DNA of 63,295 nucleotides, counting the filler, from Reticulomyxa filosa (Eukaryota; Protista; Foraminifera): NCBI GenBank assembly GCA_000512085.1. It is 24 parts of 24 records of this genome, joined end to end, with 100 filler letters (N's around TTAATTAATTAA, not from the genome) between each part and the next. Parts side by side here need not be neighbours in the genome. Positions count along the whole stretch, not along the records: positions 16,427 to 18,930 come from ASPP01001194.1; positions 19,031 to 20,429 come from ASPP01038677.1; positions 20,530 to 24,069 come from ASPP01000222.1; positions 24,170 to 28,809 come from ASPP01025170.1; positions 28,910 to 29,958 come from ASPP01024621.1; positions 30,059 to 31,391 come from ASPP01020885.1; positions 31,492 to 32,678 come from ASPP01023809.1; positions 32,779 to 34,455 come from ASPP01013020.1; 16 more parts are not named here. One strand, 5' to 3'. The notes under the pieces are model-generated. The model saw only the letters and a list, made by a program, of their open reading frames with translations, did not search any database and had not been told where the DNA came from. Positions 1-63,295 of this stretch are shown here, piece after piece (within the stretch, counting starts at the first letter, position 1; each line of letters begins with the position of its first letter). A program made the position numbers and the translations under genes.

Positions 1-115
1 TTTTTTTGTTTTTCATATCCACATTTCCTTATAATGCTAGTTTTTTTTTGTATTGATATAAGTTTGTTCCCTTTTTACTTAAAAAAAAAAGGAAAGCACA
101 CCCATACCCCTCAAA

Positions 116-1480
116 TTGAAAGATGCAAAGGTCTCAACTGTACTTTATGGTGTTCGACCGAATATCTTTTTCTCAAGGAAAACAAATCTAGCAGATTTAG
201 AAAATGAACAGCACGTCATTTCATGCTTTCAAAATGATAATAAGTGGATACACGACCCAAACCCGCTCAATAACAGAAAATATTGCCAGCTGTTTTTTGC
301 ATTTAGTTTGAAATTTAAGTTATACTTGGCCATTGCATTGATGATATTGGATTTTGCAAACAGTAGAGAATATTCTTTACTTATATTTACTATTCTCAAT
401 CTAAGAATGACAATTATTGCTCTTTACATGGGATATTTATTCCAGTTATAACAGCGAAAAAAGTTTTTATTTTAACTATTTACAAATTTGGAGTTTTTTT
501 GAACTGAACAGAACGCTAGACCTTTTATTGGTCGATTCATTATTGTTTTTATCTTATTTGTGGTATGAATTTAAGTATATAAAATATTGTGGCATATCAA
601 TTGTGGTCGCTGCAAATATACTATATTTTATCAACTCAATCGCCGACAATGATGGTTTTTCGTGGGAAAAAATTTGTTATTCGTGTCTTTTAATTAATTG
701 TGGGAACTTGTCCATGATCAACAGCTTGTATCTTGTCAGTAAACAACAATTATGCACCGGAGCTGAGACTTTATTCAATCGGATACAATTACATATAGAA
801 AGAAAAGAACACACTTACATTATGAACAGTTTAATGCCAGCTCCGGTCACAGAGCAAGTACTGCTCAAAGGAGAGACTCCAATTTATGGAAGAGACGTGA
901 CCGTTGGTTTTGTGTATTTTACATTTTACGACAAATTAACTACACAAATTAAAGATAATTCGTCGTGCGTTGAGATTTTGCATCATATCGTAATAAATCT
1001 TGACAAAGGTTAGTGTTATGTTTAACTCGACTGAATATCTCCTTTTTTTTTTCACACCCTTTTTTGAAAATCTTGCATGTCAACTTTAACGTTTACACTT
1101 TGGCCTGGTACTGGAAACAAATAAAAGAACTTGAGCAGTGGGAGTTTGATGTGCTTAAAATTGAACATGTTGGAAATGCCTATCTTGTCTGTGGTGGTGT
1201 GATGTCTCCAGACCAGTCTTTTAATCACGCCGAAGCAGGTTAGAAACATGTGTTTCTCTCAGCATTGTAAAAAAGAAAGATATTTAGCAAAGAACAACAA
1301 TCAACAAAAAGTGATTCGTTTAGGACTAAGATTTCGGCGAATTGTGGACAAGGTCAATGCAAAATTGCATGTGCACAGCGAGTTGACCATGGGAATCCAC
1401 AGTGGACCAGTGGTCGGAACGATTATCGGCACGACCCAAATGTTTATTTTTTAGAAAGGGACGAACGGTATTGTACAGTG
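116..1480 (+). pseudogene. Membrane-associated class III adenylate/guanylate cyclase, fragmented or degenerate, multi-exon
   Basis: Hydrophobic segments, then 'MNSLMPAPVTEQV', 'VLKIEHVGNAYLVCGG' (cf. KIETIGDAYM) and 'MGIHSGPVVGTIIG' (cf. RIGIHSGPVVAGVIG). Frame changes occur between the pieces. Confidence 0.75.
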
Positions 1481-1614
1481 GTGCGTCTACTTGTTCACGT
1501 CAAAGTTGTAAAAATCTTCCAACTTACACAAAAGATAGAAAAGTTTCTTCTACACGAAAAAAAAGTAAACTTCTTTAGGAAAACGGTTCAAAAACATCCC
1601 TTTTTTTCAGCAAG

Positions 1615-1714
1615 NNNNNNNNNNNNNNNNNNNNNNNNNNNNNNNNNNNNNNNNNNNNTTAATTAATTAANNNNNNNNNNNNNNNNNNNNNNNNNNNNNN
1701 NNNNNNNNNNNNNN
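1615..1714. other. Artificial contig-joining spacer, first of 23. Others start at 2715, 6433, 8337, 10016, 12933, 16327, 18931, 20430, 24070, 28810, 29959, 31392, 32679, 34456, 42670, 44459, 47162, 48608, 50799, 51899, 56824 and 58549.
   Basis: Identical 100-bp N44-TTAATTAATTAA-N44 blocks; TTAATTAATTAA places stop codons in all six frames. Confidence 0.99.
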
Positions 1715-2343
1715 TTTGAAAAGTTTTTTTTTATAAATTTTATTGTAAATTTTTGAGTCAGTTCATTTTAAGGGTTTTTTTTTGTATGTTAACAAAAGAT
1801 CATAACAATTAACTGCTTTCCAATTATTGCATCATAATATTACTTTGGAATTGTAAGTGTTGTTGATTTCTTGTACTATACATTTAATAATTATCAATTA
1901 ACTGTTCAAAATACTTTGACAGAACTCATGCAACACGATATTAAAGAATTATTATTGCTAAATGAAATTTGTGTTATCAATTGCTGCAGTGTATTAATGT
2001 AATACAGTAAAAATGAATACAAAAAACCTCAAATCAAACAAAGGAAAAACTAAAAAGAGACTTTTAACATAATCACTTCAATGGGTGGTAGTTTTTTTTC
2101 CAACTTACTGTAGCTTTGTTTTCAGAATATCAAAGCAATCGAGCATAAAATCAATTCGGATTAGTATTTCTTCATAAAAACATTATTTTATCATTATATT
2201 GCAACATATATCAACAAAAAAAGTAATTTTGTCAAATTTTTTAATAAAAAATTTATTAATCTTTGGATTAGCAGTTATTTCAAAAAATACTTTGTAAATC
2301 TTTTTGAAAGAAAAAAATTGATTTAAAAAAAAATAAATTGAAA

Positions 2344-2714
2344 TCAAATAAGAAAAGGATTATTTTGTTGAATTGATAAATTAGTATCACGTAATTGTGA
2401 AACTTGATGAATTTCATGCCCTAATCGAAGTTCTTCATTCCATAAATTTTGACATAAATGTATAATTTGTTGTAAAGGAATATTATCATCAAATTTTTGT
2501 CCAGATAAAATACATTCATACATTTTATATAAATTTTTTGAATCTAATGATATATCAAAAGTATTATCAATTGAATTAGAATATGAATGTGAATATGAAT
2601 TTATTGAATTTGAATTTTCTTCATCATTTTCTTGTATCACATTAGGAGATGATATTATATCTTCTTTGTCATATATATATGTATTTGAATATATTTCATT
2701 TATTTCATTTTCAT
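2344..2714 (-). CDS. Fragment of a hypothetical low-complexity/coiled-coil protein
   Basis: Open frame from near the contig edge in very AT-rich sequence; no recognisable domain. Confidence 0.3.
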
Positions 2715-2934
2715 NNNNNNNNNNNNNNNNNNNNNNNNNNNNNNNNNNNNNNNNNNNNTTAATTAATTAANNNNNNNNNNNNNNNNNNNNNNNNNNNNNN
2801 NNNNNNNNNNNNNNAAAAACATAGACAAATTAAACACCAAGACATTATTTCATTTCAATCAAAAATATACAAAATAAGAAAAAAAGGACTTTCAAATGAA
2901 GTCATACAAAACAAAATACAATAACTTTTCAATC

Positions 2935-5616
<2,682 letters not shown>

Positions 5617-6532
5617 ATATCAAGTATAAGTACATATCGACTTTCAGACTGTTTGAAACAAACACTTCTTGCTAATCATCAACTCTTTAAAAAAACAGCA
5701 TACAGTACATAAAACTACAAGATAATTATACAACTTTTAGAATAAATATTTACCACTATGTAAAAATTTACATATTGCAGTAAGACTGCAGACATGTTGT
5801 TTTTTCTTCAAAAAGGGAAGCGGAAAGTTCCAACCCGTTAGACGAAGAAAAATAATAATATTGTTAATATATTGACTTTCTTAACTGACTTATTGTATTT
5901 TTGATATTTTATTAATGTGTAAAAAGATTTAGTTTAATTTATTTTTGTCATTTATTATATTATCGTAAATCAATTGTACTATTTTCACACTTTTTAAATA
6001 AAATTTATCCATAAGTTAGAGAAAAATATTTAATACAAAGAAAAGCTATTTGTTGGTTTATCATGTTGCAAATCAAGTTTTCAGTTTTCACCATAGAAAT
6101 GAAATAAGTTTGACAAGGAGATATTACGAATGACAACTTATAAAAAATGCTTTCACTATCACTTTTTTCTACAGCGAAGGGAAATTATTTACCACTTAAA
6201 CAACCAATCAATAAAGGACGAATAATTTTGACTGAGATATATTGCAACTGAATCAAGTTTGAATTCGTGACAATTGTGACTCTTTGATATCGTATTTCGT
6301 AGTAAATTCTTTTTTTCCGCTTCTGTCATAACAAAATGTTTTGGCTTGTTATGTTTATCATCAACCCGCTTTGTTTGAACATTTCAATTCGTTTAATCTA
6401 TCTAACACTTTGCTTGCAATCCTCCTCTTCAANNNNNNNNNNNNNNNNNNNNNNNNNNNNNNNNNNNNNNNNNNNNTTAATTAATTAANNNNNNNNNNNN
6501 NNNNNNNNNNNNNNNNNNNNNNNNNNNNNNNN

Positions 6533-6648
6533 TGTGGTTGAATTGAAGTTTTATTGTTTTTTTTTAATACCAAAGGGCTATCTTCTTCAATTGAAGATAC
6601 CATTTGTTCATGAGTAAGTGGATTTATTGGTTTTGCTGGATTTTCCAT
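6533..6648 (-). CDS. Start of a hypothetical ORF (MENPAKPINPLTHEQ...), running off the contig
   Basis: ATG at 6648, 12 bp after the stop of the upstream ORF; frame stays open to the contig end. Confidence 0.35.
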
Positions 6649-6660
6649 TGTTGATTCTTT

Positions 6661-7035
6661 TCATTTGGTGATTGTAGCATTTGTCTTGTTTGATTTAACG
6701 TTTTTTAATTTATGAAATTCACGATAATTTCTGCATGTACGACGGTCACAGTTACAAACATAACGATAGACACAATCATAAATAGATAATAACATGTTTA
6801 TCAGGCCTGCGTCATATGAATTGAAATAAATTTGTAAGAATGTCTGAAATTTGTGATTCTTAAATCTTATTTCGTGCCTTTTTCCAATACACTTAAGGCA
6901 GTCAACTCTATTACATGAGTTACACGCAGTTACTGTGTAAGAGTGAATACCACAAGTTGCACAGTTGTGATTATCCTTCAAAGTACGGGAACTTTTAACA
7001 AAAATGTTAGCTATATCTTGTTTTTCGCGAGACAT
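6661..7035 (-). CDS. Small intronless B-box type-1-like zinc-finger protein (124 aa)
   Basis: C-x2-C-x9-C-x2-C-x4-C-x2-C-x4-H-x6-H (CATC...CNSC...CLKC...H...H), plus a C-terminal CxCxxxxC cluster. Confidence 0.6.
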   Translation of the reverse strand: MSREKQDIANIFVKSSRTLKDNHNCATCGIHSYTVTACNSCNRVDCLKCIGKRHEIRFKNHKFQTFLQIYFNSYDAGLINMLLSIYDCVYRYVCNCDRRTCRNYREFHKLKNVKSNKTNATITK

Positions 7036-7598
7036 GTAAACAACTACGTTGTTTGGATTCTATATTGACAAGATCGTAGGTCCGCTATAGATATGATCAT
7101 GTGTTCGATATGAATACATATATAAAACAATTACTCAAGTATATTAAGAAATACATTTTCACTTAATTTCGATAATAATATGATCACAGAATTGAAAAAG
7201 TTGGAACCCCCTGAATTTTTGAATGAACTGTTATCTGTTGATCGCAGTTAATTATAATTCAGCGAGTATGCTAATATCAACAACATTTCAGTGAAAAAAA
7301 AATATTTTTACTAAATTCGGAACCATATGTGCCCTTTTTTCCACATTTCTTCAATCAAAAAATTTCTGTATTTATTTCAAATGAAATTGATAATAGAGTA
7401 TCTATTTCACAAGTTTATTTGCACTCAAAAAAAAGCCTTTATTTGTACGGGCAAAGAATTTTTGAAAGAGAAATTTTGACATGTTACATTTTATTTACTT
7501 TTACGTTTATTTTTATTGAAATTTGTCTAGAGAATGCCTTTTAAAATGTACAGAAAAAGCAATACAAATTGCAAGTAAATAACCACAAAGTAGATACA

Positions 7599-8130
7599 TT
7601 AAACCTTGCAATAAGTAATCATTTGTAAATATGCCACGTCAATGAATGCGATGATGATAGTGACGCACCACATGTTGGTCAATGTGATGACGCAATCGAA
7701 TGAGGCGACGGTTGCATGCAAGTAGTATCCCAGTTTGTTGCTGCAGAGTAGGATTTGGTACTGGCGATCAGCGCAAAGAAGGATGAAAATGAAACTAATC
7801 ATCACTTGGAAGTCGTTCATGGAATTTGCCCGATTCTATTTCATCAAAAAAAATATAATCATCTGCGGACCTCTTTGTATGTCTACTACCGCTCTATTTC
7901 CTTTTGCTTTTTCGATCTTTCTCTTGATAAGTGAAAAAAAATGCAAATATGAACAAATCTGGAAAAAAATAAAGAACGCCCATTATCAATGGTGTTGTCA
8001 TCATTGCCAATGCCCGGAAACAAAGTCCCCAAAGTAAATCATTGTGCCCTTTGGTTAAGTTCAGCACTGCTGATAATGCATCAGATGTGCAGTTTCGCTT
8101 TGTTGTGTCCGCGTGCAATCTTGGTGCGTG
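7599..8130 (-). other. Possible degenerate membrane-protein coding fragment
   Basis: Higher-GC block with hydrophobic ORF pieces separated by an intron-like A-rich tract; no family recognised. Confidence 0.25.
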
Positions 8131-8436
8131 GCCACTATTCCACTGTTGTATTCACTTTCTTCTTTCTTTCGGAATGCACAAGTAACTCAATTAAAATATT
8201 TCGCAGCCGAAAACATGCTCTGATTTCAATAAAAACATGTCACATTCTTGATTAAATTGACAAACAAACAAATATATATGCAAAATGGCGCGAAATGGAA
8301 CTGTTCTAGGACACTTTGGGACTCAGTATTGGTTCCNNNNNNNNNNNNNNNNNNNNNNNNNNNNNNNNNNNNNNNNNNNNTTAATTAATTAANNNNNNNN
8401 NNNNNNNNNNNNNNNNNNNNNNNNNNNNNNNNNNNN

Positions 8437-8470
<34 letters not shown>

Positions 8471-8763
8471 ATCTCGATCTCGATCTCGATTCCCCAACCA
8501 CGACGTTCGTTATTATGAACTTCGTTGCCGTCATCATTCCCTCGATGTCCGGACGGAGGCTCCGGTGGGGGGAGAGTAGGTACAATTGCTGCTGGTGATG
8601 CGCCATCTGCGCCCGTGCGCAGGTGTGGGGGCACATAACGTCTTCCCGATCCTCCACTTAGCTTACTTTCCTTTGCCACTGACAGATTTCGCTGTTGCTC
8701 CTCACTTGCTCTGGTCTCATTGAACGTTACCGCTTCCGCGCTTGACACTCCTTCCGTTGTCAT
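8437..8763 (-). CDS. N-terminus of a DDX3/Ded1-like DEAD-box helicase (truncated by contig end)
   Basis: 'RYVPPHLR' is the characteristic Ded1/DDX3 N-terminal motif. The following GAGATC/GAGACC hexamer repeat reads RDRDRD in the adjacent frame. Confidence 0.6.
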
Positions 8764-9342
8764 ATTAGTCTCAACGGTTCCACCCGAGTAACCTTCTCAC
8801 TCTTGCAAACAAACTCTTATTCTAATTGAAAAGCCGATTTCAACTATTTCTGGAAATATCTCCAAAAAAAAACAAAATTGGTATAGTTATCAATTATTAG
8901 ATGTACTAACCTGTTTTCAACGCGCTGAACTAAATACAGTTTGATTGGTCACCTCCCCCCCCCCCTTTAATACCGCTTTTAAAACAGGAAATGAATCACA
9001 TCTTTGTTGGGAAATAGAACACTTCACTAAACAATGTGCTGCACCATTCAACAAATGCTTGACGTGTAATGGACATCTTTAATTAATAAGCTTTCTTTTG
9101 TCACAATATGAATTATTGTACAGTCAATTTGATTTTTTGATAATCCAAATAAATAGTAGACAAACAAGTTTCGCTATTTACTCAATTTGGCATTAACAAT
9201 TCAAAGCATGTGCTTAGGGATAGCTCAAGAACACACCATTTTTTCTGCTGGCACTCTGTTGTTTTTGTTTTGTTTTTTTTAAGAAAAGTAAATTTTTTTT
9301 TTTGGAATAGAACACTATTCAAAGAGTCTTTGAATTAAGGAA

Positions 9343-9966
9343 ATGTCAAAAGCCAATGGTACTGGAACAGCCACACGTCGTGCAAAATATGAAGTGGAAA
9401 AACCTGACCCAAAAGACGTTCCTATTATGGACTCCATGGCGTCCACAGTGAGTCGAGATTGGCCATTTCTCCTGTGTGTTGGAGTATCTGTGTTTAGCCT
9501 AACAGCTTCCGGGCTTATCGCACTTTCCAGAAAAGTTAAGAATCTGCATTTTTTTTTTTTAACAAAAAAGGGGGGGGAGAGAAGGGAGACAAGATCAGAA
9601 AAAACAAGAAATTTCCAGTTAATTGTTTTTGTTTAAATAATTTTTGGGGACATTAAAAAAAAAAAAAAAAGTTTCACGATAGTGAAAAAGGGAAAGAAAA
9701 ACAAAAAGCAGTGAACGATGAGATATCGAAAATGATGGGAATGGAAGAAGAATTGGGTGAAGAAGCAGACGTAGGAGTAAAGCGAAAGAAAACAAAGGAT
9801 GGATTGCCTCGAGTGCCAGCATCGTACGTGGGTGGCTTATTTAACAAAGTATTGGACGCACAACGTACACCACATTTGCAAAAGTGTATGGACCTTTTCT
9901 ACGAGCAAATTTTGTCGTGGAAGGCATCACAACTCGATGCAGTTGGTCGTTCCATTGTTGCCAACG
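9343..9966 (+). CDS. Hypothetical single-TM protein, 5' exons; head-to-head with the DDX3-like gene
   Basis: Two exon-like blocks (9343 to about 9534 and about 9700-9966) separated by a poly-T/poly-A intron; TM segment WPFLLCVGVSVFSLTASGLIAL. Confidence 0.55.
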
Positions 9967-9971
9967 TTTTG

Positions 9972-10015
<44 letters not shown>

Positions 10016-10128
10016 NNNNNNNNNNNNNNNNNNNNNNNNNNNNNNNNNNNNNNNNNNNNTTAATTAATTAANNNNNNNNNNNNNNNNNNNNNNNNNNNNN
10101 NNNNNNNNNNNNNNNAAAAAAATTTAAA

Positions 10129-10163
<35 letters not shown>

Positions 10164-10189
10164 TCCTTTTTATTGATTTTTGTTATTGA

Positions 10190-10718
10190 TTGGGTCAGCC
10201 GTGGGAACGCAAGAAGCATCGCATCTGGCGGGGGAGTGGTGATTCAACACCGCCAATCGGATGTGTCGAACGAACACTCGTCCTCGACGTTGAAGAGTCA
10301 CAGCAACACGGTGTGGATGACGTCGCCTCGACAGCGACCGCGTCCCCCAGATCGAAAGCCTCCTCCGCCCACTCGGCGCACCGGACATTACAAAACCTTG
10401 ACCGCCATTGCGACGGGAGCCCCTCTGCCTTCGCCGCAGCCATCCCCGGACCAAGGGAATGTTACCAGTCCCACCGACTTCAAAGGGACACAAGCACAAA
10501 GAGCGGAAGAGAAAGAGGTCGTCAAGGAAGGGGACGAGAGAAAATCCAATTTGCACAAGAAGACAAATAGCGGAACACAATACTACAATGGCAAAGACCA
10601 GAAGAGAAGAGGAGACAACAACGACGACGAAGCAGAAGAAGAAGAAAGACTACATGCAGAAGAAGAAGAAGAAGAAGAAAGATTGCATGCAGAAGAAGAA
10701 GAAGAAAGATTACATGCA

Positions 10719-10750
<32 letters not shown>

Positions 10751-11380
10751 TCATCATCATCATAATAGCTTAAGCCAAACGCAAAGTGAAGTAATGTCCT
10801 CGACAGAATGGAATGGCCTACTGTGTCGCGACTCATCCGAGGAACCGACATCAAGTATTCGCCAAGGTTTAACGCGCAACAAACTCGATGAGTCCAGTCT
10901 CCACATCTTGAATGGAAATGCGCATTTCAACGCCAATGGTGGCAATCACAATAACAATAACAATAACCTGCAAAGTGTGGCCGGACGATACGTGAAACGC
11001 AGTGAGAGTAGTCGCATTGTGACGGCGTCGCAGGATGATATGTCCTCCACACATAAACACCATCATCATAATCATAATCATCATCATCATCAGACCAGTG
11101 ATAGCAACAACAACAACAACAAAAGCAATAGCGACAGTATGAAGTGGAGAAGTGACAGTCTCGCCAACGATAACCTCCCGTCGGTGCATCACAAGAAAGA
11201 TGATAGCACAGGAGGTGGCAACACGAGTGGATACAGCAGTGCGCGCGGAAGCAAAGAGACACGCGTGTGGACACTCCCAGACTTGGTCATGGACGTTACC
11301 TCGCCCGTCAGTCATGACATGCAAAAGACATTGAGCGCGTTGATTTTGTGTCATAAAGCATTTACCGACAGTGTGTTTAG

Positions 11381-11411
<31 letters not shown>

Positions 11412-12891
11412 TATATATATATCTTTTTTTTGCTTGCATTGGAGGGAACCAGATCACTGATGAAACAATTACGGGTCCAATTTCGAGAAGGTGACAAACT
11501 GAAACAGTTCCAACTGGAAGAAGGGAACGAACAGGGGAAACAATCGAAAGATTGGATGGTTCGCGTGCGAGTGTGCAACGCGGTGAGCTTTTGGATTAAG
11601 CACTACTGGGAGGAGGACTTTTTGTCGCAAAGGGAACTACAGCAGCAAGTGCACGAGTTCAAGCAAGACATTCTGCAAATTTGCGAGCCCCAAAAAGGTC
11701 ACACGTTAGTCGAAAAGCTGGACATGAGTGTGCAAGGAGCGAATCATGGGAGGTCGTCTGTTCATGACAGCCAAGCCACTTCCACTGATCTCGTGGCTAA
11801 CGATACTATTTCTGAGTATATATATATGTATATATATATATATATATATACATATGTATATACATATATACATATGCATATACATATATACATATATATA
11901 CATATATGTATATATGTATATTATTATTATTGTTGTTATTATTGTTATTATATCAATCCTCTCAAATAGCTCAAGAGTCTCAAAAAGTAAATTAAACCTA
12001 GTGTCGTCAGACTCACGTGCAAGCTCAAAGATCAATCTAACCCCCACCGAGGAAGAACAAATGGAACTCGAAGAGGCGTATCGCGAAGATCAGGTACACA
12101 TACGATGGCCGCATATAGAAAAATGCACAATGTCGATCCCGGAAGGCATGGAGTTGATGCTACTCGATCCGGACGACATTGCGCAGCAGCTGACACTGAT
12201 GGACTTCCACATACTGAAACAGATCAAAGCGCGGGAATGCATTGGCCAGTCGTGGAAGAAAAGGGGCAAAGAAAAGTGGAGACTCGCGCCCAATGTGCTG
12301 CGAATGATCGCGCAGTTCAACAGTGTGTCTAAATGGATCCAGTTGATTGTCTTAGGGGGGAAAACGCCCAAAGAGAGAGCCAATTGGATCAAAAAGATCC
12401 TCACCATGATGAAATCGTTACAAAAAAATCGCAACTTTAGCAGTTTCTGTGCGTGTCATGCCGCTCTAAACAGCGCCGATATCAAAAAACTGAAGCAGAC
12501 CTGGCACAAACTCCCTCGCACCAATCGCAAGGAATGGGAAGATATCAACGAGTTTTTTGATTGGCGAATGACAAAGCTTAAACAATTGCAAGAGCAAAGT
12601 GCTGCGCCCGCAGTTCCGCACATTGGCTTGTATTTGCAGGTGCTCTTTAACATTGATGAAGGGAAAAAAGATACCACTGCCGAAACAGGCGGCGTCAATT
12701 ACGTTAAAATGATGATGCTGCATGACCAAATTGAACGCCTCACTCAATATCAACAGGGAAAATATGAAATCACCGAGATGCTACAGATTCAAAGACTCTT
12801 ATATCAAGACTTTGCTACACAATATAAAATGTCTGAAAAACATATCAATCAATTGGCTGATATTGTTCGAAATACCGAGAGAGAAAAATAA
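10190..12891 (+). CDS. RasGEF (REM + CDC25 domains), 5'-partial, with (TA)n introns at about 11374-11445 and about 11816-11969
   Basis: '[21 protein letters not shown]' (REM); '[11 protein letters not shown]', '[12 protein letters not shown]', '[15 protein letters not shown]', '[10 protein letters not shown]', 'VNYVK' (CDC25). Confidence 0.92.
10630..10750 (+). repeat. Coding minisatellite: three (GAA)n-AGA(C/T)T(A/G)CATGCA units encoding EEEE-RLHA
   Basis: Direct inspection of the sequence. Confidence 0.9.
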
Positions 12892-12932
<41 letters not shown>

Positions 12933-13294
12933 NNNNNNNNNNNNNNNNNNNNNNNNNNNNNNNNNNNNNNNNNNNNTTAATTAATTAANNNNNNNNNNNN
13001 NNNNNNNNNNNNNNNNNNNNNNNNNNNNNNNNAATTGTAAAGCCGAATTAAATTAATGACAGAAAGAATTGGTGCTATCGTTGTCCGCTCTATAATAGCT
13101 CCCACTTTGGACTCTAGCTTTCACGCTCTTAACTGTTTATTTGATTTTTATGCAATTTTTGGGTAATAGTTTTTTGTATTTTTTGTGTTGGAAGATGACA
13201 AAGTTGCAATGCCGAAAATACGACATAGCAAAGTGTTGGAGGTTGAAGACGTTTAAAAACTCCTTAATTAAAATCCGATTAATAGTAATAGATA

Positions 13295-15320
13295 ATGAGC
13301 CGTGTTAAACTTGATCATTTAGCTATGAAGCAAGGGCTTGTGCATAGTGGATGTCACTCGAAAAAGCGAGATAAAGTGCGCACACTGTCCCTTCCCCCGC
13401 ACGTTCAGTCGGAGCTGGAATCAATACTAGACAACCTAGCAGTGCAATCAAGCCAAGTATTCGTGCAAAACCTGAGAGAGTTTGTGTTATCAACGAAAGA
13501 ACAAGAAAGCAGTAAAATGAAGGACAACGCGTCGATTCAAATCTGATCATTCTAAAAGTTGTCAGAGGTGAAATGGGAAGAAATAGACGAAGAGGTGAAG
13601 AAGAAGTGTGTAGATATATTTGTATCTTTTTATAAGATCCCGTCCTTGACACGTCCGTTTTTGAAGGCGTTGCACGGATTGATAGAGTTAGTGTTTGCAA
13701 GTGCAAAGAAGGAGTGTGTGGTATCGTTTGCGTCAATCATCGAATCAAGTCTGTCCACATTGCTTGTATTGGATAACAGCAAGTACTTGCCAATCGATGG
13801 ATAATTTGATCCATCTGTTTCAGCACTCATTTTTTATGAGTTTATGCGCAACGAGTGCCTATCGCTGCTGACCAGATATATCATTGGCTGCTTTTGGACT
13901 TTCTTTACCTCCAATCGACCGATTGTTTCATGGCCTGCTGTGCGGCGAAGACCAGACCCATCATCTGTTGGGCCAAGAAATTTCTGCGGAAAAAGCGCCG
14001 GAAATTTCCGCGACGCAATGGGAGTGTCACTTGTTCCAGCAATGCTACTACGTGCAGAACGACCTGTTGGCGTTGTCGAGTTTCCACAAAGACTCAGCCA
14101 CCAAAATGACATTAATATCAAAATGCCAAGCGAGTGGAAAGTATTGAAGCAATGGTTTGATGAGTGGATATAATATCAATGTCGCCATTGCTTTGCAAAG
14201 CTCAATGCCATTACTAAGATTATCTTGTGTCGTGTCATTGTCACGCAAACTAATATCTTGGTGCTTACCTATTGTGATAGCAAGGAAGAAAAGGAAGAAG
14301 AAGAGAATAATGATGGCGAAAAGGGGTTCATGACTACTCAAACAAAGTATCGTCGTCTTCGTTGTCATTGGTTATTGTTGGATGATGTGTTTGAATATTG
14401 CATTCAAATGGTATGCCCTCCACTATCAACGACGACAAGACGTGATAATGAAACCAAAGTAAACACTAACGATGATAATAATAACAGCTATAGCTCCACA
14501 AGTAAAGTGTCATGCATTGCAGCTGCTGCTAGGATGGATGCAGGTCAATCACAAATTCATGGACGGTCTGTTGAAAGGCAAGCATCCTGCTCCTACGACG
14601 TATAAAGAGACGAACTCTGCTCATGACATGTATCGCTGCTACTGCGAAATCTTTGTCGTCAAGCCATTGCATCAGTCCTCCATCACCGATGCCACTGTCC
14701 ACTGCGTTTCGTACTCAAGACTTTGTCAATAGTTTCTATGTTGTCGGGTTGTTGTTAGATGCAATGGTAATATATACATACATATATTCGTATAATGTAA
14801 TAATATCTATTTTTACACACATCCTTGGCAAAGATAAATGGATGGGATTACGTCCGTGGCTTGTCCGGCAAAATCATGGAGCTGATGCCTTCCCCCTTGC
14901 CAGGCTACGACAAACAAATGAACAGAATGGAGTTGGTGCAACAGTGCATGTTCTTGGTGTGTTCTCCAAGACTGGTCGAATCTGATGGCGGCGCGATGCT
15001 CTTGAACGTGTTGTTTGACAAATTTGTCCGCAATCTGTACATCTCCTTCAACCTGCAGAACATATTGCAAGGGCAATCCTTTCGTACCTTTGCCGAAGAA
15101 AAAGACTGTAAAACTAAAGATTTCGAAACAAGATCACACATATTTAAACATACATATACATATGTATGTACACATAATTTGTACGTTACAAAAAATACCT
15201 TTTCGGTAGTTAATCCAAATCGATTACTGATGACATAGCCACAAGTAGTTGAGTTGCACTAGCCAGATCATCGATCGTCGGTTCACTGTGAAGATAGATA
15301 TACAGCGCCGATCTGAACTT
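13295..15320 (+). CDS. THADA: THADA/Trm732-like ARM/HEAT protein, N-terminal and central part, with several frameshifts
   Basis: 'LLLDAM..INGWDYVRGLSGKIMELMPSPLPG' and 'CSPRLVESDGGAMLLNVLFDKF' match THADA motifs as I recall them (DSWDRLRE...FPTPLPG; SPRVRESDAGA). Confidence 0.7.
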
Positions 15321-17829
15321 GCTAATGTCAGAAGAGATCACAATAGACAAGTGTATTTGTTTGTGTTGTGATGACAGCACCTTTTTTTTCCGAATGATGT
15401 AATTTTTTGGGTGTCTTGACTATCCTTTCTTCTTTTTCGGCAACTGTTCACTCTGCAAAGGAGAGCGTTGGTGAAGAAACTCTCAAGAGCAAATTCATGT
15501 CATAAAAGTTTGAGTGATTAGGTTGTTTTGAAGAGAGAAGAGCAAAATCACATTTGTAATGTCTTAGAGAATTTTTTCTAAAAAGGGATAACTTTTTCTC
15601 TTCCAAAGAAAAATCATTACTAAACAAAAAGTAATTGTTCAATCAAAAAAAAAAGATTTAATTTTCAATTATCTGTTGTTAATCTGTTTTTGGAATCACA
15701 AATGAAATAATAAAAAAATTTCAACAATTATTTTTTGAATGTTATTTTGTCAAAAATATCAAAATATTCAAAAAATTGTAACTTTGGAGTCTTTTTCATA
15801 AGTATTTATGAGTTGTGCACTTATGTCTTGTTTTGGAAAAAAAAAAAAGGTTTTTTTTTTCTTTTGGTTGTCTCTGTACCAGTTCGCAATTAGGGCGTTA
15901 AACGTCCATTTCACTGGTAAGTCTCTTTTATTTTTTTTCAACGACAAAAAAAAGTGGTGTTGCTTTTTGAACAGTAGTCCACTTCCAAAAAAATGGTTTT
16001 TTTATTTGGATGCTGTGCATCCTTCAACAAAAGAAGAAAAAAAGTAAAGTGTGGTAAGGCCCCCCGTCTCCACAATGAGAAAACAAAGTTTGTTATATTT
16101 ATTTTTTTATTTATTTATTTATTTTTTTTTGACATATAAAATGTGTGTGTTTTTCAATAATAGAGCCGCAGCCTGTCTATTCAAAAAAAAATTATACGTC
16201 CCAATTCCCTCCAAAAGAAAAACTTTGGGGTTTAAGCCATCCCGTATTCAAACAAAATTGAAAGAGTTTGCTTTTTTTTTTTTTTTTTATCTTTATCAAA
16301 TGTTTGTTTGCGTTTGTTAATAGGCANNNNNNNNNNNNNNNNNNNNNNNNNNNNNNNNNNNNNNNNNNNNTTAATTAATTAANNNNNNNNNNNNNNNNNN
16401 NNNNNNNNNNNNNNNNNNNNNNNNNNTTTAAATTGTATTCACATTTAGTTTTTGTCCGTGCAAAATCCTTGTATTAAGACTTGCAAACAAGAGATTAAAA
16501 AAAACAGTGTTGTATGATATCTTAAACAAATTCCATCATTTCTTTTTTTTTGCATTGCACAATGATTAGAGTTTTTAATGGTGTTTTCCACTAGTTTTTT
16601 GTTCTAAAACTTTTTGTGTGGTTCATGCAACTTGTAATTAAAAACTTTGGAAAAGCGTGCTGCACGTCAATATTTTTTATTGTTATGGTGTAAAATAACA
16701 AACTTTGTGAAAAAAAAGACATTTTTTAGCAACTAAAAACCATAAGTAAATCGTTATTTGTTTCACAAATCATCATACAATAAGCATAATTAATATTACA
16801 ACAAAAGGTCTTTATTTCAATCAACAAACAAAACTGATCAATGTTGTTATTGAATATGGTTGTTTGACACGTTTCAAGACAATCAATTACAGCTCAAAAT
16901 AAAAAGAGAAATGAACAAGAAGAAGAAGAAGAAGAAAAGAAATATTATAAAAAAATAATTGAAATGATTAACAATGAATTATTGTATCAGATCAATTAGC
17001 AACATCAACTAATTAAATATCTCAACAATAGCATATTCAAGCTAATCAAAAAACACAACAAGTGAAATTAAAATGTTATAAGTCCGATAACAATGTATGG
17101 AATAGATGTAAACGGATTCTTGGAATAATATTTTTTCAATATTTTTATTTTTAAAGCATATCATCATAATCATTGTGCACGTTATTTTATCAATTAAAAT
17201 AAACTATTACCACATTTTACATACATTTAACATTGATTGAGATTGTATTGACATTTCTCATTTTTGCACATACAAATAGCAAAGAATTACGAATAATTAA
17301 ATTTGGCTTAACATTGTAAAAATCAATAATTAAATGAAGATAATGTAATATCTACAGTAGAATGCAAAGTAAAGCTGACACCTAAAACAGCACCTTACAG
17401 AAATGATTGATTTTCTTCATGAAAAAACAATATTCAGACCTAATTTTTTTTTATTTTTTTTAAATATATACGAATTATGTAGTTTTTAAATATCATTTGG
17501 TTTTAGTTTTTTTATTTTATCTTTCGAAATTTTTTCAAAAATTTGAATCTTTCATTTGATGTTTTGAAATTTTCGAGAAAAAGTTGACAATCGCGTTTTT
17601 CTCGTAGTTATGAAATTTGCCAATTTTTTTTTTTAAGCATTTTTGAAAAATACCTTTAATGAAATGAAAGAAAATAATATAATTTCAACTTATTTCATTG
17701 AAATCAAGAAATTTTTGCAAAGAAAAAATATTTATAACCGTGTTTGTCTTTTTAATAAATATTTTTTTGAATATACTCAAATTAGCAAAAACATATTTAA
17801 AGATGACTTAATTTATAGATATTTCTTCA

Positions 17830-18930
17830 TCAAAAATCAATTATAAACTTTCCAATGTATTTCATAACAATTTTATCAAGATCATCGGTCCATCCTAATT
17901 TTATTTTTGAAGCTTGAATCCAATATTGAGTAATAAACTTCATTTCCTTTTTTGACTGCTCATTGTTTGTTATTTGTTAATCAGTTTTATATAACATAAT
18001 TTATTTGTATTCATCAAAATAAATAAATAATAAATAAACAAATCATTACCAACTGTAAAGGACCCCATGCACGCACTTTAGTCTTCATGTGAGTTAATAC
18101 TTTTGTATCTTCATCATCGATTCCTCCAATAATGTGAACATTATTGTCTTCTTCATTCAATATTGCAACACAGTTATTTAGTGGATTGGATAAACTGTTT
18201 TGAAATGTCGTCCATGTATTTTCTTGGATTAAATACTTGTGCACTGATTTTGAAATATTAGTGTAATTTGATCCACCAAAGAACAAAATGACGTCATTAA
18301 TATACGTATATGCATATTGATAGAATGGTGCAATATCTTTACAAACATATAGTTGACGAAATTTAAAAATGTTGTTGTCTCCATCATATTCAATTGATAA
18401 TCCTGTATTCCAACAAAACAACAGCATTTGATAATTTTGTTTATATTTTTGATTTGCTTTCATCATTTCTTGTACTTGTCCATTTTCTAGTTTTGATACA
18501 AAGCAATGATACCATATATTATTATCAGTTGGTAAAGTATCGTGTTTAATAAATTGAAATGTATTTAAATCAAACACACTAATATTATTTTTAAGATAAG
18601 TAATAAATAACAAATAATTGTTAATTCCACCAACCAATGCACGCACTCCTTCATAATTATCTTGATCTCTTCCAATGATAATTGGATTATTGTGATTGTC
18701 TGTGAAAGGGACCCATTGATTGTAATTGTTTGATTTGTTTAATTCATTTAATTTATTCGTTTCATTTTCATTCTCATTTTCATTGTCATCATCATTACGC
18801 CAAACATTTACATATTTCATCACCAATGTATGTCTTTTTATATATTTATTTCCACCAAAAGACAATAAAGTAATTTGATTTCTGTTTTTGTCTTTGTTAC
18901 TGTTGCTATCTACCAGTTTCACTACACAGT
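17830..18930 (-). CDS. Kelch-repeat protein, 5'-partial; last exon 17955-17830 encodes the 33-aa 'GW' module
   Basis: LLSFGG, ILFFGG, VHIIGG, HCFV and NTWT Kelch motifs; intron 18049-17956 (TTG|GTAATG ... CAG|TCA). Confidence 0.85.
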
Positions 18931-19030
18931 NNNNNNNNNNNNNNNNNNNNNNNNNNNNNNNNNNNNNNNNNNNNTTAATTAATTAANNNNNNNNNNNNNN
19001 NNNNNNNNNNNNNNNNNNNNNNNNNNNNNN

Positions 19031-19140
19031 TATTTGATACCAAGTCTCACACCCACTTACTAATTTTTGAATCCAACTTTCTTGTATTGTTCTCATTGCT
19101 TTTGTAAAGACAATTCTTTAACCATTTTAGCATAATCGGC
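19031..19140 (-). pseudogene. DUSP-family paralogue, copy 2, degenerate 5' end
   Basis: Clear nucleotide similarity to 3901-4010. Upstream 19150-19495 is similar to 5641-5996. Confidence 0.7.
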
Positions 19141-19799
19141 TAGTCACTTTCACTTTAACAAACATTTCACAAGTATTTAAGAAAACTGCAACCAGGACAG
19201 CAATTTACAAGATTATGAGAAGAGATTAGGAGTAAATTTTCACATTTCGGTGAAAATTTCCATATTGCAGTAAGACTGCGGACCTTGGGGGTTCTTCTTA
19301 AAAAAAAGGAAGAGGAAAAGTCCAACTTCCTTTAGATTAAGAAGAAATTTAAAATTTTTGGTAAGCAATTAGTTCCTTACCGATCTGATTTTAAATTTTA
19401 AAAATTTTATTAATGTGTAACAAAATGTAGTTGCACTTATTCATTCAATTTATTTTATTCTTGCAAATAATTTGTACTATTTTCACACTTTTTAACTTTA
19501 AAGAAAAATTATTTATTTATTTGTTGATTCATATTTCAAGTAATTTTTGATTATATATGAAAGTTTGTGTGAAAGTTGCAAGTAAAAAATTATGTTAAGT
19601 ATGATATGCTTTTGAGGATATAATTTTAATATTATTTCTTCTTGCAAAAAAAAATTCAATTATTCAATATATTTTAGCTAGAACTACTTCAAAAAAAAAT
19701 TACAAATAACAATTAATTAAAAAAAATTATTCATTTCAATCAAAAATAAAATAAAAAGAGCTTTCAAATAAAATCATTACAAAACAACATTCAATAACT

Positions 19800-20415
19800 T
19801 TTCAATCACAGTTTTTTTGGATTTCTAATGGTTTCGCAAGGCTACTTCCGTTTTTAAATGCTTTCCATATATTATGCATTCAAAGTCTTGTTCGCTCAAC
19901 ATTCTATCATTCTCCTTTCTTTCAAAGTCTCTTTCAAGCTATTTGTTATTTTTATTTCACATTGAGTATTCTGTTGCATCCCAACTATCAACGCCCAATG
20001 AAACATAAAATAAAGTAAATAAGTCAATCCACTCTCTTTTTTTTTTTCCTTACCCTAACGAAACATCTGCTCATTTCGAATCTGTTGCAAGTTATTGATC
20101 TGTAATGGCTTTGCTGCCATTTCATGTGCGTATTTATGTAGCCTTAGATCCCTTTGTTTTACAAACGCGACCAATCGTATTACATTTTGCTCCCACTCGT
20201 TTCGAGCCAACAACTTCAAGTGGTCCACGTCGACGTTGCTGGTGCCCTTCACATATACTGCCAAACCCCTCCCAAAAGTCGTAGAATTTTTGCACAAACA
20301 AGTAGCTCGATGCGATGTGTCCAAACCTCGGAATTTGTTTTGTCTCGTGTTCTTCCAATTCCGCTATTTTCATAAATGTTGCGTTGTATACCTTTCCATC
20401 GTCAACACACATGAC
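19800..20415 (-). pseudogene. 3' part of another probable family member, frameshifted
   Basis: Exon-like blocks. The 3' flank 19725-19815 resembles the 3' flank 2845-2942 of DUSP copy 1. Confidence 0.4.
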
Positions 20416-20769
20416 AATTTTTTTTTTTTNNNNNNNNNNNNNNNNNNNNNNNNNNNNNNNNNNNNNNNNNNNNTTAATTAATTAANNNNNNNNNNNNNNN
20501 NNNNNNNNNNNNNNNNNNNNNNNNNNNNNTTGGGGGTTTTTTTTTTGCATGGTTCATAAATGATTATGATTATTTCAAGCTTTTTCATGAAACAGTACAA
20601 GCTTTGGCTTGACGTCCAGCCTCCAAAACAAAGCATAAGATCATTAGGATCCTCATACATTTACAAATAAAGTCAAGAAGACACCAAAGCCCATCAAACG
20701 TAGTGTAAAAAAGAAATATCTACACACACTACTTTGCCATTAGTTTGTTTACAATTATAGTTATCAAGA

Positions 20770-21401
20770 TTGCAATTTTATTCATGAAAAATTAAAAATT
20801 TTTCAAAATCTTTTTTTAAATGATATATAGACATCATGTAGAATCTAAAAATGTCTTTTATTTTTAATAAAAGTGTAGAAAACCATACAAAAATCGTTGC
20901 TGTTTTTGTTCTTTTTTAAAATTGTAAAAAAGTTGAATATTCGTTATTGCATTAAAAGTAAAAAACATTACACGATTGTTGTTTTCTAGGACGTCCGCTA
21001 CCAACTTTATGCCATTCAAAATTATTTTTTTCAGCCGCTTAAGCGCATTCTCAATTGTAGAAACAGAGATCCATTAATATGGCAATGCGCTTAGCAAGAC
21101 AACGTCTTTTGTAAGCTTTAATTTTACCAAGCTGGGAAGATGTAAAATGCTTTCACATTGTTTTCACAAAATTCAGCAAAAAAAAAAGTGTTAAAGACAA
21201 AACAAAGCTTCAAAAAACTTAAAAGACTAACTAAAAAAAGGATTAACAAATTCAAAAAATGAACAAAAACATTAACGGTTTTTGCATGATTTTCTACACT
21301 TTTATTAAAAACCAAAGACATTTTTAGATTCTACATTATGTCCAGATATCATTTAAAAAAAAGATTGAAAAAATTTTAATTTTTCATGAATAAAATTGCA
21401 A
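20770..21401. mobile_element. MITE/fold-back-like element with about 155-bp terminal inverted repeats
   Basis: 20770-20925 (TTGCAATTTTATTCATGAAAAATTAAAA...) is the near-perfect reverse complement of about 21246-21401. Inner AAGCGCATT/AATGCGCTT pair; non-coding. Confidence 0.75.
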
Positions 21402-21701
21402 ATGTTTATAGGTGTGAAATTTGTCGTTTCAAAAAAAAAAATCTAAATGGAGTACAAATCAATTCAATTTATTAAACAATATATTTTCAATGGCTTGCAG
21501 TAAAAAATACTTGGTATGAAAGCATTGTTCTTTTCTTTTCTTGGCCCTTAAGTGATATCATTCTTTTGGATTAGGACATCAACTTGCTGTTTTAAAGTGG
21601 TTTGGGGACACTTACTGCAAACTAAAAAAACTCGTCACACTAAAAGTTTGGAAAAAGAGTTTTTCGTTCTAAAATTTCTTGGTACTTTTTTCTGGTGAAT
21701 C

Positions 21702-22557
21702 ATGGAAGCAGTTTTGAAGGATATTCGTAGTGCAATTGTTGACACAATATCAAGGAAATGTAAACTAGACTTTCCAGCAGAGCTCGCCTTGGTTATAGAA
21801 TCATTTGCGAATCAATGGATAAAGTTTGAAGATTACGAGCCAGGGAAGTGTGTTGAAACACAAGATATCGGACAAATTCCTCTCAACTTCACATTAGTGG
21901 GATGGATCCGACCTAACAAAGATTGTCCGAAGAAAGTGCAGATGATTGCCACAAAGGATGAATGTTGCGTAGGAACAAATCAGTTCCGGTTCCAAATACA
22001 TGCAGACAAGCATGTTGCTTTTTTTGCTAGCGGTGGACCAGATGGATATGATGGATCGAAAGATTTGTTAGTTGCAACTGCGTGTGTATATTTGTTTGTT
22101 TGTTAATATATAAATACAATAATTTAAAAAAAAAAAAAAAAAAAAATGAATAAATAAAATCAGTGAGAAGATAGCCGTGTCTTTAGACGACAATAGATGG
22201 TTTTCGAAATTGACAACAGCAGACCCTCTGGAACCAGAGATATGGACAAATATAGCGCTGCGACAAAAATATGACGAAAAGAGAGATAGAATGGAGTGGG
22301 ACATATTTGTGGACGGACAAAAAAATGTCACACTTTTTTCGTCTGTGGGCGATGCAAAACCTTCACATAATAATCAGGTTACTTTTCGAATTGGAACACG
22401 ACACCAAGGTCTTCATGGAAGTGGAGGTAATTGGCAAGGAAAAAATAATGACTTACATGACCCTTTTTACGGAGACTTGAAACGTTTTTTTTGGTGTGAC
22501 AATGCTTTGTCTGATCAACAAATTGCCACTGCCAGTCGTCGAATTTCATTCGACTGA
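21702..22557 (+). CDS. LamG/concanavalin A-like domain protein, 2 exons, with an F-box-like N-terminal helix
   Basis: 'NFTLVGWIRP', 'WTNIAL', 'IFVDG', 'FRIG', 'PFYGDLKRFFWCDNALSDQQI'; N-terminal 'FPAELALVIESF'; intron about 22069-22161. Confidence 0.75.
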
Positions 22558-22722
22558 CCATAGCAATAAAAAATAAATGTATTTTTTTTTTTTTTTTTGT
22601 TTTTTTGTTTTTTGTTGCTGAATGATTCTGCCTCGTTTGCTTTTTTTTAATTGTTCATTTTTTTAAAGTTTCCAATGATCGAAATTAAAATACTTTTTTA
22701 TATTAAAAAAAAACAAGAATTA

Positions 22723-24030
22723 CTATTGCAACAAGTCTTGTGCCATTTCCAAAGACCCATTGTTGGGAAAAGGAGTCATATCGCACAATATTTTGCACAC
22801 CAATTCATAGACATGCAAGTTTTGCATTTGTGGTTTGGTGTAATTTTTTTTGAATGAGGGACCTCTTGCAGCGAAAAATCCGCTCATTTGTTCGTCAGTG
22901 TTGTTCCACCCATGAGTTCCTTTCGAAGTATACGCCCAAGTTTGCCTCTTTTTTTTTTTTAAAAAAAAAAAGAGGGCAATCAAAGAAAGCACAAACAATT
23001 AGTTGCATGCATCGCACGCACATATGAACAAATATATTAAATAAAAATATACAAAAATACGTATACAACCGTGCATGTAAAAACGAAAAAGCAAGAAAAT
23101 CTAACTAAACCGAGTTGGAGATGTCAGACCAAACAAAATTCCACTCTATTTGAGTGACAGCAAAAATATCTGGAACACGTTGATGATATCCAGGAATGGA
23201 GTATTGCCATTGCGAGGGGATATCATCTCGTTTCCAGATTTGGAAGAGCGATCGTTGTTGGGAAGAGACAAGACTGGAGACGAACCGATTGACCAATAGT
23301 TTACGGTAATATTGTACGATTCATTCAAGTGTTTTAAATAAAAGCAGAACAAAGGAGAATACGAAGCAATATAAAAATCGTCTTGCGCAGTGTCGAAAGG
23401 ATTGAACACCGTCGTATTCATTTCAATCAGTTGTGTGTCCGATACTCCAGCCATGCCATGGTCTGACAATAGCAACACATCTGTTGTTTCACTTAAGTTG
23501 TATTTGTCCATTTCACTAAGCAAGTAGCCAATATATCCATCCATCATTTGCACTGCATTTGCCGTCTATACATATATATGTGTACATATATAAATATATA
23601 TGTATACATATATACACATATATATATTAATAAAAAACTTGAGTAGAAAAGGGACCATATCCATGGCCAGTTGAATCTGGCTCTTCAAAGTACAACATAA
23701 GCAATTGATATTGCTTGGTGTTCATCAGGTCGATAATCTTGTCAATTCGTTGAGTGAATGGATACGACTCATCGTAAGGCATGTACCAATCGGGATATCC
23801 ACGGCCCGAGCAATTGTGTGCACTTCCTACCCAGAACATCACTGCCGATTTCAGCCCAAGCTTCTCATTGCCATTGTGATGCACTGTGCTCCACAGAGGC
23901 GTACCACGATACCATACGCCTTTCGTGTCCGCCACACCGCCATTGAAATAGGCATTCAATTCACGGTCGTAAAACGAGTTCAATACTATTCCGTGGGATG
24001 TCGGATACAAGCCAGTGGCAACACTAACAA
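22723..24030 (-). CDS. Nucleotide pyrophosphatase/phosphodiesterase (ENPP, alkaline phosphatase superfamily), 5'-partial, multi-exon
   Basis: 'TGLYPTSHGIVLN', 'LYFEEPDSTGHGYGP', 'LLSDHGM', 'GTHGWNN', 'FAARGPSFK', 'PNNGS'. Confidence 0.93.
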
Positions 24031-24190
24031 ATTATTATTTATTACTATTTTTTTTTTTTTTTTTTTTTTNNNNNNNNNNNNNNNNNNNNNNNNNNNNNNN
24101 NNNNNNNNNNNNNTTAATTAATTAANNNNNNNNNNNNNNNNNNNNNNNNNNNNNNNNNNNNNNNNNNNNTTTTTTTTTTTTTTTTTTAAC

Positions 24191-24790
24191 CTTTTTGAAT
24201 GCAAAAACAAGCAGCAAAGCCAGCATCCAAATCCCACATATACACACTGGAAACACCACCCTCAAAATATGCATGTCGATAATGATCAAACACTTCATTT
24301 GCCTATACATAATTTTAAATAATAAAAAAGTTCATTTAGAACACATTTCAAAATCTTTTTTTTTTAATAGTATACGTAAAAAAAAAGGGTATCAAACATA
24401 AAATAATATTCTATTAACTTCCAATTCTAATTTTCTCAAGTTCTCTGAAGGTCTCAAACATTCGTCACCATCTTCAATTGACGGAAAATATTCGTTTGAC
24501 CAAGGGCTTCGATAGGAATCTCCATCGCGGTTATAATCACATGTTATAAATTGTTTTCCTGTCTTGGTGTCTTTTTCCTAAATTTTCAAGATTTCAAACG
24601 CATAATTAATATTTACTAAAATAAAACATTTGAACTCTTTTTTACATACAATTTGCAACGGGGTATCAACGCGCTGGCACAATTCCTCGTCTAATTCCGG
24701 TCGAACAGCGATCAATCTCTCCAAATTGTCTACAACGTCACTTGGAGGAGTTCTCCTTAAAATATTAAGACAATGCTTAATATCGCTCAT
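24191..24790 (-). CDS. CAPZB: F-actin capping protein beta subunit, first 3 exons
   Basis: 'LNILRRTPP', 'RVDTPL' | '[18 protein letters not shown]', 'LRKLE' | '[24 protein letters not shown]'. Confidence 0.95.
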
Positions 24791-25751
24791 TTTTTGTGTA
24801 AGAAAACTGCTGTGGTGGCAAAGAAAAACAAAACAAAAAGTTTTTCTTTCTCAAAGGTAGAACACTTAAAAAAAGTTTTCGAACTCGAACTTAAAAAAGT
24901 ATAAGCGTAACAGTAAAAATTGAATATCTTTTCTTTTGACTGTCATTAATAACAAGCTTTGTTAATATTTGATTATCGATTAGTATTCTTTAATTGATTT
25001 CATTAGTAAACAAATCCAAAGCAACTCCATTCAATGTAATCAGTTTTTTTTTTTGCAAGTACTCAGAAACACGATTAGCGTGACAAAAAAGAGGAAAACG
25101 TAGTTGCTACTTTTAGAGATCTTTTTTTTACGTATTAAAAAGAATAATAACGTGTGAAAAGAATAATTGGTATAAACATATCTGTAGACATTTTCTATCA
25201 TGCGGCATTAGCTATGGCATTGAAGTTCATTTATATTATTTTATGAAAATATTCACTTTTACCATCATACTGAACTGTTATCGGTTTGTATTTTCATAGA
25301 AAAAAGTAATTTAGTGTGTTTTGTTAATTTTCTTGTGCGATTCAAATTTGTTATGTTGTTTTTTTCTATTTTCATCATAAGTATATTAACATATAATGAA
25401 ATAAGATTGATACTTAATGAAGCAAATATGTTTTTTTTGGCGTACATTCAATCATTTAGTAACAATTGACAAATTTACTTGACAAACTGATTGCAATGTT
25501 ACAATATCATGATAATTTGCTAGGACAACGTTAAAGTATTGGACGTCATAATTAGAAGCTTTGCAATATTAAATATAATCAAAGAATATAAGCATTGACA
25601 TACTTTTTTTTGAAAATTATGACAATAAAAAAAAAAATGCAACTGAACAATATTCTTAGACCATTGGAAACGAAATTAATAAAAAAGTTTATTTTAAAAA
25701 GTTGTCTTTTGCACTTAAATAGAATTTTAAAAAATTAATTACATTGATTTC

Positions 25752-27790
25752 CTATAATTGGCTCGATTTGTAAGGGCCTCTTGTACGCGTGTGTCGTAAC
25801 GCAAATTTCGGTTGATTGATATCAATCCATTCGTCCCAGTTAGTACTCCATCCGATAAAGTGCACTGCAACTTTTTTTTCGTTACCATTGTCTCTTGTTC
25901 CTAGCAGCCTGATATATGCTTCGTACCACTTGAGTTGAGAATCCTTTTTGATTCAAACATATGTTAAAAAAAAAGATCACCTTAATTCATTCTGTCATTA
26001 AAATGTGAAGATATACACCAAACTTGGACATCCAAAATGTCACCCACTTCAAACTGATTCCATGTTTCTACTCCTTTCACTAAAGGCCATACAAACGCGC
26101 TTCCTGGCATCGGATTGCATTTTTTTTCGACTAAAAAGACAACATTTTTGGAAAAGTGTAGATTTCCTAGAAGAGTGTGCAAATAATCGTTTGGAATCTC
26201 TACGTAGCGCGTGTGATCAACATGTTCCAAATCCTTCAAGGTCACCTGCACGTTTCGTGCATTGACACACGTATACATTGACTTAAGTTCTGCAAATGGT
26301 ACCCACAAATGTACACTAGGTGACATGACCTCCTCTTCCTTGTCAGCATCATTGTCCACAAACGTGGCCGCCACTTGTCCGAGTGAGAACAAAGTTGAGA
26401 AAGGACGCAATTCAGGATTTTGAATATCATAGCTTCCATCTGCATTTACGATTGCAAATTTTAGAATAATTGGATGTGCTTCCACACACTATTGTTTTTA
26501 TTGTCACATAGGAAAGTACTTTTTCACTAGGGATTGAAATAAAAAAAAGTACATTCGAAAAATAAAAAATGGGTTACACATTTGCGCTTCAAATTGTCGT
26601 TTGTTTTTTGCAATTGCGCAGTTTAAAATGTCGATGTTTTTTTTTTGCAAAGGTCAACGTCGGAAAAAAAAAACCCCAGACTTACGTTGGATGCAAAAAC
26701 GTTTCTGGCATATATTGGACCACCTCCGTACCAAGAAAACAATAATTTCCATTGCTCTTCTTGTAGCCACTGGTATTCTACTCCTTCTTCTAAGTCTCGT
26801 TTTAAATGGTCCATATTCTCTGGATCTGCTAATTCCGTGTTTTCAATTGGACCAGGTTTGGAAACGGCATTATCAATAAAATCGACATTCTGTAAACAAT
26901 ATAGGTCGAAATGAATGCAAGTCAAAACAAAACAATTTTTTTAAATAATTGTCTTACTTGACATAGTTCCGCGTATTTCAGCCAAGAATTGAACCATTGG
27001 CAAGAAATAGCGTACCAAGTTTCACCGACTTGAGGCTTTTTTTTGGGGATCTTTTGGAACAATTTGTATTGAACGTATGGATTTGTCTGAAAAATAAATG
27101 CAATTTTTGTTGTTTTGTTGTGCAAATAGTATACGTAAAGTTCCAAGCAAATAAACAAAGTTACTTACTCCATTGATAAGCCTGTAAATTGCAGTAAGAT
27201 TTAACGTATCCTCAAGGCCACCTTTTTTGACAGTTTGAACTTTGCAAAACGAATCTCGAACTATTTTCAATTGAGAAGGCACTTTAGAAGTATCTGGCAT
27301 GTTGTGCTCGATGTCATTGCACAAGCTTTGAGGAAGCTGTTTAATTGTGTCAACACATTGTATCAATAATTAAATAAGTTGCTATAAATACAATTCTTTC
27401 TTTTTTTTTTTTTTTTTGGTGAGAGTCACAATGGTTAAAAAAAAACATACTTGAGAGAGAATGCTTTGTGCAGCATCATAAGAACACAATGCTTCTGTCA
27501 AGAGTGTTTTTTGCGTCTTTAGAATCTCTCTCAGTGTTTCGATTTGGGTAATTCGAGTGGAAATTACAGCTACACAAAACACACTTAATAATTTACAGTT
27601 TGTTTGCGATTGTTAAACAAGTATTATTAACTCGTATCAAGATGCTCCCTTTCTCGTGCGTGATGAAGCTCCTCCGCTTCGACAATTATGTTTCTGAAAG
27701 CATTTTTTTGCTGCCAAAATTGACCACATAACGCAAAAGCAGGTTTGGAGTCACGTTTCATATCATTAAATACCTTCCCCATTTCCACTC
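25752..27790 (-). CDS. Coiled-coil + DUSP + UBL-like + Tudor-knot/chromo-barrel protein (DUSP family copy 3); 5' exons uncertain
   Basis: 'VGETWYAISCQWFNSW', 'KPGPIENTEL', 'WKLLFSWYGGGPIYAR' (DUSP); 'FEVGDILDVQ|DSQLKWYEA...VHFIGWSTNWDEWI' (chromo barrel); stop TAG at 25752-25754. Confidence 0.8.
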
Positions 27791-28321
27791 TGTCAATATT
27801 CACAATATTATTTTAAAAATGTTTGAGAAGCACTGGCTCTGTCTTAACTCTAATTTGTTATCATCTGCAATAGTGGATAGGAGATTCTCTGGGGTTTTAT
27901 TCAAGTACTGGAACACCTCAGACACTCCGTTTTTAGTATTTGACAAAGCATTTGTGGATGCCATGAAATATATCGTTGGACAAGGGCTTTTTCAAAAGAT
28001 TCAACAATACAAACACAAGCTCGGAGGTCAAAATAATGACGTAATTTCTCGCACGTATTCATAGTTATATATTTCAAAATCTTTTGAAAAGAGCACTCGA
28101 GAAGAATAAACCCACAATCTTTGTCTTGTTTAAAATGAATCTGTTTAAACAAGGAAACAAATTTTTGAATACTTATTGTTGATAGATGTATATTTTTAGT
28201 AGCAGAATTTTACAAAAATGTTCTCTTTGTAACGTTTAACTGCTTTTTTAAAAATACAAAATGAAAGAAAAGCAATATATTGCGAAAAATGAAGTAAAAA
28301 ATCCTTGATTTTTTCCCCCTC

Positions 28322-28809
28322 ATGTCGAATAAGACTTGTTCCTCTCCCACTTTTGTTCCGCAAAGTGAGACAACGATAGCAGTACCTCCAAAGATCGAAA
28401 GTCCCCGAATATCAGAAAAATCATCGTACTCTCGGGACAAAAATCCGACAATGAGCGACAACGAGCAGTCCTCCTCGAACACGAACGAAACAAATGAGAA
28501 AGCAAGCAAAAAAAAAAGTAATAATACAAATGGGAACAACAAATCGAAAGAAAAGAAATCCTCTGGAAAAAAGACAGCAGAGACGAAAACACCCACTCAA
28601 TCCAAATCAAATCATGTCAGAACACGCAGCAACACCACGACCTCAACAAAAGAAGAGAAAAAGCAAACATCATCACCAACGACGCAAACGACAATTGAAG
28701 GATCAAATGTTTCCAAATCGAGTACAGCCACATATGAAGTGACAGACCCAAAGACAGGAGCAAAAGTTGAAAAAACAGTGAAAAAGACAATCACTTTTAA
28801 TGATGGACT
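28322..28809 (+). CDS. S/T/K-rich low-complexity N-terminus of a hypothetical protein
   Basis: ATG-initiated frame open to the contig end. Confidence 0.6.
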
Positions 28810-29029
28810 NNNNNNNNNNNNNNNNNNNNNNNNNNNNNNNNNNNNNNNNNNNNTTAATTAATTAANNNNNNNNNNNNNNNNNNNNNNNNNNNNNNNNNNN
28901 NNNNNNNNNGTAATGAGTATGCTATTTTAGGCAATTACCAAGAAGTGTTTTCGTTTTGATCACTTACGTAGATCGTTTTCTCACTATTGCGAGACTTACG
29001 TATGTTTTAGTGTTTCTGTCACATTATTT

Positions 29030-29958
29030 TTTGATCTGAGTAAGAAAAAACGAACCGTACATTGAATAATTACTTAGCAGTGTGCGTAGCCTTTGATGGT
29101 TTTCAGCTCTCAAAGTTGCAAATTATTTTAAGAGACAAAAAGCATGTAAATTTTGTTAACTTTCTGCAAGCTGTTGGCTGATTGTTTCGTTCCAGCACAT
29201 TACAACCAACAAAAATTTTTTCATAACACATACGCACATTTGGGGTCATCATAATACTTGAGACCATTTTTTTTTAAGCCCGAAAAGTGATTCGACTGAA
29301 AAGATACGTGTTGTGGTGACACTTTTTTTGTGTGTCCTGACTAAAGGAAAGAAAGTAAAAAGACGTTGTGTGCCAACAAATCTTTTCTATTAGCGTGGGA
29401 CCAGAATTGATGCATACGTCGTAAAAAAGTTTTCTCGTTTTTGGATAACTGTATCAACCTGAAAAACGGGAGCAGTGTTTATTTGATTACTTGGAACAAA
29501 CTTTTGTGCATTAGCTAAACTTTTTTTTTTTGACTAATGCACAAAAGTTTGTTCCAAGTAATCAAAAACGAAACGTTTTTTTTTTATGACGTATGCATCA
29601 ATTCCGTAATGGCCTAAAATAATAACGATACAACCCTTTTCTTTGTCAGGTCAGCAAAAAAAATTGTTACCACAAACGTACGTTTTCAGTCAAAATATTT
29701 TGTAGGCTTAAAAAAGAGGTCTCATGCTTTATGACGACCCAATTGTGTGCGTATGCTTATGAACCAAATTTTTGTTAACTGTAATGTGACGAGTCAGTCA
29801 AACATGTTTGCAAAAGAAAAAGAACAAAAATGATCGACTTTTTGTCTTGAAATGGTTTGAAACTTTGAGTGCTGAAAGCAGTCAAAGGCTGTGCTACTGG
29901 GAAGTGATTATTCTAGCATACGCATACAACGTTTTTTCTTTTAGTCTAGTCATCAAAA
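29030..29958. repeat. About 900-bp imperfect inverted repeat (long hairpin/fold-back)
   Basis: Perfect 33-bp stem 29482-29514/29534-29566 around a 19-nt loop; colinear inverted blocks extend out to 29042-29052/29930-29940. Confidence 0.92.
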
Positions 29959-30074
29959 NNNNNNNNNNNNNNNNNNNNNNNNNNNNNNNNNNNNNNNNNN
30001 NNTTAATTAATTAANNNNNNNNNNNNNNNNNNNNNNNNNNNNNNNNNNNNNNNNNNNNAAAAAAAAAAAAAAAA

Positions 30075-30299
30075 CACACAACGGTTTCAATTTCGGAATG
30101 TCCACTCGTCTTTGTGTAAGCGACACCTCCACTGTCGCTGGGCTCGCGTGGGATGGGATGACCCTTTGGCGTGGCAGCGACGGCGACAACAACGACACGA
30201 TCGGAGTTCAATTGATGGTCGTCTTTATGTTTGTCGTTGCTATTGCTATTATTGTCATTGTCATTGCGATTGTTATTATTATTATTATTATTGTTATTA

Positions 30300-30355
<56 letters not shown>

Positions 30356-30942
30356 GCTGTTGACATTCGTTGCCATTGCTATTTGCATTTGATGTTGTAA
30401 GTGCGACTGCGTTAGCACATTGGTCTGATCGTCATTTGCAAACAAAAAGGAACAGCAGACGTGACAAACGGCCGTCTGCTTCGTCTCACGTGCGTTTGCA
30501 CTGGCGTTGGCGTTGATGCCGTCGTGCTGTTGAATGCAAAAGCAATGCTTGGTAAACGTCCACGTGATCAGCACACATACGGAAAATGTGCTGAAGATGG
30601 CGTGGATGACATAGCTCACCGTTGTGGGGTACGGCGACGAGTATAGCGAATCTTCCATTGCCTCTTTCATCGTCATCACTTCATCCAAAAGTGACATTGC
30701 TTGACACATACAAACATAAAACAAAACAAAAAAAAATACATTTCAATTGTGTTTCAAAAAAAAAAAGTGAAGTGAAATAAAACCTCCACTCAATGCGACA
30801 ATGATAACAACGATGATAATCACATCCAATTTGATCTGTGCCTTAGACAATTGGTCGATCATCATTATTTGTGAGTTCGAGGAATGACCACTTGTTTTAT
30901 TATTGCCATTTGCATTTTCAATCGATGGTTGTGTTGTTATAA

Positions 30943-31005
<63 letters not shown>

Positions 31006-31350
31006 CATCACCATCATCATTTTTGTCTTTATCTTTATCTTTATCTCTATCTTTGGCTGCAGGTTCATGCACGTGGGAATGCGAATGGGAATGCGAAAAC
31101 GAGCGCACACGCTTCAGCATGTTTCTCGCTTGCACCAACGCCTCGTGCACATGCGCGCGCACCTTGTACACCGCAAACGCCGCCACGATACATCCGACCA
31201 TCACATGCGCGTTCAAATACCAGTAGTACACAAAGATTGGAAAACTGCTCTTCGACGACAGTAGAAATGCTACTGCATAGCATATCGCAAACATGCCAAT
31301 GTGCAGATAAAACAAGTTCTTCCACATCTTTTTAAACCATTTTGGTGATG
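30075..31350 (-). CDS. Multi-pass membrane protein (7TM/GPCR-like C-terminal half) with poly-Asn loops, partial
   Basis: Four hydrophobic helices, with a long low-complexity loop between the 2nd and 3rd; (AAT)n tracts at about 30270-30355 and about 30945-31005; intron about 30785-30700. Confidence 0.5.
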
Positions 31351-31351
31351 C

Positions 31352-31391
<40 letters not shown>

Positions 31392-31491
31392 NNNNNNNNN
31401 NNNNNNNNNNNNNNNNNNNNNNNNNNNNNNNNNNNTTAATTAATTAANNNNNNNNNNNNNNNNNNNNNNNNNNNNNNNNNNNNNNNNNNNN

Positions 31492-32678
31492 CCAAAATAG
31501 TTATATAAATTAGCAACATCAGGATGATCAGGTCCCAATTTATTCAATAAAATTTTTAAACATTTTTCACAATATTCAATTGCTTTGTCATATTCTGCTT
31601 TGTTACGATACGCTTTGCTCAGATAGAAATAAGAATACGCAACATCGACATGAAAATCATGTAATGTTTGCAATCTAACACAAAGTGCAAAACGAAATAA
31701 TAGAATTGCCTCATTGACTTTTGAGATATCTAATGCATTTTCTCCCAATTCCATTAAATTTTCTATATCAATAGGCCAAGAACAAGTAAAAACATGAGAA
31801 TAGAAACGATAACGAATAATAGATTGATTAGTAGTGATAAGTTGTTGAGTAATATGACAATTTCCAAATCCATCAATAATACAATCAACAACATAAACAG
31901 ATCCATCAATTATAATATTATCAAATGTGATATTTTTTGAATAAAATGAAGAAACAGAATATGGTCCAATTATTAATTTTTTTTTCATATATTCATTTGA
32001 ATTGATCATCATTGAAAAAGGAATATTTTGTTGTTGATATAATTTATCATTTGATTTTATTAATTGTTCAATATTTGTTGCTACAACAACAATTCCTTGT
32101 TGCTTATTATTAATCATTTCATTTACCATTTTATGTGCTTGTTCATTTGCTTTATTCCATGAATTATTTTTATCAATTTCAGTAATATAAAGAAAGATAT
32201 GTTTATTGCAAGTTGTAGTAATTTGAATAATCTGTTTATCTAATATTTTTTGTTTAACTAATATAATATTATCATTTAATGATTTTAATGATTTTAATAA
32301 TTTAATATTTTGTGACATTACATTACAAAAACATTCAGCAAAATAACTTTCTTTATTTGATTTTAATTTTTCATTAATTGTTGAAGATATTATAAAAGTA
32401 TCTAATCCATAATTATGATATTGTTGATTATTATATCCATTTATTTGATATACATTTTTAATATATATTTTAGGTTTATTTAAAAATGAAAATAATTCTT
32501 GTATTTTATTAAATGGTTTATATCTATTATCATCTGATGTTATTAATATATCTCCTTTTTCTGATATTGTATTAATATAACCACACCATACAAATATTAA
32601 TGAATCATAATTATTTTTATTTTTGTTTTTATGATATTTCATTAAAAATTCATTTAATTGATTTAATGTTAATGATTC
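31492..32678 (-). CDS. Caspase-like (apparently inactive) domain + TPR repeats, partial
   Basis: 'YDSLIFVWCGY...ILITSD...FLNKPKIYIKNVY' (cf. ILSHG...KPKLFIIQACRG); 'HVDVAYSY...AEYDKAIEYCEKCLKILLNKLGPDHPDVANLY' (kinesin-light-chain-type TPR). Confidence 0.65.
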
Positions 32679-32834
32679 NNNNNNNNNNNNNNNNNNNNNN
32701 NNNNNNNNNNNNNNNNNNNNNNTTAATTAATTAANNNNNNNNNNNNNNNNNNNNNNNNNNNNNNNNNNNNNNNNNNNNTTTTTTTTTTTTTTTTTTTTTT
32801 TTTTTAAGTTAAAATATAGGTTTGTCTCTTCTTA

Positions 32835-33412
<578 letters not shown>

Positions 33413-34013
33413 GTTTTTTCTTGTTAATTATAAAATCAACAATATCAATTAAACAACTTCTAAAAAAAGTGAAAAGAACGAGTAGTTTCAAACACAAACA
33501 AAGAGGGGAGTTGACAAAATTTACGTAACAAACAAATATTTTCAATTATTTGCGACATAACCTCCAAAGATAAACTTAAGACATAGTATTTATCACAAAA
33601 CGAATTTTGTCCACTATTTGTGAGAGACAATATCTTGGGTGGAAACAAAAGAGGCAAATGTCAAACAGTTGACTACTTCGTAAATTTCGGATCTATGGTT
33701 GGATTTTTAAAATTTTGTTAAAAAACAAATTGGTTTTAATTGATAACAAATTGGTATTTGATAAAAATTTACTCTTTAATGTAATATATCGTATAGATTA
33801 TGGAAAGACAAAAATCAGAATATTTTTGTTAGGAATATTATTTCCTGGTAATATATAGAACTTACTTCTGAAAAACAATAATCAAAGCATTTCTAGGAGT
33901 GAAGTTTTTTTATTGATGCGTTACTCTGGTTGTGAGGGTACACGGGACGACAAAGAGCAGAACTTGAAAGAATTATTTTATTTTTTTTGACGAAATTTTT
34001 CAAGAATTTAACA

Positions 34014-34392
34014 ATGTCGTCTGCAGTGGATGAAACCCCAAAGCCTTTGCTCAATGGCAATCACTCTAACAATATGGGTCAAGACGTTGCCGCAGCGGAT
34101 GAAACCCCAAAGCTTTTGCTCAACGTTAATAACTCTAACAATACGGGTGAAGGCATTGCCGCATTGGATCCTACTTCCCTCCATGCTGACCGTAAGTCAC
34201 TTTTGGAGTTGAGTCGAAAACGAACACCAGTTACGATTGAATGGGACAACATTAATTACTGGTTAACAGTGCAAGATCCAAAGTCCTCCAGGATTTGCTG
34301 TAAGCCAAAGATCCAAAAACAAATATTATGTAATGTTACAGGGATAGCTACTCCAGGAGAGTTAGTGGCAATAATGGGACCAAGTGGGAGTG
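34014..34392 (+). CDS. ABCG (White-family) transporter, first exon; head-to-head with beta-tubulin
   Basis: 'PVTIEWDNINY', 'KQILCNVTGIATPGELVAIMGPSGSG(K)' Walker A. Confidence 0.9.
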
Positions 34393-34555
34393 GTAAGTCA
34401 AACTGGTTTTTTTTTTTTTTTTTTTTGACTGGTTGTTATCTGTAAACTAGTTAGANNNNNNNNNNNNNNNNNNNNNNNNNNNNNNNNNNNNNNNNNNNNT
34501 TAATTAATTAANNNNNNNNNNNNNNNNNNNNNNNNNNNNNNNNNNNNNNNNNNNN

Positions 34556-34797
34556 GGCAAAGTGGACAGATACAATTGAATCTCTTTTTCATTTTCAAAG
34601 TTTTCTGGAACTTTATGTCCGTCACGGGATTTCCCCTGCCTCACAAGCTCTCGCCATGTTTCTTTAACCACTACCCACGGGTATTGCCCTTTTTTATCTT
34701 GTGCTAGATATATCCTTCCTTGCAACGTGTTTGCCAACACTTTGGTAAATTTATAGCGGTTTGCTCCTTGTAGGTCCTCCATTTCCTCTTTCGACAT
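34556..34797 (-). CDS. Ser/Thr protein kinase N-lobe (truncated)
   Basis: 'YKFTKVLANTLQGRIYLA...VVVK...ENFENEKEI', subdomains I-III. Confidence 0.7.
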
Positions 34798-35881
34798 CGC
34801 TTTGATTTAATTAAGCAATCCTTTTCTTTATCTCCTTGACTTTTTGCACTATCCAAACGGCAAAAAACAAGAAAAGACTAAAAAAAGGAGAAATGAAACT
34901 AATTATTTGGAAGAATTAACAACAGTTTTCGTGTTTTTTAATAGGTTTTTTTTTGGAAATAGCTTTCGGTTTTCTTACAAAGTTCTGCAAGTGGAAACTT
35001 CGATTGCGATAGTTTTTGCAAGTTTTCTCGCTTCCATTTGCAAAAAGTACAAAATATTGAAACTTTTATATGTTCCGTTTATGTTTTATCATATCAGCAC
35101 CACTGCTTCGATTAAAATCCATATACCTTTGTTTTTCATTCCCAAGGAATTTTCTTCATTAAGTAAAACTGTTAGCTTTAAATAAAATTTCCAGCATGAT
35201 CGAGAAAAGTTAATTTTTTTTTCGAGCAAAAGTAATTAATTTCAAACGTAAAATTCGATTGAAAAAAACGTCTTTTTAACTTGAACAAAGGGGCTAGTTC
35301 GAAGCAATTTTATTTAAAATAAAGTGTCATACCCCATTTTGAAAAAATATGCAGTCAGGTCCAAAATTTTTATTATATATATGATTGAAATGCGCATAAT
35401 ATCGAACATTTCCAAAAAAAAAGACACGGATTTTGCTTGTAGCAGACCAGGAGAGACAAACCTGAAAAACACGAGAGGCAAAGGTAAAATTGAAAAGTCA
35501 AAGCAACATGAAAAGAAACGAAAAAAAGCAAAATTTTGGGCTATTATCAACAGAGCTGTTTTTTGTATGATATTGTTAGCAGAAATCAAAAGAAGACAAT
35601 CAAAAAATAAACTTACAAATGAAGATATGTTCGAAAAGAATTTGCACTTGCCTTTTGAACTTTGGCGACAGAGCTGTGATAATTTCCAAATTGTCGTCAA
35701 ATTTTTGTCAACAAAAGCTAGGTTGAGAGTAATATTCGATTAATTTCCTTTTTCTTTTGATATATTTTTTTTGGAATGGGAAATGATATCATATACATAT
35801 ATATGTATATGTATATATTTTTTAAATAATACTTAAGTAATGTTTTGTTTAATGAAAACAGTTTTTCAGTGTCTTTGAGCT

Positions 35882-37158
35882 ATGTCATCACCGCAAATTT
35901 ACGAAGTAGACTTTCAGGAGGAATGAAAGAAGAAAATTGCAATAGATCGAAAAATGAATCACCTAATCCTCCTCACTTGGTAATATTTGAATAGAAAAAA
36001 TATTTTTTTTTTTAGATGGATTGGATGTTTTTAAAATTTGGTAATTACATTGCTTGACAAAAAAAAAAAAAGAGAAGATATTGCAAATAAAAATTGATAG
36101 ACAGAAAAAGAAATCAAAATGATTGTTGAGAGCTGGCTTCGGATGGCGCATGTTTATTGGGGATGGATTGATGAATTCTTTCTAATAATTGGAAAATATG
36201 TTGGGTGATTGGTTTTCTTGTCATTTTTGTTTGCTCAATTTCAAATGATCTACAATATGTTTGTAACGCATTTTTAACAGGCCAAATATTTCAGAGAATT
36301 GAAGATATTTCAAGGTCATTCCAATCGTGTTACTTGTGCTCAATTTTCACCAGATGGTCAAACTATCGTATCATCTTCCAATGATCAAACAATTCGGTTA
36401 TGGGATGTAATATCGGGCCGGGAAATTCAAAAATTTGAAGGGTTGGGGTGGATATATGGAGTACAATTTTCACCAGATGGTTGTACCATTGTGTCATATT
36501 CGGAGGATGCTGCAATTCGAATATGGGATTTGAAATCTGGCTCAGAAGTTTCAAAATTGGAAGGCCATTCGGCAGTTGTAACAAAGCTCAATTTTCACCA
36601 GATGGACATGCGATTGTGTCATCTTCCTATGACAAGACTATTCGGATATGGGATTTGACAGCAGGAAAATTAGTTCGGACATTGAAAGGACATTTCAATG
36701 TTGTAACGGGGGCACAATTTTCACCAAATAGTCGGACCATTGTCTCTTCGTCATGGGACAAAACAATTCGATTGTGGGATGTGGAATCAGGAAAAGAGTT
36801 ACAAAAATTAGAGGGACATCCGACTTGGGTAAGAGGGGCACAATTTTCACCAAATGGTCGTATTGTTGTATCTTTTTCTTTTGAAACAATTCGATTATGG
36901 GATGTGGCATCAGGACGAGAAATACAAAAATTAGAAGGACATTCAGACATTGTTACTGGAGCACAATTTTTACCGGATAGTTCCACTGTTGTTTCGTGCT
37001 CAGTTGACAAAACCATCAGAATATGGGATGTAACATCAGGACAAGAAATACAAAAACTGGAAGGTCATTCAAAAGTTGTAACTGGATTGGATGTTACTCC
37101 GGATGGTGACACCATAGTGTCATCTTCAGATGATTTCACAATTCGATTGTGGGGATAG
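35882..37158 (+). CDS. WD40-repeat protein with N-terminal 'GW' module exon (36101-36199); frameshift near 36580, possibly a pseudogene
   Basis: Seven highly similar GH...FSPDG..IVSSS.DKTIRLWD repeats; phase-0 introns flank the 99-bp exon. Confidence 0.88.
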
Positions 37159-37575
37159 AATTCAATAATGCAAACAAATAAAACAAAGAATTTACAGCAA
37201 TCTTCTTTTAAGCTCAAATCACAATTGAAATCTCAGTTTGCAATCTTTTAATTGCATTCAAAGCCAAATCGTTCATGTTGGCTGCGACGGTGCCATAATA
37301 ATTACTTTTTAAATTTAATAAATCTTATTCAACACTAAACAAAATGGTACCGCAGAAAAATTGCTGATTTTTTTAATAAAATTAAGAATTGAGCAATATT
37401 TTTAAAGATTTGCAGGTAACAAGAACCATTGATGATTTTGCTTTTACTTTGTATAAATTATTTTTGAATAAGGGATTAATGTAAGAAAGTTGTACTTACT
37501 GAATGGTAAATTGTTTTCATTTGATATTGAAAATAAATTTTTTAAATGTCACAAACATTTTAAAAAAGAATCAGC

Positions 37576-38791
37576 TCATGCTTCATCCTCCGGTCGTAAG
37601 TTTTTTGCAACAGGTAACAAAAACAACCTTGTAGCTTCTTGAATGTAGCTTCGTAATAGTTTGACGTTGGGTTTTGATAACTCATTTGCCCAAAGATGTT
37701 CTTTCGAGAAATCCGAAAATACATCGTGCACGAAAAGTCCACTAATTTTGGGGAAGTTGACCAAAGACATCTGTGAGACATAATTTCAAACAAAACAAAA
37801 AAAGGCTGTTTAAATTATAAGAAAAAAAAAAGAGTGAAAAAAAACCGACCTCTCCAACTTTGGACGTGACGGAATTCAAACGATTTGCATTAAAAAACGA
37901 GTCCAAGTGCGTAAAGAATTGATCCGAGAGAATCTGATGTTGAGAAAAGATGGATTGAAATTTGGTGGCAATATCACTTCGGAGTTGTTTCAAATTATCA
38001 TCACCGGTTTTCCAATTGATAGTAACTTTTTTTTTTTGGGTGCAGTTTGATCATCGCTGCGATGTTTATTATTCTTTGCACCCATTGCACAGTTTTCAGC
38101 AAAAGCTTCGCATTTGAATTTTAATAACACGTGGCTTCCTAGCAAGCGTCGTAAGACGACACCTTCAGCGATAGTACCAGATGTGGGTTGCAGCGGCAAT
38201 TTTAATTGCTGAGGGATCGTGGAAACCAAGTGATCGACATCTACACTATCCAGCAAGTGTTGTAAAGTCCCTTTGAACAAAGGCTTCGGAAAAGCGTCAA
38301 ATTGTCCAGCATGTTCGAAAATGTGAAGACATTGTGAAAATGTCAGAAAACGTTTGCCATAGCGACGAACGGGTTTAGAAGGATCGGTGGAAGAGGATGG
38401 AATGGAGCCAGTGATAGTAGTGCCCGTGGAAGGGGCAGTGAATACAATACGAATATCAAAAGGGAAAAAATGATGATAAGGAGAATAACTCACTCCAATT
38501 TGGACGGCTTTATATTTTTTAGAGGTCACTACTCTCAAAAATTCCTCTCGTTTCTCTTTTCTTAATTCATCACGTGCCGGTGGATTGACAGTGTCACTGT
38601 CACGTTCGTAGCCAAAATTACCACCAAACAATTCTCCATACACTAATACAGCAACGCAATTGGGCTCTATATTTTGTTTGATGTACTCATAGCATTTGTT
38701 CACTCTGATTTTTCTTTTGCCATTACATCTCTCCATCCACTGTAATAGGAATCTTCATCATTTAATAAGCCATTTCGTCTATTTTTTATTT

Positions 38792-38825
<34 letters not shown>

Positions 38826-39804
38826 CTATATACATATATGTACATGCTCACCTAGCTGCAACAAAGTTTGTACCATCTGTCAAAATAGTGAAATTGGTGC
38901 CGTGCACTTTTTCACATGCCACCCATTCGACATCAGGTTCTGCGTGCCCATGTGCAATGAGATCATTTACCTCACGTTTGTTAAAGTGATTTTCAATGCT
39001 GGGGTACATGTTCCAAAATGATTTCAAAAGATCGATTCCTTCCAATTCTTTCGTTTCTATTTCTTCCTCAGTTTCTTCCGTATCTGCTTGTTTCGCCGTT
39101 GTGTGCTGTTCTGGCTTGTCCTTTTCGTCTCGAAACACCAAAATCTGTATTTGTTTATTTTTTTCCCTCTCACATTGTAACTTGAGTTCCCGTTGGATGG
39201 AAAAAAAAAAAAAAGGTAGTAGTAAACTTTTGGAATCGGATCAATGGCTCCAATCTTTATCCAGCCTGTAGAAGGAGGGAATACACTATCGTAAGGGTCG
39301 TGGGCTAGATACAGCACAGTAGTGCATGCGACAGTGGCAGAAGCCTCTTCAAGAATCACCCAAGAATGCTCGAAGCCAAATATCGATTTTATTTCGCTAT
39401 ACGTTTTGTCATTTGGCTGCGCTTTTTTAATTCGAATATGTGCCGTTCCTTGTGGAAATATTCAAACAATGTATCTTGTTTAGTTTCATATAGTCCGATC
39501 ACTCTTCCAATCCCAGCGGCTACAATTTCTGCTTTCATTGCTAATCCATTAATTTCCTTAGAAAATAATTCGGAATTTTCTTTTCTTCGCCATTCCAAAC
39601 ATTTTTTATATTGTGCCAATGGATGACTTTTGCAATTGTCCACCAGGGAATTGCATTCTTTTGCCGTTGTTGTATGTGTACGTGTGTTTTTTGCTGAGTT
39701 CTCAAAACATACCGACACACAAATTCCTTGTTCAACAAAAACAAAAAAAAAGTTTTCCGACCTTTACAATACATCTGCATCGTGTATCCGAAGAATTCAG
39801 GCAC
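37576..39804 (-). CDS. Rnl2/REL-family ATP-dependent RNA ligase with N-terminal extension, about 7 exons
   Basis: Motif I 'WVACEKVHGTNF', III 'VYGELFGG', IIIa 'FFPFDI', IV 'AEGVVLR', V 'LLKFKCEAFAE'; Rnl2 C-terminal domain 'NRLNSVTSKVGE...FPKISGLFVHDVFSDF'. Confidence 0.88.
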
Positions 39805-40214
39805 AACTCAAAAATGGCAAAATATACCAGGTAAAAGATGGCAAAGAAGATAAATTTTTAGTAAACCAGAAAAAAAGGATAAGTTTGACTCAGTTCGTTT
39901 TTGAAAAGAAGGAAAACACTTTTTAAATAGTTGGAAATATTTTTTTGCGCCATAAAAATGTGCACGGTAGCACATTGAGTAACTCACTGAAACTTGAAAA
40001 AAATAAAATGGTTATTTCTTGGATCAACGCTCTTTGTTTTTTCATTTTCTAATTTTACTTTTTGTTTTTATTGAAATTTGCTCAAAAAGGTATATTACAT
40101 CTTTTGCTTAAATTACACTTTACATCCAAATAATAAAAAATTACTAATTAATTAACAAAAAAAATTACTTCTTCCTATTGGAAATTCTTTGACTAGTAAA
40201 GGAACGTAGTAAAG

Positions 40215-42554
40215 TTATGCCCACAAATGAATAGCTCCATTGTACGATCCAGAACACAAAATATAATCATGACAGTCATCTTCATTTCGGTTATTCTGTT
40301 TATTACTTTGCAATACCGAGCATTGAAGAGAAATAATTCCGCAATCTTTATCATTCCCTTTGATAACATAAAATTGTCGATGGGTTCGAACATCCCAAAA
40401 GCGGATGGTGTTGTCTCTTGCAGCAGAACATATAAGATCTGAATTATTTTGAAAAGGTAAGTACTCGATACAATACACACAGCCAGTGTGTCCCTTGAAA
40501 ATATGAGTTTCCTCCTTCATTCGAGCATCCCACAAACGAATAGTTTTGTCATTTGACCCAGAGCATATTATTTCACTTCGTGGATATTTTACACTCCTCA
40601 CAAAGCCCGAATGGCCTTGAAAGACGGCCAATTCTTTGGCAGTTTCAACGTCCCATAAACGAACAGTATTGTCACATGCCCCAGAGCAAATGGAATATCC
40701 ACTGCCACCAATTACGCCCGGATCCTTATTACGATTGCATTCACTCTGCAATGGTGAAAATTCAACACACCAAACGCTGTTGGAATGTCTATCGAGAGCA
40801 TACAACGACTTGCAAGTTTCAATATCCCAAAGACGAATTGTATTGTCCGCTGATCCAGAACATAAGAATTGACCACCACGGAACGGTGAAAATTGGAAAC
40901 CACAGACACCATTTGAATGTCCATTCAAAATCTGTGTCTGTTTGCCAGTTTCAATATTCCAAAAGCGAATGGTTGAATCCCATGAACTAGAACAAATGGA
41001 TTTCCAATAATATGATGAAAATTTTACACAAAACACGGTACTTGAATGTCCTGTAAAGACTTGAATTTGTTCGGCTGTATCCACATCCCACAATCGAACT
41101 GTCATATCAGTTGATCCAGAGCAAAGAAGATGTCTTCCATCCAAGAACGAATATTCAATACCATACACCATGCTCGAGTGTCCATTGAATGATTTAAATG
41201 CACTGGGAGAATGTGGCAAACTAAATGTGTTTTTAGAGATTTGAAAACAAAAAGGAGGCAATTTAGATACATTATTTATTGCCTCTTTTTCTTCTTCTTT
41301 TTCATCACTTTTGATTTTTTGCAACTGCTCTCTATTTTCGTTAGCAGATGAACTGCTTGCTCCTTCCAATCCTTCCTCCCCCAAACTATCTTCTACTATT
41401 TCAATATCCGCATAACATTTCAGCAATTCTGCCTCATTATCTTGTTGGATCCTTTTCATTTCATTTTCTTTCTCCAAGAGCTGTCGCTCCTTCAGCTGAA
41501 TATCTTTCTGATTTTGTTCTATTTCTGTTCTCATAAGTTGAATTTGTTTATCTTTTGTATGCATTTGTTGGATACTCTTTTCGAGTAACTGCTTCAATTC
41601 TTCCATTTCAGTATTGACACTGTGCTATCTTATTTATACAATATATACATATATATATACATATATATACATATATATATGTATATTTTTTATGAGATAT
41701 ATCTAGTTTCAAAGCAAAAAATACCTGAAAAAAATTGGTCTTGTAAAACTGTTGCTCACATTGTTGTAATTGCTGTTTCAATTGATAGTTTTCTTTTTCC
41801 TTTCTTACATTAAGCTGCAATTCTGATTTTAATTTCTCATTTTCCAACTGCAACTGTCCCACTTGGCTCTGGTTTATTTTTATTTGTATTGTCTTTTTTA
41901 TTTATTATGGCTTTGTTATGTTGGAGATAACAACGGCCAAACTTGATATTGTTGGATAATGTGTTGCAAAGATTCGATAAATTTCGTGGCCAATTCAAAA
42001 TGCAATTTCAAATTGGAAATCAAATGCTCCTGCAATTTGTTTTCGTGACATAAATGATCACATCCAAATGGTTTAAACCAACAATCAAATAACCTCAAAG
42101 GACATGCATTCTCTAAATGGTCGGGCACCTCTCTTATCTTTCCTTTAAAATTACACATCACAGCTTTTACTATTTTTCCTTCATGTCGTCGGGTTACTAT
42201 TTGCGAATTTTGTTCAAATTGTCGTGGACATATCACACACAATTCTCCTATTTGTCGTTGCGCGAGTTTGCTTTTCGAATACAAACAATCTTCGTGGCTG
42301 TCGACTGGGCAAACATTGCGATTGTCACAGAGATATTTCCGCAAACAAGTTTCTCCAACAATCAATAATTCATCAGCATTTTCGTGCTGAAGGCAGTCCA
42401 GTTCCATCGCATTGTTTGCAACTTGTTCACAAATTAAACAAATAAAGTTGCCAATTTGTTCTTTTTGGTTTGATTGCAAAATCCAGTTTTTATCCAAGCA
42501 AGAACGCATGACAACTGCATTTGGTCTTGATTCCTTATTTTTTTCATCGTCCAT
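40215..42554 (-). CDS. RING-like/TRAF-type Zn-finger + coiled coil + WD40 protein (TRAF7-like architecture), about 3 exons
   Basis: 'FICLICEQVANNAMELDC..H...GETCL...CPVDSH', 'VICPRQF', 'CNFKGKI...HLENACPL', 'CWFKPFGC'; WD40 repeats 40215-41200. Confidence 0.88.
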
Positions 42555-42769
42555 GGCTTTTTAGAAGTATTTTTTAAAAACCTAGTTCAGAACGTGTCTT
42601 GACACTACAAGGTAAATCGAAACATATTGCCAACAGAAAAATCTGACAAGAAGCACCGTCGTAGTGGGTNNNNNNNNNNNNNNNNNNNNNNNNNNNNNNN
42701 NNNNNNNNNNNNNTTAATTAATTAANNNNNNNNNNNNNNNNNNNNNNNNNNNNNNNNNNNNNNNNNNNN

Positions 42770-42810
<41 letters not shown>

Positions 42811-42819
42811 TAGCCAATT

Positions 42820-44335
42820 ATCAAAACAAAGAAAGCAAAGAGACGATAATAATGAAATTAAAAAAACTGCGAAAAAATTGGAAAAAAAAAGAAGAAAACA
42901 AATCCATTGATGTGAACGGGATTCTAAGTAAACTAAGCAACGAGGATTTCGCGACCAAATCGTGGAAAGAGTTGTGTACGATTTGGGACGATGCAATAAA
43001 TGCGATCGTAAAGAGACAATATGAGCCATTTGTCACCAAAGTGTTAATAATAGATATGACAACTTGTTTGAATTTTGTCAGCGAGAAAAAAAAGAACACC
43101 GTAAACCACTCATTCTCTTATTGAAACACATTTTCGAAAAAATCATTGATCTGGCCATTACATTTCCTGTTCCTTGTTTTATTTCATGGATTGACACACT
43201 TATCAATGAGCTCATTAAGCCAATGGTTATAACATATATAAATATAAATATAAATATATTTATATTTATATTTATATTTGTATATGTTTGAATTGTTTTC
43301 TTTTTTTTTTTTTTTCAGAATATTGACTTAAGCATCAGTAAAGAAAAATCGTACTCACAATTACTGTGGCCCACGCTGTTGAAACGATTCAACACGATAA
43401 TAAAAAATGACGGCAGCCAAGATATGAAAAGAGACGCGAAGGAAGAGTGGGCCTATATGATCGAGATGGTAAAATGCCTAAGTCAACATCCGACAGTACT
43501 GTCGGCCTGTTCGCTCTGTGACATTGAGTTGAGAGTGTGGCTCGACGACATTTTCCCCGTGCTTGATTGGTGTCCGCGTTTCGTCACCGTCGCCAATGAT
43601 TTGCTCTGCATTCTGTTCAACGACGCCCTGGCCATGTTGAACCAGTTCCAAGCACGTAACGGCATGGAGTATTGCTTGTTGAACTTTGCCATTGTGTACA
43701 ACCATTACTTCATTGTTCGATTCATTTGTGAACAATTGAGAAAGCAATTCGAACGAGATCCTTCCTTATCAAAGTATGTATTGTGTTGTTCTTTTCTTCT
43801 TATCTACACATATATGCATATACACATATATATTTATATAGATATGTTTTACGTGGATCGAAAAATACGACTAATGGCATTGAGATGTGGAAAAGCATAA
43901 AACTTTCAGTGAAAGGCCAGCAGATGGTTGAAATATTCAAAATCCTCTTTTTTTATGTTGACGTGTTTACATTTGCCAACGAAGAAGAACAAGAAGAAAA
44001 AAAAGACATTTCCCGTTGTCCATTGGACCAACAGTGGCTGCAAGATATGATGTCTATATTGCTGCAGTATGCCAAGGATCGTGATCCCATCTCGTGCGAG
44101 GAACAGGCTAGTCTCATCGCGGAAATGATGTATCTTTACTGCTTTCGACAATATTTCATCTCTCAAAAACAAAAGACAGTGGTGATTGCGAAGCCGTTGT
44201 GGAAATGGGCGGAATCCAAACTCCACATTCTAAAGTCGTGGTTCTGCAAGATTTCCTGTGCTTCTTTGCGAAATAAGAAATCCACACTTGACGGTCTCAT
44301 CCATGAAATCATCCAATACGTCCTTTTGGGTTATG
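42820..44335 (+). CDS. Hypothetical alpha-helical repeat protein, internal exons
   Basis: Coding-like blocks separated by (TA)n introns (about 43227-43318 and about 43774-43841); no family recognised. Confidence 0.55.
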
Positions 44336-44394
44336 TGCAATTGAGGTACATTTAATCTGTCTGTGTTGTTTGATTGTTTAAAAACTGTTTGAGT

Positions 44395-44426
<32 letters not shown>

Positions 44427-44558
44427 CATGTTTGATTTTTTAGTTTCCCCGTCCATTANNNNNNNNNNNNNNNNNNNNNNNNNNNNNNNNNNNNNNNNNN
44501 NNTTAATTAATTAANNNNNNNNNNNNNNNNNNNNNNNNNNNNNNNNNNNNNNNNNNNN

Positions 44559-44608
<50 letters not shown>

Positions 44609-44619
44609 AACACCAAACA

Positions 44620-45334
44620 CATAATTTTGTTTGTTGTGCGGACATACGTTGGATAATTTTTTCAATTTTTGGCACGGGCACCCACACGGCTGATGACTTG
44701 GACGCTGATGGCTTCTTGGGATTCGTTGCGCCTCGCACGCCTTCTACAACTAAACGGACCCATTGGCCATCGCGGCCTGGTCTTGGTCCGATCGATGTCA
44801 CTTTCCCCTCGTTCTTGTTCTTCAATTGAACCTATTTCCAAATTTTTATGACTACTCAATCCATGTAGTTATGTGTATATAACTATATGCACAATATATG
44901 GTTTTGTAATGTTGGGTTAAACCAATATTTACTTTTTTAGGCTATTGCACCTCGCTCTCGTTTTGTTCTTTTTTTTTATGTTAGGTAACTCGGTCTCCCA
45001 CAAACAACACAAGTTTTGACCCGGTTTCTGCCACCGGCGTTCCGGCGTTTGACGCTTGACCACTATTTTTAATTTCACTCTTTACTGAGATTCTGGGGAC
45101 TGGACTTCCATTGCTGATTTTTGGTTCTGGTGCTGGTGTGTTTACTGGAGTTCTATTTACAATTGGAGAGGTCGGTACTTTAATCGTACTTCCTAATACA
45201 TTGCCTTGGCTGTTTTGTTTTCCATTACTCACAACCTCGCTTTGACTTGCTGACGTACTTTTCACATTAGTTATTATTTTTGTCACCACCTTCTCTTTCT
45301 CTTTCTCTTTTTTTCTGCCCCAAATTCTTGGCAT
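44620..45334 (-). CDS. Hypothetical protein with a low-complexity N-terminus and a CAP-Gly/SH3-barrel-like segment
   Basis: 'LFVGDRV' ... 'GKVTSIGPRPGRDGQWVRLVVEG'. Confidence 0.4.
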
Positions 45335-46829
45335 TGAGATTTTATTTGTTTCACCTTGTTTATTTTTAGTTTATTTCTTTACTTCTTATATTCCCTTTGC
45401 TTGGCTTGCTAAGTTCAAAAAAAAAATTTGTTTTTTCTTGAGAAAACATTGCATCTTCATCAATATTACCTTACAGTCCCGTTGTCATGATTAATCCTCA
45501 CACGTTTTATTTATCCGAGCTTTAGCTGCATATTTCTCAAAAATTAAAGCAATCAACTTACAAAGAAATAACTAAGTGTTCTCTCTTAACAAATATATTT
45601 ATGAATATTCTTAAAGCTGAAACACTGAAACGATTTCTAAAGTTCAAAATTTTCAATTAATTATTTAACTTTTTTTAATATGCTTACACAATTTTTTGTA
45701 AATATCTTTTAAGAAACACTTTCTTTGCCCAATTAAATATTTATTTATCGTTTTTTATTATTTGGTACCAAAAAATATTTGTTTTCCTGGGTTGCAGAAT
45801 ATTTTTTTGATTTTGCGCTATGATAACATTTTTGAAATTTGATTTTTAAAAAAAGAAATTCAGAAACGAAAACATTTCCACACTAAAGTTTTTGAAGTAA
45901 ACCATTTAAGCGTTTGCGCTCACAAATTTTCGCTTTTCACTGCTTAATCGAAATTGGCAGTTGTTCACTAATTTTCACAGAACAAACAAACATTTTGAGA
46001 GAATTACAGATGTGGAAAAAAAGCGAAAAGATATGTTTATGTGCAACATCTGTCATTGACGAATAAATATCTTCCAGAAATAAGCTTACAAAGCAATCTC
46101 AAAACGAGACGGCTGTGCAAACCTATTTACTGGCATATCTACTCGGTATTGGTGGCTGTTCCAGTTTAATATTTCGTCTTTTGATGGATTGTTTTCTTCA
46201 AAAAAGAAAACAACCTGTCAAGCCCATTATCTCATCAGAAGCTTCAAGACAACTTGCTTGACAAGACGTGAACATTATAAACCACATCAGTAACCAAGAA
46301 GGAAAAATAAAGATGGAATAACTGTTTTGGTTGTGAACTTCCAGTTTAGCAACAGCTGCGACTTTCCGTGCGTGGTTTGTAGTTTTTTTTTAACAAACAT
46401 TGGTCATGTTTCAGTTGGTTTATGTTATGTTTATGTCAAATCCATTTGACCAGACCATCTCATTGCTATTTTTACACTGGAAAAGTTAAACAACGCAAAG
46501 AACTTTTTGAGTAAAGGTTCCTGTCAACTGAACAGAAAAGAACGACTCTAGAGAACAAAGATATCTTGTCATACTTGTATAAAAAGTATAAAGGAAAAAA
46601 AAAGATTTTACATTCAAAAAATATAATTTTTAAAATATGCTACTGCTTGTCTTTGCTGTTTGAAAGTTCAGAGCTCTTCTTTCGTTTAAACTCGTGATGC
46701 GAAATATTGACACACTAAACATTTTTGAAATTTTCTTTACATAGAAAAACATTTTGAATAAAATGGAGTAAAAGCCAAGGGAAAAACGGGTTGACGAAGA
46801 AAGTTTGACTTGGGGCAGGTTCAAAAATT

Positions 46830-47104
46830 ATGAACGAAACTGAGCGATTTCGAAGTCAAACAGTGCAAGCTCGAGTGGAGCATTTTACGAAACTACAAGA
46901 TAGAGTAGATCCAGAGCGTCCGCGGCCGAATCCCCCGCCTCCACGAAGAGAGCATGGAAAAAGCGGCAGTGACGAAGTGGAACCAGAACCCCCTGAAGTA
47001 GATCAAGAAATGCCCCCCGAGCAAATAGTGGTGGAGGATCCAGAAAATGATACCTCTGCACAGCCATTGTCAATCGTGCAGTCTACAACAGCTTTTGTCT
47101 CTGA
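46830..47104 (+). CDS. Pro/Glu-rich N-terminal exon of a hypothetical protein
   Basis: ATG, coding-like composition, GT donor near 47105. Confidence 0.5.
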
Positions 47105-48708
47105 GGTATCAGTAATAAGCACAGTTCATATACCTTGCTTGCTTGGCATATACATATATAANNNNNNNNNNNNNNNNNNNNNNNNNNNNNNNNNNNNNNN
47201 NNNNNTTAATTAATTAANNNNNNNNNNNNNNNNNNNNNNNNNNNNNNNNNNNNNNNNNNNNTTGGATACCATTGAATGAATTAATAAATTATTGTAATAA
47301 ACAGACCAGTGGATGGTGTTACTAATATCATCAATCAAAACGGAATTATGGTAATGAAGGTATTGCATATCCTTGTTCGAATAACAATGCTTTACAAAAT
47401 TTAAATAATGAAAATTCATACAATGGTCATTACATTGTTCTTCATAAAGCAGTACAATCAGGAATTGATTATGAAACACAAAAACGACAAAAATAATAAA
47501 GAGTAATGAACATATGTAAATGGATATTAAAACAACGAGCCATATATCTAATGAAGAAAATTGAATATGCAATGGATTATGTGAAAGATAAATTGGTTGA
47601 TGAAAGATGGTATTATCAAATTCATTGATGAAGAGAGCTATGAAACATTATTGCAAGAAGGGCGACTTTCTTATTGATAGTGAGTCAGAATGGTTTGAAA
47701 GAGCATTAATCAAGTAATTTGTTGTATTGGATAGCAAGTAGAAATGTAATGACTATAGTAGCTGAAACTACAAATAAAAAAAGATTTGATGAAGAATGGG
47801 TTTTTTGACCATTTGGTCAGTTACATAAGGACATCAAATTGCGAGTCCAAATGATTCATTTGAGACTTTTGTTGTCTTTTATTTTAAGTTAAGTTATTGA
47901 TGTTTCTAAGATTCAAATATTTTTGCAAAATTCAATTAATTACTTTGATCACAAAAATACTCTCTCCTTTCATGAGCAATTGGATAATAATATCTCGCTT
48001 TTGATTTGTAAATTTTTTAGTGTATATGTTCATCTGATTGCAGTCAAAAATCTGCATATCCTTGCTTAAGAACATTTATGGAAATTAACATTGTTGTATC
48101 TTCTTCTACTTCTTGTTTTCTTGATTTTTTCAATATCGATATGACACCAGCACAACTTGTTCCCATAATGTGTTTCTTGAAATATTCAAATAAAATGACA
48201 TAAATAGCTTTTCCTTTGGATTGGTTATAAACAAATTGTTTTGTTGTAAGGAAGAGAGATGTGTATGATTGAACTCTATTTTTAATGAAATATGAAAATT
48301 GAATTGAAATTGTTAACATCAAAGGAATAATCATAAATATGAACACTTATTCAAATATCTTACAATTTATTCTGAAAAGTATTTCTGCTTACACAGATTT
48401 AATACAAAATTCAAAAATAAGTAACATTGTATTGCTTATTTTTTAATTGTTGTTATTGATCATTGTGATGCAAAGATATTTTACAAAATGTAACATTTAT
48501 CTTTCATTTCAAAATGTTTCTTGTGTACACATTAGTTCAGCTTTTCCTTTCTTAAATAAAAGTTCAACCATTTTTTTCACTTGCATCATCAAAAAACATA
48601 TCAAGAANNNNNNNNNNNNNNNNNNNNNNNNNNNNNNNNNNNNNNNNNNNNTTAATTAATTAANNNNNNNNNNNNNNNNNNNNNNNNNNNNNNNNNNNNN
48701 NNNNNNNG

Positions 48709-48807
48709 ACGCGTGTCGTCACCGCGATGGCCGCCAACCTGCAGTCCAAGGTCGAGTACGACACCGGCGTCGAAGGCACCCGTGCCAGCCTGCGGTTTAG
48801 GCTGTAG
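48709..48807 (+). CDS. Bacterial sensor histidine kinase C-terminus (end of HATPase domain)
   Basis: TRVVTAMAANLQSKVEYDTGVEGTRASLRFRL* resembles the post-G2-box end of HWE/HisKA_2 kinases. Confidence 0.55.
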   Translation, partial: TRVVTAMAANLQSKVEYDTGVEGTRASLRFRL

Positions 48808-48838
48808 GGTCTTTCCGGGTCCGATAGCATCACCACCA

Positions 48839-48946
48839 AACCTCATGCTGAGGAGCGCTTCGTAGAAGCGCGTCTCGAAGCATGGGAACGAGCACCGCGC
48901 CTGTTGCCCATCCTTCGAGACGCGCCCCGAGGCGGCGGCTCCTCAG
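48839..48946. repeat. Alphaproteobacterial REP-like palindromic element, interrupted by the IS and completed at 50472-50485
   Basis: AACCTCATGCTGAGGAGC...GCGCGTCTCGAAGCATG / CATCCTTCGAGACGCGC...GCTCCTCAG|GGTGAGGTT; lies between convergent genes. Confidence 0.8.
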
Positions 48947-50471
48947 AACCTGTGAATCTTTGTCTTTCGGATGCGCGCCGGGGATGATTCCATCGAAGCG
49001 AATTTGGTGGAGGTGTTGATGCCGGAGAAGGATCTGTTCGAAGGCCTTCCGGAGCAGTCGGTGGCGAAGGCCGAGCCCGGCTCGGGCAAGCCGCGGATGC
49101 GCGAACCGGAGCGGCGGCAGGTTGAACTTCGGGCGGTGGACCTCGACAGCCTTCTGTCGGCGGATCATCCGGCGCGTGTGATCTGGGGTTATGTCGAGCG
49201 GCTGGACCTGAAGGTGCTGGAGGACGCGATCGGGGCCCGCGAGCACACGCCGGGGCAGGCTCCGGCGAGCCCGCGCCTTCTGCTGGCGCTGTGGCTCTAT
49301 GCGACGAGCCAGGGCGTGGGCAGCGCGCGGGCGCTGGAGCGGCTGTGCGCGAGCCACGATGGGTATCGGTGGCTGTGCGGCGGGGTGAGCGTGAACTATC
49401 ACGGCCTGGCCGACTTCCGCAGCGGTCATGGCGAACTGCTGGACCGGCTTCTGACGCACAACATCGCGGCGCTCATGGCGGACGATCGGATCGAGCTTGC
49501 CGAGGTGGTGCAGGACGGGGTCCGGGTGCGGGCCGGCGCGGGAGCGTCTTCGTTCCGCCGCCGGCAGAGCCTGCACAAGCACCTGAAGAAGGCGCGCCGG
49601 CTGGTCGAGTACCTGAAGCGGGAGATCGACGAGGACCCCGACGCCAGCAACCGGCGCATCAAGGCGGCCCAGGAGCGGGCCGCGCGCGAGCGCGAGGAGC
49701 GCGTGGCGGCCGCGCTCGACAAGCTGGCCGAGATCGAGGCCGAGCGGGAGCGGCGCGGCAAGACCAACAAGAAGCAGGTGGCCGGGCAGAAGGAGCCTCG
49801 CGCCTCGACCACCGATCCTCAGGCGCGCGTCATGAAGATGGCGGATGGCGGCTTCCGGCCGGCCTACAACTGCCAGATCGGCACGGTGGCCGAAGGCCAG
49901 ATCGTGGTCGACGTCGCCATCGACACCACGGGTTCGGACCGCGGCCTGCTGCGGCCCATGCTGGAGCGGCTGAAAGAGCGCTATCAACGGCAGCCCCGGC
50001 GCCATCTGGTCGATGGGGGCTTCCACAAGAACGAGGATACGGAGGAGGCGTTCGAGCAGGGTGTGTTGATCTACGGACCGACCACCCGGAACAAGCACAA
50101 GAGCGACCCCTATGCGCCGCGGCCCAAGGACGGCCCCGGCGTTGCCGCCTGGCGCCGGCGCATGCGGAGCCCGCACGGCAAGGGCGTCTACAAACGACGG
50201 GCGATGGGCGAGTGCATCAACGCCCGCTTCCGGCAGTGGGGCCTGCGCCAGTTCACCGTGCGCGGCGTTCACAAGGTCAAAACCGTCCTGCTCTGGTTCG
50301 CCCTCGCCAACAACATCATCGCCGGCCATCGCCTCAGGACAGCCAACGCATGACCAGGCCGTTGCGGGACCTGCACGGCTATGGCCGCCAAACCCGCCCG
50401 TGGCGACAAGGCCCAGCGCACCATCCCGCGCGAACCCAAACCCGAGAGCTTGCCGAATACGCTCACAAGCT
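48947..50471 (+). mobile_element. IS1182-family insertion sequence (about 1525 bp)
   Basis: Imperfect IRs AACCTGTGA / TCACAAGCT; flanking direct repeat CTCAG at 48942-48946 and 50472-50476; single transposase ORF. Confidence 0.88.
49019..50353 (+). CDS. IS1182-family DDE transposase
   Basis: GGAGG RBS at 49009; 'DHPARVI', 'PRLLLALWLYA', 'SARALER', 'QDGVRVRA', 'STTDPQARVMK', 'YNCQ', 'LVDGGF', 'YKRR..GECINARFR'. Confidence 0.93.
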   Translation: MPEKDLFEGLPEQSVAKAEPGSGKPRMREPERRQVELRAVDLDSLLSADHPARVIWGYVERLDLKVLEDAIGAREHTPGQAPASPRLLLALWLYATSQGVGSARALERLCASHDGYRWLCGGVSVNYHGLADFRSGHGELLDRLLTHNIAALMADDRIELAEVVQDGVRVRAGAGASSFRRRQSLHKHLKKARRLVEYLKREIDEDPDASNRRIKAAQERAAREREERVAAALDKLAEIEAERERRGKTNKKQVAGQKEPRASTTDPQARVMKMADGGFRPAYNCQIGTVAEGQIVVDVAIDTTGSDRGLLRPMLERLKERYQRQPRRHLVDGGFHKNEDTEEAFEQGVLIYGPTTRNKHKSDPYAPRPKDGPGVAAWRRRMRSPHGKGVYKRRAMGECINARFRQWGLRQFTVRGVHKVKTVLLWFALANNIIAGHRLRTANA

Positions 50472-50515
50472 CTCAGGGTGAGGTTAGTGCCTGAATCGAT
50501 TCAATTCAGTTCCGG

Positions 50516-50798
50516 TCAGCCCATCACCCAGCGCGGCAGGCCCAGCGCGATGTCGGGGAAGGCCATGAGGAGCAGGATCAGGCCCAGCATCGAGGCCACG
50601 AACGGCAGGGCGCCGCGGATCACGTCGGCGATGGCGCCGGTCCCGCGCAGGCTCTGCACGACGTAGAGGTTGAGGCCGACCGGTGGCGTCACCAGCGCCG
50701 CCTCGATCAGGATGGTCAGCACGATCCCCCACCAGATCGGATCCCAGCCCAGCCCGACCACGATCGGGAACACGAACGGCGTCGTGAGGATCATCATG
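50516..50798 (-). CDS. dctM: TRAP transporter large permease C-terminus
   Basis: 'GWDPIWWGI', 'TPPVGLNLYVV', 'RGALPF', 'FPDIALGLP'. Confidence 0.92.
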
Positions 50799-51998
50799 NN
50801 NNNNNNNNNNNNNNNNNNNNNNNNNNNNNNNNNNNNNNNNNNTTAATTAATTAANNNNNNNNNNNNNNNNNNNNNNNNNNNNNNNNNNNNNNNNNNNNGG
50901 GATAATTTACTGTTTTGTCGAATAAGAAATGAAAGTTTGATTAAAAGAAAAATAAGCTGATATTAAACTTGTTTGATTTGATTAAATGCAAGAATTGAAG
51001 GATGTATTTTATCACTTTGTTGTTTAAATTGAAAAGTATAATAATAAAAATTATATGATTAAGACTATTTTGAAAAGCGAATGTTTTTTAAACTATAGTA
51101 GATTTCACAAAAAAACTGCCATATCTAAATGACATATATGTAAAGAGAATTCATTTTTTTCATGAAAAATAAATACTTAAACATAATTTTTTAAAAAATA
51201 TCTACAAATATTGTAAAGTGTGAAACTGCAAAAGATAATTTAATATTATGTGCAATTCATACTTTGCTTATTATATGATTGTGGAATCAAAGAAAAAACT
51301 CTTTATTTTGTCATCGTGATTTATTTCAATATACTTGATGGACAAACACTTTTATTTTGTATTTATCTAATTGTGATTATTGTCATAACAGTGCATGTAT
51401 AACGCATTTCTTGATTGTCATAGTTGATCCAACATCATATTCTCTCCTCTTATCATGTTTAATTAATAAAAAATTGTCAGTATTCTTGCTTTCTTGATGC
51501 ACAATCAGTAATGGTTTGGGTAAAATTTGATGGATCAACGTACATTTATTGATCAAAGGAACTGTACTCACTTTATTATCTTGCTTTTTCTTAAATTTAT
51601 CATTGAAAAAATTCGATATTTCAAATTTTTAATAATATCCAATGTTTTTCGCAATAGAAAACATATATATATATATATATGATGAATTACTACAAACAAA
51701 AAAAAACAATACTTGCAATTTTTTTGATTTTCACTTATTATGCTTAACTCTTTAAAAAACATTGAACGTAATTTTTTGAATATTTTTAAACAACAAAGTA
51801 AGATAAAACGTATTTTTTAATACTTGCATTCAATCAATCAAACAAGTTTAACATCACATTAATTTTCTTAATCAAAAAAAAACACTTTCATTTTTTATNN
51901 NNNNNNNNNNNNNNNNNNNNNNNNNNNNNNNNNNNNNNNNNNTTAATTAATTAANNNNNNNNNNNNNNNNNNNNNNNNNNNNNNNNNNNNNNNNNNNN

Positions 51999-52453
51999 TG
52001 ATAAACTTGTGTTATAAAGATGCGTCGTGCACGCAAATGTATGATCCTACCGTACAATGTCCTCCAAACAGTCAATATAATGGCACCTTGTGCTTCGATC
52101 AAGAAACATGTGGCGTCACTAGCGCTTACGATTGCCAGTTTAGCACTGCGCCATACTCGTGCTCACCTTCCGACTTGTCTGGAAAATATGGCACAGGTGC
52201 TGCAAACACATCGCTGGCTGTGGCTGGATGGGATGACTTGATGGTTCCTTTGTCCCAATTGAAGACAAAATACTTTGCCTTTTATTGCACTGACACTTGG
52301 AAAACCGCTAAATGTGAGTCTTGGACTGTGGCCACGTATACAACAACTTCTACTTCTGCTCCTTCTCCTTCCTCAACTCCTGCAAGCTCTGCATCAACTG
52401 TCACTACTCTCGTCTCTGCTTGTCTGGCTGTATTTGCCTTGTTGTGGATTTAA
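51999..52453 (+). CDS. Putative GPI-anchored Cu-SOD-like (SOD5-type fold) surface protein, 5'-partial
   Basis: 'YDPT', 'CSPSDLSGKYG' (cf. C..GDLSGKHG), S/T/P-rich stalk, terminal hydrophobic GPI-type signal. Confidence 0.55.
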
Positions 52454-52964
52454 AACAATTTGTTTGTTTGTTTTGAGAAAAGGATTAAGAAAGCCCTTCT
52501 TTTTTGTTTTTGTTTTTGTTTTTGAGTTGTGTTAAGTTAGAAACAAAAATGCACAACCATACTAGCACTGCCAAGTGTCTTTCTTTTCTCCTTTATCATT
52601 GCTATTTGTTGTTTACTTTTTGTTTTCTCATAGAGATTTTACTCTTTGTATTTCTTTTTTTTTTGACAAAATCGTCTGCTCCTACAAGTCAAACAATTAA
52701 ATGTTACTAAGATGTGTCACAGTATATTTGTTGTTTGCTTTTATATCACGCAAAAAAAAAAAAAAGTATTTAGCTCACTGTTGTTTATTCAAAAATCACT
52801 GATAACAGATCGGAAAGGGTGATTAGCTTATCTAAAAAAATAAATTAATAATTCATTTAGTATGGCTTGAATTTTAATTTAAACGTGTACAAAAACTGCT
52901 TCATTATTAAAACTAGTTTTTTTTGGACTGTTTTGCTACTCAAAAGTAAAACTAGTTTTTGTGA

Positions 52965-53592
52965 AAGTACCTTTTTTTAGAAGTGTACTTAGAAAGCTCA
53001 GAAGACCAAAACACGAAGGTGTGATGATCGGAACGTCACAAAAGGATGCCTATGTTGGAGATGAGGCACAAAGTAAGAGGTATTTTGCAATTAAATATCA
53101 TATTGAATACTGTACAGTCACCAGTTGGGACGATGTGGAGAAAATGTTTTGTTTTACATCGAGTTGAGGACATTAAGGAAAAATTAGCTTATGTTGTCGA
53201 AGATTACCACGCAGGATTGAAGAAAGTTGAAACATCGAATGATATTGAGAAAAACTACGAATTGACTGACGGACAAGTTATCATCATTGGCGCTGAACGA
53301 TTCAGACGCACTAAGGTATTGTTATCACCAACTTATTGGAAAGGAAGCGAGGGAATCCATAAATTGGCTTACAAAAATATCATGAAATGTGATTTGGACA
53401 TATGCCGAGATTTGTACACAACAATTGTTGTCTGGAGATAAGACTATGTTAAATAGCATTGATGTCCGTTTAAATAAGGAAATGACTACTGCCAGCATCA
53501 GAGTAAAAATTGTTGCTCTAATGAAAGAAAATACAGTATCTAGATTGTGTAAATCATTTTGGCAGCTTGTCTATGAAATCGTTTGGCTATGA
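52965..53592 (+). pseudogene. ACT: Actin pseudogene with a large internal deletion and frameshifts
   Basis: '[26 protein letters not shown]', 'WDDVEK', then a jump to 'DIKEKLAYV', 'YELTDGQVIIIGAERFR', 'IMKCDLDICRDLY'. Confidence 0.92.
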
Positions 53593-54127
53593 AGCAAAAT
53601 TTTAAAAATACTACACGTTGACATAAAATGAACATCTTAAAAATAAAAACATACTAAAATTTGTTGATTTAAATTTTTTACAATTAACGTAAACTTAGAT
53701 TATGCAAACTACGTTAAAAAAGTAATTAGTCAGATCATAGTTACAATCACATCTTAAACTGTATTTCAGAGAATATTCATTGATAATTTTGGAAATATTT
53801 TCAGTCTACAAAAAATGATGCAAAGTAAACTTTAAAGTTGATAATGACATAGCAAAACTAAAACCGATAAATGTATCATTCATCAACAACAAAAATCTTT
53901 GTTTAAAACCTTTTGGACATGAAACTAACTTGTCATAACATGCACAATCTAAATCCTTTTTTAAAATTGTTCTTTGAAAAGAATAGATATGTTCAATAAT
54001 ATTGTAATATTGTCGAAGTACTTTTGACAACGTATTCATAGCTTTGACATAAAAAAGCTCACGCAATTTTTTTTATCTATCATCCCACATAATCTAAACA
54101 GAGTCCCGAAAGAATGGCCACTTTTTG

Positions 54128-55505
54128 CAATGAAAAACAAACATCAGTACAACAAGAATTGGTATGCTTCATTTCAAGCTTTCTGAAAGAGGTTATCTTT
54201 AAGTTTTATTATACTTATTGTATGTGACTTGATGAATTAGTCAGAAGAAGAAGCCCAAATAATTATTCAACATTGGATTCGAACATTACACATTAGATTA
54301 GGATGGATCCAAGATTTTGACATACTTGTTGGAAACTATGTTATGTTTTTTATTCGAGTTTCGTTCAATATTTTCAAATATTTTTTGCTTTTATTATTTT
54401 TTATACAGGCAACTACATCCTTCATGCTTGAATCGTTTTGTTCAAAGTCTAAATTAATTAAAACATTCATTGGACACATTCGATTTGTAAACAGTATTGA
54501 CTGTTCGACATTTGATAATTGTCAATGTATTTGTTCGGGATCGTATGATAAAACAGTTCGTGTATGGAATATAGAGACCAACGAACAAATTCAATTATTC
54601 AATGGACATTCAAGTTATGTATATTGCGTGAAATTTTCATCATATCATTATCACAATAATCGTAGGAATGTCATTTGTTCTTCATCAGCTGACAAAACGA
54701 TTCGATTTTGGGATATCAAAGATAATCAACAATTCCAAATATTCAATGGACACACAAATGGCGTTAATGGTATTGAATTTTCACCATTTAACAATGGCCG
54801 ATATTTGTGTTCTGGATCTGATGACAAAACAATTTGTCTATGGGATGTTGAAACATCCGAGTCATTACATGTTTTCAATGGACATGAAAATAATGTTTGT
54901 TGTGTGGCTATTTCACCATTGCAAAGCAATAATAGAAATAATAATGATAATAAAAGTAATAGTATTGGAGTGATTGGTGGTAATGGATATAATATTTGTT
55001 CTGGATCAATGGATAAAACCATTCGTATATGGGATATTGAAACAGCTAAGCAATTACTTGATTCAAAGGACATGAACATTGGATTAGCGTTGTAAAATAT
55101 GGATCAAATGAATTAGGAATTAATGGTGGCGCAAATACAATATTATCTGGATCAAATGATTCCAGTGTTCGTCTGTGGGATATTCGATCTGGCCAACAAA
55201 TTCAAGTATTTAATGGACATAAATATTCTGTGTATGTTGTTGAATATTCACCATTTGTAGTAAATAATATTGAAATTGGTGGTAATTCAAATGTGATATG
55301 TTCTGGATCATATGATAACACAATTCGATTTTGGGATATTCGATCAAATAAGAAGCAATTGTATGTAATAAAAGGAGATTATAAAGATGATGGAATATTA
55401 TGTCTTAAATTCTTCCAATTGAAAAAAAACAGAAAAGGCAATAATGATTGTGGTATTAATTTATGCTATGGTTCAAACAATGGCCCAATTCGCATTTGGG
55501 GTTAG
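54128..55505 (+). CDS. WD40 protein with N-terminal 'GW' module exon (54241-54339); frameshift near 55060
   Basis: ICSGS.DKTIR.WD repeats, 'VIGGNGY', 'LCYGSNNGPIRIWG*'; paralogous to the propeller at 40215-41200. Confidence 0.88.
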
Positions 55506-55779
55506 TATCATTTTTTAACAATTACAAATTGTTTGATTCTTTTTGAGTAAATCGAATGAAATAACTTTCCTCTGCTGATCAACATGTTTACTTCAAACTT
55601 TTCTCATATCATTACATGTTCTGTTTACAATTGTTCGACGAAGTTACTACAATTAAATAGTGTAATTTCTTTTAAAGCTCTTTCATCTATGGTGCACAAA
55701 CTTCAAAGTAAATGAATTTTTGGAAAGACGCTGTTGAAATCACAATATCACTTTATTTTCCGCGTTCCTTAAGGAATAC

Positions 55780-56823
55780 AAGTGACCAAATACTTTTGAG
55801 TTTGCAACAATAACAATACTAATGCTACAAACGAAGGAGACAAGAAATATGAAAAAGAAATAAAAACATTGATTCGACTATTCGTGATTCAACAACAAAG
55901 AAGAATTGAAAAAGAAAATAATGAATAACAATGGAAATATCGAATTGGAAATCAAAGAACTTGTTCAATTATCAGTTGAAAATGAGGTATCCTGTGAAGG
56001 ATGATAATTATCAATGTCCATATTCAATTAAATCTGGATTATCTTATGAGTTAAAAGCAAACAAAATTAAACAATTCAGAGAGTATCGAAGATTTGAAAA
56101 TGCAATGTATAGTATTGAAATAAAGAATTTGGTGATAGAATTGCAGAAATACGAGGTTAAAGTCGCGAAAACCACCAAGTTTAAAAGGAAATGAAAGATT
56201 ATTGGAAAGGATTCAAGCAGATTATGATAGTAATTTGAATCAGGTATTTAATTATTGGAAGATGTACTATTTTATGTGATAACCCTACTAAACTACAAAC
56301 AGCAGTCACAGTCATGAAGAAAGCAGAGCAATTTAATTTGGTTATGTCTGAAGATAAAGACATATCATCGATTTCATAATATTAAATTATATGTTCTAAA
56401 ACATGATGTATATATTTAAATGCAAGCAACACTAAAGACTTTTATGACATTAGAAAGATATACTATACTTGAAAATCCAAACTTAAGTCTTTTATTTTAT
56501 GAACAAATTCGAGCATGGAAACCTAATAATTAAATGGAAGAGGAATTAACATAGGCAAGTAACGAAATATTTACAAAGATTAATGATATAATCTGTGAAT
56601 GGATTGACGAAAAGGAAAATTAAAATCGATATAAACCACATTCAGAAATTCGTATATTAAAACCTCCACAATTGAAGAAATAAACGAAGAACAAATTAAT
56701 TCTCAAAAAGATATTTTATTAAAATTAATTAAATTTGTATGTAATCAACTTTGAAAATTCAATCCAAAGGAAATGAAAGGCAAGAATATTTATGTAATTT
56801 TATTTAAATTTTTAAGAAACACA
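55780..56823 (+). pseudogene. Heavily degenerate coding remnant of unknown family
   Basis: Purine-rich coding-like texture broken by many stops. Confidence 0.35.
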
Positions 56824-56949
56824 NNNNNNNNNNNNNNNNNNNNNNNNNNNNNNNNNNNNNNNNNNNNTTAATTAATTAANNNNNNNNNNNNNNNNNNNNN
56901 NNNNNNNNNNNNNNNNNNNNNNNAAAAAAAAAAAGATATAACAAACCTG

Positions 56950-58100
56950 TTTTACTCCTTTAGGAGACAGTAGTGGCTTCTACCCCGATTCTGCTGTCGC
57001 TGTTGTCGTCGTTGTTGTTACCAGTGCCTATAATTTTTTTTAAATAATGTATACCACGTATACAACATCAAATCAATACATTATTTTTGTGGATTTATTC
57101 CAAAAGAATAATTCTACATAAAAAAAAAGTATATGTACATATATACGTATGTCAAGTAAGTTTTGAGATATAACAATTGATCGTATCAAAGTTAAGATTG
57201 TTTAACTGTTGTTGTTGTATGCGCAATCGTCGTGATCGGCTGCCCTTTGTCATCTCCAATTTGCGAGCAATTGTGGGCAACGATAGGGGCTCAACATTAT
57301 CAATGCATTGAATGCCCCGTTGGTCAAATTGAAGCCGATTGTGGCCGAAGACAAACCAATGACTCTCTTCCAATCATTTTTTGCGAGTGCACCAATTGGC
57401 CAATAATTACAATCACCTGGCGCATTAGTGTGTATGGATATTGCATCACATTCACACAGGCTTATTATAAGCCAATCTGCTGCCAGGATCTTGAAATTTT
57501 CCAGTCCATAATTCTTGGCACTTGCCACAATACCAAAAGCGCTACCAGTTCCATCGCTTGTGCTTATCTTGTCTTGGCTGTTTGTATCACCATTTTGTAC
57601 TTGACTTGGGCACAGCATTTTGTTTGGACTCCTATTATTGTCTGTTGTATATTGTACATATACACATATATATGAAATTAAAATATGTTACATTAGTATC
57701 AAATTTTTTTGTTATACTTCTATCAACCTTTTTCCTGTTTATCTAATTTTTTAATAGAAAGAAATCTAAATCGAAATTAACTGGAATTCACACTCTTTAT
57801 TTTTGTGGATTGATCACGAATTTTGGAGTCCATATTTTTATTTGCGATTTGTGTGCTAGTAGTTGGCGCGATAGCTGATGCAATAGTTAGTGTGATAGCT
57901 AGTGCGATATTTGTTTTGGTTGGTGTGGCTGTCGATTTGGTAGTGACTGGTCTGGCTGTCGATTTGGTAGTTGCTGGCCTAGTTGTACCAGTCGAAAGTG
58001 GCCTTGTATTAAGAATTGACATTGTAACGGCCAACTTTGAGATAAATGACGTGCGCGTCATTTAGAATCAAGAATTGAAATAGCGTGATCGTATATCCAA
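56950..58100 (-). other. Possible Thr-rich secreted protein gene or pseudogene; includes a 27-bp tandem duplication at about 57926-57980
   Basis: T-rich ORF 57777-58061 (RPATTKSTA/RPVTTKSTA) and ORF 57250-57618, with intron-like gaps. Confidence 0.3.
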
Positions 58101-58648
58101 CACCAGCGCCAAAGAACTCCAACCTCGCCAAGAAAAGGAAAGAAAGAATTTTTACTGCTGTCTAACAGCACAATCTTCATTAAAAAGAAATTCGTAATTT
58201 GAATTTTAATCAACATATTTTGTCAAAATAACTTCTTTTTATCAACACATTTTATTAAAAAACTGATAACTCTTTTTCATGGCAAAGAGGAAAAAAAAAG
58301 TTAATTTTTAAGAAAGGTCTAAAAAGGAATGTGCAATTATGTCTAAATCTTTCCTTTTTTCTCGAACAAGAAGTATCCTTGGTGTTGGTTCAAAGACTCC
58401 CTCTCCTTTCCAACATGTGAGAAGTTTGGTGTGACAAATGGGAACATGAGGAAAACGAGTAATTCTCGCGAAACGTAAACAAACTGAGTTGAATTGATTG
58501 AATTGTATTGAAAGGTTTTATAAACAAACCGAAAATGGAAAAGCCACCNNNNNNNNNNNNNNNNNNNNNNNNNNNNNNNNNNNNNNNNNNNNTTAATTAA
58601 TTAANNNNNNNNNNNNNNNNNNNNNNNNNNNNNNNNNNNNNNNNNNNN

Positions 58649-58998
58649 ACAACAACACGAACATTGACATGGAGACCAACGCCAATGTTCATATGAACAT
58701 AGGCCGAGGTGGCTATGCCAATTACAATCGTATGGGCAACAACTATGGTAATGGTAATGGAGGTGTAGTAATGTATGATTATGATGATGAAACTGATCAT
58801 ATGTGCAGTGATTGGTATCTTGCTTGTATTTATGCCGTGTATTGCAGTGAGACCAATCGGATCGCCAAAGCCACGCAGTTGTTCAAACGGTTAATCAGCA
58901 GCAATGAAAACAAAGCTGCGCCCTGCTATTTCATCCACTATTACTATGCATTGCATTTGCATTACACGTGCAAAGACTATCTCAAAGCCAAACACTAA
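58649..58998 (+). CDS. N/G-rich + TPR-like fragment, abruptly joined to a WD40 pseudogene
   Basis: 'AKATQLFKRLI...HYYYALHLHYTCKDYLKAKH'. Confidence 0.45.
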
Positions 58999-59680
58999 TA
59001 CATTAAGCTTCAAAAGTTTTGCAAGTCATTCCACTGTAGTGATAACAGTAAACTTCTCACCAGATGGAACTAAACTTGTTTCAGCCTCGTGAGATAAGAT
59101 AGTTCGATTGTGGGATGTACAATTGGGAAATGAGATTAAAAAATTGGAACATCCAGATTTTGTTTCAGATGCGCAATTTTCACTATATGGAAATATCATT
59201 GTAACAGGATCCCGTGACCATATTATCCGATTGTGGAATATAAAATCAGGACGATAAATGAAAAAATTGAAGGGAAATATAGCGAATATAACACGAACAC
59301 ACTTTTCACCTTCTGGAGATATAATTCTATCGTCATTAGAGATGGTACAATTCGATTATGGGATATTAATATTGCTGAACAAAAAGTTATGAAAATTAGG
59401 GCAAGATCAGGTATATAACAGATGTTCAATTTTCATGAGATGGCCAATTGCTTGTATCAGCCTTTGATGATAATACAATTGGAATATGGAACACAAAATC
59501 AGGTGAAAAGATTCATCCTTGAAAGGGCATTTAGATATTGTTTGTAAAGCACAATTTTCTCCAGATGATCAATTTATTGTTTCTTATTTATACGATAAAA
59601 CAATCTGAATATGGGATGTAACATCTGGACAAGAAATCAAACTATTGAAGGGACATTCAGATATAATTGTGGATCCGACT
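58999..59680 (+). pseudogene. Degenerate WD40-repeat gene
   Basis: 'VNFSPDGTKLVSAS*DKIVRLWDV', 'DGTIRLWDI', 'KGHSD'; multiple stops and frameshifts. Confidence 0.85.
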
Positions 59681-60575
59681 GTGGCGATAAATACAAACAT
59701 TAAACGATAATTAATTAAATTAATATGTTTTATTGAACCGATAAGACTATCCAAATATGGATGGTCAAAGATAGTCAAAACAGAATAAGGTCTTTTCCAA
59801 AAACGCCATTAATTATTGTTTTGTCATTGTGTTCATTTGAATTAAGAAAGAACAATTGTGAAGTATGTGAAGAATAAAAAATACAAATGAAATCGCCATG
59901 ACGAAAATGGAAATGAATTAAACAAAAATAGCATTTGCAAAACAAATAGCCTCAGCGTCATTTTTGAAAAGGTGAAAGTACTTATTATTATTTCGTTATT
60001 TTTCGTGAGTTCTGTTTTCGAATAAAAACCATAGTTACTCGCTTTTATTTTTATTTTGTGACTTTTTGTTTTTGAAAAACTTCCTTGGATATCATTTCTC
60101 AAGATGCAATCCAAATATCACTCTGCACTCTTTTTTTGGTATAAACAAAACTTTTTCTTTGTTTTATCAAAAAACACAAAACATTAAAATTGGTATTTTT
60201 TCAGAAGCAGAATCACCAATTTGGACAATACAGAACACTCGCAAGAGTTTGTAATAATTTGGTAGATGTTTATTATCTTGTGATAGAAAAAATTGTGGTA
60301 TTATTTCTAAAACACCATTTCAAATTATTACCAAAGCATAAACTGGTAGCTGATTTTGTTAATTGCCAGTCCTGAGATTCGCCAGACACAAGCTTCAAGA
60401 ATAAACATCAAAAAAAAAATAAAATAAAATAAAAACACAAACAACATTGACTAGAACAATACGATATGCTTTTTTCGTTCAAGAAAAAAAACAAAACTGA
60501 CGTATTGATGAGAATCAAGCATAAAGATGATCACAACTGTGATTTTAGGGAGAAAAAAACACAAATAAAAACAAC

Positions 60576-62234
60576 TCAATGCATTTTGTAACGGGAGAGG
60601 GAAAGTTCTAATTTTACACACGCAAACAAAACAGTGTCGTCTGATTTTGTGTGTTGATTATTATTTCCTGAATAATGAAGACCATTTTCCACACAAGCAG
60701 TTTTCACACTTTTGAGTGGCTTTGTAGAAATTTTCTGTCGCAGTTTTGTTTGAGCTACATTACACTGTATCATGTATAGTTATCGTGAGATAGAGAATCA
60801 GAACCTTGAATTTTCCTGGCCTGCATTTCATCAAACCTTGTTAACCCCTCAAACATTTCTTCAAACTTTGGGAAATTGGGGTAATCACTTTTCCATATCT
60901 TAATGCCGCCTGTAGCAAAATTTAGATTATACAACATTGTACTTGTGGAGGAGTAATATATGTATTGATTGAAACAATCTTAACAAGGACGCCAATAAGC
61001 AGATGCAACATTTTTATTTTCTGGTTTCCGTTTTGTGCGAATGAAATACAAGATCAAGTTGTTTTTTTGCGATTGTAATTTTTGGTTTTGCAAGGATTGC
61101 AATGCTGGCACAGCCCCAGCAAACTTTAGATAAGGCTGTTTGTGAGATGACAAACCGAACACAGTCGGTTTGAGAAAGTGTCCAATGAAAGCATAAAAAT
61201 GAAATTAACTGAGCCGTATGCTCGGAATAATATCCGACAAAATTCTTGCCGTTCGGTATAAGGCCGTTTATACATTGGTTTGGAGCCAATAGCCCAAGCG
61301 TCGAAAATGTGATACACAGTGCATTCTCCTTGTGATTCTTTTGTTTCTAGCACTTTAATGCAATCCACAATACTGTCATTGGGCAATCGCACTTCTCTGT
61401 TTGTGACCGGAGTACATGGCAATGGGATATTTGGATCTGATAGTTCGTGTCTCATTTCGTAGAGTCCATGCTGACTCCGAATCAGCGTTACCCACTCTGG
61501 AGTATCACGTCGATTTGGCCAAGGAAACGCAATCACAAACCAACATCCACGCAATGGATATCGAAGAAAGTCGGATTGTTTATCTTTGGTATCGATATCA
61601 CGCTTTGGTAAGGATTGTGAATGGTTCGATTGCATTTGAAGATATATATATATATTTGTATATGCATATGTGTATAATGAAAATGATAAAAGAAACAAAG
61701 AAATACAATAAAAAATTTTCCTCCAAACTTTGTGAACTTTCGTTTTGGTTTTCTGAATTTCAAAGTTAATTCGATCCAACACTTCCTTACCATGTGGTGT
61801 TCCTTGCATAAGCGTGTAAGCGGGTCGATACGCGGACGAGTTGAATTCTGGCGCGTTGTAATCGGGACGATTCGTAACAAAGCGATGGCCAAATTCAGGA
61901 TCGCGAATAATTCGAAATTTGCCTTCATCCGTTTTGAACCAGTAGTTTAAGGCTTGCAATCGAATGGATTCCTGATTGCAAGTTCGAAGTGTTTTATCTT
62001 CCACGTATTTTTTAACGCGTTTCAGATGACGAATTTGCTTTGCAATATGCATTTCATTGTATTGCTTAATCCATGAAATGAAGCCAGTATCCATTTCCGA
62101 GATAGGGATCAGTGGACACAACTCACGACCATCTTCATCTTTTTCAATTTTTATCACGTTGGATGACTGCATGCCATTGTTATCATTGCCATTATTGTTG
62201 CCATTTGCATTCATCATACTGTCATTATCATTGC

Positions 62235-62285
<51 letters not shown>

Positions 62286-63205
62286 GATTATAGCCGTGGT
62301 TGTAATTGTAATTGTAGTTGTGATAACTGTTACTGTTGTTTTCGTTGTTATGACTATTGCCATTGTTCGCATTGCTGTTGTCCATTCTCCCATTTTCCAT
62401 GATCGGATTGGATGAAGTCGAGCCATTTTCTTTCTTCAATTGCACTTGCTTTAATTCATTGATCGTGTTGTTCATGTTGTACAAATGTGTCAATATGTCG
62501 TGTTGTGAAAATTCAACGCCATTGTTTGTCGTGGTGAGTTGGTTGGACAATTTGAATCCAATGCAGACAATGTATCTAACATGTTATAATGATTGCATTC
62601 TATTTGACATATACAAAATATATACATATACAAAAATATATATACATATGTATATATATATATGTATGTACATATATCAAATCTGAGTTTTTTAACCTTT
62701 CCGAATTGGCAGGTCTTGATTGATTGGGTTTGATAAGTCCAATTTTATCAAAATAAATGCGCAAGATGTAAATGAGACTGACAGTGAAGGGATGAAAGCA
62801 ATCGAACAATTTGCAGACAAAGACGCCACCTTGTCTCAAGATGCTCATGGCACATAGGAATTGACATAAGATCAGCTGTCTGGATAGCAGTTCTTGGCTA
62901 TTGTAATCTTCGGACACGTTAAACCCGCCATCGGCCATGACGACATGAACTCCGTTAATGGTCTGTCGCAACACGCGTTCGCGGAAATGCCACAAGTTTT
63001 CATTCTTTGTAATATCGCCAGTGTTATCTGCGCCGTATTCGCAATTGAAGTTATCCACCGGAGCATTGCTATTGAACTTGCCCAATCGAAAGTCGTTTTC
63101 GTCTTTTAATGTGAAGCCCCATCCGCGGCATTGCCACGTGTTGACATGCAAGTAGTACTCACTAAACCCACCAGGACCGGCGCAAATATCGGCGAATAAG
63201 ATCAA
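60576..63205 (-). CDS. CMTR1: Cap-specific mRNA (nucleoside-2'-O)-methyltransferase 1, 5'-partial; 3' exons below about 61200 uncertain
   Basis: 'FADICAGPGGFSEY', 'GFTLK', 'GDIT', 'VMADGGF', 'QLILCQF', 'FVCKLFD', 'KPNQSRPANSER'; downstream GTase-like 'YHIFDA...PYTER'; poly-Asn insert 62232-62285. Confidence 0.93.
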
Positions 63206-63295
63206 CTGTTTTATTCATTCATATGTGAAAGCCAGAGTTACAATAATTTTTTCATTATCATAAAAAGAGGAGGGAAATAAATAAATCAATAAATC

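Follow-up and report, generated by a model that had tools for sequence, protein, structure and literature searches.

About 300 propeller proteins of the freshwater foraminifer Reticulomyxa filosa carry a 33-residue tag with no meaningful match in Pfam or the PDB. It is present in 299 of the 387 proteins retrieved, as expected from the expanded repertoire proposed by the original prediction, and every named carrier comes from this one species. The module lies N-terminal to two WD40 subfamilies, here called A and B, and C-terminal in one Kelch family; it is thus not confined to a single domain family. The reading that we favor, with a probability of about 0.65, is that the module docks on one shared protein partner. 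Such an amphipathic module would attach hundreds of WD40 and Kelch propellers to this partner, the most likely candidate being a cullin-ligase adaptor of DDB1-Cul4 type, and the docked propellers would act as interchangeable substrate receptors.

Three module copies in the window

The window is the whole stretch of DNA that was analyzed (63,295 nucleotides, filler included). Translation of its DNA reproduces exactly the three ungapped homologous peptides described previously, at 17857..17955 (minus strand), 36101..36199 and 54241..54339 (both plus strand). They are on three separate contigs, with N spacers between them. Ungapped pairwise identities are 11, 14 and 12 of 33 residues, and for each pair none of 100,000 shuffles reached the observed score. 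Intron phases were checked at the DNA level on these three copies, with splicing deduced from the sequence. In line with the original prediction, a phase-0 AG precedes the module in all three cases and the upstream donor is TTG|GTA. The corresponding introns are 94, 121 and 79 bp long. In both WD40 genes, TAT|GT closes the module, which is thus a 99-bp phase 0-0 exon; the next introns measure 81 and 69 bp.

The first copy opens the last exon of a Kelch gene, as no donor follows the module and 8 codons lead to the stop (17830-17856). The sequence TAC|ATT at the end of this copy was considered as a decayed GT donor and rejected, the paralogs having a short tail at that site. A putative 94-bp phase-0 intron (17956..18049, minus strand), at the equivalent of a site where paralog models are spliced, separates the module from the Kelch propeller exon (18050..18930, minus strand). 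This exon matches Pfam Kelch_1 and Kelch_4 and has 376 relatives. The 5’ end of the gene is truncated by the contig edge. No WD40 remnant was found in the 1.4 kb downstream of the module (best tblastn E 0.49).

The second copy belongs to a subfamily A gene. It follows a putative 121-bp phase-0 intron (35980..36100, plus strand), and the public gene model P0347 has identical junctions for this copy. The propeller, made of regular repeats, spans 36281..37158 (plus strand), with one frameshift near 36590 (36586-36595). In the subfamily B gene that carries the third copy, a probable first exon of 16 codons is located at 54114..54161 (plus strand), and paralogs have similar short N-termini. The propeller at 54409..55505 (plus strand) contains two WDxR motifs and one frameshift near 55060. 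The public model P0004 runs through both introns flanking this copy. With frameshifts in both module-bearing WD40 genes of the window, some members of the repertoire may no longer be functional. A similar-looking peptide at 21699 found no support (HHalign probability 0.4%; 196/1000 shuffles).

The subfamily B propeller is paralogous, as had been noted, to that at 40218-41198 (55% over 198 aa and 43% over 151 aa). The latter is part of a gene at 40215..42560 (minus strand) that has a RING-like/zf-TRAF head, a coiled region and no module match. Of the RING/TRAF head previously assigned to this gene, the zf-TRAF part is found by Pfam, together with WD40, and the RING is absent from the matches. 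We take the architecture of this paralog and of P0090 to be that of TRAF7-like proteins (RING/zf-TRAF/coiled-coil/WD40), from which the paralog differs by its RING undetected by Pfam. The public model P0320 combines a RING-like/TRAF head with the module, which, together with the RING missed by Pfam, weakens the idea that module and RING are interchangeable. The TRAF7-like form is a sister architecture, distinct from the module itself.

Conservation and spread of the module

The module is better conserved than the propellers that it accompanies. Between subfamilies A and B, identity is 0.52 in the module and 0.33 in blades 1-2, and the module exceeds blades 1-2 in 435 of 449 A-B pairs. Its W, G and W are the only invariant columns in 50 aligned WD40 proteins, all of them carriers; W12, G21 and W22 belonged to the pattern used to select copies. 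R14 (93%), F26 (94%) and G21 are near-invariant and their spacing is exact across copies. Trp, Phe, Tyr and Lys/Arg are also abundant in the module. In the three window pairs, uncorrected pS/pN values are 0.78/0.39, 0.44/0.30 and 0.57/0.35, with pS larger than pN each time over about 18 synonymous sites.

At least nine models, among the 150 of 206 cluster representatives listed, have a Kelch-module-WD40 architecture. They offer a simpler route to the C-terminal copy of Kelch proteins than free exon shuffling, and suggest that Kelch genes acquired the module by fusion with a WD40 gene and later truncation, rather than by a free exon hop. The original home of the module would be the WD40 N-terminus, with transfer to Kelch by gene fusion and subsequent loss of the WD40 part. 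Of the original proposal, the plurality of partner domains holds, and free exon shuffling loses ground. The Kelch tree, built rapidly from 46 of 128 rows and with strong support for only 2 of 43 branches, does not fix the order of events. Among module-less Kelch models, 39 of 60 run on into the same donor before they stop, which indicates that public annotation probably often misses the module exon. Many gene models are fragments. No relatives were found in viral contigs and two giant-virus records. The viral scan with a broader two-helix motif gave 15 matches, none of them convincing.

Predicted structure and the probable shared partner

In the AlphaFold model of the module in its protein context, residues 27-61 form a helix outside the propeller. 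The 7-bladed propeller is complete, with 28 strands from residue 67 on, so that the module is not a propeller strand in this model; the helical character originally proposed for it agrees with this prediction. pLDDT is 65-78 for the module and about 97 for the blades. The module is predicted as one continuous helix, alone and in context, in models that include no partner. Two hydrophobic moments of 0.58 and 0.56 are about 35 degrees apart and the two faces are nearly in phase, with I18 off the hydrophobic face if the helix is straight. On the favored reading, the module would consist of two helices that meet in the conserved Gly-Trp loop and would fold on binding.

The module is not an already characterized Pfam family. 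Pfam scans with sets of 3, 15 and 22 copies of the module (E<=10), in which HMMER filters drop most weak matches, gave no meaningful family match. PDB sequence and profile searches returned chance-level rows, or matches to WD repeats that were due to the linker. The ESM Atlas gave no usable feature match, and structure look-alikes were unrelated helices. Matches in fold searches described the propeller alone, with no DCAF among the 50 matches listed.

The retention of the module in Kelch proteins after loss of WD40 counts for docking on a shared partner. That this partner is a cullin adaptor of any kind is a tentative proposal, to which we give somewhat less than even odds. DDB1 specifically is the best fit by size and position, and is put forward as a rather unlikely candidate. 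With about 30 residues, a predicted helical structure and a position directly N-terminal to WD40, the module resembles the H-box of CRL4-DDB1 receptors (DCAFs) such as DCAF1, whose helix-loop-helix is described as about 30 residues long and located just N-terminal to WD40 (PMC6821201). DCAF docking motifs are described as having very little sequence in common (PMC13061254), which would explain the Pfam blank. DDB1-type ligases are presented as ancient, and elongin-type ones as recent and animal/fungal (PMC2785787). WDxR, a weak marker of DCAF receptors, is present exactly twice in 116 of 120 subfamily B proteins and is lacking from 30 of 34 in subfamily A. The module-less RING-like paralog also has two, so that WDxR does not track the module, and WDxR reportedly makes no direct DDB1 contact (PMC13061254). 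In contrast to DCAFs, the module occurs in hundreds of copies in one genome and also C-terminally on Kelch propellers. It finds no DCAF match in PDB sequence searches or among the 50 fold matches listed. A motif scan for DDB1 itself yielded no sequence. The single helix with faces nearly in phase, as predicted for the module without a partner, fits less well with the DCAF helix-loop-helix shape.

Kelch propellers that end in a box are found more typically among elongin-type receptors. A degenerate BC-box plus cullin box binding Elongin C, or a truncated F-box binding Skp1, would also be a small, portable helical element attached to variable substrate domains, as in VHL, KLHDC2/3 and SOCS receptors, and KLHDC-family Kelch proteins do serve as elongin-type receptors (PMC12035522). 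The hydrophobic spacing agrees: with I5 taken as the box Leu, this position is L/I/V/M in 236 of 271 copies, position +8 is hydrophobic in 243/271, and the cullin-box hydrophobics at positions 26 and 30 are found in 271/271 and 270/271. However, the full BC-box consensus, (S,T,P)LXXX(C,S,A)XXX-hydrophobic (PMC4878042), is found in 0 of 271 copies over all 12 registers, and its sixth-position Cys/Ser/Ala in one of 271 in the best register. The prolines of the Cul2-box and Cul5-box (hydrophobic-P-XX-hydrophobic-XXX-hydrophobic; LP-hydrophobic-P; PMC13061254) are likewise seen in 0/271. The score with the single real SOCS box compared was reached by 658/1000 shuffles, and Cul2 and Cul5 are described as animal-specific in a study that did not cover Rhizaria (PMC2785787). 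The module also differs from BC-box receptors by its mostly N-terminal position on WD40. The SOCS/BC-box identity originally advanced is weakened accordingly. The F-box-WD40 and F-box-Kelch (SCF) expansions of plants and nematodes do resemble this family, with a conserved short box, divergent propellers and very large size, but Pfam F-box and SOCS_box gave no match with the 3, 15 and 22 module sequences (E<=10). In 41 of 55 Kelch-family copies the chain ends <=4 residues after the module, too early to accommodate the later helices of an F-box. Overall, we consider this family of boxes improbable.

Partners other than ligase adaptors, or none, were also weighed. LisH motifs are found alongside WD40 and Kelch domains, and the hydrophobic spacing of the first helix of the module presumably resembles theirs. 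LIS1, TBL1 and muskelin resemble the module by a helical element of 33-34 residues N-terminal to WD40, LisH being described as an N-terminal dimerization domain of about 34 residues (PMC12648486). A LisH-like motif that pairs propellers as homo- or heterodimers is nevertheless unlikely. Pfam LisH has no match with the three sets of module sequences (E<=10) and is absent among the best 25 of 59 Pfam families in 80 carrier proteins; PDB profile searches return no LisH chain. Moreover, 11 or 21 residues separate the module from the first Gly-His of the propeller, with no coiled linker, and self-pairing would permit subfamily drift, whereas module identity between families (0.47-0.61) is about that within subfamily A (0.51). 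The continuous predicted helix, its moments and its aromatic and basic residues would also suit a membrane-binding amphipathic helix acting with no specific protein partner, as would the Met-Gly start (predicted myristoylation) of 29 of the 107 Kelch models that begin with Met. Lipid binding usually needs looser constraints on residues and spacing than the near-invariant R14, G21 and F26 of the module indicate, and I18 falls off the face, making this reading quite improbable. Most doubtful is a passenger exon spread by recent duplication and gene conversion, with a local role in capping or stability, or none. It would agree with the named carriers all coming from one species, with fragmentary models, with the frameshifts of both window WD40 genes, and with the weak likeness of residues 27-46 (one copy plus linker) to a WD repeat end (<=1.6 bits per stretch). 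Against it, similarity between flanking introns stays within the range of shuffles (in 6 pairs, 46-413 of 500 scored at least as high), and the transfer is accordingly not recent; pS is above pN, and Kelch proteins keep the module without WD40.

Meaning for R. filosa

In its widest and still unlikely form, docking on a shared partner would involve a new box, distinct from the F-box, BC-box and H-box. It would connect a foraminiferan cullin ligase to fast-evolving receptors numbering several hundred to a thousand, either WD40 proteins or Kelch proteins that are in part myristoylated, as a candidate birth-and-death surveillance system against endobionts or viruses. Even if the module is not an adaptor box, its profile is a practical marker for an exon that annotation likely often misses. 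If it is one, a common function could be assigned to a gene family that is among the largest in R. filosa without annotation, and the 33 residues of the module would serve as bait in the search for the partner. A single-celled eukaryote would then have built, on a box absent from Pfam, a set of receptors comparable in scale to the F-box families of plants or nematodes.

Module copies and their genes in the window

The window strings short contigs together via N spacers, and three of these contigs each carry one copy of the 33-residue module. The peptides translate exactly as originally predicted, at 17857-17955 (-) in the Kelch gene and at 36101-36199 (+) and 54241-54339 (+) in WD40 genes of subfamilies A and B, respectively. 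Pairwise, 11, 14 and 12 of 33 residues are identical without gaps, and 0 of 100,000 shuffles reached the score in any pair, which bears out the proposed homology. A profile of 271 module copies scanned over the window matched these three only. Each copy follows an AG in phase 0, with the donor TTG|GTA upstream. As claimed, the module fills a 99-bp phase 0-0 exon in both WD40 genes; in the Kelch gene it lies in a terminal exon. Likeness between the flanking introns of the window copies is no greater than in shuffles. One frameshift, missed in the original prediction, is found in each module-bearing WD40 gene of the window and is either genuine or introduced by the assembly. An ORF on the other strand immediately after the subfamily A gene, at 37990-39240 (-), has a weak Pfam match to RNA_ligase (E 0.002, below cut-off).

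The paralogy proposed for the two subfamily B propellers, at 54409-55505 and 40215-41200, is confirmed (55% over 198 aa). Of the RING/TRAF head assigned to the gene at 40215-42560 (-), zf-TRAF is recognized by Pfam but RING is not.

A two-helix-like peptide before an unidentified domain, at 21699-21830 (+), looks module-like by eye; HHalign and shuffles gave no support for it as a copy. Also by eye, a 465-codon ORF (48956-50353) resembles a bacterial insertion-sequence transposase; its high-GC contig (48708-50798) is probably bacterial DNA in the assembly. A long ORF at 31492-32678 (-) ends in repeats resembling tetratricopeptide repeats, and another at 3976-5073 (+) resembles S-adenosylhomocysteine hydrolase, both by eye.

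Family size and constraint

At E<=1e-20, 1,092 relatives were retrieved with the subfamily B protein, a total that may take in WD40s from other organisms. Among the matches listed, 120 of 120 are named Reticulomyxa filosa, a foraminifer, and 92 have an N-terminal module. The Kelch exon has 376 relatives; of 120 listed, 119 are R. filosa by name and one is the window's own. The module is C-terminal in 60 of them; of the 60 without it, 39 terminate by reading into the same donor site. A 15-sequence module profile run against 1.84 billion representatives (E<=0.001) retrieved 206 clusters. By best match, the best 150 of the 206 comprise 61 subfamily B, 31 subfamily A, 22 Kelch, 30 fragments or others and 6 mixed; the species name, checked for 20 cluster representatives, was R. 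filosa in all 20. The module is present in 299 of 387 fetched proteins, and the expanded repertoire originally proposed is indeed very large. No family in Pfam scans accounts for the module and PDB searches gave no meaningful match. Search listings of literature naming R. filosa showed no account of the motif; the species' genome paper, supplements included, may already report the expansion.

Between subfamilies A and B, identity is 52% in the module versus 33% in blades 1-2, the module being higher in 435 of 449 pairs. In 50 aligned carrier proteins, the only invariant columns are W, G and W of the module, and pS exceeds pN in the module codons of each of the three window pairs. AlphaFold predicts one helix for the module alone and, in gene model P0358, a helix at 27-61 (pLDDT 65-78) lying outside a complete propeller. 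The best structure matches of the propeller are regular bacterial and designed WD40s. Each half of the module is amphipathic, and the two hydrophobic faces are almost in phase, so that a straight helix or a hairpin is possible.

Spread between Kelch and WD40 genes

The module had been thought to shuffle between propellers. It is carried by Kelch and by two WD40 subfamilies, but nine of the 150 listed representatives (gene models, not transcripts) show the order Kelch-module-WD40 and make fusion the simplest route. An acidic stretch lies ahead of the module in P0244, P0355, P0376 and P0383 and is absent from P0288, P0318, P0322, P0329 and P0365. In three models of the latter group that were compared, the WD40 parts are mostly mutual best matches (67-73%), which points to a single fusion event. 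Modules of these models have 0.61 identity to terminal Kelch copies versus 0.50 to subfamily A, where module diversity is highest (within-group identity 0.51). In the simplest history, an N-terminal WD40 exon would have been fused to Kelch and the WD40 then lost. In a quick Kelch tree, three-part genes fall both basally and within the Kelch-module group, with weak support, so the reverse order may instead be true. Since P0320 combines a RING-like/TRAF head, module and WD40, a head need not stand in place of the module, contrary to the proposed interchangeability.

Seven Kelch models without module (P0129, P0136, P0174, P0195, P0216, P0218 and P0238) end in an acidic stretch; the acidic stretches being similar, these may be cut versions of Kelch-acidic-module-WD40. 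Among Kelch models P0125-P0243, 29 of the 107 beginning with Met start with Met-Gly-Asn (predicted myristoylation). A Met-Gly start occurs in 8 of 108 subfamily B models.

A candidate docking segment

Cullin-ligase receptors are the best-known case of a constant segment on diverging propellers. The module remains much the same across propellers that have drifted apart, and it is retained at a free C-terminus, so its most likely role is as a docking segment for one shared partner. The F-box/SOCS/BC-box logic first proposed is weakened by comparison. The hydrophobic spacing fits a BC-box/cullin-box; the BC-box consensus (PMC4878042) and the cullin-box prolines (PMC13061254) are each found in 0 of 271 copies (a set selected by a pattern with both Trp obligatory, in which two entries are duplicates and three come from the window). 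Scoring against one real SOCS box remained at shuffle level, and F-box and LisH profiles did not match the module. In one giant-virus bin, G001 (L007, L149), an Elongin C that looks canonical occurs alongside a SOCS-box ORF; each of the two may be host DNA binned with the virus.

For the helix-loop-helix that binds DDB1 there is no usable consensus (PMC13061254). In DCAF1 it spans about 30 residues just ahead of WD40 (PMC6821201). It belongs to an ancient ligase type, elongin ligases being described as recent, in PMC2785787, whose sample excludes Rhizaria; a cullin is mentioned for R. filosa in PMC11736642. The other boxes gave no match in consensus or profile, and length, place and ancient ligase type fit the DCAF1 motif; our leading candidate is therefore a cullin-adaptor box, with a probability of roughly 0.4, a choice based on fit and on the elimination of alternatives, not on a positive result. 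On the same grounds DDB1 is the first candidate partner, itself a rather unlikely one. The single helix predicted by AlphaFold, WDxR motifs that do not track module presence and the lack of any match between module and DCAFs all argue against the cullin-adaptor/DDB1 reading.

A role in defence is unsupported beyond family size, repeat-rich propellers and P0330, a partial model in which a NACHT-like region runs on into the module, beginning at its first helix. Overall, the original observation holds and its interpretation is supported in part. We regard the module as a motif that is under constraint and uncatalogued; the family bearing it is very large and single-species as named, and the function proposed for the module is a prediction only.

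Follow-up and report, generated by a model that had tools for sequence, protein, structure and literature searches.

An Rnl2-family RNA ligase gene of the foraminifer Reticulomyxa filosa with a DENR_N-like cysteine module at its N-terminus

Three-step sealing of nicks was described for the RNA ligase T4 Rnl2 (PMC3884662, PMC4408790), and according to the first source no role is known for T4 Rnl2 itself. Similarly, a study on Diplonema states that Rnl2 ligases have no known role outside kinetoplastid editing (PMC4599027). Nuclear genes of this family are nevertheless found in other protists: five Rnl2 members are encoded by Naegleria gruberi (PMC4408790), a single one, DpRNL, with a short and unrecognisable C-terminus, was described in Diplonema (PMC4599027), and anaerobic ciliates harbour laterally acquired Rnl2 (PMC13198582). 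The second described system with relevance to the locus presented here is DENR (Tma22). Via contacts at E42, Y43 and Y46, its residues 24-51 bind MCTS1; its function requires zinc, and as a dimer the two proteins bind tRNA (PMC6013234). MCTS1 in turn contacts helix h24 of the 40S subunit (PMC7114459).

Gene structure and ligase domains

The ligase gene is located on the minus strand of a contig of 8,114 bases, which corresponds to positions 34556-42669 of the window, the whole stretch of 63,295 nt of R. filosa DNA that was analysed. Since its neighbours on this contig are a TRAF zinc-finger gene and two genes for WD40 proteins, the ligase gene is embedded in eukaryotic nuclear DNA. In line with this, the proposal of an earlier note that it is a domesticated nuclear gene is supported by its introns, by these neighbours, by a paralog in which one intron appears to be at the same position, and by a Bolivina protein in the same clade. 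The earlier note had placed the gene at 37576..39804. The stop codon, TGA at 37578-37576, was confirmed, but position 39804 is a GTG within an open frame and the first ATG is at 39780. Judged from the sequence, this ATG is likely to be the start codon, and an additional 5' exon is conceivable.

The reading frame is restored by three introns with GT-AG borders, which are 83, 73 and 79 nt long. Intron 1 (39145..39227, GT..CAG) separates the N-terminal beta module from the first ligase exon, intron 2 (38779..38851, 73 nt) interrupts the nucleotidyltransferase part and intron 3 (37771..37849, GT..CAG) the C-terminal domain. The introns had been described as host-style (TA)n introns; three of them are clear and a fourth is uncertain, but the (TA)n tract was found in only one of the four, the 73-nt intron 2. 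The uncertain intron 0 (39658..39761, GT..AAG, 104 nt) would yield the cysteine pattern C-x2-C-x6-C-x10-C, in which the first Cys of the zinc module is contributed by exon 1 (39762..39780), beginning with the putative start at 39780. Two other acceptors, at 39727 (35 nt) and 39694 (68 nt), are also in frame. Profile scores do not separate the three acceptors, and the single matching contig retains 39729-39658.

The exon at 38852..39144 encodes an acidic linker, the sequence YPSIEN and motif I with the catalytic lysine (EKVHG at 38913-38899). It is followed by an exon (37850..38778) with the equivalent of T4 R55, motif III (GELF, 38637-38626), motif IIIa (FD at 38460), motif IV (EGVV at 38166), motif V (LKFK at 38124), a linker and the beginning of the C-terminal domain, including the R266 equivalent at approximately 37882. 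The last exon (37576..37770) contains the remaining C-terminal domain with the D292 equivalent at approximately 37725 and the stop codon. Thus all five nucleotidyltransferase motifs claimed before were found. The family profile TIGR02307 (RNA_lig_RNL2) matches exon pieces with E values of 7.5e-12 and 1.6e-8, the latter in the motif I exon. The Rnl2-type C-terminal domain, also claimed before, is recognised by PF18043 (T4_Rnl2_C) on two 3' pieces with E values of 7e-4 and, in the last exon, 0.015, each below the cut-off, which relatives exceed; the equivalents of R266 and D292 are kept.

In the alignment with T4 Rnl2 the residues E34, K35, H37, G38, N40, R55, E99, F119, D120, E204, K225, K227, R266 and D292 are the same in both proteins, with R in place of K209. 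Besides K35, R55, R266 and D292, the other positions are important according to mutagenesis work on the T4 enzyme. K35, R55 and the R266-D292 bridge are named Rnl2 residues in the Diplonema study (PMC4599027). The best match of the window ligase among PDB sequences is REL1, and T4 Rnl2 was also matched. For the fold we relied on the intact relative P0124, the structure model of which has a pLDDT mostly above 90 from residue 150 on. Its top five Foldseek matches are T4 Rnl2 (E 1e-17) and REL1 (6e-16), with Rnl5, Rnl3 and Rnl1 ranking behind them. By its motifs, its C-terminal domain and, in the relative P0124, its fold, the ligase is a member of the Rnl2 family.

The window gene thus shares with T4 Rnl2 (gp24.1, rnlB; TIGR02307, PF09414 and PF18043; PDB 2HVR) the five motifs and the R266/D292 pair, and the fold of T4 Rnl2 is the same as that of P0124. 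In contrast to the phage gene, it is eukaryotic and intron-containing, has an N-terminal extension of about 190 residues with a cysteine and a beta module, carries insertions after motifs III and IIIa, and contains frame breaks. With kinetoplastid REL1 and REL2 (PDB 1XDN) it has in common the context YSP-x-H-x-F-x2-FD and EGVV; it differs from them by the lack of an evident mitochondrial presequence.

Several other features were observed in the window. At 3976-5712 there is an AdoHcyase (SAH hydrolase) pseudogene, disrupted by frame breaks and in-frame stops, and at 52900-53700 an actin copy that has decayed and likewise contains stops and frame breaks. WD40 genes at 36278-37158 and 54241-55505 contain a one-base frame break each. 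At 61126-63214, on another contig than the ligase, an FtsJ-type methyltransferase is followed by a region with resemblance to the cap methyltransferase CMTR1. The contig at 48708-50798 has a GC content of about 70% and a 465-aa ORF without Pfam match at 1e-5, which presumably resembles a bacterial IS transposase; this contig is likely to be a bacterial contamination of the assembly. Finally, the ORFs at 3033-3467 and 25982-26488 are similar to each other, with common HLW.PF.E and F.WPLVKG stretches and without Pfam match, and are a repeated family without a name.

The N-terminal cysteine and beta modules

The new part of this gene is its N-terminus, in which a DENR_N-like cysteine module and a beta module are fused to Rnl2. 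An N-terminal module with the pattern W.I...LY....PPSTGW had been noted before and is indeed present, with PPSTGW at 39278-39261. This beta-rich module (39228..39540) has no Pfam name, is split by the first frame break and follows the pattern G-x-G-x-Y ... W-x-I ... Y ... PP-x3-W ... G-x2-P-x-P. It is homologous to the corresponding parts of P0124, P0125 and P0196, a score reached by none of 2000 shuffled sequences. P0124 and P0125, which are open frames of metagenomic origin, harbour the cysteine module, the beta module and the ligase in one polypeptide, and P0196 has the beta module only, without a DENR_N match.

The cysteine module upstream of PPSTGW, which is absent from the earlier note, resembles DENR_N at the sequence level. 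Its exon with three Cys (39560..39657) has DENR_N (PF21023) as its only Pfam match, a weak one with an E value of 0.051-0.11. The better matches are those of the intact relatives P0125 (E 1.3e-5) and P0124 (3.1e-3), and the window exon aligns to P0125 at E 7e-6. In bits, PF21023 gives 13.7 for the window, 17.5 for P0124 and 25.1 for P0125; since none of them reaches the curated cut-off of 25.3, we call the module DENR-like. DENR_N was found in 3 of the 49 aligned sequences and is, besides the two ligase families, the only family with more than one member there. When the window was searched in six frames (2,013 segments) with a profile built from P0124, P0125 and P0196 alone, two segments stood out, both belonging to the ligase gene, with E values of 6e-4 and 1.3e-3, followed by the next segment at 0.59. 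The shuffle test of the cysteine part against P0124 was marginal, with the score reached by 93 of 2000 shuffles.

Like DENR, the module is predicted to have a Cys-x2/3-Cys-x6-Cys arrangement followed by a helix with the fourth Cys. The spacing is x2, x6 and x10 in the window copy if intron 0 is spliced, x3, x6 and x10 in P0125, and x2, x6 and x8 in DENR; thus the window copy differs from DENR by 10 instead of 8 residues before the last Cys, and by a ligase replacing SUI1 as the fusion partner. The first Cys depends on the putative AAG-ending intron 0, which is not favoured by the profile and is unspliced in the matching contig. At the DENR contact E42-Y43-C44-x-Y46, P0124 and P0125 read E-Y-C-x-F, whereas in the window copy the positions of E42, Y43 and Y46 are D, N and S, so that the MCTS1-contact residues are lost there. 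P0124 and P0125 are the more plausible candidates for MCTS1 docking.

Among 10,612 proteins and locus frames the N-terminal profile had no match beyond its three source proteins, and against PDB chains, DENR structures included, no match was obtained at E values up to 10. The word-based search with the beta module had no match, and neither had the metagenome scan with P0125; the scan with the alignment A4 returned only distant Rnl2 loci with 29-35% identity (80 kept of 436). Structure prediction of the N-terminal modules from a five-row alignment with AlphaFold resulted in a pLDDT of 42, and residues 36-136 of the full model are below 50. Look-alikes of the P0125 beta module in the ESM Atlas (0.90) are hypothetical proteins without a common Pfam family, the top three coming from bacteria, haptophytes and diatoms. 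SH3-like leads for a 65-aa piece of the window were discarded, as their scores in the ESM Atlas were under 0.9. A fusion between DENR and an RNA ligase was described in none of the publications found, and reviews on RNA repair may list such fusions.

Relatives of the ligase

Using the largest open piece as a query against 1.84 billion representatives, we obtained 79 matches. Beyond the window's own fragment the best one is R. filosa ETO09630.1 (P0122; 43% identity), followed by ENA metagenome proteins. ETO09630.1 is annotated as mitochondrial RNA editing ligase 1, a label that is likely to rest on similarity. It contains a YIYIYI-containing insert exactly at the protein position of intron 2, which suggests that this intron is common to both genes and was left unspliced in the model of the paralog. 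The P0122 model, with its apparent retained (TA)n intron, may in addition be truncated at the 5' end.

For phylogenetic analysis we selected rows with motif I, motif IV and at least 300 aa. This was passed by 170 sequences, P0152 and P0176 were added by hand, and the trees were calculated from subsets with 77, 95 and 33 rows. ETO09630.1 is the sister of the window sequence (99/95). The surrounding clade, which was defined after the first tree had been seen, comprises 8 rows at 99/98, or 11 rows at an SH-aLRT of 99 in a quick tree. Its named members are Reticulomyxa P0122 and Bolivina argentea P0152, and from these two we infer that the clade is foraminiferan. The clade members P0123, P0128, P0129, P0133, P0137 and P0152 are without the N-terminal module, and in P0122 no more than a PP..W remnant is left of the beta module. 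Since most members lack it, the N-terminal module is dispensable.

No viral donor was seen within the clade, into which none of the 30 viral rows (taken from 47 ORFs of 57 loci) falls. The REL of Angomonas (P0176) is outside the clade in three trees, but in the AU test, which relied on this single and partial REL row, a clade held together with it was not rejected (p-AU 0.101).

The earlier note had stressed the novelty of an Rnl2 ligase in a non-kinetoplastid protist. This does not hold, since the family is already present in Naegleria, Diplonema, ciliates and in the annotated Reticulomyxa paralog, and further named database matches include Balamuthia, Jimgerdemannia, Leptophrys, Colponema and Bolivina. 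Biochemical characterisation was shown for none of these cited or database proteins, and none of the matches listed for foraminifera or Reticulomyxa RNA ligase is a publication on this clade. The five Naegleria genes, DpRNL, the ciliate Rnl2 and ETO09630.1 are likewise nuclear Rnl2 genes outside kinetoplastids; in contrast to the window gene, no description of a DENR_N-like module was found for any of them. A further case in which an Rnl2 of eukaryote-like type is combined with a module related to tRNA is the JGI protein P0157. Its ligase, C-terminal domain included, follows a domain of the tRNA-His guanylyltransferase Thg1 (PF04446, E 7e-10).

Frame breaks and proposed function

The gene had been described as intact and full-length. 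However, as assembled it needs three frame switches, and at each of them it is one base short. Break 1 (39423..39452) is best placed at 39452-39443, the best of 13 switch points scored, with the A6 run at 39428-39423 being 7 bits lower. An 85-nt intron from 39502 was rejected as an explanation of this break, as it would remove the conserved G-x-Y motif. Break 2 is located in an A5 run (38709..38713), to which a gap-free alignment with relatives assigns it, and break 3 in an A11 run (38027..38037), for which an in-frame GT..AAG intron from 38090 or 38081 to 38026 (65 or 56 nt) is an alternative. The public annotation lists the stretch of 248 aa from break 2 to break 3 as a separate protein, P0121. 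If the breaks are read through, with X inserted, 622 residues without in-frame stop are obtained.

We consider it an even bet that the three breaks are assembly or sequencing errors. Homopolymer runs of five or more make up 3.9% of the 1,866 exonic bases, and thus the placement of the breaks is not uniform. This placement does not decide between error and pseudogene, since both sequencing errors and natural slippage favour runs. Against an assembly error, the three neighbouring genes contain 17 runs of at least five identical bases that all seem to be free of breaks, the best position of break 1 is not in a long run, and decayed gene copies exist elsewhere in the window. Among the neighbours a single break was found, in the left WD40 gene, apparently at a 3-A run. 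It is a serious possibility, to which we incline less than to an error, that the window copy is a recent pseudogene and that the working enzyme is the paralog P0122 or another copy. Three breaks in 1,866 exonic bases, compared to what appears to be a single one in the three neighbouring genes with their approximately 2,860 bases, would fit this explanation, as would the existence of the paralog, the decayed AdoHcyase and actin copies with their stops and frame breaks, and the erosion of the MCTS1-contact residues relative to P0124 and P0125. On the other hand, 622 codons are free of nonsense, the catalytic positions and the splice sites are kept, and every break is a loss of one base, with two or three of them at A-runs.

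It is very improbable that the breaks are real and bypassed in the RNA by cryptic splicing or recoding, which would result in a shortened ligase from which the core of the beta module is missing. This idea comes from one contig found in X1 and X2, two runs of one study (three runs, none of them RNA) labelled as a synthetic metagenome, which perhaps derive from the same assembly. The contig matches 39402-39729 without differences, and coverage of the gene is limited to this segment. Its 15-letter loose end, at 39250-39264, joins 39403 to 39265 and thereby passes break 1 in frame, the skipped segment of 137 nt (39402-39266) is bounded by GT..AG, and break 3 could be avoided by the in-frame GT..AAG introns mentioned above. 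However, the short side of the join consists of the 15 letters only, nothing comparable was found for break 2, and X1 and X2 were possibly simulated from predicted coding sequences. Moreover, the skipped segment has a GC content of 0.46, compared to 0.14-0.36 for the introns, and codes for conserved residues. Because the beta module has its conserved core in this segment, the join was likely simulated from a predicted coding sequence.

With the breaks regarded as likely sequencing errors, we tentatively propose that the gene encodes a nuclear ATP-dependent Rnl2 ligase which seals nicks in the cytosol and possibly docks on the ribosome. By analogy to the chemistry of T4 Rnl2 and REL, the lysine would be adenylylated, AMP would be transferred to the 5'-phosphate, and the RNA 3'-OH would attack. 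The C-terminal domain would favour nicks in duplexes, and the substrates would be nicks with 3'-OH and 5'-phosphate in structured cytosolic RNA. Breaks carrying 2',3'-cyclic phosphate and 5'-OH would require separate end-healing enzymes, none of which was found on the 8,114-bp contig. The cysteine module may bind zinc and dock on MCTS1 in the manner of DENR residues 24-51. With MCTS1 bound to helix h24 of the 40S subunit and to tRNA, this would place the ligase where broken tRNA, mRNA and rRNA accumulate during recycling.

A different site of action, with the enzyme serving as a REL-like ligase for editing or trans-splicing of split or frameshifted mitochondrial transcripts, is in our opinion rather improbable. 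It would be in agreement with REL1 as the best PDB sequence match, with the label of the paralog and with the joint clade with Angomonas REL left unrejected in the AU test (p 0.10), and foraminiferan mitochondria were described to have a split nad1, fragmented rRNA and, in Miliolida, a conserved cox1 frameshift (PMC10127745). However, in the trees the clade does not group with REL, and what is found at the N-terminus is a module of a folded type that is shared with relatives, with cysteines as in a translation factor of the cytosol, and not an obvious presequence; according to a crude residue count, five of the first 40 residues are acidic. Furthermore, Diplonema Rnl2 shows that family membership does not equal editing (PMC4599027). 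Where foraminiferan genes are labelled as mitochondrial RNA editing ligases, this may reflect mere similarity, and the public gene model at the window locus is a fragment.

For the cytosolic ligase proposed above, the fusion to a DENR-type module names a concrete candidate partner, MCTS1, and a place for Rnl2. It is tempting to speculate, by analogy to DENR, that its MCTS1-binding zinc finger was grafted onto a foraminiferan Rnl2, giving an RNA repair enzyme coupled to ribosome recycling, although we regard this as unlikely. If true, it would mean that MCTS1 swaps its SUI1-bearing partner for a ligase by which nicks in tRNA, mRNA or rRNA are closed again on the 40S subunit.
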